Shown here: positions 1-64,000 of the stretch, one piece after another | Numbering within the stretch: the first letter of the stretch is position 1 | Layout: the number at the start of each line of letters is the position of its first letter | Origin: Nitrososphaerota archaeon | Lineage (GTDB): Archaea > Thermoproteota > EX4484-205 > JAAOZP01 | NCBI GenBank assembly: GCA_011605725.1 | Contig: JAAOZP010000009.1 | Location: 102,351 to 166,350 of the forward strand | DNA length: 64,000 nt | Reading direction: 5' to 3' | Made by a program: the position numbers and the translations under genes | The notes under the pieces: generated by a model | Databases searched by the model: none | What the model was told of the DNA's origin: nothing | The model's input: the letters and a program-made list of their open reading frames with translations, nothing else

Positions 1-1
1 T

Positions 2-874
2 TCAGAACCCTATGAGTATGCTGACCCCGGTTCAGCAGTGCTTGAGCTTGAAGTCAGGAGCTCTAGAGATGAGGAGAATGCTTTGAAGGCTGTGGAGAAA
101 GGCTTTAGAAAAATACTTGTGAAAACATCCGACTGGAAGGTTATTCCTTGGGAAAACCTAGTCGCTAAGCTGAGGGGCAGGGCTATGATTATTGCTGAGG
201 CTTCCAGCGTGGAGGAGGCTAAGCTCGCCCTCAGGGCTCTTGAGCTTGGGGTTGACGGTGTGGCTCTGAACATGCCTGTCCGAGACGCTTCAAGAGCTGT
301 GGAGGAGCTTAAGAGTATTGAAGCCATACTGAGTCTCCGGGAGGCTACTGTAGAGAAGGTTTCTGAGGCTGGTGTCGGGCTCAGAGCATGCATAGATGCC
401 TGCGACACCATGAATCCTGGGGAAGGCATGCTGATAGGAGCGTTTTCTTCAATACTTGTGCTTGTGGAAGCGGAGGTTGCTGAATCCGGGTTTACGAAGC
501 CGAGGCCCTTCAGGGTTAACGCAGGAGCAGTATCCCAATATGTTCTGTCAACTAAGGGTCTTTCACCCTACATCAGCGATCTTAAGTCTGGGGATATTGT
601 ACTGGCTGTTTCACGAACAGGTGAGGCTAGGCCTCTCACAATATGCAGGATGAAGGTTGAGAGGAGGCCTCTCAGGATGATTGAGGTCTGTTTAAACGGT
701 TCAACCGGGAAAGTGTTTCTGCAGGATGCTGAAACTATAAGGGTGGTGGCTCCAGAGGGCTCAACGAGCGTTAGAGACCTTAAACCCGGCGACAGGATTC
801 TTGCCTATGCTCAGGCAAGGGTTGGAAGACACTTCGGAACCCCTGTGGAAGGAGAGCTGATGCTCGAGTTTTGA
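2..874 (+). CDS. aroB': 3-dehydroquinate synthase II (archaeal DKFP route), 5' truncated by the window edge
   Basis: Motifs DWKVIPWENL, GLRACID, RPFRVNAGAV, KVERRPL, LQDAETIR and GRHFG. The frame stays open upstream of 38 to the window start. First visible gene of the aro operon. Confidence 0.92.
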   Translation, partial: SEPYEYADPGSAVLELEVRSSRDEENALKAVEKGFRKILVKTSDWKVIPWENLVAKLRGRAMIIAEASSVEEAKLALRALELGVDGVALNMPVRDASRAVEELKSIEAILSLREATVEKVSEAGVGLRACIDACDTMNPGEGMLIGAFSSILVLVEAEVAESGFTKPRPFRVNAGAVSQYVLSTKGLSPYISDLKSGDIVLAVSRTGEARPLTICRMKVERRPLRMIEVCLNGSTGKVFLQDAETIRVVAPEGSTSVRDLKPGDRILAYAQARVGRHFGTPVEGELMLEF

Positions 875-1551
875 GGCCTAGAATATGTGTTTCAGTGAAG
901 GCAGATAATGCTTCAAGGGTTTCGAGAGCCATCATGGTTGCCGAGAGGCTTGGCGCCAGCCTTGTTGAGCTCAGGCTTGACCATGCCGGTGAGAAGCAGT
1001 ATGAGGCTGTTTTGAAAACAGTAGAGTCGTCGCATGTCGGCTGCGTAGCCACGATAAGACCCAGCTGGGATGGCGGTGCTTATCATGGTGATGAAAGCAG
1101 GAGGTTAAGGCTTTTCGAAAAAGCTTTGGAAGCCCCCTTCAAATATGTGGATGTTGAGCAGAAATCCAAGATTGCCAGTATTGTTTCGAGACTCGCCTCA
1201 GAAAGGAGTATTGGCCTGATTCTTTCACGCCACGAGTGGGCCGGGACTCCGGGTGTGAAGACCCTTAGCAAAATTCTTTCAGAGATGAGGAAGAAGGATG
1301 CAGATATGTATAAGATTGTCACGAGGGTTAGGAGCCCATTGGACGAGGCGAACATACTGTTCTTCATCAGCAGTATCCGGGGAAGCAGGGTTGTTTGCTT
1401 CGGAATGGGGGAGGAAGGCTTAGTCACGAGAATACTTGCACCCTTGCTCGGAGGCTTCATGACTTATGCTTCCTACGGGGAGCCTCTTGCACCCGGTCAG
1501 CTGAACCTGAGGAGAATGGTCTCAATATACAGGAGAATGGGCGTATGGTAG
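871..1551 (+). CDS. aroD: type I 3-dehydroquinate dehydratase
   Basis: VELRLD, TIRPSWDGG, YVDVE, SRH, GMGEEG..TR and APGQ motifs; 4-bp overlap with the upstream gene. Confidence 0.93.
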   Translation: MRPRICVSVKADNASRVSRAIMVAERLGASLVELRLDHAGEKQYEAVLKTVESSHVGCVATIRPSWDGGAYHGDESRRLRLFEKALEAPFKYVDVEQKSKIASIVSRLASERSIGLILSRHEWAGTPGVKTLSKILSEMRKKDADMYKIVTRVRSPLDEANILFFISSIRGSRVVCFGMGEEGLVTRILAPLLGGFMTYASYGEPLAPGQLNLRRMVSIYRRMGVW

Positions 1552-2402
1552 GGTGGCTTCCAACCTCGGAGTCAAGACTCCTCTTCGTGATAGGAGACCC
1601 GGTTTCACATTCAGTGAGCCCGGCGATGCATAACAGGGCTATAAGAAGACTTGGCATAGACGCTGTCTACCTTGCTCTAAGAGTAACCGGCGAAATGCTC
1701 GGGTTCTTCGTCTCCCTTTGCAGGCTTAACAGGGTGCTGGGTTTCAACGTAACCATACCGCATAAGATTGCTGTAGCAAGCCTCGTCGACAGGCTGGACG
1801 ACTCTGCAGAGCTAACCGGCTGCGTCAACACGGTTAGGGTAAGAGAAGGGTTTCTCGAGGGTTTTAACACGGATGTGGCTGGGGTTGAGAAATCCTTGAG
1901 AAACGCTGGCTTCAAGGGTGGTGGTGTTGCGGCAGTCGTAGGCGCCGGCGGGGGTGCTAGGGCCGCTGTCTTAGCGTTGCTTTCAATGGGGTGCAGGGTG
2001 GTTGTGTTGAACAGGAGTCGTGCGAGGGCGCTTGAGCTGGAGAAACACTTCTCCGGAAAAGGCTTTAAGGTTGAGACGCTTGGTTTAGAGAATGCTCAAC
2101 GAGTGTTTAAGGAGGCTGACCTTATCGTTAACGCGACGCCAGTAGGCATGGGGAACAGTGTTGAAACGCCTTTCCCCGTAGAGTTCCTCAGAAGGGGTCA
2201 GACTCTTCTAGACATGGTTTATACCCCGCATCCTACAAGGCTCGTCAAGGAGGCTTCTGAAAAAGGGTTGAACGCTGTGCCCGGTGTCGAAATGCTTATT
2301 CACCAGGCTGCTGAAAGCTTCGAAATATGGTTTGGAATGAAGCCGCCCATGGAGGAGATGAGGGATGAAGCCTTAAGGAGGCTCAGGATTGAGCAGGGCT
2401 AG
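1545..2402 (+). CDS. aroE: shikimate dehydrogenase
   Basis: IGDPVSHSVSP, NVTIPHK, NTD, GAGGGAR, NATPVGM and DMVY motifs. Start reassigned to ATG 1545, which overlaps the aroD end. Confidence 0.95.
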   Translation: MVGWLPTSESRLLFVIGDPVSHSVSPAMHNRAIRRLGIDAVYLALRVTGEMLGFFVSLCRLNRVLGFNVTIPHKIAVASLVDRLDDSAELTGCVNTVRVREGFLEGFNTDVAGVEKSLRNAGFKGGGVAAVVGAGGGARAAVLALLSMGCRVVVLNRSRARALELEKHFSGKGFKVETLGLENAQRVFKEADLIVNATPVGMGNSVETPFPVEFLRRGQTLLDMVYTPHPTRLVKEASEKGLNAVPGVEMLIHQAAESFEIWFGMKPPMEEMRDEALRRLRIEQG

Positions 2403-3237
2403 GGTTCACGGTGCAGTAAGCATTGTCAACGCGATGGCGAATGGTCTTGGCGCAGCCCTAGGGGTTGGGCTTAGGGTTGAAGCAAGCTGCCGGCTGGTTG
2501 AGAAACCCGTGTTCAGAATACGCTCGGGAGGGAGGCTTCTCAAATCGGGCAGCCTGCCTGAGAAGGTTTGCAGACTAATACTCAGGGACTACGGTTTGCA
2601 GAAGGGCTGTGAGGTAAACGTTTACTCTGAAATACCTGCAAGGAAAGGGTTGAAGTCGAGCAGCGCCGTTTCCTCAGCAGTTGCCCTCGCATGCCTTAAA
2701 GAGGTTACTGGAGAAGCTGAACTCATGGAAGCAGTCAAGTACTCTGTTGAGGCAAGTATTCAGACAGGAGTGTCGGCGACGGGGGCTTTCGACGATGCTT
2801 CAGCATGCCTCCTAGGCGGGATGGTGGTGACGAATAATTTCGAGAGGAAGCTTATTGCGAGGAGAATTGTCGACAATAGTCTTAGGGTCATCATACTGAT
2901 ACCTCCAGGCGGAATGCTCAGCGGGAGGGTTGACACTAGTCTGTTCAAGCCTGTTGAACCCTTAATGAGGCTTGCCCACAGGCTGGCTTTAAACGGTGAG
3001 GAGTGGCTGGCGATGACTTTAAACGGGCTTGCTGTTTCAACAGCCCTCAGCCTAGATGCGAAGCCAGCCTTAGAAGCGTTGAAGAACGGTGCTATTGCCG
3101 CGGGTGTTTCCGGAAAAGGGCCTGCTGTGGCTGCCGTAGTAAGGCCTCAGGATGTTGAAGAAGTTGGTAAAGCCCTCTCAAGGTTCGGCAGGATTGTTGA
3201 AACAGGTGTGTGCAACGAGAATGCAAGCGTCGAGTAA
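2389..3237 (+). CDS. aroK: archaeal (GHMP-type) shikimate kinase
   Basis: GAVSIVNA, GLKSSSA, TGAFDDA and SGKGP motifs. Confidence 0.93.
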   Translation: MSRARVHGAVSIVNAMANGLGAALGVGLRVEASCRLVEKPVFRIRSGGRLLKSGSLPEKVCRLILRDYGLQKGCEVNVYSEIPARKGLKSSSAVSSAVALACLKEVTGEAELMEAVKYSVEASIQTGVSATGAFDDASACLLGGMVVTNNFERKLIARRIVDNSLRVIILIPPGGMLSGRVDTSLFKPVEPLMRLAHRLALNGEEWLAMTLNGLAVSTALSLDAKPALEALKNGAIAAGVSGKGPAVAAVVRPQDVEEVGKALSRFGRIVETGVCNENASVE

Positions 3238-4504
3238 CGTGTTAAAAGTTAAGGGTGGGCTGACTGGAAGCATCAGCTATATGGCTCCACCGTCGAAATC
3301 CTATTCTCACAGGAGCCTCCTGATATCAGCCGTCTCCAAAGGAGTTTCAAGAATAACCGGGGTCTCAAAATGTGACGATGTGGAAGCAACTCTGAGAGCA
3401 CTAAGCCTAATGGGCATACCTGTCTCAACACGCGGCGGGGAAATGCTTGTTGAAGGCGGGGAGCTCCAGAGTCCGGCGGGGGAAGTCTACTGCGGCGGCT
3501 CAGCCTCAACACTCAGAATGCTCGCGCCGGTTTTAGCAGCTAAATCCTCTTACGCTGTTTACACTGGTGACGAGAGCCTTAGGAGAAGGCCTGTCAGAAT
3601 GCTTGAGGAAGCATTCACCATGCTAGGTGTTGAAGCGAGCTCGGTGAACGGGAAGCCTCCTTTAAAAGTTAGGAGCAGCGGCTTCAAGAGTAACACTGTT
3701 CTCTTAGATGCTTCAGAATCCAGCCAGCATGTTTCAGGCTTCCTGATCGCCGGAGCCAGGCTTGAAAACGGGTTCCGCATTGTTTTGAAAAACAAGGTGC
3801 TCGTCTCAAAGCCTTACGTGGACCTTACTCTGAGAATGCTTCGTATGCACGGGGTTGAAACACGCGTATGCGAAGATTCTATAACGGTTGAACCCGGATC
3901 GCTTAAGCCTTTTAACCATACTGTTCCAGGCGACTATTCTCTTTCAGCAATACCATTAGTCATGGCGGCGGTTTCAGGCATTACTGTTAAGATTCATGGG
4001 CTGGTGGATGAGCCTCAGCCAGATAGAGAGGTTGTTGAAATACTCAGGCGCATGGGGCTTAAAATATGCTGGTCGGGCAATACGCTTATAGCTGAGAACA
4101 CTGGCCTCCTAAAAGCATGCGTAATAGACTGCTCGGGAAACCCGGATCTTGTTCCGGCTCTAGCGCTTGCCGCGACAGCGGCGGAGGGTGAGACGGTTCT
4201 GAGTAACGTTGGCAGGCTTGAGGCGAAGGAGTCGGCGAGGGCGACACTGATCACTAGGGCTCTTTCAAAAATGGGTGTGAAAATTTTTTTCAACGGCAAC
4301 AATATTCTGGTTAAGGGACCCTGCAGGTTGAGGGGTGCAACTGTTGACGCTGGCAGCGACCACAGGATAGAAATGATGCTCATAATGGCTGGGGCTGCGG
4401 CTGAGGGTGAGACAACCATACTCAACGCGGGCTCAGTCTCAAAGTCTAACCCTGGTTTTTACAGCTGGGTCTTAGAGACGGGAGTTGACCTTAAATGGGT
4501 TTAA
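3221..4504 (+). CDS. aroA: EPSP synthase
   Basis: PPSKSYSHR, LRRRP, SSQ, KPYVDLT, PDL, KESAR, DHRI and KS.P.F motifs. ATG 3221 preferred as start. Confidence 0.93.
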   Translation: MQASSNVLKVKGGLTGSISYMAPPSKSYSHRSLLISAVSKGVSRITGVSKCDDVEATLRALSLMGIPVSTRGGEMLVEGGELQSPAGEVYCGGSASTLRMLAPVLAAKSSYAVYTGDESLRRRPVRMLEEAFTMLGVEASSVNGKPPLKVRSSGFKSNTVLLDASESSQHVSGFLIAGARLENGFRIVLKNKVLVSKPYVDLTLRMLRMHGVETRVCEDSITVEPGSLKPFNHTVPGDYSLSAIPLVMAAVSGITVKIHGLVDEPQPDREVVEILRRMGLKICWSGNTLIAENTGLLKACVIDCSGNPDLVPALALAATAAEGETVLSNVGRLEAKESARATLITRALSKMGVKIFFNGNNILVKGPCRLRGATVDAGSDHRIEMMLIMAGAAAEGETTILNAGSVSKSNPGFYSWVLETGVDLKWV

Positions 4505-5589
4505 ACACTCTAGGCCGGCTGGTCGTGTTCAGCTTCTTCGGGGAAAGCCATGGGCAGCTCGTAGGCTCGCTTATACAGGGTTTTCCAGCTGGCTTAAGGG
4601 TTGACGAGGACAGGATTAGACTCAACCTTTCCCGCAGAAGAGCCGGATACGGCTCAACAACGAGGATTGAGGAGGATTCTTTTGAAATCCTCAGCGGAGT
4701 TTTCAAAGGCTTCACTACCGGGGCTCCACTGCTCATAGTTGTTTGGAACACTGAGGCTGACCAGGGTTTCTACGAGAGGGTCAAGACCACTCCCAGGCCG
4801 AGTCACGTCGACTATCCTTACAGGGTGAGGTATGGAGGCTTCAACGACTATAGGGGAGGAGGCTTCTCCTCCGGAAGGTTTACTGCAGGCTGGGTTGCAG
4901 CAGGCTCGCTCGCAGCCCAGCTTCTAGAGAGAAAAGGAGTTAAAATATATGCGCACGTAACCAGGATAGGTGGGGCCAGCTATAGGGGTGAGCCGAGCGA
5001 GGAGGATTTGAAAAAGGTTTACGAGTCCCCAGTAAGGTGCGTAGACCCTGATGCTTCAAGGATGATGATGAGGGAGATAGACGAGGCTTTACGTGAAAGA
5101 GATAGTGTAGGAGGAGTTGTGGAATGCAGGATATACGGTGTGCCACCGGGAATTGGAGACCCGCTTTTTGAAGGGCTCGACGTGGAGCTTGCGAGAGCAG
5201 TGATGTCCATCCCTGGTGTTAAGGGAGTGGAGTTCGGCAGGGGTTTTGAAGCCTCCTGCATGAGGGGAAGCGTGTTCAACGATGAGCTTACCGTCAGGGA
5301 TGGGAGGATTGAGGTTGCGGGTGTCAGCGACGGCGGTGTTGTCGGCGGTGTTTCAACGGGAAGCATGATAGTTTTCAGAGCAGCTTTTAAGCCTACCCCA
5401 TCCATAACGAGGGTTCAGCGCACGGTTAACCTTGAGGAGATGAGGAGTGTCAACCTGGATCTCTCGGGAGGAAGGTTCGACGTCTGCATCGCTCCCAGGG
5501 CTGTTCCAGTGGTTGAAGCAGTCTCCGCAATGGTTCTCATAGACCATTACGCTAGAGCCGGCCTAATCGGAAGGGTGGTTAAGGATTGA
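4495..5589 (+). CDS. aroC: chorismate synthase
   Basis: GESHG, RPSHVD, SSGR, DSVGG and FKPTPSI motifs. Confidence 0.96.
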   Translation: MGLNTLGRLVVFSFFGESHGQLVGSLIQGFPAGLRVDEDRIRLNLSRRRAGYGSTTRIEEDSFEILSGVFKGFTTGAPLLIVVWNTEADQGFYERVKTTPRPSHVDYPYRVRYGGFNDYRGGGFSSGRFTAGWVAAGSLAAQLLERKGVKIYAHVTRIGGASYRGEPSEEDLKKVYESPVRCVDPDASRMMMREIDEALRERDSVGGVVECRIYGVPPGIGDPLFEGLDVELARAVMSIPGVKGVEFGRGFEASCMRGSVFNDELTVRDGRIEVAGVSDGGVVGGVSTGSMIVFRAAFKPTPSITRVQRTVNLEEMRSVNLDLSGGRFDVCIAPRAVPVVEAVSAMVLIDHYARAGLIGRVVKD

Positions 5590-6662
5590 GCATTGAGGAG
5601 CTGAGAAGAATGATGGATAAGGTTGACGAGAAAATTGTCGACGCTATTGCTGAAAGAATAAGGGTTGCGAGAATGATAGGTGTAGAGAAGAAGAGACGGG
5701 GGCTTCGCGTGGTTGACGAGAAGAGGGAGAAAGAGGTTTACAAGCATGTTCTCGAAAAAGCCTCTGCGAAACGTTTAGACCCAAAGCTGGTTGAAAAGGT
5801 TTTCAGCATTCTCATAGACTACAGCAGGAGGATCCAGGGATTTTTTAAAGTCGCCTACCTGGGGCCGGGAGGCTCGTTCACGATGGAGGCTGCTGAGAAA
5901 TATTTCTCAGGGAAGCCTTACGCTCTCCAGCCCTACCCTACGATTAGAAGCGTGTTTAAAAGCGTTGAGGAGGATGAGGCAGACTACGGGGTTGTGCCTG
6001 TTGAAAACAGCCTGGAGGGCCCTGTTTCCGAGACTCTTGACTGCCTAGCCTCCTCCAGCCTCAGCATCGTTGGCGAGGAGGTTTTGAAAATAGCGTTCCA
6101 CCTTTCATCAAAGGAGAGGAGGCTTGAAGACGTTAAGATTGTTTTCTCCAATCCTCACGCGCTCGCACAGGTCAGGATGTTTCTAGACAGGGTTATGCCC
6201 GACGCAAGGATAAGGGAGGTTTCAAGCACTTCTAAAGCTGCCTTGATGGCTGCTAAAACCAGGGGTGGGGCTGCAGTGTGTTCCGAGGCTGCTGCAAGAG
6301 AATACGGCTTAAGAATCTTAGCTAGAAATATTCAAGACGAGCGGGAGAACTATACTCGCTTCCTAGTCCTCTCCAGAGAAGCCTCTGAAAGGTTTAAGGG
6401 TGCTGCGAGAACAATGCTGATAATGATTCTTGAGCATAAGCCCGGTTCACTCTACAGGGCTCTCGGAGTGTTCGCGAAGCATGGTTTAAACCTGACTAGA
6501 ATAGAGTCTAGGCCTGTCAGGGGAAAACCATGGGAATACATGTTTCTAGTAGAGTTTGAAGGCGCTTCTTGGGACCCTGGTGTGCGCAGGGCGCTGGAGA
6601 AGCTTAAGCGTAAGGCTGTGGAGACCAGGCTACTCGGCTCCTACAGGCCTGCTGGACACTAG
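5586..6662 (+). CDS. pheA: bifunctional chorismate mutase / prephenate dehydratase with ACT domain
   Basis: N-terminal AroQ helix (LRRMMDKVD..R), AYLGP.GS, PVENS, NYTRF and IESRP motifs. Confidence 0.95.
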   Translation: MSIEELRRMMDKVDEKIVDAIAERIRVARMIGVEKKRRGLRVVDEKREKEVYKHVLEKASAKRLDPKLVEKVFSILIDYSRRIQGFFKVAYLGPGGSFTMEAAEKYFSGKPYALQPYPTIRSVFKSVEEDEADYGVVPVENSLEGPVSETLDCLASSSLSIVGEEVLKIAFHLSSKERRLEDVKIVFSNPHALAQVRMFLDRVMPDARIREVSSTSKAALMAAKTRGGAAVCSEAAAREYGLRILARNIQDERENYTRFLVLSREASERFKGAARTMLIMILEHKPGSLYRALGVFAKHGLNLTRIESRPVRGKPWEYMFLVEFEGASWDPGVRRALEKLKRKAVETRLLGSYRPAGH

Positions 6663-6742
6663 GCTTCACAGGGTTTAGAAGACTGTCAACACGTCTTTTC
6701 CAAACCGTCTGAAGACTTTAGACACGATGTTTTTATATTCCT

Positions 6743-7525
6743 ATGGCTGGTTTAAAGCTCGTGGCGGAGGACGGCCTTGAGAAGGTTATACTGGCCCTCT
6801 CATACGGTAAGAGGAGAGCCCTGCTGATGAAGCTAGGGGAATCCGGTCCGATGAGCATTAAGGATCTTAAAAGGGAGCTGGGCCTGAGCACGGGCAGCCT
6901 CTACCATAATCTTCTCGCCCTCGGAGAGCTCGTTGAGCAGACCAGCGATAAGAAGTATGTTTTAAGCGAGCAGGGCATGAGAGTCTACTCGGCTTTGAAA
7001 TCAGGATTATTACCGCCTCCAACATCCGGGGAGCTTCCAAGGGTTTTTGAAACACTCGTGCCAGTATGGTTCTTCACAGGAATGCCGAGCAGAATGATGA
7101 CGCCGATGGCTACGTTAATAGTGCTCAGCCTCTCAGCGTCAAGCCTCTACACTAAGATGGGCATCGCCCTCCTGATCCCGGTTGCCAACGTAAGCTTCTC
7201 GTCAACACTGGGCAGCGTCGCCCTAAGCCTATTATTAGCCTACCTTATCCCGAGAACGGTTTTCCAGAAGAGGACTGTTGAAACAGGCTTCCTGACAGCC
7301 CTACCGTTCTGCTTTCTTCCTCAACTTTTTTTCAGCCTGATCCTGGTGGTTTCAAACCCGCCCAGCATAGTAACAGGGCTTATTCAAATAGTCTCCGGAG
7401 GCTTAAGCGCCCTCCTGCTTTCAGCAGCAATAGTATGCTGGTTTAAGGCAAGCCCCCAGGCAGCGATGCTCTCCTCATTCCTAATGCTGTATTTAGGAGC
7501 AGCTATTCAACAATTCATGGCTTAG
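6743..7525 (+). CDS. ArsR-like winged-HTH protein with C-terminal multi-pass membrane domain
   Basis: R..LL..L...GP.S..DL...LGLSTGSLYHNL HTH followed by about 5 hydrophobic segments. Confidence 0.75.
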   Translation: MAGLKLVAEDGLEKVILALSYGKRRALLMKLGESGPMSIKDLKRELGLSTGSLYHNLLALGELVEQTSDKKYVLSEQGMRVYSALKSGLLPPPTSGELPRVFETLVPVWFFTGMPSRMMTPMATLIVLSLSASSLYTKMGIALLIPVANVSFSSTLGSVALSLLLAYLIPRTVFQKRTVETGFLTALPFCFLPQLFFSLILVVSNPPSIVTGLIQIVSGGLSALLLSAAIVCWFKASPQAAMLSSFLMLYLGAAIQQFMA

Positions 7526-7642
7526 CCTACATTTGTAAAGGAATATCTAAAAACCTTTGGAGCATGTTAATCCGCGCCAGTTAAGCGTGTCGCCATACTT
7601 CTTAACGCTGCTCGACAAAAGCATGTGAAGCAGCTTACACGC

Positions 7643-8461
7643 CTACTCCTTAAGCTTCTTAACATACTCGTGAAGAGGCTCCAGAATAACTATTCCCTCC
7701 AGAGGCTTAATCTCATACACGTAAGGCGTTAAATCAACCCTAGTCCACCTTAGCTTCCTAACCATGAGAGTCCTCAAATTCCTGTTTTCAACACTGGTTA
7801 TCGACAGCTTAATGATTCCTGAGGAGAGGAACTCTTCCACTCCAAACCTGCTTAGAAGCCCACTGCCAGTAGGAACCTCGCTGGTTATGATAGTGGTGCA
7901 TCCGAGAAACTTTTCCACGGCAGTGACGAAACCCCTTATGAAGTCCCTCGTCCAGGAAACGTCGACAACCTCTCCGACGAGCGGTGCAACAGGATCTATG
8001 ACGAGCCTCTTAGCCCCTATTTCTGAAACATGCCTCTTAAGCTCCTTAACGATCTCCCTCACAACCTCAGCCATAAACTTCTCCCTCGTAACCTCGGCGA
8101 AGAAGGGCCTAGCATCCAGTATTCTAAGCATGTTTCTCCTCATCGGCGTCTCAAGATCCCAGCCGAGCGTCAAAGCTCCCTCAACAGTGCCCTCAACAGT
8201 CTCGTCGAAAGGAACGTAGACACACGGCTCACCTATTTCAATACCCTTCAGAATGAACCTGAGGCTGAAAATAGTTTTACCCGTGCCGGTTTCACCGGCA
8301 ACCAGGTACGTCTTACCCCTCAACAGGCCCCCGTCAATAATCTTGTCTAAACCAGTTATGCCGGTCGGGGTTCTCAAAGAGTATTCTTGAGCATGCTCCT
8401 CTTCAGCCTCCTCGACCGGCGGCGGAGGCAGATTCTCATCCTCCTTCCTTCTTATGAGCAT
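7643..8461 (-). CDS. KaiC/RAD55-family RecA-superfamily ATPase
   Basis: TGITGLD..IDGG, Walker A GETGTGKT, RLVIDP, EEFLSSGII and R.L.VRK.R motifs. Confidence 0.9.
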   Translation of the reverse strand: MLIRRKEDENLPPPPVEEAEEEHAQEYSLRTPTGITGLDKIIDGGLLRGKTYLVAGETGTGKTIFSLRFILKGIEIGEPCVYVPFDETVEGTVEGALTLGWDLETPMRRNMLRILDARPFFAEVTREKFMAEVVREIVKELKRHVSEIGAKRLVIDPVAPLVGEVVDVSWTRDFIRGFVTAVEKFLGCTTIITSEVPTGSGLLSRFGVEEFLSSGIIKLSITSVENRNLRTLMVRKLRWTRVDLTPYVYEIKPLEGIVILEPLHEYVKKLKE

Positions 8462-8882
8462 GCTTCAGCCTAATAGGAGAACGTTTAAATGTCTTTTTCA
8501 ACCTCCGTTACCCGGTGTAAACATGCTATTTCTCCAAAGACTCGGTGAAGCGAAACTTTCTCTGGACTTTAAAGGCCTTTCTTGAGTTGCTGAAAGCGAT
8601 ACTCAAAAATATTTCTGGAAACATTCGCGGGCTGCTGAGAAACGTTTTCCTAGAACGCGTGGAGCTCCGTTTAGAAACCTGTTAAGCAGGAAGCTGAAAG
8701 CATAGCTAGAGAAACATGGCTTATCTAACGGATACTGGGTTAACAAAAATCTACGGCTCGCTTGAGTGTGCGTTAAGCAGGTTGATAGGGATCACGCGCC
8801 CTTAGCGACCCTCAGCACCATCCTTATCTTTTCAATCATAAAACATCTACGCTTAAATAGCTAAGCGAGCATTATCGGGCAG

Positions 8883-9725
8883 ATGAATAATCTGAGGGAG
8901 GAGTTCATAGAGCTTCTGGAGAAAGATAAGGAGTTCCGTTACGCAGTTGCAGGCTACTTAGGATTATCTGAGATTTTGAAGAGGCTGGACAGGCTGGAGG
9001 AGGGTCAGAAAGGGCTTTGGGAGAGCCAGAACAGGCTTTGGGAGAACCAGAACAGGCTTTGGGAAGAGGTTAAGGCCCTTAGAGAGGGCCAGGAGAAGCT
9101 GTGGGAAAGCCAGAATAAGCTTTGGGAGGAGGTTAAAGCCCTTAGGGATGGCCAGAACAAGCTGTGGGAGGAAGTTAAGAGTTTGAGAGAAGGCCAGAAC
9201 AAGCTGTGGGAGGAAGTTAAGAGTTTGAGAGAAGGCCAGAACAAGCTGTGGGAGAACCAGAACAGGCTTTGGGAAGAGGTTAAGGCTTTAAGGATTAACT
9301 ATAGGCGGTTGGATAGGACGGTGGAGTCCTTAAGGGACTCGATGGTACACGGGTTCGGCGAGTTAAGCAGGTTCGCCGGCTTGACTTTCGAGGAGTTCGC
9401 CAGAAGATTCCTATCTCAATACTTGAGGAGTATGAACGTTATTCCAAAGGATGCGGAGTTGAAGAAGGCGGTTATCGACGGTGAGGAGATAAACATGTTT
9501 TTCGAAAACCCTCTCATCGTCGGGGAGGTAACATCCCATGCTGAAAGCCTTGAAGAAGTCGATAAGCTTATGAGGAAAGCCGAGGCTGCTAGAAGCAAGT
9601 ATAAGAGGGAGCCGTTGAAATACCTAGTAGTCTTAACGGCTGGAAGAGAAATCGCGAAGGAAATAAGGAAAAAGGCAGAGGAGAGCATGATTGAACTGAT
9701 AATTGGGAAAGAGATAGAAGATTAA
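8883..9725 (+). CDS. coiled-coil repeat protein with C-terminal PD-(D/E)xK-like domain (DUF3782-type architecture)
   Basis: LE.D.EFRYAVAG.LG N-terminus, GQNKLWE/EVKALRE heptads, C-terminal DGEEIN...GEVT. Confidence 0.75.
   Translation: MNNLREEFIELLEKDKEFRYAVAGYLGLSEILKRLDRLEEGQKGLWESQNRLWENQNRLWEEVKALREGQEKLWESQNKLWEEVKALRDGQNKLWEEVKSLREGQNKLWEEVKSLREGQNKLWENQNRLWEEVKALRINYRRLDRTVESLRDSMVHGFGELSRFAGLTFEEFARRFLSQYLRSMNVIPKDAELKKAVIDGEEINMFFENPLIVGEVTSHAESLEEVDKLMRKAEAARSKYKREPLKYLVVLTAGREIAKEIRKKAEESMIELIIGKEIED
9003..9290 (+). repeat. intragenic 21/42-bp tandem repeats
   Basis: GGCCAGAACAAGCTGTGGGAGGAAGTTAAGAGTTTGAGAGAA exact at 9150-9191 and 9192-9233, partial third copy, and degenerate flanking units. 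Confidence 0.9.
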
Positions 9726-10129
9726 ACATTCACTCCGTATTTATTTTCATCATGGAATGAGAAACACGTCGGCTTTTTTCTAAGGTTCTTCCAAAGTATG
9801 TTTGCGCGAGGCCTCTTCGCGAAGCATGGAGGATGTCTAATTTTGATGCACGGGTTTGTTTCTCATCGTGGAAAACTTGTTTGAAGCATTTAAGTCTTGG
9901 CGCAATATCTTTTTTAAGGCGTGCTGATTGAAATCGCTTCCAATGTGAAAGACTTACGTTTCCACGTTTAAAAGAAAGACCCGGTTTTTGCGCATGCACA
10001 GGTGGTGCAGGCCAAACCCGGAAACTAAGCGGTTCTACTCTTGCAGGCGCTCCATGGTGAATGGAGGTGAAGCGTGCTAATAAGGACTTGTTGAGAAAAG
10101 GTTAAATAGTAATATGGTCTTTTTCCCAC

Positions 10130-10405
10130 ATGCCTGGTCTCAGGATTCAAATAAGGAGAGATTTAGAGGCTAGGTTCAGAGAAGCTGCGATGCGCAGGTT
10201 CGGCTATTCAAAGGGGGCTCTAAGCCGTGCTGCTGAAGAAGCTATTGAAAAATGGCTCTCCAGCATTGAGGAGGTTGTTTTTGAAGAGGATCCTGTCGAG
10301 GCTATAAAAGGACTGCTTTCAGACGTCAAGGTTAGCTCCGTCGAACTTCAGCACTCGGCTGCAAAGTCATGGTTCGAAGCTGCTTCTGAAAATGTACCTC
10401 GTTGA
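10130..10405 (+). CDS. vapB: ribbon-helix-helix antitoxin (VapB-like)
   Basis: FRE.AM..FG..KGALS.A.EEAI..W motif; overlaps the downstream PIN gene. Confidence 0.8.
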   Translation: MPGLRIQIRRDLEARFREAAMRRFGYSKGALSRAAEEAIEKWLSSIEEVVFEEDPVEAIKGLLSDVKVSSVELQHSAAKSWFEAASENVPR

Positions 10406-10796
10406 CACGAATATTTTTCTAGAAGTCATGCTTTCTCAAGCCAGAAGCAAAGAGTGCGAAGTCTTTCTGAAAAGCGTTAAGGAGGGTGTTTCAAAGGCGT
10501 TCGTAACAGATTTCTCAATATACTCCGTCATGATTATAATGTCAAGCCTTTCCAAGACGGATGAATTGAGAGTTTTCCTTTCAAGCCTTTCAGCGTATAA
10601 GGGACTTGCGATACACCGTAACGGGCTTAAAGACTTGTTGAGAGCAATAGGTATAATGATGGAGAAGCGCTTAGATTTGGATGACGCCATACAGTACTCG
10701 GCAGCTGTGTCGCTCGGGGTGAAAGCCATAGTTTCTTTCGACAAGCATTTCGACGGCCTGGAGGTTCCGAGGGCGGAACCCGCTCAGCTGATTTAA
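10392..10796 (+). CDS. vapC: PIN-domain toxin
   Basis: YLVDTNIFLE, DDAIQY and SFDKHFD motifs. Confidence 0.92.
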   Translation: MYLVDTNIFLEVMLSQARSKECEVFLKSVKEGVSKAFVTDFSIYSVMIIMSSLSKTDELRVFLSSLSAYKGLAIHRNGLKDLLRAIGIMMEKRLDLDDAIQYSAAVSLGVKAIVSFDKHFDGLEVPRAEPAQLI

Positions 10797-11252
10797 GGAG
10801 AAACCAGTTTTGCCTTCACCCCTTGAAGAAATCAGTATCACGCACCACACCACTATACTGCTTCCCACTGATTCGTCACGCGTGTAGCTTTTTCAAGCAG
10901 GCTGCTTGTCTACTAACCAGCATGGCGCCAGCTTACGGTTTAGGGAAAGACTGCAAGCCTGGAAAATGGTCCTGAATACTCTCAGATAACGTGTCTGAGC
11001 CTATGCTTTTTACAGCTTAATTGGCTATGGTGTGAAAGACCTGTGGGGACCTGGGGGGGTGGGCGAAAACTTTTGGATACGGCTAATATCGAATGAGCGG
11101 CTCCAGTGGAAGCTGAGGTTGAGTTAATGGGTTAAAACAGCCTGAAAACAGTGTTCTACTCCACTAGAACTTTCTAAGCAATGTTACGCTGAGCTGGAAC
11201 AAGTAAACATTTAAAACATGCCTAGAGAGGCGAAACCGAAGGTGAAACGGAT

Positions 11253-14200
11253 TTGAATCACCCGAGTTTGAAGAAAACATGCTCGATCGCAGCAATACTC
11301 GCGTTAATCCTGGTGGTTACGCCGCTAGCCGTAACGGCTCAGCAGGCGTACCCGCCTGGAGAATGGAAGTTCCAAATAGTCGACGACTGGGGAAAACCTG
11401 TTTCAAGCGCGGTAGCATACCTCTATAATAGCACTGTGCCAGTATCTTGGAGTACTCCGTGGAGCTTTGAAAACTGGCCCCTTATTAAATGGGGTGAGGC
11501 AGACGCCGATGGATGGGTAACAATACCTGAGCTTCCAGGAGACGCTTGGGACAGGTGCACAATATCAGGCAGAGAGATAAACTACACTCTCGTAATAAAG
11601 CTGAAGATAGGGACTGAAATAACTCCAATAACCATATTCAACGCGACAGTCCTCAGAATAGGCTATGCTTCAGGCACGCCGACGGCGATGGGCCTCTACA
11701 CCCTTCTAAACGCAACGACGATCCAAGGAACGTATCCGGGTAAAACATGGGTAACCAGCCCGGCTCAAGTGAACTTCACGAAAACCGTTGGAGGAAAGGT
11801 TTACGGAGGATACAAGGTTTGGCTATACTACGTTGCCCTCCAACCCCTGGATGAGCTAGGCTTCCCAATAACAGGCGCGACGCTCGAAGTAAGATATACT
11901 TCAGACTATAACGGCAAAACCTACATTGAGAACAAGCCTGTCAGCGCTTGGAAGAACAAGCTCTACGGAACCTACACTACCAACGGAACACTTGGAAGCG
12001 AGCTCGTCGTAGACCCCACATACATATACCATGCTAACTACCAGGTTGGATGGGTAGTCCTGAGAATACCCATGATAAACAGCACCACCGCATCCGACTT
12101 AGAATACAGGTCCTCGCTGGTAAGCAACCTGACTTTCATATGGAGGTTTAAGACCGGGACAGTCATAAACGTGACGAAATACTATGCTTTAGCCCCCATT
12201 GACTTCACTCCAACCTCCCCATGGGGACACCTTGTCGATGCTAATCAGCCTGCGGTCGGAAAATACTCTGACTACCTTGGAAACCTGATGGTCAACTCAA
12301 CGCACCAGGTTAACGCAACCGTGAGGTGGGTACCTATAGACCTGCTCGACTGCAACCGCAACAACTGGTTCACGATGAAGGCTGAGGTCTATGCTTTCGA
12401 CACTGCAGACAAGAACCAGTACATGCTCGCAGGCGTTAGAGTCGGCCCAGGCTCCTATGTTTTAAGGTATCCTGTTCCAGTTCCGCCCTATGGGAACATT
12501 ACTCTAGCGCTGGCTGTCGAATGGTACTACAGCGTAGTCAACGTTTCAAAGTGGAAAGTAGGATACACAGTATCGCCATACGAGATATACGATGAGCTTT
12601 CAGACAACTCGTGGAGCAAAGACGTATACGGAGTCCTCTATACTCCCTTGTACTCCTCTCCGGGTTTCACGCCTACGGGGATTAAGAACAACATGACCTG
12701 GGTGGACGTGAACTTCTGGAGCGCCGCAGAGCTTCCTCAGCAGCCAGCTGACTTCGCAGCAAAAATATGGCTTCCAGCAACAATAGGATACAGGAAGGCT
12801 GAGCCACTAACTGTGTGGTGGAACGGCAAGAATGGCTTTGTAGTACTGCCCGACATGGAGTACTATGCTGGTCCCAATCATGCCACGATAGATGAACTTG
12901 ACCCGTGGAGAATTGCATCCAATAAAGGATTCTGGGACTTTCACAGGCAAATGTCAATGGGCTGGGCTTACCCAGGATTCGCCGGTAGCGGCTGGCTTCC
13001 CACGAGGGAAGTAGGCTGGGTGGACTTCGAAGCATACTACGAGGGAGTTAAAGTCTTGGACACCTATGCTGAAGGAAAGAGCCTTAAGCTGGACTGCTGC
13101 GAAACCGATTTATCACCTTTCCCACCAAGCCCAGATACTGTTTGCCACTTCAACTTCACGCTGAAAATCTACGAGCTAGGGTTCCGCATAGTCTTCGAGT
13201 CATGCGGGCTGAAGATGGATGCTCCGACAGGGGTACCGTTCTTCTTCACGCATCCCAATCCTGAGATAGGGCTAGTTGGGCCGAAGGCTGTTAGCGAAGG
13301 AAAGGTTGATATTGTTAAGGCGCCGACTGGAAACTACAGTAACTTCGCAATAGTCTGGCAGATGAGCCTCCTGAGGCCCTATAAGATTCTCTACCTGCTT
13401 GACAACGGGACCACTGTAGAGCTGAAAGAGCCGATTAAGCTGACTGCGAACATGAGGAATATTCAGCTATACTTCAAGCTTTACAACCTTACTGTAGACA
13501 CTTGGAGCCAAGACCCGTTCAGAATAGTCAACGTGAACGTCACACTGTTCTCAGTTAGCGACTTCGGAATAGCTCCTGGAATAGGCATAACGAAGAGGAT
13601 GCTCGACCAGATAACTGATTCTAAAAGCATTTACTACAAGTATGTTCTCCCACCAGGCTGGAAGATCTATAAGACTGAGACGGATGCATACGGCTACCCG
13701 GTGGTTTACTACCATACTGACACTCAGACCAACTACTGGAATAAGCACCCGTCTTGGACATACCTGCCTGAGAAAGACTACTGGATATACGTGAGGGTTC
13801 CAGGTGGTAAATGGTACGATATTCCGGCCGACTCGCAGAAGGCTGTGAACGCCGGCTTTAGAGCCGTGGATGCTAACGCAACCCTGTACTGGAGCGGAGA
13901 CCCGTGGAACAAGCCGCTCCACCTGAGCGCCTGCTACGGCAACGACAACCCGTACATAGTTTACACCTACGTGTACAACCCGAAGATAGCGCTGAAGACG
14001 GCTTGCGGAGCACCATTAGTGTTCGACGAAACAATGAACTCCGCGTTAATACTGGCTGAGCCATGGGACAGTGGCAACCTGCTCTACTTCATGCAGCAGA
14101 TAGACCCGAATTCGCGGGTGACAATAGGTACGCCGAGCGGAGTAATAGCCGCACCGTACAACGCATACCTGGTTAGGAAGAACGCTACCGACAGTAATGG

Positions 14201-17200
14201 CGTCGTAACCCTCAGCTCGGTTAACGCTACGAGCGTCTCGCCGCCGAACGACCCAGACCTTTGGAACCCGACCACAGGATGGGTAGCTAAATACTACCCG
14301 AATCAGAGCAGGTACCTGATTGGGCAGAGCCCAGGCTCAGGCCCGATTAAGAAGACCACGCCGAAATACAGGTTCATGGTGTATTACAAGGGTGTCCTAG
14401 TCTACAACGAGTCCACGGTTTTGAGAAACCCGTACGATGGTAAGGAGCATACTCTAACGACTTCAGTCTATCCATACGTGTTCAGGGTTACGAACGACCC
14501 GCTTAAAGGCGGGACAGTCTTCGGAATAGCCAACATTAAGGTGACAGTGTTCTGGGCAGGGTTAAACGTCACATGGTGGCCTACGAAACACTTGACCTAC
14601 GAGACTGCGCCCATAGAGTTCTCACTGCTGAACGCCAGCAAGCTTAACAAGGGCTTCAACATGAGCGTAGTCAAAAGGCTCTGGGGTCCGAAACAGGTTG
14701 TGACAAGATACTTGGAGAACATACCTTACCAGCCTGTGCCACCCTACTTCAGTAGTATGGTTGTCGTAGAGTCAGCGTTAACCGACTCCAACGGGAAGGC
14801 AACCTTCCTAATACCAGTCTGGAACTACAGCATAACCCCGAAGATATACACGTATGTTGACGGCGATGACGGTGTAATCGGTGGAACCTACAAGGGAGGT
14901 CCAAGCAACCCGTGGAACAAGGCTCTTGGACCATTGTCGATAAACCTGATGACTGCTGGTGCAGCGGGTAGGACTGGAGCGCTCTTCGGAACACCCGTCT
15001 ACGCGAACTTCACAACCGTGCCGGGAGTGACGAACAACATTCCTGCCGGCGACGTTCCGAGGCTGGTTGGAGTGTTAACTGCCTCCGCTTACGGCAGATG
15101 GATACAGCACTCTATGAACGCGACAGGCCTGGTTAACACTGCCACGAAAACATGGGAGAACACTAGGGTTAAACTAACCTACTCAGATGGTTCAAGCGTC
15201 TACAAGGATGGTGTCTCGCTGAACACGACGTACCGTTCCGGCACCATTTACGGGACAAGCTGGGAGGCTGCAGTAGGCATGCTCAGCGGAGGAGCATACC
15301 AGCACAGGACTCCTGACAGCGAGACTGGGACAACAGTTTCTCCGCCTCAGCCGGCTGCAAACTGCTACGCTAAGGCTGAGGAAAGAATCATGGCTAACGA
15401 CATCGGCGTAGTCGTGAGAAACCTGGATAAGGTTGGGCTTCCAAACCAGAAGGTGACGATAACGAGGGAAGCAATATACGTGGACTCAACTAAGGTTGCC
15501 GACAAGGCTGTGCTGATGGAGGACTATACGCCGACGAAGCCTAACGCGGATCCGAGCGACTATTACATACTCTACCTAAGGTCGACGCCGAGCAACATCC
15601 TATGGGGCATCTACGACTTCACAGTTAAGACTGAGAACCTGACCAAGGGCATGACGAATACTCTGCTTAAGCTGAACGACCCGCAGTTCCTCGTTAAGAA
15701 GCTGGTAGGCGGAGCTGTAGACTGGAAGTCGGGCATAGTCTACCTAAACTGGACTGCAAGGCTGAGGGTGACGATACTGACTGAGGACGGCAGACCATTG
15801 GAGAAAGCATGGGTTTACGTCGTAGACGCTTACACGAGGGGCAACGTCACCGCTGCGATAACCGACACTTATGGGCATGCTGGGACACTGTTCGTCGGAA
15901 CAGGAAACGCTGTCCCACCGCTGATGATCGAGCCTGGAGACAGGGTTGACATAGGATTCAACCTGCTAAGAGGATGGTACTGGGTCGACGCGGACAAGAG
16001 GCTTACAGGAATAGCTGTAAATGAGGAGTGGGACATAACACCATATACTAAAGAGGTTCCGGCGCAGCCGACCGGAGCTGAATGGATCCAGAGCATAACG
16101 TATGGTGACAAAACTGGATGGGCAAGGTTCTACGGCAAGTACTACATCTACGTCTACTATAAGCCTGCTGGCTGCAGCGAAGTTCAGGGACCAGTGTTCT
16201 CAGAAGTAGTGTTCGACAGCTACACTGCTGAAGGCCAGTACCAGTACATATACCTTGGAATACATCCCGAGGCTGTTGCCCCGACAGCTGAGTATGCTGC
16301 AAGCCAGGCGAAGGACTATCGTGCGAGCGTGAGAGACCTTAGGATAAGCTTCATAGACTCCGCTGGAAGGCCTGTGACCGGTGTCACAGTGAAGGCTAGA
16401 CACCCAGTATACGGCTGGGAGAGCGAGCTCGCTAAAGCCCTCAGTGTTGAGACGAACACCGCGACGCTGAACAAGGTTCCGATGAAAACAGGTACAAGCT
16501 ACATGATAGAGGCTGAGTGGACAAGCAGGTACGGTACGAAGGCCACGGCAAAGGCCTCAGTAACACAGACTGAGACAACGATCTCGCTACCAATATACGA
16601 TGTTACTCTGAGGCTCCTAACCCCGAGGGGAGCACCATTAGTAGGTGTTCCAGTGAAGGTTGCCGGTGTTGACGTTGGAGCAACATCCGCAACCGGAGAA
16701 GTGGTGGTGCCTCAGATACCTCCAGCAACATATACGGTGGCAGCATCATGGCTGGATACTGCTTTAAGCCTGCCCTCGCTAACAGTGTCTGGACCAGGTG
16801 CAGTAACGTTGACGCCGAGCAACGTGCATGCTCTGACTGTCAGAGTGATAGGTGCTCAGGGACAGTCGCTTGAAGGCGCTACGGTGAAAGTGACGAAGGG
16901 CACTGTGACGGTTACGAGGCTGACTGATAAGGATGGTAAAGCTGAGATAGAGCTTCCTGACGCAAGCTACAACATTGAAGTCACGTACGGACAGTTCGGA
17001 AAGACTGACTCAGTATCCATGACTGCTGACACTCTTAAGACCGTTAACCTAGACGTGTTCGTAGAGTTCCTAGGCGTAGGCATGAGCATGTCCCAGTTCC
17101 TGCTGTTCATAGTGATGATCATAATCATCGTAATAGTGCTCGCCATCGTGGTGCACGAGTACCACATCTACAGGCGTAAGAGGCTTCCGCAGCTCTTCGG

Positions 17201-17222
17201 AGCACCGGCAGGACCAAAGTAG
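11253..17222 (+). CDS. very large surface / S-layer-like glycoprotein with C-terminal carboxypeptidase-regulatory-like beta repeats and membrane anchor
   Basis: Signal peptide, dozens of N-X-S/T sequons, repeated G.P..GA.V beta-sandwich motifs, C-terminal TM followed by RRKR, GGTGA SD upstream and T-tract downstream. Confidence 0.8.
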   Translation: MNHPSLKKTCSIAAILALILVVTPLAVTAQQAYPPGEWKFQIVDDWGKPVSSAVAYLYNSTVPVSWSTPWSFENWPLIKWGEADADGWVTIPELPGDAWDRCTISGREINYTLVIKLKIGTEITPITIFNATVLRIGYASGTPTAMGLYTLLNATTIQGTYPGKTWVTSPAQVNFTKTVGGKVYGGYKVWLYYVALQPLDELGFPITGATLEVRYTSDYNGKTYIENKPVSAWKNKLYGTYTTNGTLGSELVVDPTYIYHANYQVGWVVLRIPMINSTTASDLEYRSSLVSNLTFIWRFKTGTVINVTKYYALAPIDFTPTSPWGHLVDANQPAVGKYSDYLGNLMVNSTHQVNATVRWVPIDLLDCNRNNWFTMKAEVYAFDTADKNQYMLAGVRVGPGSYVLRYPVPVPPYGNITLALAVEWYYSVVNVSKWKVGYTVSPYEIYDELSDNSWSKDVYGVLYTPLYSSPGFTPTGIKNNMTWVDVNFWSAAELPQQPADFAAKIWLPATIGYRKAEPLTVWWNGKNGFVVLPDMEYYAGPNHATIDELDPWRIASNKGFWDFHRQMSMGWAYPGFAGSGWLPTREVGWVDFEAYYEGVKVLDTYAEGKSLKLDCCETDLSPFPPSPDTVCHFNFTLKIYELGFRIVFESCGLKMDAPTGVPFFFTHPNPEIGLVGPKAVSEGKVDIVKAPTGNYSNFAIVWQMSLLRPYKILYLLDNGTTVELKEPIKLTANMRNIQLYFKLYNLTVDTWSQDPFRIVNVNVTLFSVSDFGIAPGIGITKRMLDQITDSKSIYYKYVLPPGWKIYKTETDAYGYPVVYYHTDTQTNYWNKHPSWTYLPEKDYWIYVRVPGGKWYDIPADSQKAVNAGFRAVDANATLYWSGDPWNKPLHLSACYGNDNPYIVYTYVYNPKIALKTACGAPLVFDETMNSALILAEPWDSGNLLYFMQQIDPNSRVTIGTPSGVIAAPYNAYLVRKNATDSNGVVTLSSVNATSVSPPNDPDLWNPTTGWVAKYYPNQSRYLIGQSPGSGPIKKTTPKYRFMVYYKGVLVYNESTVLRNPYDGKEHTLTTSVYPYVFRVTNDPLKGGTVFGIANIKVTVFWAGLNVTWWPTKHLTYETAPIEFSLLNASKLNKGFNMSVVKRLWGPKQVVTRYLENIPYQPVPPYFSSMVVVESALTDSNGKATFLIPVWNYSITPKIYTYVDGDDGVIGGTYKGGPSNPWNKALGPLSINLMTAGAAGRTGALFGTPVYANFTTVPGVTNNIPAGDVPRLVGVLTASAYGRWIQHSMNATGLVNTATKTWENTRVKLTYSDGSSVYKDGVSLNTTYRSGTIYGTSWEAAVGMLSGGAYQHRTPDSETGTTVSPPQPAANCYAKAEERIMANDIGVVVRNLDKVGLPNQKVTITREAIYVDSTKVADKAVLMEDYTPTKPNADPSDYYILYLRSTPSNILWGIYDFTVKTENLTKGMTNTLLKLNDPQFLVKKLVGGAVDWKSGIVYLNWTARLRVTILTEDGRPLEKAWVYVVDAYTRGNVTAAITDTYGHAGTLFVGTGNAVPPLMIEPGDRVDIGFNLLRGWYWVDADKRLTGIAVNEEWDITPYTKEVPAQPTGAEWIQSITYGDKTGWARFYGKYYIYVYYKPAGCSEVQGPVFSEVVFDSYTAEGQYQYIYLGIHPEAVAPTAEYAASQAKDYRASVRDLRISFIDSAGRPVTGVTVKARHPVYGWESELAKALSVETNTATLNKVPMKTGTSYMIEAEWTSRYGTKATAKASVTQTETTISLPIYDVTLRLLTPRGAPLVGVPVKVAGVDVGATSATGEVVVPQIPPATYTVAASWLDTALSLPSLTVSGPGAVTLTPSNVHALTVRVIGAQGQSLEGATVKVTKGTVTVTRLTDKDGKAEIELPDASYNIEVTYGQFGKTDSVSMTADTLKTVNLDVFVEFLGVGMSMSQFLLFIVMIIIIVIVLAIVVHEYHIYRRKRLPQLFGAPAGPK

Positions 17223-17237
17223 AACACTCTAACCCTA

Positions 17238-17265
17238 TTTCCTTTTTTTTCTTTTCTCCTTTTTT
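17238..17265 (+). terminator. archaeal oligo-T terminator
   Basis: TTTCCTTTTTTTTCTTTTCTCCTTTTTT just after the stop of the surface-protein gene. Confidence 0.75.
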
Positions 17266-17344
17266 AAGCAGTCCGCCATGTCTTTTTACCGCTGATTAAT
17301 AGTCTAGAAACCTTTTTTAACAAGGCAGCGTTGAAACAAACGTC

Positions 17345-18178
17345 TTGAGTCAAGGAAGAACATGCCCGAGGTGCGGTGCTGCAGTAAGCGTAGACGACGA
17401 GTTCTGCAGCCTGTGCGGCCTCCGCCTCCCGAAACCGGGTTCAGAGGAGGTTTTTGAAGAAACTGTTGAAAACAGGTCGGACTTGACGGAAGAGTATGCT
17501 CCTGAAAAGCCTCCTGTTAAAAAACCTGTGAAAACCATTAAGCCTGTTCAACGCAAGCCAGCCGCGGTTAAAGCCGTGCCGCCCAAGACTCTGGTTTTGA
17601 AAAAGTGTCCAAACTGCAACACTCCCGTCAGGGAGGACTTGAAGTTCTGCCCTAACTGTGGTTTCAACCTTGAGGTTGCAAGGATGAGGCTAAGAATGAG
17701 GCAGCAGGGCGTCCAGCAGAAATACTCGAGGAGAGAGTTCTTCAGCTTCGAAGGCTACCAGCTTGAAGGAGTCCCCATGACCGCGTTAATGCTGATAATA
17801 TGGGCTGTCTGGAACTTCGGGGTCGCGGTTGTTTCCTCAATGGGCTTCATCCAGCCGCAGCTTCCACCATTGCTCTCAATAGTTCCACCAGCCGTCTTCA
17901 CCACGCTCATAGGAGTTCTCTCCATACTCTCAGCCATAGGCCTCCTAATGGTTATACGCCCACTGTTCTACATTGTGCTTGCGCTCGTGCTTCTGGAGAT
18001 ACCTGTGTCAATAATGCAGATAATCTATGCTGCCTCCCCGCCCCCAACATCCCCCTCGCCGAGAGGTACATCGGTTTTCGAAAACTTCGCCGCCGGCCTA
18101 GTCGGCCTAGTCATAGTCATAGGCTTGACGATCCAGCTTCTAAGGGTCCACAAGTATTTCACGGGAGTGACTGTTTAA
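17345..18178 (+). CDS. double zinc-ribbon membrane protein
   Basis: CPRCG..FCSLCG and CPNCN..FCPNCG ribbons, a K/P-rich linker and four C-terminal TM segments. Confidence 0.8.
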   Translation: MSQGRTCPRCGAAVSVDDEFCSLCGLRLPKPGSEEVFEETVENRSDLTEEYAPEKPPVKKPVKTIKPVQRKPAAVKAVPPKTLVLKKCPNCNTPVREDLKFCPNCGFNLEVARMRLRMRQQGVQQKYSRREFFSFEGYQLEGVPMTALMLIIWAVWNFGVAVVSSMGFIQPQLPPLLSIVPPAVFTTLIGVLSILSAIGLLMVIRPLFYIVLALVLLEIPVSIMQIIYAASPPPTSPSPRGTSVFENFAAGLVGLVIVIGLTIQLLRVHKYFTGVTV

Positions 18179-18265
18179 ATGAACAGGAAGGTCGTGGCGA
18201 TAATCCTCCTACTCCTCTTCCTTATGAGCATGGTTGCAGGCATTATTCTAAGCATTTTTAAATGA
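18179..18265 (+). CDS. 28-aa single-TM small protein MNRKVVAIILLLLFLMSMVAGIILSIFK (not in ORF track)
   Basis: ATG directly abuts the upstream TAA; basic N-terminus followed by an uninterrupted hydrophobic helix. Confidence 0.6.
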   Translation: MNRKVVAIILLLLFLMSMVAGIILSIFK

Positions 18266-18295
18266 CTCCGCATCCCTAGGAAGCGATTCGCCGCT
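18249..18295. repeat. degenerate relic copy of the thrS 3' end (most diverged copy)
   Basis: taagcat..gactccgcatccctaggaagcgattcgccgct aligns by eye to taggcat..ggctcctcatcggcacgaagactattctcttgct at 20116-20162. Confidence 0.55.
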
Positions 18296-18504
18296 GTTTC
18301 TTCCATAGTCCCAGCTATAAATAACCAGGTTTTTTCTCATTACGCGGAAAACCGGATGAAGGATTTTTCGGAAGATGCTTGGATAACTTGCTAGTGTTGT
18401 TTCCTTAGGGTTTGTCTCTAACTGTTAGAAGCCGGTTCAACGCTGTCTGCTTTGCTTTAAAGGTGATGGGTGTTTAAACAGGAGGCTATTCTGGGAAAAA
18501 CGTT

Positions 18505-18530
18505 TATAAGGATTCCCGTTAATCCTTATA
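18505..18530. promoter_or_regulatory. perfect 10-bp inverted repeat overlapping the TATA box (putative operator)
   Basis: TATAAGGATT-CCCGTT-AATCCTTATA ending 10 bp before the ATG of an RHH-containing gene. Confidence 0.75.
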
Positions 18531-18540
18531 TGCGGTAACT

Positions 18541-18951
18541 ATGGTTAAGACAACCATTGAGGTCGACGAAGACCTTTGGAGGCGTTTCAGCCTGCTTGTG
18601 CTACGAGAAAGGGGTGACCGGAAAAAGAACGAGGTTATTGTCGAGATCCTCAGGGATTATGTTGAGCAGAAAGGCTTATTTGTTGACGACCAACAGCTAG
18701 AATCCATTCTTCGAATTGAAGAGGAGCGGGAGGTTTTTCTTAAAATCTGGGACAAGCTTATTCACGACCCTTTTTACAACGGGAAGTACGTCGCCGTTTT
18801 CCGGGGGTCGGTTGTAGGGTGCGATGAGGAAAAGGGGAGGCTGGCGGAAACAGTATATAAGAAGTATGGGTATGTCCCGATTTACATCGACAAGGTGGCT
18901 CCCGGCGAAAGAAGTGTGGAGGTGCCTTCACCCGAGTTGGCTGTCCCATGA
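18541..18951 (+). CDS. RHH + DUF5678-like protein
   Basis: N-terminal KTTIEVDEDLWRRF RHH; C-terminal Y.GKYVAV..G.VVG.D....L...VY.KYG..PIYI.KV. Confidence 0.75.
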   Translation: MVKTTIEVDEDLWRRFSLLVLRERGDRKKNEVIVEILRDYVEQKGLFVDDQQLESILRIEEEREVFLKIWDKLIHDPFYNGKYVAVFRGSVVGCDEEKGRLAETVYKKYGYVPIYIDKVAPGERSVEVPSPELAVP

Positions 18952-19319
18952 ACTATAGTTTCGAGTATTCTCCTCCAGCACCGTCTTTAAAGGTTAGGCT
19001 CACCAGACCCTTCTCCGACCGTTCGCTGGAGCTCCAGGCCAAGCTGGATACGGGTGCCGACATGACTGTGCTTCCACAGCAGACTGTAGGTGAACTCGGG
19101 CTCATCCCAGCGAGCCGCGTATCCGTTTTATCGTTCGACGGACGGAGAGCTTGGAGATACACCTATTTTGTAAACCTTTCCTTCAACGGCTTCGAGTACA
19201 AGATGGTTGAAGTAATCGACGCCAAGCGTCACGACGCACTTCTAGGCCGAGACGTTCTCAACAGGTTGAAAATTTCCCTAGACGGTAAATCGTTAAGCTT
19301 CAGCCTCCTAGACCCGTAA
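18948..19319 (+). CDS. retropepsin-like (clan AA) aspartyl protease
   Basis: Catalytic LDTGAD and LLGRDVL motifs; ATGA overlap with the upstream gene. Confidence 0.88.
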   Translation: MNYSFEYSPPAPSLKVRLTRPFSDRSLELQAKLDTGADMTVLPQQTVGELGLIPASRVSVLSFDGRRAWRYTYFVNLSFNGFEYKMVEVIDAKRHDALLGRDVLNRLKISLDGKSLSFSLLDP

Positions 19320-19380
19320 AGACGGTCCACGCGAGGAAATAACAACTATTGCGCAGGCATTATATGCCAAAGCTATATTA

Positions 19381-19428
19381 TTAAGCAGACCCGCTAGCTC
19401 CCCATCGGCACGAGACTATTCTCATGCT
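19381..19428. repeat. relic copy of the thrS 3' end
   Basis: 41 of 49 aligned columns identical to 20115-20162, including the stop codon. Confidence 0.9.
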
Positions 19429-19675
19429 AGATGTGTGCTTCTCAAAATTAAGAGGTCTTGTTCGAAATCTCCAGAATCATCTTCATGACTTTTACTTGAA
19501 AGACCCTTTGGATCAAATTTCTCTGCTATCACGTATGCTTCTTTAAGCCTGTCTTCATAAAATTCTCTTGAAACTAGCGCGCGCTCATATTTTTCAACAA
19601 TGCGATAAGCCTTTGAGCTTCTTCCCGATATAATAATCGTGAATAGAACACTACTATTGACTACTAAAGCAGTCC
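19422..19675 (-). pseudogene. vapC: internally deleted PIN-domain toxin
   Basis: LVVNSSVLF (the first catalytic Asp is replaced), then a jump to EFY...L.EAY.IA..FDPK; the middle and the C-terminal acidic motifs are missing. Confidence 0.6.
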
Positions 19676-19900
19676 CTTCCTTTCGTACTCTTTCTCGACC
19701 TCTTTCCATGCCTCATCTCTCGTTTCCTCAAATTTTCTAATTGCTTCATCCAAGTCTACACTTAATCCTTTTTCAAGGCTCTTTAGAATCAGCTTCTTAG
19801 CCATTTTGCGAGCTAGCCCTTCAGCAACCCAGCGAACAATATCGTCTTCAGACACATCCTCTGGTACCTTGATGCTGATAACTTTAGCCAAACTTTTCAC
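19664..19900 (-). CDS. putative antitoxin upstream of the PIN remnant
   Basis: Small charged protein (VISIKVPEDV) overlapping the PIN gene start. Confidence 0.6.
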   Translation of the reverse strand: MKSLAKVISIKVPEDVSEDDIVRWVAEGLARKMAKKLILKSLEKGLSVDLDEAIRKFEETRDEAWKEVEKEYERKGLL

Positions 19901-20114
19901 CAGGATTTATTGTTCTGTTGAACTTCTCCTCAAGGCAACCGGGCTCGAGATTACCTAGGGGCCCGTCCCCTTTCCGAAGCCTTTAACTTTGACGTTCTTC
20001 ATGACTAAATTCCGGGGAAATCTAGGTTTTCAGCCCAATTGCTTCTCACGGGTTCAGTCATACGCGCATTAACTCTAAATAAGGGTGCCGACGTGACTGG
20101 GTGCGCGCAAACTT

Positions 20115-22043
20115 TTAGGCATACTGCTGGCTCCTCATCGGCACGAAGACTATTCTCTTGCTCAACTCTCGGGGGACGTAGAGTGGTCTAGTCGGCATGC
20201 CCTCAACCCTTCTCCGGAAGTATTCTGCAAACTCCTCCAGACTCATCTCCTCAACACGATCCCTCTCAAGAGTAGACTCCTCCCTCACGACGATCCTCAG
20301 GGTCCCGCTCTGCTCCTCCCTCTCGCCATAGACTATTATGAAAGGTATCCAGCGGGTCTTAGCTTCAGCAACCCTTTTAGAAACCGTCAGGCTCCTGTCG
20401 TCAACACCAACTCTAGCACCCTCCTTCTCAAGCCTTTCAGCAATCCTAATGCTCTGCTCAAGATGTCTCTCAACATCCACAGGTATTATCCTAACCTGCT
20501 CCGGTGAAAGCCAAACCGGAAGCATCGGGGGCTTACCCTCTGAAACCCTGCCGGCAGCGTTCTCAAGCATAGCTGCAACAGCCCTTTCAACACTTCCGAA
20601 CGAAGAAGCATGTATAATGACTCCAACAGGCTTCTTAACACCGTCAGCATCATAATAGCAAATGTTGAACCTCTCCCCATTCTTCACATCCCACTGAACC
20701 GTTGAAATCTGGAGGTTCTCACCGTTCGGGAATATTGCTTGAAACTCGTTTTTGAAAGCATAGTAGTGAGTCATCTCCCTCATAAGCTTAAAGAAAGCCG
20801 GAACCCTCAGCGTCTCAACAATCCTTTTAAAAAGCCACCTGTACTTCTCGTAATACTCCTCAACAACCTCGAAGCCCAGAACCCAGTTTCCACCAGCAAT
20901 AACATTATCCATAAGCCCGCCGAAAAGAACGCTCAGCCTCAAATACTCCTCAGAAGCCTGCTCCCCATCCCTGCAGAACGCATGCATGTCCGTCATCCAG
21001 AAGTTCCTAACTCTCATAAGCCCGGTGAGCTCGCCCTTCTGCTCCTTCCTGAAGCATATTGCCTCTTCATAAACCTTGACAGGCATATTCCTGTATGTGA
21101 ACACGGTTTTCTGGATGAATGGGAACGCGCCTGGGTCGCTTGCAAACCTTAAAACCAGTCCATCCTCAACCCTGTAATCCCTCTCGTGGAACTCGCCCTG
21201 AAGCTGCCTTATCGCCTCGACGTCAGTCCTGTAGAGAAGCGGGTTCTGCATCTTCATAGCCCCCCAGGGTAGGGCAATATTCTTGAAAGCGTAATCCATA
21301 ATAAGGTCTTTCAAGAGAATCCCGCTTGGATACCATTTAAGGTTTCCAGCGTCGCTCTCAGGACAATAGTCGACGAGCTCGAGCTTCCTCATGTTGACGA
21401 TGTGGCTGGGCTCCTCTCCTCTTCCAGCCTTCTCCTCAAGCTCGTTCTCCACGAATTGTTTAAGCATCATTCCCCTCCTGCTCTTTAAGAATGCTTCGCA
21501 GCTCCTCCAGTTCTCCTTAGCGACCTCGTACTCCACCCCGTCCTCATCCATAACTATGAACCTGTGGAACTTCTCCTTCTTCTCAACATGCTTCTCAACA
21601 GTCCCCGGCTTAATGCTGCGCGAAAGCTCCGCTAAAGCATGTCCCTTATTGACGAGGGTGAAGCTCTTATACCAGCCGAAAGCAGCCCTATGCGTTTCAA
21701 CACCCTTCTCGCTAAGCTTCTCGTGAACCCTCTTAAGAATGCTTATTGCACTCACTGCATCAGCCAGCTCGCTTGAAAGATGAGCGTAGGGATATAGTAG
21801 AACGCGCTCCGCCTTAACAGTTTTGAAGACGTTGAGTATCTCCTGTCCGGCTTGCTCTGCAACGCCTTCAGGATTCTTCACATCCTCTTTCTCGACGCTC
21901 GTAAAAACCACTAGAACGTTCTCAAACCTCCCTGCCCTATTAGACTCATCCAAATCCTCAGCTTTCTCAACAGCTTTTTCTCTAGCATTATACTCGAACT
22001 TCTCGCAGTGGATGAGGAGTATTCTCAAGCCCTCATATTCCAC
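20115..22043 (-). CDS. thrS: archaeal threonyl-tRNA synthetase with N-terminal DTD-like editing domain
   Basis: RILLIH, YPYAHLS, FGWYK.F, GH.LAELSR, FRKEQ.GE, DMH, S.GS.ER and LP.WLSP.QVR motifs. Confidence 0.97.
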   Translation of the reverse strand: MEYEGLRILLIHCEKFEYNAREKAVEKAEDLDESNRAGRFENVLVVFTSVEKEDVKNPEGVAEQAGQEILNVFKTVKAERVLLYPYAHLSSELADAVSAISILKRVHEKLSEKGVETHRAAFGWYKSFTLVNKGHALAELSRSIKPGTVEKHVEKKEKFHRFIVMDEDGVEYEVAKENWRSCEAFLKSRRGMMLKQFVENELEEKAGRGEEPSHIVNMRKLELVDYCPESDAGNLKWYPSGILLKDLIMDYAFKNIALPWGAMKMQNPLLYRTDVEAIRQLQGEFHERDYRVEDGLVLRFASDPGAFPFIQKTVFTYRNMPVKVYEEAICFRKEQKGELTGLMRVRNFWMTDMHAFCRDGEQASEEYLRLSVLFGGLMDNVIAGGNWVLGFEVVEEYYEKYRWLFKRIVETLRVPAFFKLMREMTHYYAFKNEFQAIFPNGENLQISTVQWDVKNGERFNICYYDADGVKKPVGVIIHASSFGSVERAVAAMLENAAGRVSEGKPPMLPVWLSPEQVRIIPVDVERHLEQSIRIAERLEKEGARVGVDDRSLTVSKRVAEAKTRWIPFIIVYGEREEQSGTLRIVVREESTLERDRVEEMSLEEFAEYFRRRVEGMPTRPLYVPRELSKRIVFVPMRSQQYA

Positions 22044-22077
22044 AGGCCTCGTCTATAAAAACCTTCGTTTCAGGCAA

Positions 22078-22674
22078 CTAAACCTTAAACCCGTACATGT
22101 GTTTCTCGTAGAGCCGTCTCTCTGTGTATAGCTTCCCAAGTCTCCTGCACTCCAGCTCCCGGGCCCTATCCTCCGGCGGTATTAGCTCATAAACCCAACC
22201 CCTCTTCGTGAAGGGATAGGAGGACAGTATGCAGTCCCTCTCCGCCTCGAGAAGCGCCCGCTCCGCCTCCTCCGCAGAAAGCCCCTTGCTGGTTAGAATC
22301 TCCTTCAGCTCATCCTCGGAGAGCTCCTCCACACCCTTCTCCATGAAGACCTCTTCGACGAGCTTTTCGAGTTCTCTAGTCCTCTGTTTCTCCATCTCCC
22401 TCCTCCCTGGAGGGATCCAGAGATACGTGAACCATGTTCCATAGTTGATTGTAATCACTTTTTCCCTCCCAGCCTCATTGATCACGTCCTCCGTGTCATC
22501 ATAGGATACGCCCCTTTCCTTCAGTTTATCAAGAAGCTCTTTTCTCGTCATTGCCTTTATTTTTCCGTCCTCGAATATGGAACTGATTAGCGAAGGAGCC
22601 TGCCGGATGGCCTCGCGCCACTTCTTAATCACCTTCTCCTCGTCTAAGTCGTCTGGGTATTCCATTTCTCTCAT
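22078..22674 (-). CDS. hypothetical protein with two internal winged-helix-like repeats
   Basis: Repeat units EL...L...G.S.....I.EA.R...I...Y.(W/L)IPP occur twice. Confidence 0.6.
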   Translation of the reverse strand: MREMEYPDDLDEEKVIKKWREAIRQAPSLISSIFEDGKIKAMTRKELLDKLKERGVSYDDTEDVINEAGREKVITINYGTWFTYLWIPPGRREMEKQRTRELEKLVEEVFMEKGVEELSEDELKEILTSKGLSAEEAERALLEAERDCILSSYPFTKRGWVYELIPPEDRARELECRRLGKLYTERRLYEKHMYGFKV

Positions 22675-22989
22675 TCCTCATGACGATGTTTATCCTTCGG
22701 CAACCTAAGCCCTTCAATCACTCTGTTGCGCTCCTCCTTCTGGGTGATGTTCACGCACCACGTTATTCGATACTCGCCTTTCGCTGTGATATACATATCC
22801 TTGGGTTTGGGCTCGGGCTTCACACCGCATGTCTCCTCCGACATTTTCATTTCCTCTTCTAAGAAGGGAGGTTTCGATTTCTCTATAATCTCCCATATTT
22901 CGGCGCGCTACCGCCTTTGGGAAGTCGATGTAAACAGGCATGTCCCAGCCGGCGACACCGTCAAAGCCTCCTTTTTTAATGAGCTTCAA
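22671..22989 (-). pseudogene. frameshifted gene remnant translationally coupled to the 198-aa gene
   Basis: The frame AEIWEIIEK...HEE* ends in an ATGA overlap at 22671-22674. The upstream part lies in a different frame (LIKKGGFDGVAGW...). Confidence 0.4.
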
Positions 22990-23124
22990 GGTTGTTTTAA
23001 AAGTCTGGATATTCAGAGGCGGATCTACAGAAGGCTTTCACTGGGTCTTGAAGTGTAGCGTGCGCTTCACGATTAAACTCCCAGCTGTTTTCCTTATTCT
23101 GTACTTATTTTTCGCATCGAAAAC

Positions 23125-23334
23125 TTAAGGCTTCCACCTCATCCTCTCAACTTTATCAACGCTTCTCCTCGCCTTCTTAAACTCCTTGTAATGCGCCTCG
23201 CACAAGTATGCTCTCCTAGACTCGCCTCTAAGCCTAAGCCCTGCTTCACTAACCCTTTTAAACGCTATCGACCTTACAGCGTCAGCCTCGCATCCGGCTA
23301 CGCTGCACTTAACACCCTTCTCCACCCTGCCCAA
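23125..23334 (-). CDS. small basic zinc-binding protein
   Basis: CSVAGC ... LCEAHY (C2-CH) in the rps26e-padR-phosphatidyltransferase operon. Confidence 0.7.
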   Translation of the reverse strand: MGRVEKGVKCSVAGCEADAVRSIAFKRVSEAGLRLRGESRRAYLCEAHYKEFKKARRSVDKVERMRWKP

Positions 23335-23379
23335 ACCCAGTCAACCCCTGCCAGCCACTTATAAAAACATTATTTTTTC

Positions 23380-23988
23380 TCAAACGACTGCCTGAACACC
23401 AGTCCTCTTAGAAGCCCAGAACTTCCAGGTCGCGTAAAGCCTCTGAAGCACAGTAATCTGGCCGAGCACAATCATAAGTATCATGGAGAACCATATCACC
23501 CCGTCTACCAGAGGATTCAGAAAAGTAGCTGCAGATATTATAAGTATCTTCTCAACCCTCTCAAGCACGCCGACCGAAGCATCCTTCATGCCGCCGACAC
23601 TCTCAGCCCTAGCCCTAACATAGCTCGACGCAATAATGCTGAACATGGTTACGAAAGCAAGAGGCCAATCCACATACCCGCCTAAAGCCGGGCCGAGAAC
23701 ATAAAAAAACTCAGTATATCTATCCACTAAAGCGTCCAGGGTTCCGCCGAACCCAGTGGCCCTGTTGCTGACCCTGGCGACAACACCGTCAAGAACATCG
23801 AACAATCCTGAGAAAAGAATTGCCACACCAGCCAGGAAAAGATGCCTGTATGAATAGAAGAGGGTTGCGACAACCGAGGACAATAATCCTAGAATAGTCA
23901 GCCCAGTGGGAGTAATGACTGGAGCCAGGATTCTTCCAATTCTGGAGAAGAACTTCTCACTCTTTTTCCTCAGGCTTCCCAGAACCAC
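23380..23988 (-). CDS. CDP-alcohol phosphatidyltransferase (archaetidylinositol-phosphate synthase-like)
   Basis: D..DG..AR......G..LD...DR signature; SY.RARAE. Confidence 0.92.
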   Translation of the reverse strand: MVLGSLRKKSEKFFSRIGRILAPVITPTGLTILGLLSSVVATLFYSYRHLFLAGVAILFSGLFDVLDGVVARVSNRATGFGGTLDALVDRYTEFFYVLGPALGGYVDWPLAFVTMFSIIASSYVRARAESVGGMKDASVGVLERVEKILIISAATFLNPLVDGVIWFSMILMIVLGQITVLQRLYATWKFWASKRTGVQAVV

Positions 23989-24325
23989 TCTGCCCCGCCC
24001 CCTCTAGGAGCTGGAGCCTACTCTTAAGATACTCAATACCCTTCTCAAGCGTCTCCCTACCCTTATCCGTCTCCCTGTAGTAGACTTTTCTAATATTAAC
24101 CCTACCGCCTTCAACTTGAGAAGGCTCCATCCTCTCCACGAGACCCTCCCTCTCCATCTTGTAAAGAACAACGTAAGCCGTTATCGTAGCAATAGGAATC
24201 TTAAAATCACTCTTAAGCCGTGAAGCAATCTCGTAGCCGTACATGGGTCCGTTTTTGAGTATTGTTAGTATGTATAGCCATAGGTTTTCCTTGGTGAGTT
24301 TTTCTACGAGTCTCTCGTATGCCAT
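23957..24325 (-). CDS. PadR-family transcriptional regulator
   Basis: LWLYIL..L...P.YGYEI, Y.VLY.ME.EGLV and RK.YY..T.KG motifs. Confidence 0.9.
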   Translation of the reverse strand: MAYERLVEKLTKENLWLYILTILKNGPMYGYEIASRLKSDFKIPIATITAYVVLYKMEREGLVERMEPSQVEGGRVNIRKVYYRETDKGRETLEKGIEYLKSRLQLLEGAGQSGSGKPEEKE

Positions 24326-24328
24326 TTT

Positions 24329-24607
24329 TTATTCTGCCCCCAGTCTTTCTTCTCTGGATCTTACTCTTACTATTCCGGCGTGGACGGCGCATGAGACGCA
24401 GTAGTATTTTGTGACGCTGACTTTTGGCAGGAAGGTTCCTGATTTTTTAAGTTCTCTGGCTAGGACTGGGTCGACGTATGAGACTCTTTTCGTTGTCTTT
24501 ATTGCTTTGTCAACTGGGATTCTGCTTCCGCAATTGGTACAGCTGACGTATTCGGACCTTCCCTTCCCGCCTTTCGACCGTCCCCTAGACTTTCTTTTCT
24601 TACCCAT
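24329..24607 (-). CDS. rps26e: 30S ribosomal protein S26e
   Basis: KKR.SRGR, C.NCG..IP.DKA and YC.SCA.H...VRVRS motifs. Confidence 0.95.
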   Translation of the reverse strand: MGKKRKSRGRSKGGKGRSEYVSCTNCGSRIPVDKAIKTTKRVSYVDPVLARELKKSGTFLPKVSVTKYYCVSCAVHAGIVRVRSREERLGAE

Positions 24608-24695
24608 TTTTCCCATTTTACACTTGTACAAGCCCCGTATTTAGCTTTTTCATGCCACAATGTTTTAAAAACCCTTAACGCTGGAATCTGCAGGC

Positions 24696-26147
24696 TTGAC
24701 TGTTGAGAGAGGGGAAATAGGCTTAACCATAGGTAAAAACGAGGATTTCGCGGAATGGTATAGTCAGGTTGTTACGAAGTCTGGTCTTGCAGACTATGCT
24801 CCTGTTCACGGCTGCATTGTTTTCAGGGAGCTGGCCTACGCTATTTGGGAGAGAGTGATGAGTATTCTCGACTCTGAGTTTAAGAAGACGGGTGTGAGGA
24901 ATGTTTACTTTCCGCTTCTGATTCCTGAGAGGCTTCTCAGGAAGGAGGCTGAACATTTTAAAGGGTTCACTGTTGAAGTAGCTTGGGTTACGCATGGCGG
25001 CGACGAGCCTCTTTCCGAGAGGCTTGCGATAAGGCCGACTTCGGAGACGATAATGTACGAGATGTATGCTAAATGGATCAGGAGTTGGAGGGACTTGCCT
25101 CTTAAGCTTAACCAGTGGTGTAACATTGTAAGGTGGGAGATAAAGTCTACTAAGCCTTTTCTCAGGAACACTGAGTTTCTCTGGCAGGAGGGGCATACTG
25201 CGCACGCCACCAGGGAGGAGGCGTTGCAGCAGGCGCTGGAGATACTTGGGATATACAAGAGGTTTGTCGAAGAATACTTGGCGATACCTGTTTTAGACGG
25301 TGTTAAAACCGATTGGGAGAAGTTCGCCGGCGCGGAAGCCACCTTCACTATCGAGGCTTTAATGCCTGACGGTAGGGCTCTTCAAGCAGGAACCTCACAC
25401 TTTCTCGGCCAAAACTTTTCAAAGGCTTTCGAAATAACCTTCCTAGACCGGAGTGGTTCCACGAGCTATGTTTGGCAGACATCTTGGGGTGTTTCCACTA
25501 GGCTCATAGGTGCGGTAGTGATGGTGCATGGTGATGACAGGGGGCTTGTGCTACCGCCGAGGATAGCCCCAGTGCAGGTTGTCGTGATCCCGATATTCTA
25601 CAGTGAAGAGGAGAAGAGGATTGTTGTCTCCAAGTGTAAAGAGGTTGAGCAGAGGCTTTTGAAAAAAGGTTTTTCAGCGCAGGCTGACCTCAGGGAGGAC
25701 TACACGCCTGGCTGGAAGTATAACGATTGGGAGCTTAAAGGCGTCCCGGTGAGAATAGAGATCGGCCCGAAGGACGTTAGGGAGAAAATGTTGACAGTCT
25801 TCAGAAGGGATGAGTTTAAACGGGTTAAGATGCCTGACGACAGCCTTGAAGAAGAAATCGGTAGGCTTCTCGAAGATATTCAGAGAAACATGTATGAAAA
25901 GGCTAGGAGGATGATGGTTGAGAAAACAGGTAGGGCTGAAACGATGAGCGAGCTCTCGGAAATGGTTTCCAAGGGGATGATGGTTAAAGCATGCTGGTGT
26001 GGCTCAAGAGAGTGCGACGAGGCTGTTAAGAGTGAGACGGGGGCGTCGATAAGGCTGATCCCGTTTAAAGAGGAGCCGGTGTTCTCAGGATGCGTGAGGT
26101 GCGGCAAACCGGCTTCGAAAGTCGTCTACTTCGCGAAATCATACTGA
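24696..26147 (+). CDS. proS: prolyl-tRNA synthetase (archaeal/eukaryotic type)
   Basis: RPTSET, RWE, FLR..EF.WQEGH, QTSWG.STR, C-terminal Zn site and FAKSY. Confidence 0.97.
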   Translation: MTVERGEIGLTIGKNEDFAEWYSQVVTKSGLADYAPVHGCIVFRELAYAIWERVMSILDSEFKKTGVRNVYFPLLIPERLLRKEAEHFKGFTVEVAWVTHGGDEPLSERLAIRPTSETIMYEMYAKWIRSWRDLPLKLNQWCNIVRWEIKSTKPFLRNTEFLWQEGHTAHATREEALQQALEILGIYKRFVEEYLAIPVLDGVKTDWEKFAGAEATFTIEALMPDGRALQAGTSHFLGQNFSKAFEITFLDRSGSTSYVWQTSWGVSTRLIGAVVMVHGDDRGLVLPPRIAPVQVVVIPIFYSEEEKRIVVSKCKEVEQRLLKKGFSAQADLREDYTPGWKYNDWELKGVPVRIEIGPKDVREKMLTVFRRDEFKRVKMPDDSLEEEIGRLLEDIQRNMYEKARRMMVEKTGRAETMSELSEMVSKGMMVKACWCGSRECDEAVKSETGASIRLIPFKEEPVFSGCVRCGKPASKVVYFAKSY

Positions 26148-26153
26148 TGGGAA

Positions 26154-26816
26154 ATGGTTTTAATCACGGGTGTCGACGAGGCTGGAAGGGGGTGTGTCAT
26201 AGGCCCGCTAGTCATAGCTGCGGTGGGTGTTGAAGACAGGGCTGTTCAAAGGCTTGTTGAAGCTGGTGTTAAAGACTCTAAGAGGCTTAGCCCACGTAGC
26301 AGGATTCGGATCGCTTCAAGCATAAGGAGGATCGCCCAGCTTGTTGAAACAAGAAGGGTAAGCGCCAGCCGAATAGATAGGCTTAGGGCTAGGGGAGTAA
26401 GCCTGAACGAGATTGAAGCCATGCTCATAGGAAGCATTCTAAGTAAGCATCGTCGAGGAGTCTTCTACGTGGATTCTGTCGACAAGAATTGTGAAAGATT
26501 TAGAATGATGATGCTTAGCCACGCGCCTGGTTTCAAGGGTATTCTTATTGTTAGGAACTATTTAGACGAGTCCAACCCTATGGTTGGTGCTGCAAGCATA
26601 ATTGCTAAGGTTGAGAGGGACAGGGCTGTTCAAAACCTTTTGAGGAAAGCAGGGTTGCCTGGGTGCTCAGGATACTCGAGCGACCCTAGGACAATAAGCA
26701 TCATAGAGCAACTTTTACGGTCCAACTCTAAGATAAGCATGCTTAGACGGAGCTGGAGCACTGTTGGAAGAGTAGGGGCAAGCCTAAACCAGGATAGTTT
26801 AAAAAGGTTCCTCTAG
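26154..26816 (+). CDS. rnhB: ribonuclease HII
   Basis: GVDEAGRG, DSK.L, AASIIAKV.RD and SGY.SDP.T motifs. Confidence 0.95.
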   Translation: MVLITGVDEAGRGCVIGPLVIAAVGVEDRAVQRLVEAGVKDSKRLSPRSRIRIASSIRRIAQLVETRRVSASRIDRLRARGVSLNEIEAMLIGSILSKHRRGVFYVDSVDKNCERFRMMMLSHAPGFKGILIVRNYLDESNPMVGAASIIAKVERDRAVQNLLRKAGLPGCSGYSSDPRTISIIEQLLRSNSKISMLRRSWSTVGRVGASLNQDSLKRFL

Positions 26817-27493
26817 GCCCGTCTGGAGACGATCAGCTCATGCATCATTGCGAATGGCTCAAGGTCTACCGTCTCCTCTATTCTGTACCTGCCAGAAGCC
26901 TCCAGCCTGGCTTCCTCAGCCCTGTATATGTCTATTGGCCTTCTTGTCGAGTCGACGCTGCTGGCTTTCAGCGCGACAACTAGAAACCCTTTCTCCCTGA
27001 GAAACAGGTCTGCGTTTCTAACAGCTATGTCTACCTCATCAGGCTGGGCAACATCACAGTAAACAGTGTCAACAACCTGCAGGAGCCAAGCGTATTCGAA
27101 AACCTGTCTAGCGTCGGCAAGAATCGGCACAACGTTACTCCTTTTCGCAGCTACCTTGTCAAGAAACTCTCTGAAAGGCCTGTGGGCGACTTCAACCGCG
27201 TAGACAAGTCCTGTGGGCCCAACTATGTCTGAAACATGGCTGACAGTTGTGCCGGAGGCTGCTCCAAGATAAAGGATCCTCCACCCCGGCTTTATGAAGA
27301 AGCTTCGCAACCCTTTCAGCAGGGCTGCAGCTATCTTACTCCTATACGGGTTCCAAACCCTGTATTCCGCTTCCCCAACCCTGATAGTCTTCTCACCGTA
27401 GACAACTGTTCCAGGCGCGATGCTCAGCGTTGCGAGACGGGTCTCCTCCTCATCCTCAACCTCGTAAACCCCTTTGAAAATTTCTCTAATCAT
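26813..27493 (-). CDS. flpA: fibrillarin-like rRNA/tRNA 2'-O-methyltransferase
   Basis: VYGE, YR.WNP.RSK.AA, LYLGAASGTT.SH.SD and DVAQP motifs. Confidence 0.96.
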   Translation of the reverse strand: MIREIFKGVYEVEDEEETRLATLSIAPGTVVYGEKTIRVGEAEYRVWNPYRSKIAAALLKGLRSFFIKPGWRILYLGAASGTTVSHVSDIVGPTGLVYAVEVAHRPFREFLDKVAAKRSNVVPILADARQVFEYAWLLQVVDTVYCDVAQPDEVDIAVRNADLFLREKGFLVVALKASSVDSTRRPIDIYRAEEARLEASGRYRIEETVDLEPFAMMHELIVSRRA

Positions 27494-28494
27494 CAGCCAA
27501 CACTCTCCTTCAAAGCCTTAAGCCTGTTCTCAATATCCTTCTTCAACTCGTCTCCTATGAATCTTCCTGAGAAACAGTCAACCCTGGCTGCGATAGCAAT
27601 CCTGCTGGCGAGCAGTCTTGCAACTTTACCCCTAATCTTCTTTGGAGACATGTGGACAAAAGGATGTTGAAATATTATCCCGTGCTTAGGAGGTCTTCCC
27701 CTCTTCCTCAGGGCTCTGAAGAGAGCCTTCTCAGCACCAAGTACCTGTATGGTTGAGGCTGGCAGGCTGGCCAGCTTGGAAATGGAACCTGTTTTAGAGA
27801 TAAGCCTAGCACCGAGCAGTGGGCCGATAACTGTGCTAAGGTTCGGAGCGGTTTCATCCATAAGCATGCCAATATGCTTCTCGACAACTCCTCTACAATC
27901 CTCGGTTTCAAGATAAAGCTCAGCAATCTTCTTAACATACATCGGGGTGTTTGAAGAAGCTATTCGCCTAACAATCTTCTCAACATCCTTGCTCTCCTCC
28001 AGTAAACGTGGCTCCCTCTCCTTAACCCATATTAGAATTCTGTCTTGAAGAATGTTAAGCATCTTGACAAGCTCGTCGTAAGCCTGCATTGCTATAACAA
28101 TATCCAGGTCGCTGCTCTTAGCAAGCTCCTCAACCCTTGTCTGAGCAAGCTTCGCCGCGACACTGATGGTGAAAACCCGATACTCATCCATATTTAACCC
28201 TAAGAGCTTCAGAGCTTCCTCAACATCAGCTCTGAGCTCAACAGCCTTCTCCAAAGGCTCCTGCACAACAGGCTTCAAGCCTAGGCGTGTCAAGGCTTCC
28301 GCAAGGCTCCTTCTCTCAACCATTATGCTTCTCCCCCTCCAGCCTTGAAGGAAGGATGCAACACCCTGTGGAATAGCGCCGCTATAATGCTTAACAGCCT
28401 CGTCAACATTCTTGAAGAGATATGGCTTAGCCTCGTCTCCTTCGAAAACAATAAGGCCTGCAGCAGTCTCCACTAGGCTAAGACTCTTCTCCAA
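27493..28494 (-). CDS. nop5: C/D box sRNP protein Nop5
   Basis: APNL...G..LGARL, PASTIQ.LGAEKALF and PKHG.IF motifs; adjacent to fibrillarin. Confidence 0.95.
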   Translation of the reverse strand: MEKSLSLVETAAGLIVFEGDEAKPYLFKNVDEAVKHYSGAIPQGVASFLQGWRGRSIMVERRSLAEALTRLGLKPVVQEPLEKAVELRADVEEALKLLGLNMDEYRVFTISVAAKLAQTRVEELAKSSDLDIVIAMQAYDELVKMLNILQDRILIWVKEREPRLLEESKDVEKIVRRIASSNTPMYVKKIAELYLETEDCRGVVEKHIGMLMDETAPNLSTVIGPLLGARLISKTGSISKLASLPASTIQVLGAEKALFRALRKRGRPPKHGIIFQHPFVHMSPKKIRGKVARLLASRIAIAARVDCFSGRFIGDELKKDIENRLKALKESVG

Positions 28495-28544
28495 CCTGTT
28501 TCACCCTGACTTTCAGAAGGTATTAACTTTTCCTAGCCTTTAAG

Positions 28545-28751
28545 CTAGACGCGGCTCCTCCTATAGGCCTCGTAAGACTCCTTAACCCAGAGCGAGTATC
28601 CTCTAGGAGGGCTTTTAGGCCGTATTATCAGGATTATCTTCCTATATTCCGGAACCCTGGGGGTTACAGCGTAGAGAAGTTTAGCCTGCGTTATCGCTTC
28701 AAGAATCTTCTCCCTGTCTGTATGAAGATTCGCATGGTCCTCGACGAGCAT
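28545..28751 (-). CDS. hypothetical protein
   Basis: 68-aa ORF with a TATA-like TTAAATA about 30 bp upstream; no recognisable motif. Confidence 0.35.
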   Translation of the reverse strand: MLVEDHANLHTDREKILEAITQAKLLYAVTPRVPEYRKIILIIRPKSPPRGYSLWVKESYEAYRRSRV

Positions 28752-29044
28752 CTACTGCGTCGAATATGAATGGCGGGACAATATTTAAGCGTTTTTAAAG
28801 AATTTGGAGAATACGCGGGCCATAAAGTAGGCAGGCATCCCTAACGCTTGTTATCACGGCTCGAGTTATGTTCAACCCAAATTACACTTAAACATAACGG
28901 GAGCGGTTAATCTGTAAACATGGTAGCGCGAGCTAGAAACTTAATTTTAAGCAGCATACTTTCCCACCGATTTTTCTACCAGATTTAATAGCGTTCCACT
29001 GCGGTTTATTGTGTGCACTAACCAAGCGTCCTGCAAGCAGAAAC

Positions 29045-29350
29045 CTATAGTCCTATTAGGGAAAGAAGTATGAAAAAGTATATTGCAAGCGCCAGGGCTG
29101 CGATGAACCCGAAGCATGCTTTCCTAGTCTTATGATGAAAGATCACCATTCCTAGAAAGACTCCAAACGGTCCTCCAGCCATGGAAAGTACGAAGAACCA
29201 TTTCTCCGGTATCCTCGACTCGTTTCGAATAGCACTGGCTTTATCCACACCCATAAGGATGAAACTCGCGATGTTAACCAGTAGAAAGTAATCATGGGCA
29301 AGCTCCTTAAGGAGGGTGGTCAACCCTCCTCTGTTAACGCGGCGAAGCAT
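29045..29350 (-). CDS. DUF1294-family membrane protein (start uncertain)
   Basis: G.DK..A.....RIPE, GG..G...GM..F.HKT.K motifs. Confidence 0.85.
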   Translation of the reverse strand: MLRRVNRGGLTTLLKELAHDYFLLVNIASFILMGVDKASAIRNESRIPEKWFFVLSMAGGPFGVFLGMVIFHHKTRKACFGFIAALALAIYFFILLSLIGL

Positions 29351-29654
29351 TTAAACACCAATGCAAGAACCTAGGATGGATACGTGCTCCTTCTTTCCGT
29401 CTCTTTCGACTCAGCAATATACTGCTCTAATGCCTGACCATTATGGCGTGCACTATAATCAATCTTTTCTTTCACGTAAATAAGCTCTACGATGTTGACA
29501 AATTTTTTCATAGCTTTTAGTCTTGGAAAACGCGTATTCAAGTCCATGCGGGAAGCGTTATGATGCCGGAGAAAACCATTTTGTTGAGGGAAACGTTTAA
29601 AAACCGCCTCCTGATCTCATAGGCAGGAAACATATAGAGAGGTGTTAATGGGGA

Positions 29655-29828
29655 ATGGTTACCCACGGGAACGTAACGCTCGCAGGCAAGGTTCGCAGTC
29701 TTACTCCTAAGGTTGCGGCTCGTGAGCGTCCTCCAGATATGCCGCGTAGGAGGATTAGGAGTATTTATCGTAAAAGGGTTGTTTTGAACAGGCAGCCCGG
29801 GCAGATTTGGAAGCAGATGCGTGTTTAG
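29655..29828 (+). CDS. rps30e: 30S ribosomal protein S30e (not in ORF track)
   Basis: MVTHGNVTLAGKVRSLTPKV...PRRR....Y.KR, 57 aa; GAGGTG SD and TTTAAAAA upstream. Confidence 0.88.
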   Translation: MVTHGNVTLAGKVRSLTPKVAARERPPDMPRRRIRSIYRKRVVLNRQPGQIWKQMRV

Positions 29829-29948
29829 TGTGCTAGATACTTAATTGTTTTCCTTATATGCATGTATTCGTGTGCTGTAGATGGGTTGCGTTAACCTGTG
29901 TGTTGTTTTAGGGGCTTCAGCATTCTGATTATTTTAGCGCGCGCTCGG

Positions 29949-30093
29949 TTTATGAGTAGCTTGCATACTAATTACTTCCAGTATAGCCTTTTTCTGCTGA
30001 TACCGCAAATTTGGTAAGCCGTGTAGTTTCCTAAGAGTAAGTGCTGGGATCAGAAAGCCCCAGAACTATTAAGACCGGGGATTACTGGGCTGC
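29949..30093. repeat. degenerate copy of the elp3 promoter and first codons
   Basis: Shares collinear blocks TTGCATACTA, GCAAATTT, GTAGTTTCCTAAGAGT, TTAAGAC and ATTACTGGGCTGC with 31461-31607. Confidence 0.9.
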
Positions 30094-30132
30094 GCGCTAT
30101 GCAAATTTTGCGTTACTTCTTATTTCTCCGTG

Positions 30133-30555
30133 TTAAATATCTTTTATTCTTCTAATGTGCTTCAAGCAGTCTTCCTTCAATCTTTCTACGAGTTTCTCGT
30201 CTGCCGTATACATGTAACTATTTTTCATGATCGCTAGGGAAATATAGGAGGCGTCATAAATTGTTATATTGTTTTTGAACGCAACCTCTATAGTTTTTTC
30301 AGCATATTTGCCTCTGAGGGGGTATAAATCTAAAAAATATGCGTCTAAGGCTTCTGAAACTTCTTTTATCTCGCTTTCTGAAAAGAGTTTTTTATAATAC
30401 AACGCATTTAAAACTTCGAAGTTAATGATTTCAGGGGCTATAAGTTTTAATTCTCCTTCTATATACTTATCCCTAATCGTCACGGCTTTATCGGAATTCT
30501 CTTCTTCAACGAACCACTTCACCACTACGCTTGCATCAACTACTGCTACCGACAT
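30133..30555 (-). CDS. vapC: PIN-domain toxin
   Basis: VVDASVVVKWF..EE, EV.NAL, YDASY..LA and TAD motifs; start reassigned to ATG 30555. Confidence 0.92.
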   Translation of the reverse strand: MSVAVVDASVVVKWFVEEENSDKAVTIRDKYIEGELKLIAPEIINFEVLNALYYKKLFSESEIKEVSEALDAYFLDLYPLRGKYAEKTIEVAFKNNITIYDASYISLAIMKNSYMYTADEKLVERLKEDCLKHIRRIKDI

Positions 30556-30778
30556 GCCGTTCTTCCCTGAACTTTCGTATGATCTCTTCAGCCCTAGCTT
30601 CACCTCTGCTTTTCTTTCTTATTTTTTCGTTTATTAGAACTGCTTTCGCCAAGTTTTTTCTTTTTTCCTCTTCCACCTTCATTCTTATCGCATTTCTGAT
30701 GAAATCACTCCAATTAACTTTAATCTCTTTCATCATCTTCTTGGTTTCTTCATCTACCCTTATCGTAATTACTGTCAT
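30536..30778 (-). CDS. vapB: RHH antitoxin
   Basis: VITIRVDEE.K..M....VNWS.FIR.AI motif; overlaps vapC. Confidence 0.88.
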   Translation of the reverse strand: MTVITIRVDEETKKMMKEIKVNWSDFIRNAIRMKVEEEKRKNLAKAVLINEKIRKKSRGEARAEEIIRKFREERHVGSSS

Positions 30779-30849
30779 ACAAGTATTACATGTATAATTT
30801 ACATATAAACTTTGCTTTTTAGACCTATTCCTGCCAAGAAAGCTAGCGC

Positions 30850-31224
30850 GCGCTTTCTCCACAAGCTATCAAGGTTCTACGTGAACAACTATGATGTGAT
30901 TTGTGTTGAAAACTTGGCCATAAGCAACATGGTTAGAAACCACATCTTAGCCCAGAAGATACTTGATGCCTCTTGGGGAAAGTTCCTTCAACTGCTCGAA
31001 TACAAGGCTGAAAGCGCCGGTGTTCGGGTGGTGAAGGTGAACCCGAGAGGCACATCTAAAGGATTAAGATCTCTTGAGACTGGATATCGGCAAATAGAAT
31101 ATTGATGAGGGGATGGGGGCGGCCCTGATCCGCCTGCCGGGATGAAGCCCTTACTGGTAGAAATACCAGCAAGCCTCATCGTTGAAGCAGGAAGCCAACA
31201 CCCCTTCTGGTGAGGGTAGCTCAC
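30850..31224 (+). mobile_element. tnpB: IS200/IS605-family remnant: 3' part of tnpB plus right end
   Basis: FLHKLSR...YD.I.VENL (RuvC-II), W..F...LEYKA, VNPRGTS, shifted-frame DWISANRIL (RuvC-III), then GAAGCAGGAAGCC...GGGTAGCTCAC terminus. Confidence 0.85.
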
Positions 31225-31225
31225 C

Positions 31226-31417
31226 GTGACTCCGAAAACAATAAGGGAATCCGTGAAACTCGTTTTCAAATATCACTTGTATATGGCTGACGCTATTCAA
31301 ATAATCTCTGCCAAACAGGCGAATGCGCGTAATCTCGTAACGGGGGATAGGAGGCTTGCCGAGGTATCTATGGTCGAGGGTTTGAAAAACGCTGTGCTTA
31401 GCCTAAACCCGCCCTGA
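31226..31417 (+). pseudogene. vapC: C-terminal half of a PIN toxin interrupted by the IS
   Basis: LY.ADAIQI.SA.....LVTGDRRL motif beginning immediately after the IS TCAC end. Confidence 0.75.
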
Positions 31418-31563
31418 AGTGGTTCGGAAGATGGTTAAAACGTGGATTCACAGGTTTCAATTTATGTGCAGTTGCATACTATTTTCCCTCGAGACCTTTC
31501 CTGCCCGTTACTGCAAATTTAATAAGTAAGGTAGTTTCCTAAGAGTGAAGCACCGGAATTAGA

Positions 31564-33162
31564 ATGAAGCCCGAGGAGACTGTTAAGACTGAGAATTACT
31601 GGGCTGCCTGCAGAGAAATAGCTGGGATCCTTGCCTCGGAGAAGCATGCTGACAGGAGGGTTGTCCACAGGGTTAAACTCAGGGTTTCCTCAAGATTCAG
31701 GCTTCCCATGGTTCCCTCTAACAGCGATATTCTTGCAAGTGCCCCGGAGAGGCTTAGGGATAGGCTTAGAAGCATTCTGATGGTTAAGCCTTCTAGAAGC
31801 TCATCCGGGGTCGTGGTTGTTGCAGCGATGGCCATGCCCATGCCCTGTCCCCATGGGAGGTGCTTCTACTGCCCGGGAGGCCCCTCCAGGAATACTCCTC
31901 AGAGCTACACCGGCCTTGAGCCGGCTGCGATGAGGGCTATTCAGAACGATTATGATCCTTTCAAACAGGTTTCCCAGAGGATTAGGCAGCTTGAGGCTGC
32001 TGGGCATGTTGTTCAGAAGGCTGAGCTGATAATAATGGGTGGAACTTTTCCGGCAGCACCTTTAGATTATCAGAAAACATTTGTCAAAGGATGTTTCGAC
32101 GCCCTGAACGGTTTTGTCTCCCAGTCTTTGGAGGAGGCTCATAGGCTTAACGAGTCGTCAAGCATCAGATGCGTAGGCTTAACTGTTGAGACTAGGCCAG
32201 ACTATTGCAGAGAGGATCATGTCGATAAAATGCTTAGCATGGGTGTCACTAGAGTTGAGATAGGTGTGCAAACTCTTAGAGACGATGTTCTTGAAAGAGT
32301 TGAGAGGGGACATAGGGTTGGGGATACTGTTAACGCTTTCAGGATTGCTAAGGACGCTGGCTTGAAAATAGTTGCGCATATGATGCCCGGGTTACCGGGT
32401 ATGAGTGTTGAAGACTCTCTGGAAGATTTTAGGAAACTCTACTTCGACGAGAGGTTTAGGCCGGACATGATAAAGATATACCCTACTCTCGTAGTCGAGG
32501 GAACAAAGCTTTACGAAGCCTGGATGAGGGGCGATTACAAGCCCCTGGAGGATGAGGAGGCTGCCGAGCTTGTCGCAAGGATACTGGAGATAACTCCGCC
32601 ATGGGTGAGGATTATGAGAGTCCAGAGGGATATTCCTGCGAACGCGATTGCAGCAGGGGTTAGGAAAAGCAATCTTAGAGAAATAGCGCATAGAATTCTC
32701 GAATCCCGTGGCTCTAAATGTAGGTGCGTAAGGTGTAGGGAAGTAGGCTTTTCAAAATCTAGAGTCAGCCTGGAGAACATTCGTCTCGTCGTTAGGAAAT
32801 ACGGGGCTTCCGGCGGGGTTGAGTACTTTCTGAGCTTTGAAGACTTGGAGAACGATGTCCTGCTCGCATACCTGAGGCTCAGGAAGCCTTCCCCGTATGC
32901 TCACCGGAGAGAGGTAAACGAGGCTTCTTCAATGATAGTGAGAGAACTAAAGGCGCTTGGAAGAGCAATACCCTTAGGTACTAGAGTAAAAGAGTCTTGG
33001 CAGCACAGGGGCTTGGGAGCAATGCTGATGGAGGAGGCTGAAAAAATCGCTGTCGAAAACGGTGCTGAGAAAATACTCGTGATCTCGGCAGTAGGCGTGA
33101 GGGAATACTACAGGAGGCTTGGCTACTTTTTCGACGGCACATACATGGTTAAGAATCTCTAA
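31564..33162 (+). CDS. elp3: Elp3 tRNA U34 carboxymethyltransferase (radical SAM + GNAT)
   Basis: CPHGRC.YCPGG, QSYTG.EP, GGTF, ETRPD, KIYPT, R.QRDIP and QHRGLG motifs. Confidence 0.97.
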   Translation: MKPEETVKTENYWAACREIAGILASEKHADRRVVHRVKLRVSSRFRLPMVPSNSDILASAPERLRDRLRSILMVKPSRSSSGVVVVAAMAMPMPCPHGRCFYCPGGPSRNTPQSYTGLEPAAMRAIQNDYDPFKQVSQRIRQLEAAGHVVQKAELIIMGGTFPAAPLDYQKTFVKGCFDALNGFVSQSLEEAHRLNESSSIRCVGLTVETRPDYCREDHVDKMLSMGVTRVEIGVQTLRDDVLERVERGHRVGDTVNAFRIAKDAGLKIVAHMMPGLPGMSVEDSLEDFRKLYFDERFRPDMIKIYPTLVVEGTKLYEAWMRGDYKPLEDEEAAELVARILEITPPWVRIMRVQRDIPANAIAAGVRKSNLREIAHRILESRGSKCRCVRCREVGFSKSRVSLENIRLVVRKYGASGGVEYFLSFEDLENDVLLAYLRLRKPSPYAHRREVNEASSMIVRELKALGRAIPLGTRVKESWQHRGLGAMLMEEAEKIAVENGAEKILVISAVGVREYYRRLGYFFDGTYMVKNL

Positions 33163-33192
33163 ACAACCGGATGCTTAATGTTTTAACAGAGG

Positions 33193-33585
33193 CTAAAGCG
33201 GGCCTCTGTAATACTTTGTAGAAGGACAGCCTAAACACTTCTTCTCATAGTAGCGTAAACACCTGCCGCAATTTATTCCGCATGGAGCATCCTCCGCCGT
33301 TTTGGTCGCGACAATTTTCACCGGCAGATACTTTGGGACTGCTGGCGCCTCGCCTATTATGGCTTCTGAACGCCTAATGCCGCCCGTCCGCGCCCTCACG
33401 GAGCACCTTTCTATTATAGCGTTCAGCGTGTCAGCGTCCTCCGCCACCATGATGGTCATCAGGTTGTAGGCGCCTGTCGTCATGGCTAGAAACACCATTC
33501 TCGGACACTTGGAGAACATGTTTACGAGTTCCCGTAGACGCTGGGGTGTTTCAACCTCCGCGTTAGCCAACAAGATTCCAAGGCA
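33193..33585 (-). pseudogene. Lrp/AsnC-family regulator remnant (HTH lost) with C-terminal Cys cluster
   Basis: CPR..F....TG.YNL RAM-like domain and CG..C..C.RY....CLGCP tail; no N-terminal HTH. Confidence 0.65.
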
Positions 33586-33811
33586 GGTCATGCTCGTTAA
33601 GAAGATTAAACGCCTTATTGTTGTCGACGGTTGCCGCAACGAGTGTTCGAGAAAAATATTGGATGCTCTGGGGATCAGATACGATGAATATCTGAATCTG
33701 GAGAATGATCTTGGAATTGGAAAACTGGGGCCGTTCACCACTATGAATTATTCTAAAGAGGATGTTGAAAAGGTTTCTTTGGCCATAATGAAAAGGATAC
33801 AGGAAACATGA
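33550..33811 (+). pseudogene. DGC-domain (putative zinc-binding) protein remnant, N-terminus lost
   Basis: IVVDGC..EC.RK.L ... DLGI.K motif. Confidence 0.65.
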
Positions 33812-33929
33812 TGCTAAGCCATCTTTCCTCCTCATCATGTTGTTAACGGCATCTTTTACATCCTTGTAATACGATTGCGTTCGATAGCTATGCTTTTAAA
33901 CTGTTGGTAACACTAATCTTATAGGTAAA

Positions 33930-34703
33930 ATGAGCAAGGGCAGGGTCCTAGTCAAAGGCCCAAGGGTGCAGAATATTGGCTACAGGCTCTTCCTATTAAA
34001 CCTGGCGGGCGAATCGAACTTAACAGGCTTCCAGGCTAGGAACATCGGTACCGATTGCGTCGAAGTGTTGTACGAGGGTGGTGATCAGGAGATTAGGGAA
34101 TTTGTGGAGAAGGTTAAAGAATCCTCGCCTAAGGAGGCTGAAGTTTCCAGCATCGAGTTTAAAGAATACGATGGCCCCGTAAAAAGGATAGAGGTATTTC
34201 GAAGCGAGTTCACGACAATGCAGCTTGGGAAGATCGTTGAAATAGGCTTAGAGATGATCGGTAAGCAAGATAATTCGCTCAGTAAGCAGGACTCGATGCT
34301 TGATAAACAGGATAAAATGCTTGAAAAGCAGGATAGGATGCTTGAAAAACAGGACTTGATGCTTGGTAAACAGGATGGAATGTTAGGAAAGCTAGATCAG
34401 ATGCTGGAAAAGCAAGACTTGATGCTTGAGAAGCAAGACTTAATGATCGAGAAGCAAGACTTGATGCTTGAGAAACAGGATGCGGTGCTGCAGAGACAGG
34501 ATCAGATGCTTGAGAAGCAGGATAAGATGCTTGAGAAACAAGATACGATGATCGAAAAAATAGATGGACTTGGAGCGAAAGTGGATAACTTGGGCGTGAA
34601 AATCGATGGTCTTAGAGAAGACTTGAAATCTATGCTTGATAGACGGTTAACAACGCTGGAGAGAGACGTGGCTCTAATAAAGAATAGACTGGGGATCGCC
34701 TGA
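33930..34703 (+). CDS. acylphosphatase domain fused to a long heptad-repeat coiled coil
   Basis: G.RVQ.IGYR and catalytic-Asn region (ARN) retained; about 14 KQDxMLE-type heptads. Confidence 0.85.
   Translation: MSKGRVLVKGPRVQNIGYRLFLLNLAGESNLTGFQARNIGTDCVEVLYEGGDQEIREFVEKVKESSPKEAEVSSIEFKEYDGPVKRIEVFRSEFTTMQLGKIVEIGLEMIGKQDNSLSKQDSMLDKQDKMLEKQDRMLEKQDLMLGKQDGMLGKLDQMLEKQDLMLEKQDLMIEKQDLMLEKQDAVLQRQDQMLEKQDKMLEKQDTMIEKIDGLGAKVDNLGVKIDGLREDLKSMLDRRLTTLERDVALIKNRLGIA
34263..34556 (+). repeat. intragenic 21-bp degenerate tandem repeat
   Basis: AA(G/A)CA(G/A)GA..ATGCTTGA(G/A) unit repeated about 14 times. Confidence 0.9.
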
Positions 34704-34827
34704 ATATAGGCTCACATATTATTCGTTTTTCCAGTGAAGCCCCACCCGTAGAAGCAAGATATGGTACAACGTAAAGCCAGCCATGACTATTAAGGTTAAA
34801 ATACTTCTGTAAGCATTCCAGCTCGTA

Positions 34828-36696
34828 TTGAGCTCTCTGAAAGTAGGCTTAGAGTTTCACCAGCGCCTAGCGTTCCACAAGCTTTTCTGCAGCTGCCCCT
34901 CCACTTCACTGGGAGAAGCCTCGGGTAAAGTGGTGAGGAGGCTTAGGGCCTCTCTTAGCGAGCTCGGTGAGCTAGACCCCGCTGCGCTGGCTGAAGCATC
35001 TAGAAGCAGGGTCTTCACGTATCATGTTGACGATTCGTTCAACTGTCTCGTCGAGCTCGACGAGGAGCCTCCCCACCCTATTGACGATGAGGTTCTCGAC
35101 GCCGCTCTCGAGATGGCCCTCTACTTCAACATGACTGTTGTCGACGAGGCTAGGGTGATGAGGAAGACTGTGATCGACGGCAGCAATACTTCTGGCTTCC
35201 AGAGAACACTGTTGGTGGCGCTGGGGAACAATGATTCTGTTATCGAGACCAGCGAGGGGCCTGTGAGGCTTAAGAGCCTCTGCCTCGAAGAGGAGTCTGC
35301 CTTCATAGTTGAAAGCGGAAGGGAGGCTGCGGAGTACAGGCTTGACAGGCTTGGAATCCCGCTTGTCGAAATAGCCACTGAACCCGATATTAAGAGTCCA
35401 TCGCAGGCCCTGGAGGCTGCTGAAGAAGTGGGGCTAGCCTTAAGGATGACCGGTAAGGTTATGAGGGGCCTCGGCACCATAAGGCAGGATATAAACATAA
35501 GTATTGAGGGCGGCGCCAGGCAGGAGATTAAAGGCGTTCAGAATCTTAAGCTGATCCCTGAGATAGTTGAGAGAGAAGCCTTGAGGCAGAGCAGCCTGAT
35601 TAGGCTCAGAGACATTTTGAGGAAAAGGTGTTCCCAGCGCAGTTTCACCTATAATCCTGTCGACCTGACGGAGGTCTTCAGGGGAACCGCCTCTAAGATG
35701 ATATCTAGAGCATTATCTAAGGGGGATGTTGTCTACGGTTTGAAGGCTCCTGGTTTCAGAGGCCTGCTGGGGATGGAGCTTCAACCCGGCAGGAGGTTCG
35801 GGACAGAGCTTGCTGACTACGCTAGAGTCTGGGGGGGCTTGCAAGGCATCATTCATACTGATGAGCTCCCAGGGTACGGAATATCTGAAGCCGAGGTCAA
35901 TAAGGTTTTCGAAGTGTTAGAAGCCTCTGGAGACGATGCTGCAGTCATAGTTGTGGGTGAACCTGCTAGGGTTGAGGCAGCGCTAAGAGCAGTCTACAGG
36001 AGGATGCTTCAAGCATTCGACGGCGTCCCTTCTGAGACCAGGAGGGCTCTTGAAGACGGTAATACTGACTACCTACGGCCACTCCCTGGCTCAGCGAGAA
36101 TGTATCCTGAGACTGATATCCCTCCAATACCCATTACGGCCGAGAGGCTTGAGAAAATAAGGCGAGCGCTTCCGAAAAAGCCTCATGAGAAGGTTAGGGA
36201 GCTTGAGGAAATGGGTTTGAGCAGCCATATGGCTCAGCAACTAGTTAGGTCCCACTACCTCACGGTTTTCGAAAAAGTTTTGGAAAACACTAGCCTAACA
36301 CCCTTGACGCTAGCCTCCTTCCTCCTGAATACTCTCCCCTATGTGAGGAGGGAGGGTGGAAGAGAATATGGTGACGAAGAGCTGATTCCGCTCTTAAGAA
36401 CCTTTCCAAGCGATTTGCCTAGGGAAATGATACCGGATGCGCTGAAGCTTTTCGCCGACAAGGGCATGAGCCTGGGCGAGGTTTACGAGGAGCTTAGGCG
36501 TAGGAAAGTGGGGGAGGACGAGTTAAGGGCTGAAGCGAGGAAGCTTGTCGAAGAAAACATTTCCTACGTCAGGGAGAAGGGTATGGGCTCCGTTAAAATG
36601 CTGATGGGCAGAATGATGGAGAGATTCAGGGGGGTTGCGGAGGGCTCAACAATCTATAGGATCCTCATGGAGGAGGTTAAGAGGAGGCTGGAGTAA
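34828..36696 (+). CDS. gatE: Glu-tRNA(Gln) amidotransferase subunit E
   Basis: GLE.HQ.L, KLFC.C, DGSNTSGFQRT, LDRLG.PL.EI.T.P and RMYPETD motifs. Confidence 0.97.
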   Translation: MSSLKVGLEFHQRLAFHKLFCSCPSTSLGEASGKVVRRLRASLSELGELDPAALAEASRSRVFTYHVDDSFNCLVELDEEPPHPIDDEVLDAALEMALYFNMTVVDEARVMRKTVIDGSNTSGFQRTLLVALGNNDSVIETSEGPVRLKSLCLEEESAFIVESGREAAEYRLDRLGIPLVEIATEPDIKSPSQALEAAEEVGLALRMTGKVMRGLGTIRQDINISIEGGARQEIKGVQNLKLIPEIVEREALRQSSLIRLRDILRKRCSQRSFTYNPVDLTEVFRGTASKMISRALSKGDVVYGLKAPGFRGLLGMELQPGRRFGTELADYARVWGGLQGIIHTDELPGYGISEAEVNKVFEVLEASGDDAAVIVVGEPARVEAALRAVYRRMLQAFDGVPSETRRALEDGNTDYLRPLPGSARMYPETDIPPIPITAERLEKIRRALPKKPHEKVRELEEMGLSSHMAQQLVRSHYLTVFEKVLENTSLTPLTLASFLLNTLPYVRREGGREYGDEELIPLLRTFPSDLPREMIPDALKLFADKGMSLGEVYEELRRRKVGEDELRAEARKLVEENISYVREKGMGSVKMLMGRMMERFRGVAEGSTIYRILMEEVKRRLE

Positions 36697-36698
36697 AA

Positions 36699-38045
36699 AT
36701 GCCTTACTCTGAAGAGGTTGAGAAAAAGCTTTCTGAGAAGGGTGTTAAGCCGGGTGACAGGATTATGCTTAAACGGGGCAAGCTTATCGTGGAGGGTATT
36801 CTCCTTCCCAGGGAGGAGGTGGACTTTGGAGACGGGAGTGTCCTCGTGATAAAGCTTGACAACGGTTACAACGTGGGGTTCAGGCTGGACGACGGTGAAA
36901 TAGTTAAGCTTGAAGGATCTGTTGAGCTTGGAAAGTTTAAGACTCTGGAGAAGGTTGAGCAAGATAAGGCGCTTCCACCAGTCTCCATATTTTCCACAGG
37001 CGGAACCATAAGCGCTAGAATAGACTACTACACGGGAGGCGTCTCAATGCTTTTCACGCCTGAAGAATTATTCTACAATGTTCCAGAAGTCTTGGAAATA
37101 GCCTATTTGAGAAGGGTTGAAAGACTGTTCAGCCTAGCTTCGGAAGACATGTCTCCCAGGGAATGGTCAACAATGGCTAGGAGGGTGGCTGAAAGCCTGG
37201 CTGAGGGTGACGCTGGCGTTATAATTCTACACGGGACTGATACAATGCACTATACCTCAGCCGCCCTATCTTTCATGCTTAGAGGTTTAAATGCTCCAGT
37301 AGTGTTAATAGGCTCCCAGAGATCCAGCGACAGGGGGTCCAGAGATTCAGATATGAACATAATCTGCGGGCTTCACGCCGCCACCAAGATGAACCTGGGG
37401 GAAGTGGTTGTATGTATGCATGCTGAGTCAGGAGACACTTTCAACAACGTGATAAGGGGTACTAGGGTGAGGAAAATGCACTCTACCAGAAGGGATGCTT
37501 TCAAACCAGTGAACTCGCTTCCCTTGGCTCGGGTCTGGCCGGATGGGCGGGTGGAGATGGTTGAGAAAGAGTTTAGACCAAGGAGCTCTGAGCCTCCTAC
37601 TGTTGACGATGCCTTCGAGCTCAAGACTGCGCTGGTTAAAGCATATCCGGGCTCAAACCCTGAGATTATTGATTTCCTTGTTGACAAGGGCTATAAGGGT
37701 ATTGTTATAGAGGGAACAGGAATGGGCCATGTTCCGACAGAACCGTTAGATAGAAAACTATCTTGGGTGGGCAGCGTTAAAAGAGGTATTGAAGAAGGAG
37801 TAGTTATAGCTATGGTTACTCAATGCGTGTTCGGCAGGGTTAACCCCTACGTTTACAGGAATGCGCGGATAATGGTGAAGCTGGGAGTAGTTTACTGCGA
37901 AGACATGCTGAGTGAAGTAGCGTATGTTAAGCTGGGATGGCTTTTAGGCCATGGTTTTGACAACGAGACCGTTAAGAAGCTGATGCTGCATAATTTCGCA
38001 GGAGAAATCTCCAAGAGATCCCTCTACTCAACGTATCAGCTTTAA
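36699..38045 (+). CDS. gatD: Glu-tRNA(Gln) amidotransferase subunit D
   Basis: KLD.GYN.G, TGGTI..R.DY.TG, HGTDT and GSQRSSDR motifs. Confidence 0.97.
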   Translation: MPYSEEVEKKLSEKGVKPGDRIMLKRGKLIVEGILLPREEVDFGDGSVLVIKLDNGYNVGFRLDDGEIVKLEGSVELGKFKTLEKVEQDKALPPVSIFSTGGTISARIDYYTGGVSMLFTPEELFYNVPEVLEIAYLRRVERLFSLASEDMSPREWSTMARRVAESLAEGDAGVIILHGTDTMHYTSAALSFMLRGLNAPVVLIGSQRSSDRGSRDSDMNIICGLHAATKMNLGEVVVCMHAESGDTFNNVIRGTRVRKMHSTRRDAFKPVNSLPLARVWPDGRVEMVEKEFRPRSSEPPTVDDAFELKTALVKAYPGSNPEIIDFLVDKGYKGIVIEGTGMGHVPTEPLDRKLSWVGSVKRGIEEGVVIAMVTQCVFGRVNPYVYRNARIMVKLGVVYCEDMLSEVAYVKLGWLLGHGFDNETVKKLMLHNFAGEISKRSLYSTYQL

Positions 38046-38290
38046 TCCTTCTTTATTTTCTTTAAGGTGAGAGTCTTAGCCTTCCTGTCGGATAAGACCC
38101 TGTATTCCCCACTCAGCTTCTTCCTGCTTAGAAACCATCTTACTGCCTTCCTCAGCCTCGTGTTAGAAACGTTTTCCACAACTATCCTTCCAGAGCTCTC
38201 TTCAACCTTCGCAGACAGCTTCCTCCTAAGAAATTCTCCAAGCTCCCTGAGAGCATCGCCCGGAAGCTTCGAAGCATCAAGCTCAGCCAT
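38042..38290 (-). CDS. rpl22e: probable ribosomal protein eL22 homolog
   Basis: Small basic protein with the eL22-like pattern L.EFL..K...I.V...S...LR.....FL....L....RV.S.....L.L; recognised by eye only. Confidence 0.55.
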   Translation of the reverse strand: MAELDASKLPGDALRELGEFLRRKLSAKVEESSGRIVVENVSNTRLRKAVRWFLSRKKLSGEYRVLSDRKAKTLTLKKIKKD

Positions 38291-38338
38291 GGCTAAGCCT
38301 CAGACAGACTAGTTTAAATGGTTTACTGCCACGCGCCC

Positions 38339-38971
38339 TTAGGACCAGAGCCTGCTAACCAGGTTAGTGAAACCCTGGTTCCCAACTAGGGCCGCCATGT
38401 AGAACCCCATCAGCCCCATTTCAATCCAGGCTTTAGCGAGTATCGGCATGAGGAGGGTAACTAGAAAGCTTGCAGCCGCCGGAGGAGCGAAAAGGGGAAT
38501 TATAACCATGAAGAAGAACACTGTAAAGAGACATTCCGGAACATACCCGAGAAGCGTGGAGACGAGAGTTAGCAAGCCTTTCCTCTTTCTCCCCATGATC
38601 CCGAGGCCCCTGCTGATCAGGCCTACTGACAAGCCTGTTAGCATCTTGCCAAACACGAAACCAGGCAGGAACAACGCCATCAACCCGCTGGTCGAGCCGA
38701 AGTATAGCCCGCTTCCAAGACCAGCGATAACCCCGACGGCTGAGCCCGCCAAAGGACCCCCGAAGAAGCCAGCTATCAGGGTCCCCATGTGAGACAGATC
38801 CAAAGCAACCTGCCCCCAGTTTAAAACTGTCACAGAAGCCAGGAACAGAATATTGCTTAAAGCCCCCATCATGCCTACAAATGCTACTCTACGAGCCCTG
38901 CTAAACACAGGTAGAGTGTTTTTCCCAGCCCTTCGAATCCCTACTTCCTTTACAGGAGAAACTTCAGCCAT
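38339..38971 (-). CDS. ECF transporter substrate-binding (S) component
   Basis: A....AL, D.S......G...GP..G...G motifs and about 6 TM segments. Confidence 0.8.
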   Translation of the reverse strand: MAEVSPVKEVGIRRAGKNTLPVFSRARRVAFVGMMGALSNILFLASVTVLNWGQVALDLSHMGTLIAGFFGGPLAGSAVGVIAGLGSGLYFGSTSGLMALFLPGFVFGKMLTGLSVGLISRGLGIMGRKRKGLLTLVSTLLGYVPECLFTVFFFMVIIPLFAPPAAASFLVTLLMPILAKAWIEMGLMGFYMAALVGNQGFTNLVSRLWS

Positions 38972-39100
38972 TTTTCGCCCCCCTAAAAGCCCACAGCGCT
39001 ATATATAAGTTTTAGTGACAGTATGTAAAAATGTTACACATAGCTTGGAAGAAGAATAAAAAGTTGGAATGAAAGAAGAATTAACGGTACTGATAACTGA

Positions 39101-39370
39101 GTAGACCTAGTCTCGAAACCGAAGATGGAAAGCTGATAGTTGTAGAGGTTAAATCGACTTTAGATCTCGAGCTCATTCCTAACCGGTATGACGATGCCAT
39201 AAAGTCCCTAAAAGAAGATCCAGGGTACATCGGGCTGATTAAGAAGTACGGCGTCATACTGGGGGAAGGAGCACCGCCGAGGAAGGACGTTGAAGCTTAT
39301 AGCCTGCGCGACATGTTTCCACTTAGATGCGAAGGTGCTTATAATATGGATCTTGGAGGAGGTTCCGTGA
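39101..39370 (+). pseudogene. frameshifted PD-(D/E)xK nuclease C-terminal remnant
   Basis: VDLV/ETEDGKLIVVEVKST catalytic motif split by a frameshift. A second shift gives IACATCFHLDAKVLIIWILEEVP*, which ends 2 bp before the next ATG. Confidence 0.6.
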
Positions 39371-39372
39371 GT

Positions 39373-40113
39373 ATGAATGAAGAATCGTCTGAGGATATGT
39401 TTCTGAAAAGGTTAGTGGAATACATGAACAAACGCTATAAAAAGGAACATGAATATTTCGTCATAAAGCATTCCGCCACGGAGCCTGTGACATCATTCGA
39501 TGGAAAGAAACGGAAGAAAAAGTGGGAGATTACTACGGGAGGATGGACTGTCCCTATTTTGGAGGGGTATTCCGACGGGGAAGTGTTCATCCTTTCCGAC
39601 AGCAAATATGAAATTGATGATGCTCTATCTGAGACCATATATAAAATGTTGTCGGAAACCATCCCGGGGTATTGGGACATGAGCCCCGATGAACACTATG
39701 CGCTTAAGCGGAAGGAGTACGAGGAGGTGGTGAGGAAGCTGCCCGACAGGAGAACCTGGGATGAGCTTAAGCAGAAGTATGGGGGCATAATAGCTTGGCT
39801 GGATTATCATGACGAAGCTGCTCGCGAGGCTAGTGAGAAAACGGGTATCGAACTTATCCATTATATACCTGCTAGAGGTGAATCGATCGGAGGTGAATTC
39901 ACGATCTTCTACTCACACTTCAACTCAAGTGGGATGAGCTGCGATGAGGTTATGGGGAGAATTGAGAAGGCGCTTGACGCAATAGACATTGCAAGCAACA
40001 AGGTTGACCTATACCTCCTCCCTACGCAAGAAGAGTTCAAGAAACGTCTCGATAAATTCCACGAGTTTTGCAAGCGTAAGGGCTATGTGAAACGCAGGCC
40101 TTCATCAGACTAA
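39373..40113 (+). CDS. hypothetical acidic/aromatic-rich protein, candidate immunity protein
   Basis: GGAGG SD before ATG 39373; directly follows the nuclease remnant. Confidence 0.6.
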   Translation: MNEESSEDMFLKRLVEYMNKRYKKEHEYFVIKHSATEPVTSFDGKKRKKKWEITTGGWTVPILEGYSDGEVFILSDSKYEIDDALSETIYKMLSETIPGYWDMSPDEHYALKRKEYEEVVRKLPDRRTWDELKQKYGGIIAWLDYHDEAAREASEKTGIELIHYIPARGESIGGEFTIFYSHFNSSGMSCDEVMGRIEKALDAIDIASNKVDLYLLPTQEEFKKRLDKFHEFCKRKGYVKRRPSSD

Positions 40114-40245
40114 AATGTTACCCATACTTAGATGCTGTTAGTTAGACGTATTATCCGGATGATAACGCGTGTGGACTGGGGTAATTGAGCAAAAAGAATT
40201 CTACGCCGTAAGGCTTAAATAGTTCTGGTATGGAACTGAGTTCCG

Positions 40246-41280
40246 GTGCGGAACTTGCTTTTCGACCTCAGGCCAAAATCATCCAGGAGCGACCTATTCA
40301 ACAGGGAGGATGAGCTTAGAGAGCTCGACAGGGCCGTTAGCCGCGGATACCCGCTTACGCTCGTGCTGGGGATCAGGAGGATTGGGAAAACGAGCCTCGT
40401 GAAGGCTTTTTTGGAGAAGCATAAGGGGGTTTACATAGATGCTAGAGGGGTTTCAAGACGATCCGAACTCTATGAGAGGATAGGCGATGGCCTCTACAGC
40501 TCCCTCAGCAGGACTAGAAGGCTGTTAGAGGGCATAAGGGGAATAAGCATCGCGGCTGCCGGTGTTGAAGTAAGATGGAGGGGAAGCGATTCCATAAGCT
40601 TCACGGGACTCCTCCAAGAGATCAATAAAAAGAGCGGGAGATTCATCCTCGTGATTGATGAGATACAGTCCCTGAGGCCTCCCTTATCCGCTGAGCTCAG
40701 AAGCCTTGTCGCATACTCCTACGACAATCTGGAAAATATATCCGTGATTATATCCGGCTCTGAAGTAGGCCTGTTAAGAAGCTTTCTCGGCCTCGATGAT
40801 GCTTCCTCACCGCTTTATGGAAGGTATGTTCACGAGATTCACGTCGACAGATTCGCAAAGGACCTGTCCAAAGAATTCTTGACAAAGGGGTTTAAGGAGG
40901 AAGGGTTGAAGCCGCCCGGCGAAACAATAGAGGAAGCCGTGGAACTCTTCGACGGGATCGTCGGATGGCTAGTGTTCTTCGGAAGATCCTACTTAGACGG
41001 GACAAGAGACGTTGAGAAGATTTCCGGCATGGCAGTGAAGCTGGCCCTCGATGAGTTGAACAAGCTAAGTCCAAGAGAGAAGTCCGTCCTCAAAGCCATA
41101 GCGGAGGGTGCGAACTCATGGTCTGAGGTCAGGAGCTTTATCTCCGAGAAGAAAGGAATCGTATTACCCAAATCAACATTAACAAGGATCATCGACAAGC
41201 TTGAAATGATGAGCATTGTAAAGAATTATGAGTTTCTCGATCCCATATACAGGAAGGCATGTAAGAGGCTGAAGCCTTAA
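40246..41280 (+). CDS. archaeal AAA-type ATPase with C-terminal wHTH
   Basis: LFD.RPK, LF.RE.E, G.RR.GKTS, IDE.Q, SGSEVG and DP.Y motifs. Confidence 0.9.
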   Translation: MRNLLFDLRPKSSRSDLFNREDELRELDRAVSRGYPLTLVLGIRRIGKTSLVKAFLEKHKGVYIDARGVSRRSELYERIGDGLYSSLSRTRRLLEGIRGISIAAAGVEVRWRGSDSISFTGLLQEINKKSGRFILVIDEIQSLRPPLSAELRSLVAYSYDNLENISVIISGSEVGLLRSFLGLDDASSPLYGRYVHEIHVDRFAKDLSKEFLTKGFKEEGLKPPGETIEEAVELFDGIVGWLVFFGRSYLDGTRDVEKISGMAVKLALDELNKLSPREKSVLKAIAEGANSWSEVRSFISEKKGIVLPKSTLTRIIDKLEMMSIVKNYEFLDPIYRKACKRLKP

Positions 41281-41378
41281 CCTTTCTCTGGATTTCATTA
41301 GCAGGCGCCAACCCATTAAGACTGTTAAAAAAGGCAATCAAGAGAATTGAAAGCTCTGAAACATCTAGCGCTCACGCT

Positions 41379-41437
41379 GGAGGTGAATTCACGATCCTCT
41401 GTTCGCACTTTAACTTAAGCGGATGAGCTGCGACGAG
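41379..41437. repeat. degenerate copy of an internal segment of the 39373 gene
   Basis: GGAGGTGAATTCACGATC exact, continuing ...CACTT.AACT.AAG.GGATGAGCTGCGA.GAG as at 39889-39948. Confidence 0.85.
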
Positions 41438-41445
41438 AAGCGCGC

Positions 41446-41697
41446 GCTGCGTTATACATCAGGATGAGAGACGGCGATATCGTCGATAGTATCGAGGTCA
41501 GGGAGAAGTTGATCGTTGACTTTGACAAGAATGGTGAAGTAATTGGCATCGAGGTGATAAACTTCTCGAAATCGAAAATAGATATCGGCGGCTCCTTAGC
41601 GCGCGGGTTCAATCCTGAATTTCAAGATTTTTCCTCAGTAGCGTTTTGCCTGCTCGTAAGCCCGATAAGGAGTGTTTCAAGGTTTAGAAGAGTTTAA
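41446..41697 (+). pseudogene. DUF2283-family protein, 5'-damaged
   Basis: ALYIR...G.IVDS.EV.....VDFD..G..IGIE motif; no intact start upstream of ALYI. Confidence 0.7.
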
Positions 41698-41725
41698 AAA
41701 GCCTTGTTCACGAGCCTTGTCAGGC

Positions 41726-42607
41726 TTGAAAACCATAGTGGGCCCGGCGAGCACCAGGCTTGGCGAAAAGATATGTTCCTTAGCCGGCTTGGAGAAGATC
41801 TGTTTCTCCTTCAAACAGTTTCCAGACGGAGAATTGTACGTTAGGCTGCTGGATGATGTTACGGGAGTTGACGCTTTAATAATCCAATCCCTGTCCCCAC
41901 CCCAAGACAGGAACCTGATGCTTCTCCTTCAACTCATATCCGCGTTCAAGACGAACGGAGGAGGGAAAGCGCTTGTGTTGATCCCATACATGGCTTATGC
42001 CCGTCAGGACAAGAGGTTCCTCCCAGGGGAGCCTGTTTCAGCCCATCTCGTAGCCAGGCTTATTGAGGCTGCTGGAGCGGACAGGGTTGCGCTTGTAGAG
42101 GTTCATAGCGATACTGCTGCCAGAGGCTTTAGAAACAGCGTCCTGATAGAGGTCACAAGGTCTTTTGCGGAACATTATTTGAAGAACGGGTTTGAAAAAG
42201 CCTATGTGGTTGCTCCAGATAAGAATGCTACTCCAAGAGCCAGGAGGCTTGCGGAAATTATTGGGGGGGAAGTCGGGTGGGTTGAGAAAACCAGGGATAA
42301 GGAGACCGGTTTTGTCTCCTCCAGCGAAGGGGAGCTTAACCCAGCCGGTAGGAAAACAATCCTTATAGATGACATTATAAGCACGGGAGGCACGATCATA
42401 GAGGCCATAAAACTGCTTAAGAATAAGGGTGCTTCTCAAATATCCGTGGCGTGTGTTCACGGCATTTTCGTAGGTAATGCTTACGAGAGGATTATGAATG
42501 CTGGTGCTTCAAGCATCCTTTCCTCAGACACTGTTGAAACTCCGTATTCGAACATTTCTGTCGCGGGTGACGTGGTTAGAGCACTCAGGGAGAAGAGCTG
42601 GCTCTGA
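41726..42607 (+). CDS. prs: ribose-phosphate pyrophosphokinase
   Basis: FPDGE, PY.AYARQD..F..GE, APD.., K.R and DDIISTGGT motifs; start is 41717 or 41726. Confidence 0.95.
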   Translation: MKTIVGPASTRLGEKICSLAGLEKICFSFKQFPDGELYVRLLDDVTGVDALIIQSLSPPQDRNLMLLLQLISAFKTNGGGKALVLIPYMAYARQDKRFLPGEPVSAHLVARLIEAAGADRVALVEVHSDTAARGFRNSVLIEVTRSFAEHYLKNGFEKAYVVAPDKNATPRARRLAEIIGGEVGWVEKTRDKETGFVSSSEGELNPAGRKTILIDDIISTGGTIIEAIKLLKNKGASQISVACVHGIFVGNAYERIMNAGASSILSSDTVETPYSNISVAGDVVRALREKSWL

Positions 42608-43641
42608 GTACTGTTCAAGGCTGGAAACGGCTTTTCGCAGTTTTGTCCGGCGAGCACGACAGGCTTCCTGCTGCCGAGGTCGAAGCCGTTTTCGAGGCTG
42701 AGAATGTTCCCAGGATCGTCCTAGAGGGATTCACACAGGTCTACAGGTTCACTGCACCTTTAGAGCCTGCTTCAAAAGCCTTTAAGAGACTAGCCTTATC
42801 ACACTTCCTGTGTGAGGAGATAGGAGTCTTCAAGCAGGATGTTTCCTGTGATGAAATAATTGGCAAAGTAGTGGAGGCAGGATTAAACGGGAGCATTGCG
42901 TTCAGGGTTAGGAGGATAAGGTGCAGTATTTCTCCTGAGAAGGCTTCGGCTCTTGAAACAGGGTTGAACAGGAAAGCGTCGAAAACCGTGCGCCTCGTCG
43001 TGGACTTAGAGAATCCTGAGAATAATTTGGAGGTTGTGTCTTCAAACGGCTTCATAATTGTTGGCAGGAGGGTTTGCAGCAGCGCTAGGAGAAGCGTAAT
43101 GGCTAGGAGCGGCGGCAGGAAACCGTTCTTCCATCCTTCAAGCCTTAAGGTTGAGCTTGCAAGAACAATGCTGAACCTCGCTAGGGTCAGGGAGGGAAGT
43201 ATAGTTGTAGACCCGTTCTCCGGAACAGGGACGGTACTGGTTGAAGCGTGTAAGCTGCAAACTCATCCGATAGGGCTGGACGTGGATCCTCTGATGGCCT
43301 ATTCCTCCCGTAGAAACTACAGATGGTTCCAGACACTTGTCTTCCAAGTCTTAGGGGATGCTAGGCACATGCCTTTCAGACGCGCCGACGCTGTTGTTAC
43401 GGATCCGCCTTACGGGAGGAGGGCTTCAACACATGGCTTTGAATCCCTAAGGCTTTACGAGTGCTTCATAAAGGAGGCTTCGAGGATTCTCAGAGATGAA
43501 GGGTGGCTTGTCTTCCTAGCTCCAAGCAGGCTGCATGTTGAAGAAGCCCTGGAGCATAACGGCTTTAAGCTTAGGGAAACTTTTCTCATAGAGGTTCACT
43601 CTAATCTGACTAGGAAGCTACTGGTAGCTTTCAGGGGGTGA
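42604..43641 (+). CDS. trm11: tRNA G10 N2-methyltransferase (THUMP + MTase), probable CTG start
   Basis: LSGEH..LP.AE, PFFHPS, DPF.GTG and TDPPYG motifs; CTGA overlap with the prs stop. Confidence 0.88.
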   Translation: MSTVQGWKRLFAVLSGEHDRLPAAEVEAVFEAENVPRIVLEGFTQVYRFTAPLEPASKAFKRLALSHFLCEEIGVFKQDVSCDEIIGKVVEAGLNGSIAFRVRRIRCSISPEKASALETGLNRKASKTVRLVVDLENPENNLEVVSSNGFIIVGRRVCSSARRSVMARSGGRKPFFHPSSLKVELARTMLNLARVREGSIVVDPFSGTGTVLVEACKLQTHPIGLDVDPLMAYSSRRNYRWFQTLVFQVLGDARHMPFRRADAVVTDPPYGRRASTHGFESLRLYECFIKEASRILRDEGWLVFLAPSRLHVEEALEHNGFKLRETFLIEVHSNLTRKLLVAFRG

Positions 43642-44553
43642 ACTCTATGCTTACCAGTTCGAGGAGAACCTCTTCTTCTAATCCGAGAAAGCAGGATAAT
43701 GATGTTAAGGGAAGCGCGTTCACCGGCTTATCATTCACGGTAATCCTGCTGTTGTTGAATGTTCTAAGGAATCCAGGTATTCTCATGCTTGTTATTATTC
43801 CAGTGTTTTTTTCAATGAATACGCTGGGCGTGCTCCATACGGTGTTGTTGCAGTAATATATTATTTCCAGCGTGTCTTTGCCCGCAATCTTAGAAAGAGC
43901 TTCATACACGCTCCATATCTGAGGCTTAGCGGGAAGCTCGCTTACCCACCATGTTCGATTAAGCTCCGGGATACATGCCTTTCCCTCCTTAAGATAGATT
44001 AAAATCGTGAAGATTTTGGATGCCCACACTGGTGACGGTGGTGGATAACTGCTTATCTTTGGCTCAAAAACTCCAAGAGGGATGAACTCAGCGTTGAAAA
44101 GGATAATCCTTTCCTCCAAGGGTTGGAACAATGGCAGCAAAACCCCTACGTCCTTTCCCTGCCAGTAGAACCTTTCAGTGGTCGCATCATATTCGAAGAC
44201 GGCGCATTTTCTAAACTCTCTGAAAATCCTTTTCCCGTCCTCGGTATAAACAGAATGCCCTACAACATAGATTGTAAAGTTCAAAATGTAGGTTTCTCTG
44301 CTTCTCTGGATCTCCAGGTTCAGAGTCGCGTTACGGCCAGCGATTTCCCTAAGCTCCAGAACTTCCCGGGCTCGATTTGAATAAGACCGTGAATAAACTT
44401 ATACTTGAGCCTTAGAATCTTGTTTTCCCCCAACCAGCTGATGTATTTGGGGTTTTGAGGAGCAGGATGCTGCGGGTAAGTCCAAAAAAGGATTACTGTA
44501 GCTGGAGCAATGATAATAGGAATTAAGAGGATGATGCTAAATCTTATTCTCAC
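43631..44553 (-). pseudogene. secreted/membrane-anchored hypothetical protein split by one frameshift near 44360-44380
   Basis: The 77-aa signal-peptide ORF and the 217-aa ORF join through an open frame EVLELREIAGRNATLNLEIQ. Confidence 0.6.
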
Positions 44554-44649
44554 CTCGTCCCCACTACTCCTGTTCTCAGAACGTATTTGGAGCCTATTAT
44601 AAGCCTTACGGAGTTAAACATTATATTCTGCGAAGCTATTAATAGGAAC

Positions 44650-45576
44650 GTGTTGAAGAAGAGCCAGCCGTTTGGGAGACTAGTCTTCCTCGGAACGTCT
44701 GCAGCAGTCCCTACAGTCAGCAGGAGCCACCCTTGCATAGCACTCTGGTGGAGGGGGGAGATACTTCTCTTCGACTGTGGAGAGGGTGCTCAAAGACAGT
44801 TGATGATCGCCAGCCTCAGCCTTGAAAAGATATCAAACATTTTCATAACCCACATGCATGGAGATCATGTTCTTGGGCTTCCAGGGCTACTTATGACGAT
44901 GACTCTTCAAAACAGGAGGAGGCCTCTCAACATATATGGTCCGAAAGGGCTTAGATCGTTTGTTGAATCCTGCCTGCCGATGATATTCTACCAGCCTAGT
45001 TTCCAGATCAGCATTAACGAGGTTGAGAATGGTCTAGTCGCCTCCGGCAGGAAGTATAAGGTTTATTCGTATGAAGTCAAGCATTCTGTTGAATCCTACG
45101 CCTACTGTTTCAAAGAGGACGACAGACCGGGCAAGTTTAATGTTGAGAAGGCTGAGAAGCTCGGCGTTAAGCCTGGGCCATTAAGGAGCATGCTAGTTGA
45201 GGGTAAGACGGTAATGCTTGAAGACGGTAGAATTATTAGGCCTGAGGAGGTTGTTGAACCACCCCGTCCCGGGGTTAAAATCGTCTACACTGGTGACATG
45301 GGGAATACTCCTGGCTTCGAGGAATTCTGCATGAATGCTGATATTCTTATTCACGAGGCTACTTTCGATGAGAGCATGGGAAGCGAAGCCAGTAGTCTTC
45401 AGCATTCAACCTGTGTTGAGGCGGCTAAACTGGCTGCGACTGCACGTGTTAAGAAGCTCATACTTACTCATGTAAGCTCCAGGTATGGTGATGCCTCAAT
45501 ACTGATTGAGCAGGCCAGGAGGTTTTTCCAAGAAGTCCAAGTTGCTGAAGACTTTCTATCTATCGAGATTTTTTGA
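44650..45576 (+). CDS. rnz: ribonuclease Z
   Basis: FLGT.A..P, FDCGEG.Q.Q, THMHGDH, PGP arm, HEAT, HST and TH.S.RY motifs. Confidence 0.96.
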   Translation: MLKKSQPFGRLVFLGTSAAVPTVSRSHPCIALWWRGEILLFDCGEGAQRQLMIASLSLEKISNIFITHMHGDHVLGLPGLLMTMTLQNRRRPLNIYGPKGLRSFVESCLPMIFYQPSFQISINEVENGLVASGRKYKVYSYEVKHSVESYAYCFKEDDRPGKFNVEKAEKLGVKPGPLRSMLVEGKTVMLEDGRIIRPEEVVEPPRPGVKIVYTGDMGNTPGFEEFCMNADILIHEATFDESMGSEASSLQHSTCVEAAKLAATARVKKLILTHVSSRYGDASILIEQARRFFQEVQVAEDFLSIEIF

Positions 45577-46131
45577 AAGAATACTCTTCAGTTTGCTTTC
45601 AACGGTTTCAGCAAGGCTACTCGTGCTTCCGTCATTCACTATGTAGACGTCGCTTAACGCAAGCACCTCCCCAAGCCCGACTGAGAGCTCCACCCTATCC
45701 CTTTCCTCAAGCTCCCCGAGCGTCTTAGGGTCGTCAGGCCTGCTTCTCTTAGAAAGCCTGCTGTATCTAAGACTTACTGGTGCCAATACTCCAACCAGAA
45801 TCACAGAATATCCTTCAGACTTAAAGTATTCTACTTCTTTCAACGACCTTACTCCTTCCACTACAACACACTCTGCTTTCAAATTCTCAATCTTTCTTTG
45901 CACAAGCCTGGCAACAGCATCATTACCCAGTTTCCTCCTAAGTTCAACCATAAACCTGCTCATCGACACTATGTCTCCACCTACTCCACGGGCTTCAGCC
46001 TCCTCTCGAACAGCATCTCCCATGGAAACTACTGTAAAACCATGTTTCTCGATAATTTTCGCAACCGTCGTCTTACCTGAGCCCGGCATCCCGGCGATAA
46101 GAATCAGCTGCTTCAATAATAACCGTCTCAC
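45556..46131 (-). CDS. UPF0200-type nucleotide/dephospho-CoA kinase-like P-loop protein
   Basis: GMPGSGKT, MGD.VR, EGVRS..E, R.R.DD and RD..EL..G motifs. Confidence 0.85.
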   Translation of the reverse strand: MRRLLLKQLILIAGMPGSGKTTVAKIIEKHGFTVVSMGDAVREEAEARGVGGDIVSMSRFMVELRRKLGNDAVARLVQRKIENLKAECVVVEGVRSLKEVEYFKSEGYSVILVGVLAPVSLRYSRLSKRSRPDDPKTLGELEERDRVELSVGLGEVLALSDVYIVNDGSTSSLAETVESKLKSILSKNLDR

Positions 46132-46173
46132 ATAAAGGTAAGGTATATAAATTCTTACTCAGTCATACTCAGG

Positions 46174-46725
46174 ATGGTAAGGCTCTTCGTTTCAATGGAT
46201 GTTGAAAATGAGAATGTTAGCCGTAGAATACTTGAGATTCAGAAGAGACTTGTTGAAACCGGGGCTGATTTAAAGCTGGTCGATGCGAATATTCTTCACT
46301 TGACGCTATTCTTCATAGGGGAAGTTCCTGAAACCATGGTTAGCACGATACGTGAGAGACTTTCCGGAGTCGAGGGCAGCCCGATTGAAGTAGAGCTGAG
46401 GGGTCTTGGAGCGTTTCCAACGGTTTCACAACCCAGGGTTGTCTTCGCTGGAATCGGAAAGGGGGATAAGGAGCTTGTTGAAAGGGCTGAAAAGGTTTCA
46501 GAATCCTTGTCCAAAATAGGTTTTAGGATGAACGAGCGGTTCTCCTCACACTTGACTATCGCTAGGGTTAGGAGCCGTTTAAACCTTGATAAGCTCGTTT
46601 TTTTCATCAGGAGTAACAGGGATATCTTTATAGGGGAGGTTATTACGAGCAGGCTCAGGCTTAAGAAGAGCATTTTGACGCCACGTGGACCAGTATATGA
46701 AACCCTCTGGGAAAAAATTGATTAG
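46174..46725 (+). CDS. thpR: RNA 2',3'-cyclic phosphodiesterase (2H family)
   Basis: Two HLT motifs, RLF N-terminus and S.LTP.GP.Y. Confidence 0.93.
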   Translation: MVRLFVSMDVENENVSRRILEIQKRLVETGADLKLVDANILHLTLFFIGEVPETMVSTIRERLSGVEGSPIEVELRGLGAFPTVSQPRVVFAGIGKGDKELVERAEKVSESLSKIGFRMNERFSSHLTIARVRSRLNLDKLVFFIRSNRDIFIGEVITSRLRLKKSILTPRGPVYETLWEKID

Positions 46726-46747
46726 CAGGTACTGGTGATACTAATAT

Positions 46748-48154
46748 ATGTCGAATAGTCTTCAAGAGGTTGTTCAAGAAGCTCTGAGAAGGGTTAAGCC
46801 TAGTTTAGAGGAGGAGGAGCGGGTTAACAATATACTTTCAAAAACTGTTTCAATACTTAGAGAAGAGTTTAACCGATTGGAGCCTGAAGCCGAGGTCCTT
46901 GTGGAAGGATCCGTGGCTAAGAACACTTGGCTCAGCGGAGAGACTGATGCTGATATCTTCGTAAGGTTTCCTGTTGAATGGAAGAAGAGTGAAATGGGGG
47001 AAACCCTGATAGAGAGTGTTAAAAAAATATTTGGCCCGGAGAAATGCAGACTCCGGTTTGCAGAACACCCGTACGTGACGGTTAGGATGGATAATATTAA
47101 CGTGGATATTGTTCCATGCTACAAGGTTAAGAAGGGTTTCTACAAGAGTGCAACCGACAGGACTGTTTTCCACACGGAGTTTGTGAAGGAGAAGCTAAGC
47201 CTAGAACTGAGGGACGAGGCCCGGCTTCTTAAAAGGTTCTTCAAGGGAATAGGGGTTTACGGCGCGGAGATAAAGACAAGAGGGTTCAGCGGCTTTCTAG
47301 TTGAGCTCCTTGTATACTCTTTCGGAGGGTTTGTCAAAACCTTGGAAGCCCTTAGAGACTTTAAGCCTCCTCTCATTCTGGATCCCGGCGGGCTCTACAA
47401 GGGTAGGGAGGAAGAGCTTGCTAGGAGAGCTATGGGAAGCCTGCTGTGCGTCATAGATCCTGTTGACGAGCTTAGGAATGTAGCTGCTGCAGTCAGTGGC
47501 GAGAGCCTAAGCATAGCGCAGTACGCTGCCCACATGATGCTCAAGAAACCCTCTATAGAGTTTTTCTATCCCGTCTACAGGACATCTAGGGAAGAGCTTA
47601 GGGAGACCTTGAGAAGTAGAGGACTCAACATCGTTTCAATCACTATACCGGCTTGGACTGATATTCCAGATATTTTATGGGGGCAAGCCTACAGGCTTCT
47701 TTCGAGGCTAAGCAGTTTTCTCCAGGAGAATGAATTCGAGGTCTTGATGGAGAGAGCTTGGAGTGACGAGGAGAAACATATTGTTCTAATATTTATAGTG
47801 GAGGAGGTTGAGAAGAGGGCGGCTATACTCCACATGGGTCCACCCTATTTCAGCAGTAATGTTCCCAGGTTTGTTGAAACCTATTTGAGCAGTGAGAGGA
47901 TGCTGATCCATCCGTTTCCACGAAACGGAAGATGGTGGACTATTCTCAAGCCTAAAGTAAAGGACGTTAGAGAAGCTATATCTAGATTCTTATCTTCAAG
48001 CGAATACTTGAAAGGCTTTTCAGAAAAAATCCTTGAATCTCTCTCCAGATCCACTATACGCTTAGGCGAGGATGTTGTGAATGCTGTTGAAAATCCAGAA
48101 TACATTTCTTTCTTAGAAAGATGTATGAACCCTTTTCCTTGGCTTTCTAAATAA
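46748..48154 (+). CDS. cca: class I CCA-adding enzyme
   Basis: GS.AK.TWL.G..D.D.F, AEHPY, D.VPC, DRT.FH, GAE....GFSG and DPVD..RN motifs. Confidence 0.96.
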   Translation: MSNSLQEVVQEALRRVKPSLEEEERVNNILSKTVSILREEFNRLEPEAEVLVEGSVAKNTWLSGETDADIFVRFPVEWKKSEMGETLIESVKKIFGPEKCRLRFAEHPYVTVRMDNINVDIVPCYKVKKGFYKSATDRTVFHTEFVKEKLSLELRDEARLLKRFFKGIGVYGAEIKTRGFSGFLVELLVYSFGGFVKTLEALRDFKPPLILDPGGLYKGREEELARRAMGSLLCVIDPVDELRNVAAAVSGESLSIAQYAAHMMLKKPSIEFFYPVYRTSREELRETLRSRGLNIVSITIPAWTDIPDILWGQAYRLLSRLSSFLQENEFEVLMERAWSDEEKHIVLIFIVEEVEKRAAILHMGPPYFSSNVPRFVETYLSSERMLIHPFPRNGRWWTILKPKVKDVREAISRFLSSSEYLKGFSEKILESLSRSTIRLGEDVVNAVENPEYISFLERCMNPFPWLSK

Positions 48155-48869
48155 GCGTGAGGAAATGCTTAGCAGAATCGAACATCTTGACGTTGTTAAA
48201 CAGCACATAGATTTCTTCTGCATCTTCAAGCCTTTCTATCAGTGTCTTTAACTTTTTCAAATCTTCAAAGCTATATACATAGTTATAATTGTAACGTTTT
48301 CCGAGTCCATGAAGCCTAAAGTAATACAGGCCTCTAGTAAGAGGCTGGTCCCAGAAAGGATCTACCACGTGAATAAGGTCAAACTTCTCCAGAATGCTTT
48401 TCGTCAAGCTTTTCTTCTCAAGCCATTCTCCCCGTGGTTCCCAAGCCAGTCTAACTCCTCCCCTATCTATCTTTTTCAAGAATTCCTTCATATTACTGAT
48501 GTTTTTCGGAGAAGGGTTGAAGCTAGGTGGTGTTTGAAACACAGCTATCTTGGCGTCAAGCCTCTTAACTATTTCCAAGATTCTCCCCCATGCTTCAAAG
48601 GTTTTTCTCGAAGGGTTGAAATCTCCATAACCCTTAAGCTCATCCTTACTTAAGCCGCTTCTTTTCCAAGTTGGGCTGTCAGGTGGATGCGTGATCCCCT
48701 GCCAGACTTTCACTGTGAACTCGAAGTCCTCGGGAGCTTGAGCCCTCCATTTTTCAGCTGTTTCCACCCTCGGAAGCTTATAGAAGGTCGACTGGATCTC
48801 AACCAGGTGGAACTCGGAGAAATATTTCTGCATTGAGACAGGGTAACCGCAGCAACCAACCTTAATCAC
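48147..48869 (-). CDS. DUF72 family protein
   Basis: VGCCG, VE..STFY..P, F.VK....ITH, Q.PPSF, EPRG, RLHG and FNN motifs. Confidence 0.92.
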   Translation of the reverse strand: MIKVGCCGYPVSMQKYFSEFHLVEIQSTFYKLPRVETAEKWRAQAPEDFEFTVKVWQGITHPPDSPTWKRSGLSKDELKGYGDFNPSRKTFEAWGRILEIVKRLDAKIAVFQTPPSFNPSPKNISNMKEFLKKIDRGGVRLAWEPRGEWLEKKSLTKSILEKFDLIHVVDPFWDQPLTRGLYYFRLHGLGKRYNYNYVYSFEDLKKLKTLIERLEDAEEIYVLFNNVKMFDSAKHFLTLI

Positions 48870-48964
48870 GGTCAACCCGAATAATATTGTCAACTGGCTG
48901 CTTAAACTTTTTTCTTAGGGAAAGCTTAATACCTCCTGTTTCTAGGGGGTGAGTGTGCTGGAAA

Positions 48965-49972
48965 ATGCTCACGGTAATTGTATCGGGCTTCTTCGGCGAT
49001 GAGGGAAAGGGGAAGATCGCTGCCTTTTTGGCGCTTAAGGAGCGTCCAAAGATAGCTGTCCGCACGGGCTCCGTTAACGCCGGGCATACTGTGGTATACC
49101 GTGGCGTAACTTACAAGCTTAGGCTAGTGCCATGTTCATTCATAGTTCCAGAGACGAGGCTTCTTATAGGTGCTGGTGCAAACATAGACCCTAAGGTTTT
49201 CTTAGGGGAGGTTGGTTTACTCGGTGTTAATGGAAGAGTTTTCATAGATGGTAATGCTTCAGTGATTGAGGAGAAGCATGTTGAGGCTGACAGGAGCAAC
49301 GGTTTCTTCCGGGAGTTCATAGGAACAACGGGTACAGGGGTTTCTCCAGCGCTGGTTGACAGGGTTGCTAGAAGAGCCATGCTTGTTAAAGATGTTCCGG
49401 CTTTAAAGGAATATGTTACAGACGTGGCTGAAGAAGTTAACTCCGCGTTAGACGAAGGGGAGAATGTTCATCTCGAGGGTACTCAAGGTTTCTACCTTAG
49501 CCTCTATCATGGAACATACCCGTATGTGACTGGAAGGGATACTACTGCAGCAGCGGTATGTAGCGAGTGCGGCGTGGGTCCGAAAAGAGTTGACGAGGTG
49601 CTTCTCGTTTTGAAGAGCTTCGTGACTAGAGTTGGAAACGGCCCTCTTGAAGGGGAGCTTTCACCAGAGGAAGCTGAAAGAAAGGGATTTGTTGAAAGGG
49701 GAACCGTAACAGGTAGGCTCAGGAGAGCTGCCCCGTTCAATTTTCAAATGGCTAGGCGCGCAGCCATTGTGAACAGCGCTACTCAAATAGCTGTTACAAA
49801 GCTGGATGTCTTGTTTCCGGAGTGTTCTCACGCCCGGAGGAGGGAGGAACTGTCGAACGAATGTTTACGCTTCCTGCGAAAGATCCAGGATGAAACAGGC
49901 GTCCCAGTGACTATAGCCAGCACCGGCGCTGAGACGGAGGACACTGTTTACATCGGTCCGGAAGGAGTGTAA
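48965..49972 (+). CDS. purA: adenylosuccinate synthetase (short archaeal form)
   Basis: GDEGKGK, NAGH, EGTQG, YPYVT, TRVG.GP, GTVTGR.RR and TKLD motifs. Confidence 0.96.
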   Translation: MLTVIVSGFFGDEGKGKIAAFLALKERPKIAVRTGSVNAGHTVVYRGVTYKLRLVPCSFIVPETRLLIGAGANIDPKVFLGEVGLLGVNGRVFIDGNASVIEEKHVEADRSNGFFREFIGTTGTGVSPALVDRVARRAMLVKDVPALKEYVTDVAEEVNSALDEGENVHLEGTQGFYLSLYHGTYPYVTGRDTTAAAVCSECGVGPKRVDEVLLVLKSFVTRVGNGPLEGELSPEEAERKGFVERGTVTGRLRRAAPFNFQMARRAAIVNSATQIAVTKLDVLFPECSHARRREELSNECLRFLRKIQDETGVPVTIASTGAETEDTVYIGPEGV

Positions 49973-50015
49973 CCCTAGTGGGAATGACAGATAGGGTTTT
50001 TCCTCGTACTTCAGC

Positions 50016-50744
50016 TTACTGCTGGTTTTGCATGACGCTTTGAAGCCTTACTACTAGCGGGCTGTCGGTGTCGCGCTGCCTATTGCCGCTACTGTTTATG
50101 GCCCTTAATAACTCTATGAAGTTACTTACTCTCTGCTGCGTAACTATTTCTGGAGACATCTTCTGCCTCAAGTTTTTTAGCCTTGCCATTATGGACTCTG
50201 TCTCTTTTATTTCCAGAAGAGTTATGTCTAGACTGGTCTCCAGCATTGTTTCAGCAGCCTTATAGCTTATCTCGTCCACTTCGCCTGTTGAAAGCTGAAC
50301 CTTGTTTATGGATCTAACCCTCATAAGCGTGTCCAATCTGTTTTTAAGCTCCTCCTGAATCCTGCTGAGCTCGGAAGACAATTCGGCAACCCTATTGCTG
50401 AGCTCATTCATATCCTTCAAATATGTTCCCTTAAGCTCGTCATATATGTTTGTAGGTATCTGGTGCTCATGCCTCAGGTTTTCAAGCGCCTCAAGCCTTC
50501 TCCTCGTTATCTCAACGCTTCTTATCAGGCTCTCAGCCTTTATTTTCCAGAAGTTTTTCAGCAAGACATAGTCTTTCCCAGTCTCCACAGCCTCCCCGTC
50601 GACCTTTATGAAGCCACCGTTATGCATCATTATGAAGAACTTTGAAGGCATGCCTCTGGGATCTATTTCGAAACCTACTAGGGTTCCTATTTCCCTATCG
50701 TAAACATCCTTAACGGGTAAGCCTAGAATCCTACTGTTATCCAT
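50016..50744 (-). CDS. cdvA: CdvA-like cell division protein
   Basis: N-terminal PRC barrel (G..VKD.Y.R..G), W...A coiled coil with RR..AL..L, GE.DE..Y and C-terminal PLVVRL tail. Confidence 0.8.
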   Translation of the reverse strand: MDNSRILGLPVKDVYDREIGTLVGFEIDPRGMPSKFFIMMHNGGFIKVDGEAVETGKDYVLLKNFWKIKAESLIRSVEITRRRLEALENLRHEHQIPTNIYDELKGTYLKDMNELSNRVAELSSELSRIQEELKNRLDTLMRVRSINKVQLSTGEVDEISYKAAETMLETSLDITLLEIKETESIMARLKNLRQKMSPEIVTQQRVSNFIELLRAINSSGNRQRDTDSPLVVRLQSVMQNQQ

Positions 50745-50842
50745 CGATAATTGATTGTTTATGACTGTTTATTTAATATAATTCTAAAAAGGCGTTGACA
50801 ATACGCCACAATATTTTTGACGTCTTAAAAGCATTAAAATTT

Positions 50843-53053
50843 TTACTCGCCGAATTCACTGAGACTTGTCTGAACACCCTCTTCCATAAGCCTCCTCTCC
50901 CATTCTTCACTATGTATCACTCCTCCCGCCTCCTTCTTAATGTTTAAAGCAAGTTTTTGGCCGATGCCAGGTATTCTGGAAAGCTCCGCAACGCTTGCAG
51001 AGGCTATGTCTGAAACCCTTTTGAAACCGTGGTTGTAAAGCCTTCTCGCCCTAACCCTTCCAACCCCCTCCAAGGATGATGCTAGCTCAACTAGCTCCGG
51101 CTTGACGCCGTACTTTATTCTTGCCTCAAGCTCGCTGAATCTCTTTACGGCGTCGAAATCCTTAATCAGCCTAGCTATTTCCTTCGCTGAGTAAGCCAGC
51201 CATTGAGCCGTCTCCTTACACGCGTAAAGATCTCCTGGTTCAACACCAAGCTTAAGATAGATATCGTCCTCACTATACTCGTTTATCCACATCCAGAGTG
51301 TCGCCACTGTCTTGTAGGTTTCCATCGGGTCAACGTCCCCTATATCTACGTAAAGCTCTCTTTCATGTCTGCCTACAAACTCTACCACGAAGCTTTCTGT
51401 GGACCCGGTTATGCTGAATTTCGGCCTCATGTCTGGGGATGCGCATATTAAGTTTAGACCGCTCACCTCGGTGAAGACGCAAGGCTTATTCTTTAAACCG
51501 TTGAGGAACATTATTCCAGTAGAGGGAGAGATATATAGCTCTGATATTCTCCTACCCAAGGGCGTTGCCTCAAGAAAACCATTTCTCTCAACGATAAGCT
51601 CATCCTCCATTAGAATCCTAAGCACTCGCTTCACACGAGTCGAAACCCCTTTCCCCTTCTGAACATGATAAAGAGTGTTTCGAAAAACTTCAACTATGCT
51701 CTTAACGTCTGGAGCTATCCTGCTAGCTATGCATGCAAGTATTGCTGTCGAGAAGTATGTTCCTAGACCTAGCTTGGAGGTTATTTTTTCAGCGGTTGAG
51801 TCAACATATCTGGCAATAAGATAGTCGACATCATTCTCGTTCCTGGAGTAAATCACTGCTTCACCATACTTATCGTATTTCGGTCTTCCCGCTCTGCCCG
51901 CCATCTGCTTATACTCCATAACGGTTATCATGTTGCTGACATGTGTTTCAGGATCAAACCTGTTTACTGAAGTTATGCAAACAACTCTTGCAGGAAGATT
52001 AACGCCTGCTGCAAGCGTGGGGGTTGCTGTTATGACTTTCAACAGCCTTTCCTTGAAAGCCTTCTCAATCGTTCTACGCTGGAATGTGGTTAACCCTGCA
52101 TGGTGGAACGCAACTCCTTTTTCAACGACGCTTGCCAAATCTTCTCCAATTATGGTTGACTCGCTGTTCTCCCTTATTTCTGCAGCTAGTTCTCGAAGCC
52201 TTTCTCTTTCCCTTTCGGAGAGGTAAAGGTAAGATATTGAGGAGAGTTTCCTCGCCAAGTATACTGTCTTCTTCCTTGTTTCGACAAAGAAGAGAGCCTG
52301 TCCTCCCTCTTTCAAAGAATAGGCTAGCAATACGTGTAAAGGCTCGTCGAAATTCCCTTCTAAATCAACAATATCACCATCGTTGAAAATAATTTTCGAG
52401 TCATAGAAAACTCCTTCTCTCAGTCTGACAGGTCTCCAATCTGAGACTACACACTTAGCATTAAGCCATTTAGCAACCTCATCGGCGTTAGAGACTGTCG
52501 CGCTTAAAGCTATGAGTTGTGCTTTAGGAAGAATCCTTCTCGTAAAAGATACTAGGGTTTCTATTCCTGGTCCACGGTCTTCAGAGTCAACATAATGGAT
52601 CTCGTCGAACACTATGAGGTTTACTTCTTCAATCCATCTGGGTCTATGCCTGATTATGGAATCAAACTTTTCGTAAGTTGCAATGATCACATCGTAATCT
52701 GCAAGTTCCTCCGCCTTTGAATCATAGTCTCCCGTCGCTAGGGCTATCCTAATATTTCCTTTCAAGCCACTAATTTTCCGGAGAATGCTGAAATCAACGT
52801 ATTTCTCCCAAGCGATTGCCCTTAGCGGTACGAGGTATACTGTTTTACCACCTTCGTTTTCAAGCTTGTGTATTGCAGCAAGCTGAGCCACCAGCGTTTT
52901 GCCGGAGGCTGTGGGCACTGCCAGCAGGAGGTTTTCTCCTTTAAACAGGCCTGCTTTGACAGCTTGTTCTTGCGGGGGATAAAGAGTTTTAAAACCCGCT
53001 TTGAGAAGCTCATCCTTAGCCTCCCTGCTTAGTGGCAGCTCTGTAAGTTCCAT
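50843..53053 (-). CDS. hel308: Ski2-like DNA helicase Hel308/Hjm
   Basis: LYPPQ, PTASGKT, DEIH, LSAT, FHHAGL, TPTLAAGVNLPA, QMAGRAGRP and HhH tail. Confidence 0.96.
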   Translation of the reverse strand: MELTELPLSREAKDELLKAGFKTLYPPQEQAVKAGLFKGENLLLAVPTASGKTLVAQLAAIHKLENEGGKTVYLVPLRAIAWEKYVDFSILRKISGLKGNIRIALATGDYDSKAEELADYDVIIATYEKFDSIIRHRPRWIEEVNLIVFDEIHYVDSEDRGPGIETLVSFTRRILPKAQLIALSATVSNADEVAKWLNAKCVVSDWRPVRLREGVFYDSKIIFNDGDIVDLEGNFDEPLHVLLAYSLKEGGQALFFVETRKKTVYLARKLSSISYLYLSERERERLRELAAEIRENSESTIIGEDLASVVEKGVAFHHAGLTTFQRRTIEKAFKERLLKVITATPTLAAGVNLPARVVCITSVNRFDPETHVSNMITVMEYKQMAGRAGRPKYDKYGEAVIYSRNENDVDYLIARYVDSTAEKITSKLGLGTYFSTAILACIASRIAPDVKSIVEVFRNTLYHVQKGKGVSTRVKRVLRILMEDELIVERNGFLEATPLGRRISELYISPSTGIMFLNGLKNKPCVFTEVSGLNLICASPDMRPKFSITGSTESFVVEFVGRHERELYVDIGDVDPMETYKTVATLWMWINEYSEDDIYLKLGVEPGDLYACKETAQWLAYSAKEIARLIKDFDAVKRFSELEARIKYGVKPELVELASSLEGVGRVRARRLYNHGFKRVSDIASASVAELSRIPGIGQKLALNIKKEAGGVIHSEEWERRLMEEGVQTSLSEFGE

Positions 53054-53054
53054 T

Positions 53055-55115
53055 TCAACGCTTTATTCTCCTAACAGTATCCTCATCCGGAAACATAATC
53101 ACTCCTTGTTCCCTCATCTGCTCTATAAGCTTGTAGAACTCGTCGGGCTCTATCTTCTTGTCTACACATCTTTTTCTGAGTTCACTTAATGATGCCTTCC
53201 CTAGCTCGGCTTCAAGGTTCTCTATCTCCTTAAGAATTATCCGCATCTTCTCCCATCTGCTCCTCGACCTGCCGGTCATAAGGATGTCTATATCTATTTT
53301 TCCTGAGGAAACATCTAGGCCAGCTGTGCTTAAACTATAGTTCATCAGTCTTATTGCCGCCTCAGCATCCTCCACGGTGACTTCTTCTCTCAACAATACT
53401 CTGGCTCTTGCAACGCTAAGCCTTATCAACGACTCTAGATGCCTCGGGGTTATGGGTATTGGTGCATTCGCCTCCTGGCTACTGCTTCTTAACTGTAAGA
53501 AAAAGTTTTTGATTCTTTCAGTGGCCTCAGCCGACAGCTTCGGGGTTATTTTCTTACAATAGGCTAAGTATTTTCTCAACATGCTTGGAGGTATCGTCTG
53601 GTCACCGTAATCATAGGTCTCCATGTGAAGCTGCAAAATATGGTCTGAAAGCTTAGCATCTCTCTCCTTATCTGGCCTATCCTTTATTATAAAGTAGAGG
53701 TCAAACCTCGAAAGCAGTGTCGAGGGAAGGTCAACATTCTCGCTGAAATTAAGACTGTCGTCATACCTGCCGTACACCGGGTTCGCCGCTGCAAGTATTG
53801 CTGTCCTCGCATTCAGGGTCGCTACTATTCCTCCCTTAGCTACACTTACTGTTTGCTGCTCCATTGCCTCGTGTATTGCAACCCTGTCCTCCGCCTTCAT
53901 CTTTTCAAACTCATCTATCGCCGCTATCCCTTTGTCGGCTAGCACAACAGCTCCTGCCTCAAGTGTGAAGCTTCCAGTCTTATCTCTAACAACTGCGGCT
54001 GTTAACCCTGCTGCTGTAACACCTCTGCCTGAAGTATACAGACCTCTTGGAGCTATTCTCTGAACGTATTTGAGAAGCTGACTTTTAGCGGTACCCGGGT
54101 CTCCTATGAGAAGCAGGTTTATATCTCCTCTTACGGTCACACCGTCAGGATAAGTTCTCCTAACCCCGCCCACCATCTGAAGAAGAATAGCCTCCTTCAC
54201 TTCCTCTAAACCATAGATCGAGGGCGCTATAGAACGTATCAGCTTCTGGTATATCCATGGGTCCTTACTCATCTCTCTAATCTTCCTCTCTTCCTCTGGG
54301 CTTACCGTAACCTCCCCGAGCTCTTGGGTTAAGGCTTCAATATAGTTGACTTCAACATTTAAAGTGAAAGTACTATACTGAAGATTCTTCACCGGGTGTC
54401 TATCAGGCATAGCTACCACGATACCAGTTATTTGAACTCTGTCGCCTGGCCTAACCCTATCCGTTAAATCTCCAGTCAACCTTAGGCTTATGCTGTGAGG
54501 CATGACTCCGGCTGGAAGGTCCTCAGGCTTCTCCTGTACTCTTATCTCTTGATAATCTATAAACTTGGACTGTTCTTGAAGCAACTCGAAGTTTGCAAGC
54601 CTGCTTGTTCCGCATACTTCGCAGCGAGGGGCCTTCAATATTGTTCCTGTCTGAGGCTCCTCGTAAACCCTGTTACATGTTTTACACCGGAAAACACCTT
54701 TAGACAGTATGCTTTTTATCTCGGATATTCTCACTACAACTCCTTCGAAGCAAACCAGCCTACCGAGTAGACTTGACTTTATATCCCTTATCGAAATCTT
54801 TTTACCTAGTCCCCTTATTCTAACTGAGACCTCCTGTATTTTAGAAGCATAATCCTTGTCTAGGCTACTTAGAATAGAGAGGGCTACCTTATTCATTTCC
54901 CTAAGGATAGATGGGTTTTCAACAAGTTCTTCAACCATTTCTCTGCTATAGGAGAGCATGTCTTGAAAATCTATGACTACAGAGGTCCCCCCTAGAGAAG
55001 GTAGGGAGGCTATTTGCTCATAATACTTTCTCTCGCCGTTTTCATCCCTAAAGTTGCGAATAAAATCTAGAAAGATGCTTTCAACAGGTATCTTGGCTTT
55101 AATCTCGCTACCCAT
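53055..55115 (-). CDS. mcm: replicative helicase MCM
   Basis: C4 Zn finger, GDPGTAKSQ, IDEFEKM, AAANP, LLSRFDL and C-terminal wHTH. Confidence 0.98.
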   Translation of the reverse strand: MGSEIKAKIPVESIFLDFIRNFRDENGERKYYEQIASLPSLGGTSVVIDFQDMLSYSREMVEELVENPSILREMNKVALSILSSLDKDYASKIQEVSVRIRGLGKKISIRDIKSSLLGRLVCFEGVVVRISEIKSILSKGVFRCKTCNRVYEEPQTGTILKAPRCEVCGTSRLANFELLQEQSKFIDYQEIRVQEKPEDLPAGVMPHSISLRLTGDLTDRVRPGDRVQITGIVVAMPDRHPVKNLQYSTFTLNVEVNYIEALTQELGEVTVSPEEERKIREMSKDPWIYQKLIRSIAPSIYGLEEVKEAILLQMVGGVRRTYPDGVTVRGDINLLLIGDPGTAKSQLLKYVQRIAPRGLYTSGRGVTAAGLTAAVVRDKTGSFTLEAGAVVLADKGIAAIDEFEKMKAEDRVAIHEAMEQQTVSVAKGGIVATLNARTAILAAANPVYGRYDDSLNFSENVDLPSTLLSRFDLYFIIKDRPDKERDAKLSDHILQLHMETYDYGDQTIPPSMLRKYLAYCKKITPKLSAEATERIKNFFLQLRSSSQEANAPIPITPRHLESLIRLSVARARVLLREEVTVEDAEAAIRLMNYSLSTAGLDVSSGKIDIDILMTGRSRSRWEKMRIILKEIENLEAELGKASLSELRKRCVDKKIEPDEFYKLIEQMREQGVIMFPDEDTVRRIKR

Positions 55116-55641
55116 CCGTATACATTAACCCCCGTCGCCACCCGTTTAAAGCTTCCTTTAAAAGATTATATAGGAACTTTTCCTCAGGCTGAAGCTTTTC
55201 AAGAATACCTGTAGGCGGGTCCTTTAAAAACACCAGTTTAAGTATCTTTCTAACCCTTATATCTATGATCTCTTGAAGATCGTTTTGAATCATGTTTTTC
55301 TTATCATCCTTATGCGTCTGCGCCAGCTTAGCTGCTTTTATGTAAAAGTAATCAGGCAGCTTGATGAGTCCTTCTTCAGAAGCTTCGAGCCACCTCATCG
55401 CTGCTACGTCTTTCAGCGTTATAGGCTCCTCCCCCAGTCTAACTAAGCCTGAATCCGCCAACCGGCTTGCTATTCCTCTTGAAACCCTCATGGCTTTCCC
55501 CTTTTCAATAGTTAGTTCTCCAAATCCCGGTAGTTTCAGACTCTTAGAATCGACTTGGGGGATTGCTACGGTCTCCTCCAGTTCATACTCTAGCCTTATT
55601 CTCTTCAGCTCGTTGCTTATTACCCATTCTAGCAACTCCAT
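55108..55641 (-). CDS. gins23: GINS subunit Gins23
   Basis: Beta B-domain followed by helical A-domain (KLP.YFY, R.RKI, L.PEEK.LY); directly upstream of mcm. Confidence 0.85.
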   Translation of the reverse strand: MELLEWVISNELKRIRLEYELEETVAIPQVDSKSLKLPGFGELTIEKGKAMRVSRGIASRLADSGLVRLGEEPITLKDVAAMRWLEASEEGLIKLPDYFYIKAAKLAQTHKDDKKNMIQNDLQEIIDIRVRKILKLVFLKDPPTGILEKLQPEEKFLYNLLKEALNGWRRGLMYTDG

Positions 55642-55716
55642 ACCTGCGCTAGTCAAACCCTGTTTAAACGTGTAAGCGAAACATTTAACTTTAAACAACC
55701 ACTATTTCCGCTACCA

Positions 55717-56679
55717 ATGAGCGTAGCTGACCTTCTATGGGTGGAGAAGTACAGACCTAGGTCTCTCGATGAAATAATCGATAGGGAGGAGGTTGTGAGC
55801 AGGCTGAAATCGTTCATCAAAATAGGCAATGTTCCTAACATGCTTTTCGTAGGTCCTCCTGGTACTGGTAAGACAACTGCAGCACTAGCCCTAGTAAACG
55901 ACCTGTATCAGGGTTCTGCTTCTGGAAGGTTCTTGGAGCTTAACGCTTCAGACGAGAGAGGTATAAACACGATAAGGGAGGTGGTCAAGGATTTCGCGAG
56001 GAGCCGTCCTTCAACAGGAGTTCCCTTCAAAATACTTATACTTGATGAAAGCGACAACATGACTCAGGATGCTCAACAGGCTCTTAGAAGGATAATGGAG
56101 AGATATGCTTCTGTAACGAGGTTTATCCTCCTAGCGAATTATCAATGGGGAATAATTGAGCCTATTCAATCTAGATGTGCAGTCTTCCGGTTTCCACCTT
56201 TAAGCCCTACACATATAAGGGAGGGGTTGATAAGGGTGCTTGAAAAAGAAGGAGTCTCCTGGTCTGAAGAAGCTTTGGAGGAAATAATTAAGGCCTCAAG
56301 AGGAGATATGAGGAAAGCGATAAACATTGCTCAATCGGCATCAGGCGGTTCTAGAAAGCTTACTAAGGAGAGCGTCCTGCAGGTTGTTGGTGTCCTTCAT
56401 CCTAGAGAAATAAGGGAAATGATTACCGATGCGTTGAAGGGAGATTTTATTTCTGCGAGGAAGAGGCTAGCTAAGCTTCTTTACGATGACGGTTTATCGG
56501 CAAACGACATTCTTAGAGAAATGAATAATGAGCTAATGTCTATTGAGATGGATGAGATGAAAAGGCTTCAGGTTGTTAATGCCCTGGGAGAAGCCAATTT
56601 CAGGGTGTCGATGGGCGGTGATGCTGAGATCCAGATAAGCACGGTGTTAGCTGCTCTAGTGACTGACCTCCAAAAATGA
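55717..56679 (+). CDS. rfcS: replication factor C small subunit
   Basis: WVEKYRP, GPPGTGKT, ELNASDERG, LDE.D and SRC motifs. Confidence 0.97.
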   Translation: MSVADLLWVEKYRPRSLDEIIDREEVVSRLKSFIKIGNVPNMLFVGPPGTGKTTAALALVNDLYQGSASGRFLELNASDERGINTIREVVKDFARSRPSTGVPFKILILDESDNMTQDAQQALRRIMERYASVTRFILLANYQWGIIEPIQSRCAVFRFPPLSPTHIREGLIRVLEKEGVSWSEEALEEIIKASRGDMRKAINIAQSASGGSRKLTKESVLQVVGVLHPREIREMITDALKGDFISARKRLAKLLYDDGLSANDILREMNNELMSIEMDEMKRLQVVNALGEANFRVSMGGDAEIQISTVLAALVTDLQK

Positions 56680-57908
56680 GCGGTTCAAAGCTAAACTGGG
56701 TGGAGAAATATAGACCGAAGACTTTAGACGAGATAGTCGGCAACGACGCGGCTAAGAAGGATTTTCTCGACTGGCTTCAAAAATGGGACGAGCGTGGCAA
56801 GGCTGCTCTGCTCCACGGTCCATCCGGCGTAGGGAAAACCGTTCTCGTCGAGGTTGCGGCCTCAACATTAGGCTATAGGCTAATAGAGACAAATGCAAGC
56901 GATACTAGGAAGGAGGACTACTTGGAGAATGTAATTAAGCCCGCTGCCTTTAACAGAAGCTTGTTCAGCAGTAGATTGATGATTTTTTTCGACGAGGTAG
57001 ACGGTATTTCAAGAGAGGATTCAGGAGCATTAAATTTCATTCTCGAGTTAATCGAGTCCTCCAGAGTTCCAATTGTCATGGCGGCGAATGATCCCTGGTC
57101 TCCAAATCTTTTTAGAATAAGAGATAAGGTGTACATGATTCCAATGCATCGGATAAGGGCACCAAGCATCGTTAAAAGACTTAGGGATATTTGTAGAAAC
57201 GAGGGAGTTAAGTGTAGGCAGGAGGTTCTCATGCTGATTGCAGAACGCTCGGAAGGAGATATGAGGGCTGCGATAGAAGACCTGGAGCTTCTCTACTCTT
57301 CTCACGAAGACGTAGATCTTGAAGAGGCGGAGAAAATACTGTCTTACAGAAACGTTGAGAGAAACGTATTTGAAACACTCAGGATGGCTGTTTTCGCCTC
57401 AACTCTGGAGAATGCTTCAACATCCTTATCCTCGTCAGAGGAAAAGCCTGAAGATATGCTTGAATGGGTTTTTGAAAACATTCCTCATGTTTCACCAAGA
57501 CAATCGCTATACTCGGCCTTGAGATATGTTGCTGAAGCCGATGTTATTCTTAAACAAATATCAAAAAACTCTTTGTGGAGAATTCTGCCATGCTTCTACC
57601 ATAAGCTGGCCAGTGCTTTCCTAATTATTCCCCAAAAGGGCAAAGCTAGCTTTTCGTTTCCAAACAGGATTAGGGAGAGGTTTAAAAGGTTTCAGCATGA
57701 AAAAAACCTCAGGGACCTCGAATCATTTTTCATGAAGGAGCTTCACACAGGCAGGTCTGCATTCAGAAGAGATTTCATCCCGCTTTTTCGAGTCCTCTCT
57801 AAGAGCGATGATTTCAGAAGGAGTCTGCTTAACAGGTTGATTGACCAGCATTTGAAAGAGCTATACGGCTCGGTTATTCTCGGAGAGGCTCGTAAGAGGT
57901 TTTCCTAG
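56676..57908 (+). CDS. rfcL: replication factor C large subunit
   Basis: WVEKYRP, GPSGVGKT, NASD.R, DEVDG, GD.R.AI.DL and W..EN motifs. Confidence 0.93.
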   Translation: MSGSKLNWVEKYRPKTLDEIVGNDAAKKDFLDWLQKWDERGKAALLHGPSGVGKTVLVEVAASTLGYRLIETNASDTRKEDYLENVIKPAAFNRSLFSSRLMIFFDEVDGISREDSGALNFILELIESSRVPIVMAANDPWSPNLFRIRDKVYMIPMHRIRAPSIVKRLRDICRNEGVKCRQEVLMLIAERSEGDMRAAIEDLELLYSSHEDVDLEEAEKILSYRNVERNVFETLRMAVFASTLENASTSLSSSEEKPEDMLEWVFENIPHVSPRQSLYSALRYVAEADVILKQISKNSLWRILPCFYHKLASAFLIIPQKGKASFSFPNRIRERFKRFQHEKNLRDLESFFMKELHTGRSAFRRDFIPLFRVLSKSDDFRRSLLNRLIDQHLKELYGSVILGEARKRFS

Positions 57909-58167
57909 TCAGGTTTAACAGTAAACGTATATTCGGATTCTCTTGATTTATCACGTATATTCTGATTCTCCCAAAAGATTTTTCCTTTACCAGCCCCATT
58001 TGAACCATCTTGCCAATCCTCTTCTTTACCACATTATGATTCAAATTAGTCTGTCTTATTATTTCAGAAAGACTCATCTCTTCATTTCTTAATAGTCTCC
58101 AGAATATTCTTGACCCGCTTACAGAGCTCGATACCTCCTCCAGTATGCTTATAATTTCGTCACCCAG
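57874..58167 (-). CDS. winged-HTH protein downstream of cdc6, probable CTG start
   Basis: SEI.R.T.LNH......L...GLV.EK.FGRIRIY motif. The frame is open back to CTG 58167, which is preceded by GGAGTGA. Confidence 0.75.
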   Translation of the reverse strand: MGDEIISILEEVSSSVSGSRIFWRLLRNEEMSLSEIIRQTNLNHNVVKKRIGKMVQMGLVKEKSFGRIRIYVINQENPNIRLLLNLTRKTSYEPLRE

Positions 58168-59156
58168 TTTAAATCACTCCCCCATATTATGCCTGTTCTT
58201 CCACTGCTAAAGCTCGCGACTTTAAAATCTAAAAGCATCTTGTTTTTAAGCATTCTCACTTTTTTCCAAAGCTGCGTGTATCCTAAGGGCTTAACACCGT
58301 TCTCCTTAGCCAGGCTCCTGTATTTTTCAAAAAGTTTTTTAAAACGTATAGTGGGAGTGCCTTCTGAAACTATCTCTAAAATCATCTTCTCATGGATATC
58401 GTTAAGATTCGCATTCACGTATCCCAATGGGTTGTCAGCCAGTTTTTTCAAAACCTTGAAAACATGTTTTTCGTCAACATGCTTATCCTCAGAGATGTTT
58501 AAAGAGGCTTTCAAAATCTCTATGGCGAGTCGAGCATCTCCTTTAAAACCGGCTATCCTGCTTATCATGTTCAAAGCCTGCTCGTCCACGGAAAAACCCT
58601 CGTGCTTGTTGAGAAAATCCTTAAGCATAATGCGGATCTCATGGAAAGTATATGGCTTAAAATGTATCATGTAAACAGGCGGGGGAATCATGGTGATATC
58701 AAGCGGATTGCTGTCTGACCTGAATATCAAGAGTATGAAAAAGCTTCTTCGGGGAAACACCTCACTGATCCTTAAAACCCTAGAAACATGCTTATCTGCA
58801 GACGAAAAAGCTTCAACGTTGTCAACCACGATAAGAAACTTGTTTCTTAGAAGGCTGAATATTTCCAGTCCAGAGTATCCTCTTAAACCACATGCATTTT
58901 GAAGCAAACTGAATAGTCCCCCGTGTCCAGCGGTTCCGGGGTCAAGGTAGATCTGCTCAAGATTTTTCCAAGCATATTTGGCGTCTTCCATAAGCTTCCT
59001 TGCAACAGTTGTTTTCCCTGTACCCGGTTTTCCCCATACTACTACTATTATTGTTAATGGTTCCTCACTTTCCATGAACATTCCCAGAAGCATCCATATC
59101 TTTTCATACTCCTCTCTCCTCAGCTGAGCCACCTCTCTTGCTAAATCGCTTTCCAA
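58149..59156 (-). CDS. cdc6: divergent Cdc6/Orc1-family protein
   Basis: GKPGTGKT, atypical Walker B VVDNVE, F.PYT..E, GDAR.AI and C-terminal wHTH (YTQLW...GRT). Confidence 0.8.
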   Translation of the reverse strand: MESDLAREVAQLRREEYEKIWMLLGMFMESEEPLTIIVVVWGKPGTGKTTVARKLMEDAKYAWKNLEQIYLDPGTAGHGGLFSLLQNACGLRGYSGLEIFSLLRNKFLIVVDNVEAFSSADKHVSRVLRISEVFPRRSFFILLIFRSDSNPLDITMIPPPVYMIHFKPYTFHEIRIMLKDFLNKHEGFSVDEQALNMISRIAGFKGDARLAIEILKASLNISEDKHVDEKHVFKVLKKLADNPLGYVNANLNDIHEKMILEIVSEGTPTIRFKKLFEKYRSLAKENGVKPLGYTQLWKKVRMLKNKMLLDFKVASFSSGRTGIIWGSDLNWVTKL

Positions 59157-59271
59157 GGCTAAGGCCTTGTCATGCTATACTGCTTATTTTGGGTTACGAA
59201 CGTAAATTGGTGAGAGGGAGAGTAGGGTGAATAAGTAATGTTTTTAAGGAACCTCAGAGAGCCTGATAGTA

Positions 59272-59424
59272 ATGCCGGAACTTCAGTGCTTAGCATGCAA
59301 CAGGGTTATAAGCGAGGAGGAAATGTCAGAGTTTAGAGGAGACGTTAGATGTCCTTATTGCGGCTTCAGAGTTTTAAAGAAAACCCGTTCAAAAAAGATC
59401 GCTAAACAGGTTTTTGCTGAGTAA
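59272..59424 (+). CDS. rpoP: RNA polymerase subunit Rpo12/RpoP (not in ORF track)
   Basis: MPELQCLAC...VRCPYCGFRVLKK.R......V.AE, 50 aa. Confidence 0.9.
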   Translation: MPELQCLACNRVISEEEMSEFRGDVRCPYCGFRVLKKTRSKKIAKQVFAE

Positions 59425-59456
59425 ACTTTATATAAACCTTCCCAGGTTTTTACCGT

Positions 59457-59535
59457 GGAAACGGTGAGGGCGTCCTCCGTGTATTTGCTTGGTTCTAAAT
59501 ATCCGTGAGGACATCCCCCACCCTCACCGTTTTCC
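59457..59535 (+). other. long GC-clamped inverted repeat (candidate ncRNA or origin element)
   Basis: AAACGGTGAGGG/CCCTCACCGTTT perfect 12 bp, inner GTCCTC/GAGGAC and GTATTTG/TAAATAT stems; TTTATATAAA about 20-30 bp upstream. Confidence 0.55.
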
Positions 59536-59668
59536 GTTAAACAGATTGCACAAAGTTATTCCAATTTTCTACTGTTCAAGTTTTAAAGAGGTTCATCCCT
59601 GGCAAACGGGTAAAAATTATTGTCTGAAAACAAAGTTTTTAAACTGCTTAAAGAGTTTTTTGGAAGAA

Positions 59669-59757
59669 GGGGTCGTCGTCTAGAGTTAAACGGGCAGCTT
59701 GGTCTAGGATACCAGCCTGGGGCGCTGGCGACCTGGGTTCAAATCCCGGCGACCCCA
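59669..59757 (+). tRNA. tRNA-Pro(GGG) with 14-nt intron at position 15/16 (59684-59697); CCA not encoded
   Basis: Acceptor GGGGTCG/CGACCCC, anticodon arm CCAGC-CTGGGGC-GCTGG, T arm GTTCAAATC; removing AGTTAAACGGGCAG restores the D arm. TTTTTAAA promoter upstream. Confidence 0.93.
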
Positions 59758-59810
59758 AATTTTCATTGGGTTCATAAGATTTATTAGAAACCTTAGCCAC
59801 TATTATCCAG

Positions 59811-61100
59811 ATGCCTTACAAGGGTGTTGAGAGCTTAAGGATAGAGGAGGAATGCGTGAGAAAATGGGTCTCAGACTTGAACCCGCATACTGCTAAGCAC
59901 CATGCCTACTATTTTCTTCAGTACGTGAAGTGGTTTAAGCAGAACGGATACTGGCCTTCAGCTAAGGCGATGCTGGAAGAGTATGAGGGGCTTAGCCCTG
60001 AGGAGAGGTTTAAGCATGTCGACGTGATAAAGCAGTACGTTAGGTCTAAGGAAACAGGCTCCTCGGATAGGAGGAATGCTTTTTCAGCCATCAAGAGCTT
60101 TTACGAATACCATAGGTTTCCTTTGCCCAGGCTTCCTAAGACAGAGGTCTCCAGGCTTTTCAGGCCTTCTGAAACTGATAAGAAAAGGGCTATTGAGCTA
60201 ATGCCTTTGAAGGTTGAAGAAGTTAAGAGGCTTGTGCTCAACTCTCCACAGCCCTACAAGGCTGCCATAATGGTGATGTTTCAAAGCGCTATGGGTGTTG
60301 CCGAGTTCACTCAGTTCAACAATGGCGGGTGGCATAAGATTGTTAACGAGCTGGATAAGCCAGGGCCTTTGAGGATAGACCTTTACAGGGAGAAGACGAG
60401 CAGGGAGGCTGTGAAGAAGTACTATACTTTCATAGGTGAAGACGCTAAAAGCTTGGTAAAGGAATGGTTGAACATAAGGCCGAAGAAGGGCGAAGCCCTT
60501 TTCCTCACTTTCAACAAGATGAAAAGGGAATGGGTTCCGCTGCGCGGAGAGCTTGTTTCAAACATGATCACCATAGTTGCGAAGAAGATCGGGTTAATAA
60601 GACAGAACGGTTTGAATCGTTACCATGTGCATGCGCATGAGCTCAGGGATTTGTTCAAATCGCTCTGCACCTTGAGCGGTGTTAGCCCAATAGCTTCCGA
60701 GTTCTTCCTAGGTCATGAGATAGATAAGCTTGGTTACGATAAATCGCCCCAGTACGATGAGGAATGGTTCAGGAATGAGTATAGGAAAGTTGAGCCGAAG
60801 CTGAACATATTGTCGAATCCATCAGGCATGGAGCGTGAGAATGAGTTGAAGAAGTCTTTCAGGAGGGAGCTGCTCCTAGTAGCAGGATTCAAGGAAGAGG
60901 AGATAAATGAAGTTGACCTTGTGAAAATGAGCGATAGCGATTTTCAAAACATGGTCAAGGAAAAATTGCTCGGCAGTGTGAACAATAAGTCGAGGCAGAA
61001 GGTTGTAGCGTTAAGAGAGGTTGACAAGTATCTTGCTCAAGGCTGGGAGTTCGTCGCAGCATTGCCGAACAATAAAGCTATAATGAAGATTCCATCCTGA
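59811..61100 (+). CDS. tyrosine recombinase / integrase
   Basis: SAM-like N-domain (A.KSFY), R.KT, HELR, LGH and catalytic Y (LGYD); C-terminal QKVV...V..YL..GWE.V extension. Confidence 0.88.
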   Translation: MPYKGVESLRIEEECVRKWVSDLNPHTAKHHAYYFLQYVKWFKQNGYWPSAKAMLEEYEGLSPEERFKHVDVIKQYVRSKETGSSDRRNAFSAIKSFYEYHRFPLPRLPKTEVSRLFRPSETDKKRAIELMPLKVEEVKRLVLNSPQPYKAAIMVMFQSAMGVAEFTQFNNGGWHKIVNELDKPGPLRIDLYREKTSREAVKKYYTFIGEDAKSLVKEWLNIRPKKGEALFLTFNKMKREWVPLRGELVSNMITIVAKKIGLIRQNGLNRYHVHAHELRDLFKSLCTLSGVSPIASEFFLGHEIDKLGYDKSPQYDEEWFRNEYRKVEPKLNILSNPSGMERENELKKSFRRELLLVAGFKEEEINEVDLVKMSDSDFQNMVKEKLLGSVNNKSRQKVVALREVDKYLAQGWEFVAALPNNKAIMKIPS

Positions 61101-61166
61101 GCAACTCTTGCTTCCATATCAATTTTAACGTTTAAATCCCTTTCTTCTCAATAGTTTATCGATAGC

Positions 61167-63617
61167 ATGAGTCTAAGGGGAATCGGGGAGAGGAATGCTG
61201 TGAAGAATTTTGGAAAGAGCTTATCAGGTTTTAAGCTTGGTCTTGCTAGATTTAAGCCTGAAAAGCTTTTTGAAAAAAACATTCCGATCACTACAGAGAA
61301 TTTGGCTATAAACTTTGATGATTTGGGAAGGCCAAGCTTGACTTTAATAGGGGATTATTTTAAAGCTAGTAAGGAAGTTGCTGATTTGGTCGGAAAGCTT
61401 GCTGTTTCAGATACAGATAAAGCTTTAGAGCTTGAAGAGGCTTTCAGTTCTATCAAATCTTACGATGATTCTTACTTGTTCAAAGTTGCAGATTTTCTTG
61501 AAAGAAAGTATAAGGAAATAAATCCTTTGCAAGGTGTTCTTGAAAATAAGTGGCAAGAGGCTGAGGAAGAAGCTAAGTTAATTCTTGCAGACCAGCTTAG
61601 AAATTACTTCACGATTTGTAAAGCTAGAGGCGATGATAAGACTTTTTCCCAGTTTGTTGATGAAACTAAGAGAATATATAAAGGTCTTGCTCGCGATGCC
61701 ATAGAAATTGCGTCTCAAAGCTTAGGAGAAGATTTCTTGAGACTTACTAATCAAGAGGAGAAGAGGAGTAGAAATAAAAAGCTAGTTTTAGGCTTAAGTG
61801 CTTTGGGCTTAATAGCAGCAGCAAGCTTAGGAGCTTATCTCTACAAGCAGCATTTGGATAGAATTAAAGAAGAAGAAATGAAGAAGCCTTACAGGCAAGC
61901 TGGTCTTAGCGATGAGCAGGCTGAAGAGTTCATAGCTAGTTATCCTAAGCAGAATGGTAATTCTACCTGGGTAAGCTTTGCTAAGTCTTGGGCTAATGAT
62001 AAAGCTTTGGCTGAAGAGAGCTTGAAAATTTTTGGAAATTTGAAAGACAGCTTGGAGTACCTTTATTTTGTTAACAGTAATGGGTATGATGGGTTAAACT
62101 TTCTAAAAGATTTTCCACAGTTTGCTAAGAATTATGAAGAAGTTCTGCCAGCTTACTCTGCTAACTCAAGCTTAGTAAAAATTGTTTACGATCAGTTTCA
62201 GAGAGACCCTAGGATAAATTTAGACAGAAATGATTTGTTCTTGAAAGGTTTGAAAGAATACCAAGACTTGAATTTAATTAAGAAGAATCTGATGATTCAA
62301 ACTGTTCATGCTGTTAACAACTTAACTCTAGCTTACGAGCAAGGATTGCCAAGGCTTGATAAGGATTCAGTCTGGCTTTTAACAAACGCTACTCAAATCA
62401 GCAAGGATATTGCTGACTTCAGCCCGATAGTCTTTTACTCAATAGATGGAAATAACTATGTTCTCGAGATTAATGTTCCTAGGAATATTTGGATCTTAGC
62501 TGAGCATTTGAAGAGAATTCAAGACTCGGGTTTTGAAATAATAAAGCATCCTGAGATGTTTGAAGGCTTGAACGGCAAGGTTATAGCTAACGCTTGGTCT
62601 CTGTTCGATGCTAAGTATGGGATAAGCTATGCTGAGAAGGAGAAAAGCGGGAGGATTATCAAGCCTAGTGATAGAGATGTTTGGGACATAATAATGCTTC
62701 AATGGAATCTTTACTCTAACAAAGCGCCGCAGTTAAACGGATTAGAGAAAATTTACAATCGAGACTTTCCATGGTACGATTCAAATCAGCTTAAGCAGCT
62801 TTATCCTGACAAAAACGAAAGAAGGCAAGCTTTATTCTTTAAGTTCTACATACCCAATGCTACTTTTGATATGGAGAAGAGGGAAAGAGTTTATGGAGTA
62901 GAAGGAGCTAAGCTTAGCTTAACACAAGCTGAGAAAGAATATGAAACAATAACTTATCGCATTAATCATCCGAACGAGGATGTTCCAAAAGGCTATAAAT
63001 CTTGGGATGATTTAACATTAACTTGGTTTGGAGGTTTGCTCATTGACCGTGGAAATCATGGACTTTCTAATACAGTAAGCCAATTCATAGGACACGAGTA
63101 TCCAAACAATATCACCACCACACACCAATTTAACCAAATAATAGAAGATACGAACATAAACGGTATAACGCAGTACCTTAAAAAGAACTGGAAATACTGG
63201 GATTTGGTTAAGTTCATAGCTGGATATGAGAGATGGAATGTCGGAAATTACCCGCCTGCAATAGAAGAAGATGGAATTAATTATCTCATACCTCAAACTC
63301 TGCAAGCTTTTGGGTTTCCAGTCTATTTTGTTCATATAAATCCAACCCCGATAGGAGCTGCACAATATGAGTGGGCGGTTTCGCTACCCTATTATGTGGC
63401 TAGTGGAATGAAAAACGAGTTTGGTGAAAAGATACTGACTGGTCCTGCAAAAGGATTTGGATTATACTTGGTGAAAGACGGAATAGTTGAAGACGGAGTA
63501 AAAGAGCTTCTAGGATTTATCGGAGAAACAACCCTCTATCGAGGTAATAATGGAGTATTGGAATCAAACACATTGTTAGCTCCAGAAATCGGAATCTACC
63601 TCATGAAAAACCCCTAG
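61167..63617 (+). CDS. 816-aa membrane-anchored hypothetical protein
   Basis: Long ORF with a single TM (LVLGLSALGLIAAASLGAYLY) near aa 205-226 and a large C-terminal region with N-X-S/T sites. Confidence 0.75.
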   Translation: MSLRGIGERNAVKNFGKSLSGFKLGLARFKPEKLFEKNIPITTENLAINFDDLGRPSLTLIGDYFKASKEVADLVGKLAVSDTDKALELEEAFSSIKSYDDSYLFKVADFLERKYKEINPLQGVLENKWQEAEEEAKLILADQLRNYFTICKARGDDKTFSQFVDETKRIYKGLARDAIEIASQSLGEDFLRLTNQEEKRSRNKKLVLGLSALGLIAAASLGAYLYKQHLDRIKEEEMKKPYRQAGLSDEQAEEFIASYPKQNGNSTWVSFAKSWANDKALAEESLKIFGNLKDSLEYLYFVNSNGYDGLNFLKDFPQFAKNYEEVLPAYSANSSLVKIVYDQFQRDPRINLDRNDLFLKGLKEYQDLNLIKKNLMIQTVHAVNNLTLAYEQGLPRLDKDSVWLLTNATQISKDIADFSPIVFYSIDGNNYVLEINVPRNIWILAEHLKRIQDSGFEIIKHPEMFEGLNGKVIANAWSLFDAKYGISYAEKEKSGRIIKPSDRDVWDIIMLQWNLYSNKAPQLNGLEKIYNRDFPWYDSNQLKQLYPDKNERRQALFFKFYIPNATFDMEKRERVYGVEGAKLSLTQAEKEYETITYRINHPNEDVPKGYKSWDDLTLTWFGGLLIDRGNHGLSNTVSQFIGHEYPNNITTTHQFNQIIEDTNINGITQYLKKNWKYWDLVKFIAGYERWNVGNYPPAIEEDGINYLIPQTLQAFGFPVYFVHINPTPIGAAQYEWAVSLPYYVASGMKNEFGEKILTGPAKGFGLYLVKDGIVEDGVKELLGFIGETTLYRGNNGVLESNTLLAPEIGIYLMKNP

Positions 63618-63999
63618 AAAAAGGATTAAATTTAAGCAAAAAATCAAGCAAAGTTAGTTGTTTACTTGCTGAACTGACGAATCCTTCTGGCGGGTCGCAG
63701 AGATATTTCGGATTGTTAGTATAAATTCCTCTTTGCCAACATTTATATTGATTAACAGGATTGGAGTCAATATTAGGAGTAACACAGCACCAAGTGTCAT
63801 CACAATCTTCAGGAACAGAACAAGAACCTTTAGGCTGGCATGTGTGAGTTGAAGTATCACAAACTATTTTAGTATGGCTAACAGGATCATACCTATATTT
63901 TCCACTTGCATCTTTGCAATCATCATCACTTTGGCAGCAAACAACATTCGTGTTCGGATTCTTCACGCCTTTGCAATACGTATCCGCACAATCTTTAGC
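63601..63999 (-). CDS. cysteine-rich (probably secreted) protein, 5' truncated by the window edge
   Basis: Frame open to the edge (AKDCADTYCKG...); CC...DC, C....DC...CC repeats. Confidence 0.65.
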   Translation of the reverse strand, partial: AKDCADTYCKGVKNPNTNVVCCQSDDDCKDASGKYRYDPVSHTKIVCDTSTHTCQPKGSCSVPEDCDDTWCCVTPNIDSNPVNQYKCWQRGIYTNNPKYLCDPPEGFVSSASKQLTLLDFLLKFNPFSRGFS

Positions 64000-64000
64000 C

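Follow-up and report, generated by a model that had tools for sequence, protein, structure and literature searches.

Homology-facilitated illegitimate recombination builds displacement arrays, such as the T6SS effector-immunity arrays of Vibrio cholerae and the orphan C-terminal ends of Rhs/CDI genes (PMC5361080). The archaeal loci described here resemble such arrays in that new DNA has come in next to the body of a conserved gene, pushing the previous end downstream as an orphan. They also resemble them in growing at one site without an integrase, and in the recombination tract within the anchoring gene, here elp3. Displacement arrays, however, gain an end that is a different functional variant, and they are described for transformable bacteria; here, in archaea, new and old ends have the same sequence. 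Promoter-bearing 5′ ends are also struck here, and the joints bear a palindrome that looks written.

Integrated mobile elements of archaea are likewise flanked by direct repeats of a gene end that leave the gene intact, accumulate in tandem and have empty sites in relatives (PMC6563490). Of 68 elements in Thaumarchaeota, 14 lie in the 3′-distal parts of protein genes and 39 in tRNA genes, and crenarchaeal att sites are 29-69 bp long (PMC6563490). Unlike these elements, the present loci have no integrase, and their inserts are mosaics of fragments of sub-element size. Their repeats are long and variable and lie at unrelated targets, and the palindrome at the joints was not in the target before.

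In eukaryotes, end joining and aborted synthesis-dependent repair capture filler DNA and leave templated duplications at double-strand breaks, and LINE-1 insertion yields target duplications that vary in length. These routes use Ku/Lig4, polymerase theta or the L1 endonuclease. The present loci are similar in the capture of arbitrary DNA, in variable target duplications attributable to offset or extended ends, and in the lack of site specificity. They differ in the archaeal host and in a fixed palindromic linker at the joints, which to our knowledge none of the eukaryotic routes adds. We know of no comparable process described for archaea.

The window, meaning the whole stretch of 64,000 nucleotides analysed, belongs to a genome designated G000; the relatives compared with it carry other G numbers. 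The host is a hot-spring archaeon of the Brockarchaeota type. A sequence-only reading of the window had claimed six sets of decayed direct repeats, each bracketing an accessory insert at a core-gene end or promoter. Each claimed pair was aligned locally and compared with 200 dinucleotide-preserving shuffles, and the window was searched against itself by BLAST with a word size of 7. Two sets exceeded the shuffles: the thrS 3′ end (84% over 49 nt, z=15) and the elp3 5′ end, comprising promoter and first codons (73% over 152 nt, z=33), neither score being reached in 200 shuffles. The third member of each set fared worse. The thrS copy at 18249 was not significant against the window's own thrS copy (z=1.9, 200 shuffles) and was recovered only through relatives, and the middle elp3 copy at 30821 was at chance level (z=0.6, 200 shuffles). 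The remaining four sets were not confirmed. The ECF-S repeat (39028-39049 and 40112-40132, 22 nt) gave z=3.1 with 3 of 200 shuffles reaching its score, which is marginal across six tests and not significant. Against 200 shuffles each, the repeats at trm11 (43606/44627, z=0.5) and at 8816/9731 (z=-1.2) were at chance level, and that at the thrS 5′ end (22027/23001, z=-1.1) was not significant. The proposal that the pattern is general across the window was thus not upheld, scores outside the strongest cases being no better than shuffles. A pair that had not been claimed was also found (85% over a 60-nt core, 77 nt aligned, z=23). Coordinates are collected in the table.

Table. Features of the insertion loci in the window
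Feature	Position	Strand	Remarks
Oldest, strongly decayed thrS 3′ remnant	18255..18292	-	adjoins zinc-ribbon gene stop
Insert 1	18293..19380	+	136-aa ORF and retropepsin-like aspartyl protease 18948-19319 (Pfam)
thrS 3′ end, displaced remnant, copy B	19381..19428	-	z=15; joined to native downstream flank
Insert 2	19429..20114	.	686 nt, GC 0.43; two unannotated small ORFs; G000 only
thrS 3′ end, functional proximal copy A	20115..20162	-	part of 642-aa ThrRS ORF 20115-22043; 84% to copy B
Insertion at thrS 5′ end	22033..23123	-	1.09 kb; RecX_HTH1-like 198-aa gene
elp3 5′ remnant, copy C	29949..30093	+	ATG lost; palindromes on either side
VapC (PIN, PF01850) 30133-30603 and VapB (NCBIfam) 30536-30862	30133..30862	-	
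Palindrome AGCGCGCGCT	30845..30856	.	exact end of G000/G002 homology
Captured tnpB (Cas12f1-like TNB) gene fragment	30853..31196	+	PF07282, 3.6e-9; without element ends
C-terminal fragment of second PIN gene, vapC2	31226..31417	+	gene intact in G002
elp3 promoter, leader and first 44 coding nt, functional proximal copy A	31461..31607	+	Elp3 ORF 31564-33162; z=33
New pair, copy 1	39872..39948	+	within 266-aa ORF 39313-40113
New pair, copy 2, displaced fragment	41365..41437	+	cut off by palindrome 41439-41448
Insertion between Trm11-like methylase and tRNase Z	43669..44582	-	0.9 kb, without flanking duplication

At the thrS 3′ end, the native TAG stop of copy A now reads CAG, so that the ORF is predicted to run four codons longer, and copy B carries a 1-nt deletion. 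The single thrS end of G002 aligns to both copies, and the flank at 19370-19389 runs on into the native flank of G002. Insert 2 is absent from G002, G016, G007 and G006, and gave no match in Pfam or NCBIfam. It contains a palindrome at 19576-19585 and, 6 nt short of copy A, the motif GCGCGC (20103-20108). Insert 1 is common to G000, G002, G016, G007 and G006 and missing in seven other relatives. The zinc-ribbon stop directly abuts the thrS stop in G009, G012, G001, G013, G003, G004 and G008. When the ancestral-type thrS end of G009 was used as query, the oldest remnant scored 15 against 7.6±1.2 for shuffles, with 1 of 500 shuffles reaching the score; the G012 end was weaker (25 of 500), and those of G013 and G004 were at chance level. 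The third thrS copy was therefore recovered by comparison, through its match to the end preserved in G009.

Alignment of the elp3 5′ region with 12 relatives revealed a TATA-like AAATTTAATAAG and a block of conserved sequence that ends with TACTGGGCTGC. Copy C, which is also present in G002 (95% identical), is flanked by a TAGCGCGCGCTC palindrome at 29936-29947 and by GCGCGC at 30092-30097. At both loci the two copies (thrS A and B, elp3 A and C) share states absent in other species, which fits duplication within the lineage. The vapBC pair is 95% identical to that at the same locus in G002 and 74-77% identical to pairs at different loci in G013, G016 and G033. Past 30845, G002 runs directly into an intact second vapBC pair and lacks the palindrome there. 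The C-terminal part of vapC2 also adjoins elp3 in G016, G012, G007, G010 and G006. The tnpB fragment, the only above-threshold TnpB match in the G000 genome, matches multi-copy elements of other families at 69-81% (G022, G024, G037 and G032). The inserts, which had been taken for discrete cassettes, are mosaics of fragments: 345 nt of a tnpB gene, the tail of a PIN gene and 80 nt of vapB. In G002 a vapB 5′ piece, the palindrome and elp3 copy C follow one another head to tail; at this junction the palindrome seals a duplication joint that holds no insert.

Of the other loci, the insertion at the thrS 5′ end is real, with an imperfect target duplication of only about 14-20 nt (22024-22043 and 23124-23146). 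It is missing in G009, G003, G004 and G013, and an inverted copy (94%) occurs in G002. Between the Trm11-like methylase and tRNase Z, G002 joins 43668 to 44583 directly and without overlap, and the two genes are also adjacent in G003, G004, G005, G011, G014 and G015. The G000/G002 indel near 8816/9731 is in fact bordered at 8533 and 9481. An archaeal ATPase gene (40246-41280, PF01637) lies between the copies of the new pair; it is found elsewhere in the genome in G002, G007 and G010.

Empty sites carrying one copy occur in relatives, as had been anticipated: at thrS in G002, G016, G007 and G006, at elp3 in G003, G004 and G013, and at TldD/PmbA, outside the window in the same genome, in G009 and G016. 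In every case it is the distal copy that has been displaced and has decayed, as in thrS B with its deletion and elp3 C without its ATG. The intact copy lies beside the gene body and the decayed copy on the native flank, and the sites are hotspots, struck repeatedly. All genomes are metagenome bins, in which rare misassembly is possible; the elp3 structure recurs in two bins, the TldD duplication in two and the TldD insert in six.

Repeat clusters were then counted across the genome at spacings of 0.2-6 kb, leaving out CRISPR arrays. Direct clusters outnumbered inverted ones by 47 to 7, and about 22 of the 47 were tandem paralogues. Among pairs in which one of the copies falls outside long ORFs, the ratio was 25:5 (binomial 3e-4), and among those associated with the palindrome 14:2. 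The direct excess argues against random capture of local fragments, which would yield 1:1. In about 10 pairs the remnant lies beyond the duplicated gene end itself, and in two the geometry is opposite. About 10 more inserts bracketed by gene ends were found genome-wide.

The claim that the cassettes hold no integrase and only a tnpB remnant was confirmed. No integrase or transposase was found in the G000 hotspots studied, and the whole genome contains a single tyrosine recombinase, on C17, besides the one tnpB fragment, and lacks serine recombinases. No integrase was found in the hotspots of G002, G016, G007, G008 and G011, or anywhere in G016, in which the S30e 3′ end is nonetheless duplicated at 98% identity. 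A pattern of duplicative insertion without a recombinase therefore exists. Overall, the observation of gene-end duplication was partly confirmed and its first interpretation partly supported.

A feature overlooked in the first reading, the palindrome (T)AGCGCGCGCT(A), marks the joints. AGCGCGCGCT occurs 88 times in the genome against 1.2 expected, and at 267 clustered, largely intergenic sites when one mismatch is allowed. Half of the GCGCGC sites fall outside ORFs, which cover 90% of the genome. The palindrome lies within 25 nt of the repeat boundary in 14 of 25 remnant-type pairs and 2 of 22 paralogue-type pairs (Fisher 8e-4; random expectation 6%). The palindromes at 28925, 29936 and 30845 lie within 10 nt of G000/G002 homology breakpoints, and the one at 20103 about 20 nt from such a breakpoint. 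In G002 it abuts TldD, and TA together with its own A forms the stop codon. The palindrome is missing at the empty thrS and TldD sites of relatives and is thus not a pre-existing target. VapBC homologues are present in genomes wholly without the 12-mer, indicating that the palindrome does not belong to the cassette. Only one subclade has it. Several joints are free of it: the one from thrS copy B to its insert, both TldD joints of G000 and the one next to the S30e remnant of G016. Gene-end duplications also occur in the palindrome-free genomes G011, G014 and G015, and G010 has a single 12-mer, so the palindrome cannot be a requirement for duplication.

Our tentative preference, held at a little less than even confidence, is that the bracketing repeats are target duplications arising from capture of DNA when a broken chromosome is rejoined, and not from the enzyme of a mobile element. 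We infer here both the overlap of the chromosomal ends and the enzyme route. Two mechanisms had been proposed, Campbell-type integration of small circles and gap filling after a long staggered cut; the latter, or overlapping ends, fits best, and circles would need an insert beside the same gene end in the donor. Against this preference stand the palindrome-free joints, the duplications in genomes without the palindrome and two further observations. In five 3′-end cases the proximal repeat boundary lies 0-14 nt beyond the stop codon, which overlap explains only by selection in a compact genome. Long duplications, moreover, are not the rule: only one of 11 G000/G002 indels over about 50 kb, the thrS insertion, has one.

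Those boundaries, at the end of conserved gene sequence, are explained naturally if linear DNA of a relative, carrying the gene end and its neighbours, entered by a homologous crossover in the gene body and an illegitimate far joint inside the recipient gene end. The working end would then be donor DNA and the remnant native, a reading we consider rather unlikely. In G011, G014 and G015 the elp3 remnant is native-like (84.5% over 304 nt to G003), about 600 nt of the working 5′ part and a second S30e alongside it are divergent, and the old S30e is decayed; judged by its sequence, this 5′ part looks like import of a donor allele and not duplication in place. G000 has a recombination breakpoint inside elp3, and its block from copy C to elp3 ends in vapBC2, promoter and elp3, the normal order in G016 and others. 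Against this, the thrS A/B and elp3 A/C copies resemble sister sequences, and the G000 mosaic is accounted for by ordinary two-sided recombination, because copy C was itself transferred at 95% identity. The donor must already have had the insert beside the same gene end, which leaves the first insertion unexplained. In bacteria, one-sided import is reported to be rare (PMC5361080); for archaea, a literature search found no paper on the process.

The same final structure would result if a small circle of insert plus gene-end copy popped in by a single homologous crossover, perhaps to pop out again through the repeats. The palindrome stands at one of the two insert borders in most cases, as expected of one closure joint and one crossover, and the head-to-tail junction of G002 is such as a circle or tandem dimer would give. 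We regard this as improbable, since 41-150 nt of homology is short for a crossover and prior linkage of insert and gene end is required. At thrS and C1:46840, moreover, the palindrome-free border adjoins the remnant, which would place the donor insert inside the gene.

Decayed elements whose integrase targeted gene ends or tRNA genes, supplied a replacement end (attL/attR) and was later deleted with most of the cargo would account for a tRNA 3′-half repeat around 5.5 kb on C9 and for a repeat pair on C17 ending 200 nt before the genome's only integrase gene. Palindrome-sealed deletions are common in G000, as seen in the G000/G002 comparison, and archaeal elements do use 3′-distal parts of protein genes and tRNA genes (PMC6563490). 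This origin is nevertheless highly improbable for the loci as a whole: no integrase lies in or near the hotspots of six genomes, the targets are unrelated in sequence, repeat length varies between 41 and 253 nt, the inserts, mosaics of 0.7-2.2 kb, lack element genes, and promoter-bearing 5′ ends are duplicated too. That there is no common process, only chance matches, tandem paralogues and assembly artefacts, is largely refuted and scarcely credible: three to four of the six claimed sets score no better than chance and almost half of the direct clusters are paralogues, but the confirmed pairs reach z values of 15-33, and single-copy empty sites, the recurrence of the structures in independent bins, the excess of direct over inverted orientation and the palindrome enrichment at boundaries all speak against it.

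Under break-and-rejoin capture, the chromosome would break near or inside a gene end, and end joining would capture whatever DNA was available: foreign fragments, toxin-antitoxin pairs, parts of defunct transposon genes. A short GC palindrome, A(GC)nT, would often seal the joints in this subclade. The joined chromosomal ends would overlap by tens to hundreds of bases, either because two genome copies broke at offset positions, because an end was extended on the sister copy before joining, or because a staggered break was filled in. Where the break fell in a needed gene or a tightly packed gene pair, only overlapping joins that restored an intact end would survive, leaving the gene with its intact end, then the insert, then the orphaned old end. 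The orphan would decay and may be trimmed by later palindrome-sealed deletions, and reuse of old joints would create hotspots. Homologous recombination through the flanking core genes would then move whole arrays between species. Such spread is suggested by the comparison of G000 with G002, in which identity per 100 nt is 88-100% from S30e to about position 480 of elp3, except for a replaced stretch at 30847-31246, and falls to 68-83% in the remainder of the gene.

The window belongs to a metagenome bin of 2.23 Mb in 20 contigs (G000), and its genes were mapped from Pfam matches to open reading frames. The small ORFs gave no match in NCBIfam. Neither Rfam, at gathering threshold, nor a tRNA scan placed an RNA gene beneath any repeat of the window, and a conserved stretch of 170 nt ahead of elp3 proved to be the gene for ribosomal protein S30e. 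Two ORFs contain tandem arrays: the acylphosphatase-fusion ORF at 33930–34703 has a coding array of 21-nt period (34221–34607), and the coiled-coil ORF has 21/42-nt units at 8984–9293, within a segment (8534–9480) that is missing from the relative G002.

Features of the window: genes in map order, followed by sites of the GC-rich palindrome
Feature	Position	Strand	Basis or remark
KaiC-like gene	7643–8461	minus	Pfam
Coiled-coil repeat protein	8883–9725		Pfam
vapBC pair	10130–10796		Pfam
Surface-type protein, 1989 aa	11253–17222		Pfam
Zinc-ribbon protein	17345–18178		Pfam
136-aa ORF and retropepsin-like protease	18541–19319		Pfam
thrS	20115–22043	minus	Pfam
RecX_HTH1-like gene	22078–22674	minus	Pfam
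CDP-alcohol transferase, PadR, S26e, proS, RNase HII, fibrillarin	between RecX_HTH1-like gene and Nop5		Pfam
Nop5	27493–28494	minus	Pfam
DUF1294	between Nop5 and S30e		Pfam
Ribosomal protein S30e	29655–29828		Pfam
vapCB	30133–30862	minus	Pfam
tnpB fragment, PIN fragment	between vapCB and elp3		Pfam
elp3	31564–33162		Pfam
gatE, gatD	between elp3 and ECF-S		Pfam
ECF-S	38339–38971	minus	Pfam
266-aa ORF	between ECF-S and ATPase		
Archaeal ATPase	40246–41280		Pfam
DUF2283, PRPP synthase	between ATPase and Trm11-like methylase		Pfam
Trm11-like methylase	42643–43641		Pfam
tRNase Z	from 44587		Pfam
Palindromes	19576; 22903; 23057		
Palindrome	20103		6 nt from thrS copy A
Palindrome	28925		G002 longer by 2.8 kb here
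Palindromes	29936 and 30092		flanking elp3 copy C on both sides
Palindrome	30845		exact limit of G000/G002 homology
Palindrome	41439		directly after remnant of the 39872–39948 / 41365–41437 pair

The sequence-only reading had proposed six cases of accessory inserts bracketed by decayed copies of core gene ends. Repeats were tested by word-7 self-BLAST of the window and by local alignment against 200 dinucleotide shuffles, and two of the six exceeded the shuffles in the window's own sequence. These were the thrS 3′ end (copy A, 20115–20162, against copy B, 19381–19428; 84% over 49 nt, z = 15) and the elp3 5′ end (copy A, 31461–31607, against copy C, 29949–30093; 73% over 152 nt, z = 33). In both, the displaced copy has decayed as proposed: thrS copy B carries a 1-nt deletion, and elp3 copy C has lost its ATG and several bases. 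The ECF-S pair amounted to only 22 nt (z = 3.1), and the proposed copies at 30821, trm11, the thrS 5′ end and 8816/9731 scored at chance level, as did the third thrS copy (18249) against the window's own copies. A further pair, absent from the proposal, lies on either side of the ATPase gene (39872–39948 / 41365–41437, z = 23). The central proposal, that DNA inserts at gene ends without a recombinase and duplicates them, that the displaced copy decays and that inserts gather at hotspots, holds for a subset of cases; its generality inside the window had been overstated.

The inserts do lack an integrase, and a tnpB remnant is the only transposase-related trace in them, as had been claimed; Pfam scans of the window and genome-wide searches agree on this. 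No integrase was detected among the ORFs between positions 7.6 and 46 kb, all of which were scanned. Whole-genome searches for TnpB and for serine and tyrosine recombinases revealed no enzyme that would serve the inserts: there was no serine recombinase in G000, PF00589 had a single match, on contig C17, and the only trace of TnpB was a 345-nt gene fragment without element ends. The inserts measure 0.69, 1.37 and 1.42 kb. Their content is a vapBC pair, an ATPase gene, fragments of genes and small ORFs without annotation; none has cargo on the scale of an element or genes typical of replication, viruses or plasmids. 'Cassette' is too tidy a term for them, as they are mosaics that include a tnpB piece related to elements of other families and a PIN tail. 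In G002, an 80-nt piece of vapB lies head-to-tail ahead of elp3 copy C, with a palindrome in between. Two 401-aa ORFs beside an insert at tldD were considered as IS607-like TnpB and rejected, their Pfam matches being to an HTH_3 protein and a glycosyl hydrolase-like protein. Proteins of about 200 aa with a weak RecX_HTH1 match recur beside insertion sites (thrS 5′ end, tldD/pmbA insert); members of this family lie at 22078–22674 in the window and at C1:63964–64581 and C7:336443–336927 elsewhere in G000, and the copy at the thrS locus is inverted and 94% identical in G002.

The history of the thrS locus was reconstructed by comparison of sixteen species of the genus. The zinc-ribbon gene directly joins the thrS 3′ end in seven genomes (G009, G012, G001, G013, G003, G004 and G008), and in most of these the two stop codons overlap. 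In G002, G016, G007 and G006 the 136-aa ORF and protease block (insert 1) separates the two genes. A second insert of 686 nt (19429–20114) lies beyond insert 1 in G000 only. The single thrS end of G002 aligns with either copy, A or B, and the sequence that flanks it runs on into that left of B. This identifies B as the original end, still beside its native flank, and A as the copy that keeps thrS whole. When the ancestral-type G009 was used as query, 18255–18292 was recognisable as an older thrS remnant, with a score reached by 1 of 500 shuffles; the same test was weaker with G012 (25 of 500) and at chance level with G013 and G004. The proposed triple of thrS ends was thus essentially right, and consists of three nested ends left by two successive insertions. 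No clear recombination tract was seen at thrS. Within 20115–20130, the native thrS TAG (in GCTAGC; copy B, G002, G016 and G006) reads CAG in the working copy, so that ThrRS is four codons longer and ends at a TAA on the repeat border. An exact stop-codon boundary was rejected as a mechanistic rule because the native thrS stop lies 14 nt inside the repeat; the boundary is merely near the stop, 0–14 nt past it.

At elp3, three species (G003, G004 and G013) have a single-copy elp3 5′ region and a gap of approximately 270–400 nt to S30e; in the remaining species this gap is 1.2–3.5 kb. G002 shares copy C and vapCB with the window at 95% identity, and G010 has an elp3 5′ remnant of its own, which is longer. 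In G011, G014 and G015 the remnant stops 4 nt before the end of copy C, and in G016 the S30e 3′ end is duplicated instead, at 98% identity. The site is therefore a hotspot that received several independent insertions with different end points, which argues against a site-specific enzyme.

Identity between G000 and G002, calculated per 100 nt, is 71–96% in Nop5 (84% overall), 94–96% in S30e and 90–100% across copy C and vapCB. The segment 30847–31246 is non-homologous. Identity is 88–98% from 31247 to about 32046 and falls to 68–83% in the remainder of elp3. Taken over the gene alone, the first ~450 nt are 89–95% identical and the rest 66–82%, with a breakpoint near 32046. In a twelve-way comparison the 5′ 450 nt of G000 elp3 clustered with G002 and relatives; the 3′ part did not, and was somewhat nearer to G004, G011 and G015. 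The elp3 gene of G000 is a recombination mosaic, and the different grouping of its two parts indicates that the whole array was swapped between lineages by recombination in flanking core genes.

Recombination tracts also occur in elp3 of G011, G014 and G015, which lack the palindrome. There the remnant is native-like, and the working elp3 5′ part and a second S30e are divergent. For these three genomes the best reading is one-sided-homology import, in which a donor segment is brought in with one illegitimate joint. A donor tract in the anchoring gene, with a native remnant and a foreign working end, would be expected under homology-facilitated illegitimate recombination. Import would also naturally explain why the proximal repeat border lies 0–14 nt past the stop in five 3′-end cases. 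The elp3 tract of G000, however, contains the remnant and was therefore produced by two-sided recombination, and both copies of the window repeats look like sisters, unlike those of G011, G014 and G015. The import inferred for G011, G014 and G015 resembles a displacement model put forward for the T6SS arrays of Vibrio and for Rhs loci (PMC5361080).

Repeats spaced 0.2–6 kb apart were then sought throughout G000, which was compared with itself in chunks of 9 kb after exclusion of CRISPR arrays. There were 47 direct and 7 inverted clusters, about 22 of the direct ones being tandem paralogues with both copies within long ORFs. Clusters with one copy outside long ORFs numbered 25 direct against 5 inverted (binomial, 3e-4). 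This strong bias indicates that the duplications reflect the geometry of the join itself rather than random capture of nearby DNA. The remnant lay beyond the duplicated gene end, the predicted geometry, in about 10 pairs, and the opposite arrangement was found in 2. Repeats ranged from 41 to 253 nt. A 41-nt repeat of the tldD 3′ end surrounds a 2.2-kb insert that separates tldD and pmbA; the insert is present in six species, and in G009 and G016 the site is empty and holds a single copy. Other examples are a 253-nt repeat of a 3′ end at C1:46840, for which a tree gave no test, orthologues of the host gene being absent from relatives, and a 5′ repeat at C4:33162. The tldD remnant doubles as the upstream region of pmbA, and its repeat (C1:63832–63872 / 66030–66070) is 100% identical in G000 and 88% in G002 despite the shared insertion; gene conversion in G000, or a second event there, would account for this.

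Long duplications are a minority outcome: only 1 of 11 indels between the window's contig C19 and G002:C65, the thrS insertion, carries one. A 3.7-kb insertion in G002 (C65:53758–57452, opposite window 33558–33564) has a 7-nt direct repeat (CCGCGTT) on both sides, a target duplication of the ordinary kind, as with a transposon or similar element.

The key signature of the junctions, overlooked in the first reading, is a GC-rich palindrome of the A(GC)nT type. The sequence AGCGCGCGCT occurs 88 times, compared with 1.2 expected from dinucleotide frequencies, and with one mismatch allowed there are 267 sites, mostly intergenic and clustered at spacings of 50–1600 nt. Half of the GCGCGC sites lie outside ORFs, although ORFs cover 90% of the genome. 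Nothing is conserved in the flanks past T…A. Of 25 remnant-type pairs, 14 had a palindrome no more than 25 nt from a repeat boundary, compared with 2 of 22 paralogue-type pairs (Fisher, 8e-4; random 6%). It is missing from empty thrS and tldD sites, which excludes a pre-existing attachment or target site, and vapBC homologues are present in genomes without the 12-mer form of the palindrome, which excludes a component of the inserts. Three palindromes at joints are absent from the unbroken homologue: 30845 and 20103 compared with G002, and the G002 tldD joint compared with G009 and G016. At the position of 30845, the G002 sequence continues into an intact second vapBC pair. In G002 the palindrome adjoins tldD such that TA and its first A form the stop codon.

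Among the 41 genomes searched, the 12-mer was carried by G000, G002, G016, G007, G008, G006 and G009; G010, G012 and G023 (another genus) had a single site apiece, and no other genome had any. Seven genomes that bear the palindrome also have a divergent primase-like ORF (C7:378918–379793 in G000) or fragments of it, and the eight genomes with zero 12-mers have neither; G009 (4 sites) and G010 (1 site) lack the gene, and its distribution also tracks phylogeny. In G002 and G008, tyrosine integrase genes are found at distances of 0.5 to 8 kb from fragments of the gene (G002:C5:11677–15827, G002:C63:43–8582, G008:C1:62555–63935), so integrated elements may carry this family. Most palindrome-bearing genomes measure 2.0–2.3 Mb, compared with 1.2–1.8 Mb for most without it; as bin completeness varies from 70 to 94%, this link is only a hint. 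The papers searched, among them those on the palindrome and on Brockarchaeota mobile genetic elements, gave no relevant description.

The usual order at a joint is intact-ended gene, palindrome (where present), insert, palindrome (where present), orphan end, and then native flank or another palindrome. Given the geometry of the joins, the lack of an available recombinase and the mosaic inserts, the favoured reading is capture by end joining at breaks whose chromosomal ends overlap. DNA would be captured by end joining at a break, and overlap of the two chromosomal ends would yield a duplicated gene end. The overlap might arise from offset breaks in two genome copies, from sister-copy extension before joining, or from a filled-in staggered break. 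In so compact a genome, only joins that restore the gene that was hit would survive selection; ancestrally, thrS and the zinc-ribbon gene have overlapping stops, and tldD ends where the pmbA start begins. Deletions sealed by palindromes could later trim the orphan, giving the palindrome–remnant–palindrome pattern.

Campbell-type integration of circles could also account for the inserts, as its end product is identical. Integrase elements target gene 3′ ends in other archaea (PMC6563490), and attL/attR-like direct repeats, an intact target gene and single-copy empty sites are features that tyrosine-integrase elements share with the present loci. Such elements, however, have an integrase in or near the segment and element-sized cargo; here there is neither, and the hotspot contigs of five relatives (G002, G016, G007, G008 and G011) are likewise free of integrase, and none whatsoever was found in G016. 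Integrase elements may explain a tRNA and a C17 case, but not those in the window. On contig C9 a tRNA 3′ half and flank (60604–60681) is duplicated 5.5 kb downstream (66136–66219) with a palindrome on either side of the remnant, and could be an old integrase event that was later trimmed. On C17 a gene 3′ end is repeated (6287–6353 / 8403–8469), and the sole tyrosine recombinase gene (8672–9895) lies outside the repeat-bounded segment, approximately 200 nt past the repeat. Transposons, with a transposase and short target duplications of fixed length, and integron cassettes, with IntI, attI and attC of 60–150 nt, fit poorly with a lone tnpB fragment, the absence of an integrase, repeats of 41–253 nt and a bare 10–12 nt palindrome.

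It is possible, although on balance doubtful, that a Brockarchaeota subclade gains genes and reshuffles them through cutting, overlap and pasting without a recombinase, with newly written A(GC)nT seals on broken chromosome ends and a linker-writing enzyme of its own. On that reading any fragment could be captured, and offset ends would duplicate the target so that genes hit at their ends survive, an archaeal counterpart of end-joining gene capture.

These results bear on the question of how toxin–antitoxin pairs and similar modules move in archaea without a mobility gene. The locus and its relatives provide before and after states for several insertions, and as judged from these sequences they show inserts that appear to need no element-encoded enzyme, and target duplications of 40–250 nt that would protect essential or tightly packed genes. 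The joints bear a lineage-specific, searchable signature. If the break-repair reading is true, a repair pathway, and not mobile elements, would account for some of the extra size of the clade's larger genomes, and the scars could be markers for dating and counting gene gains.
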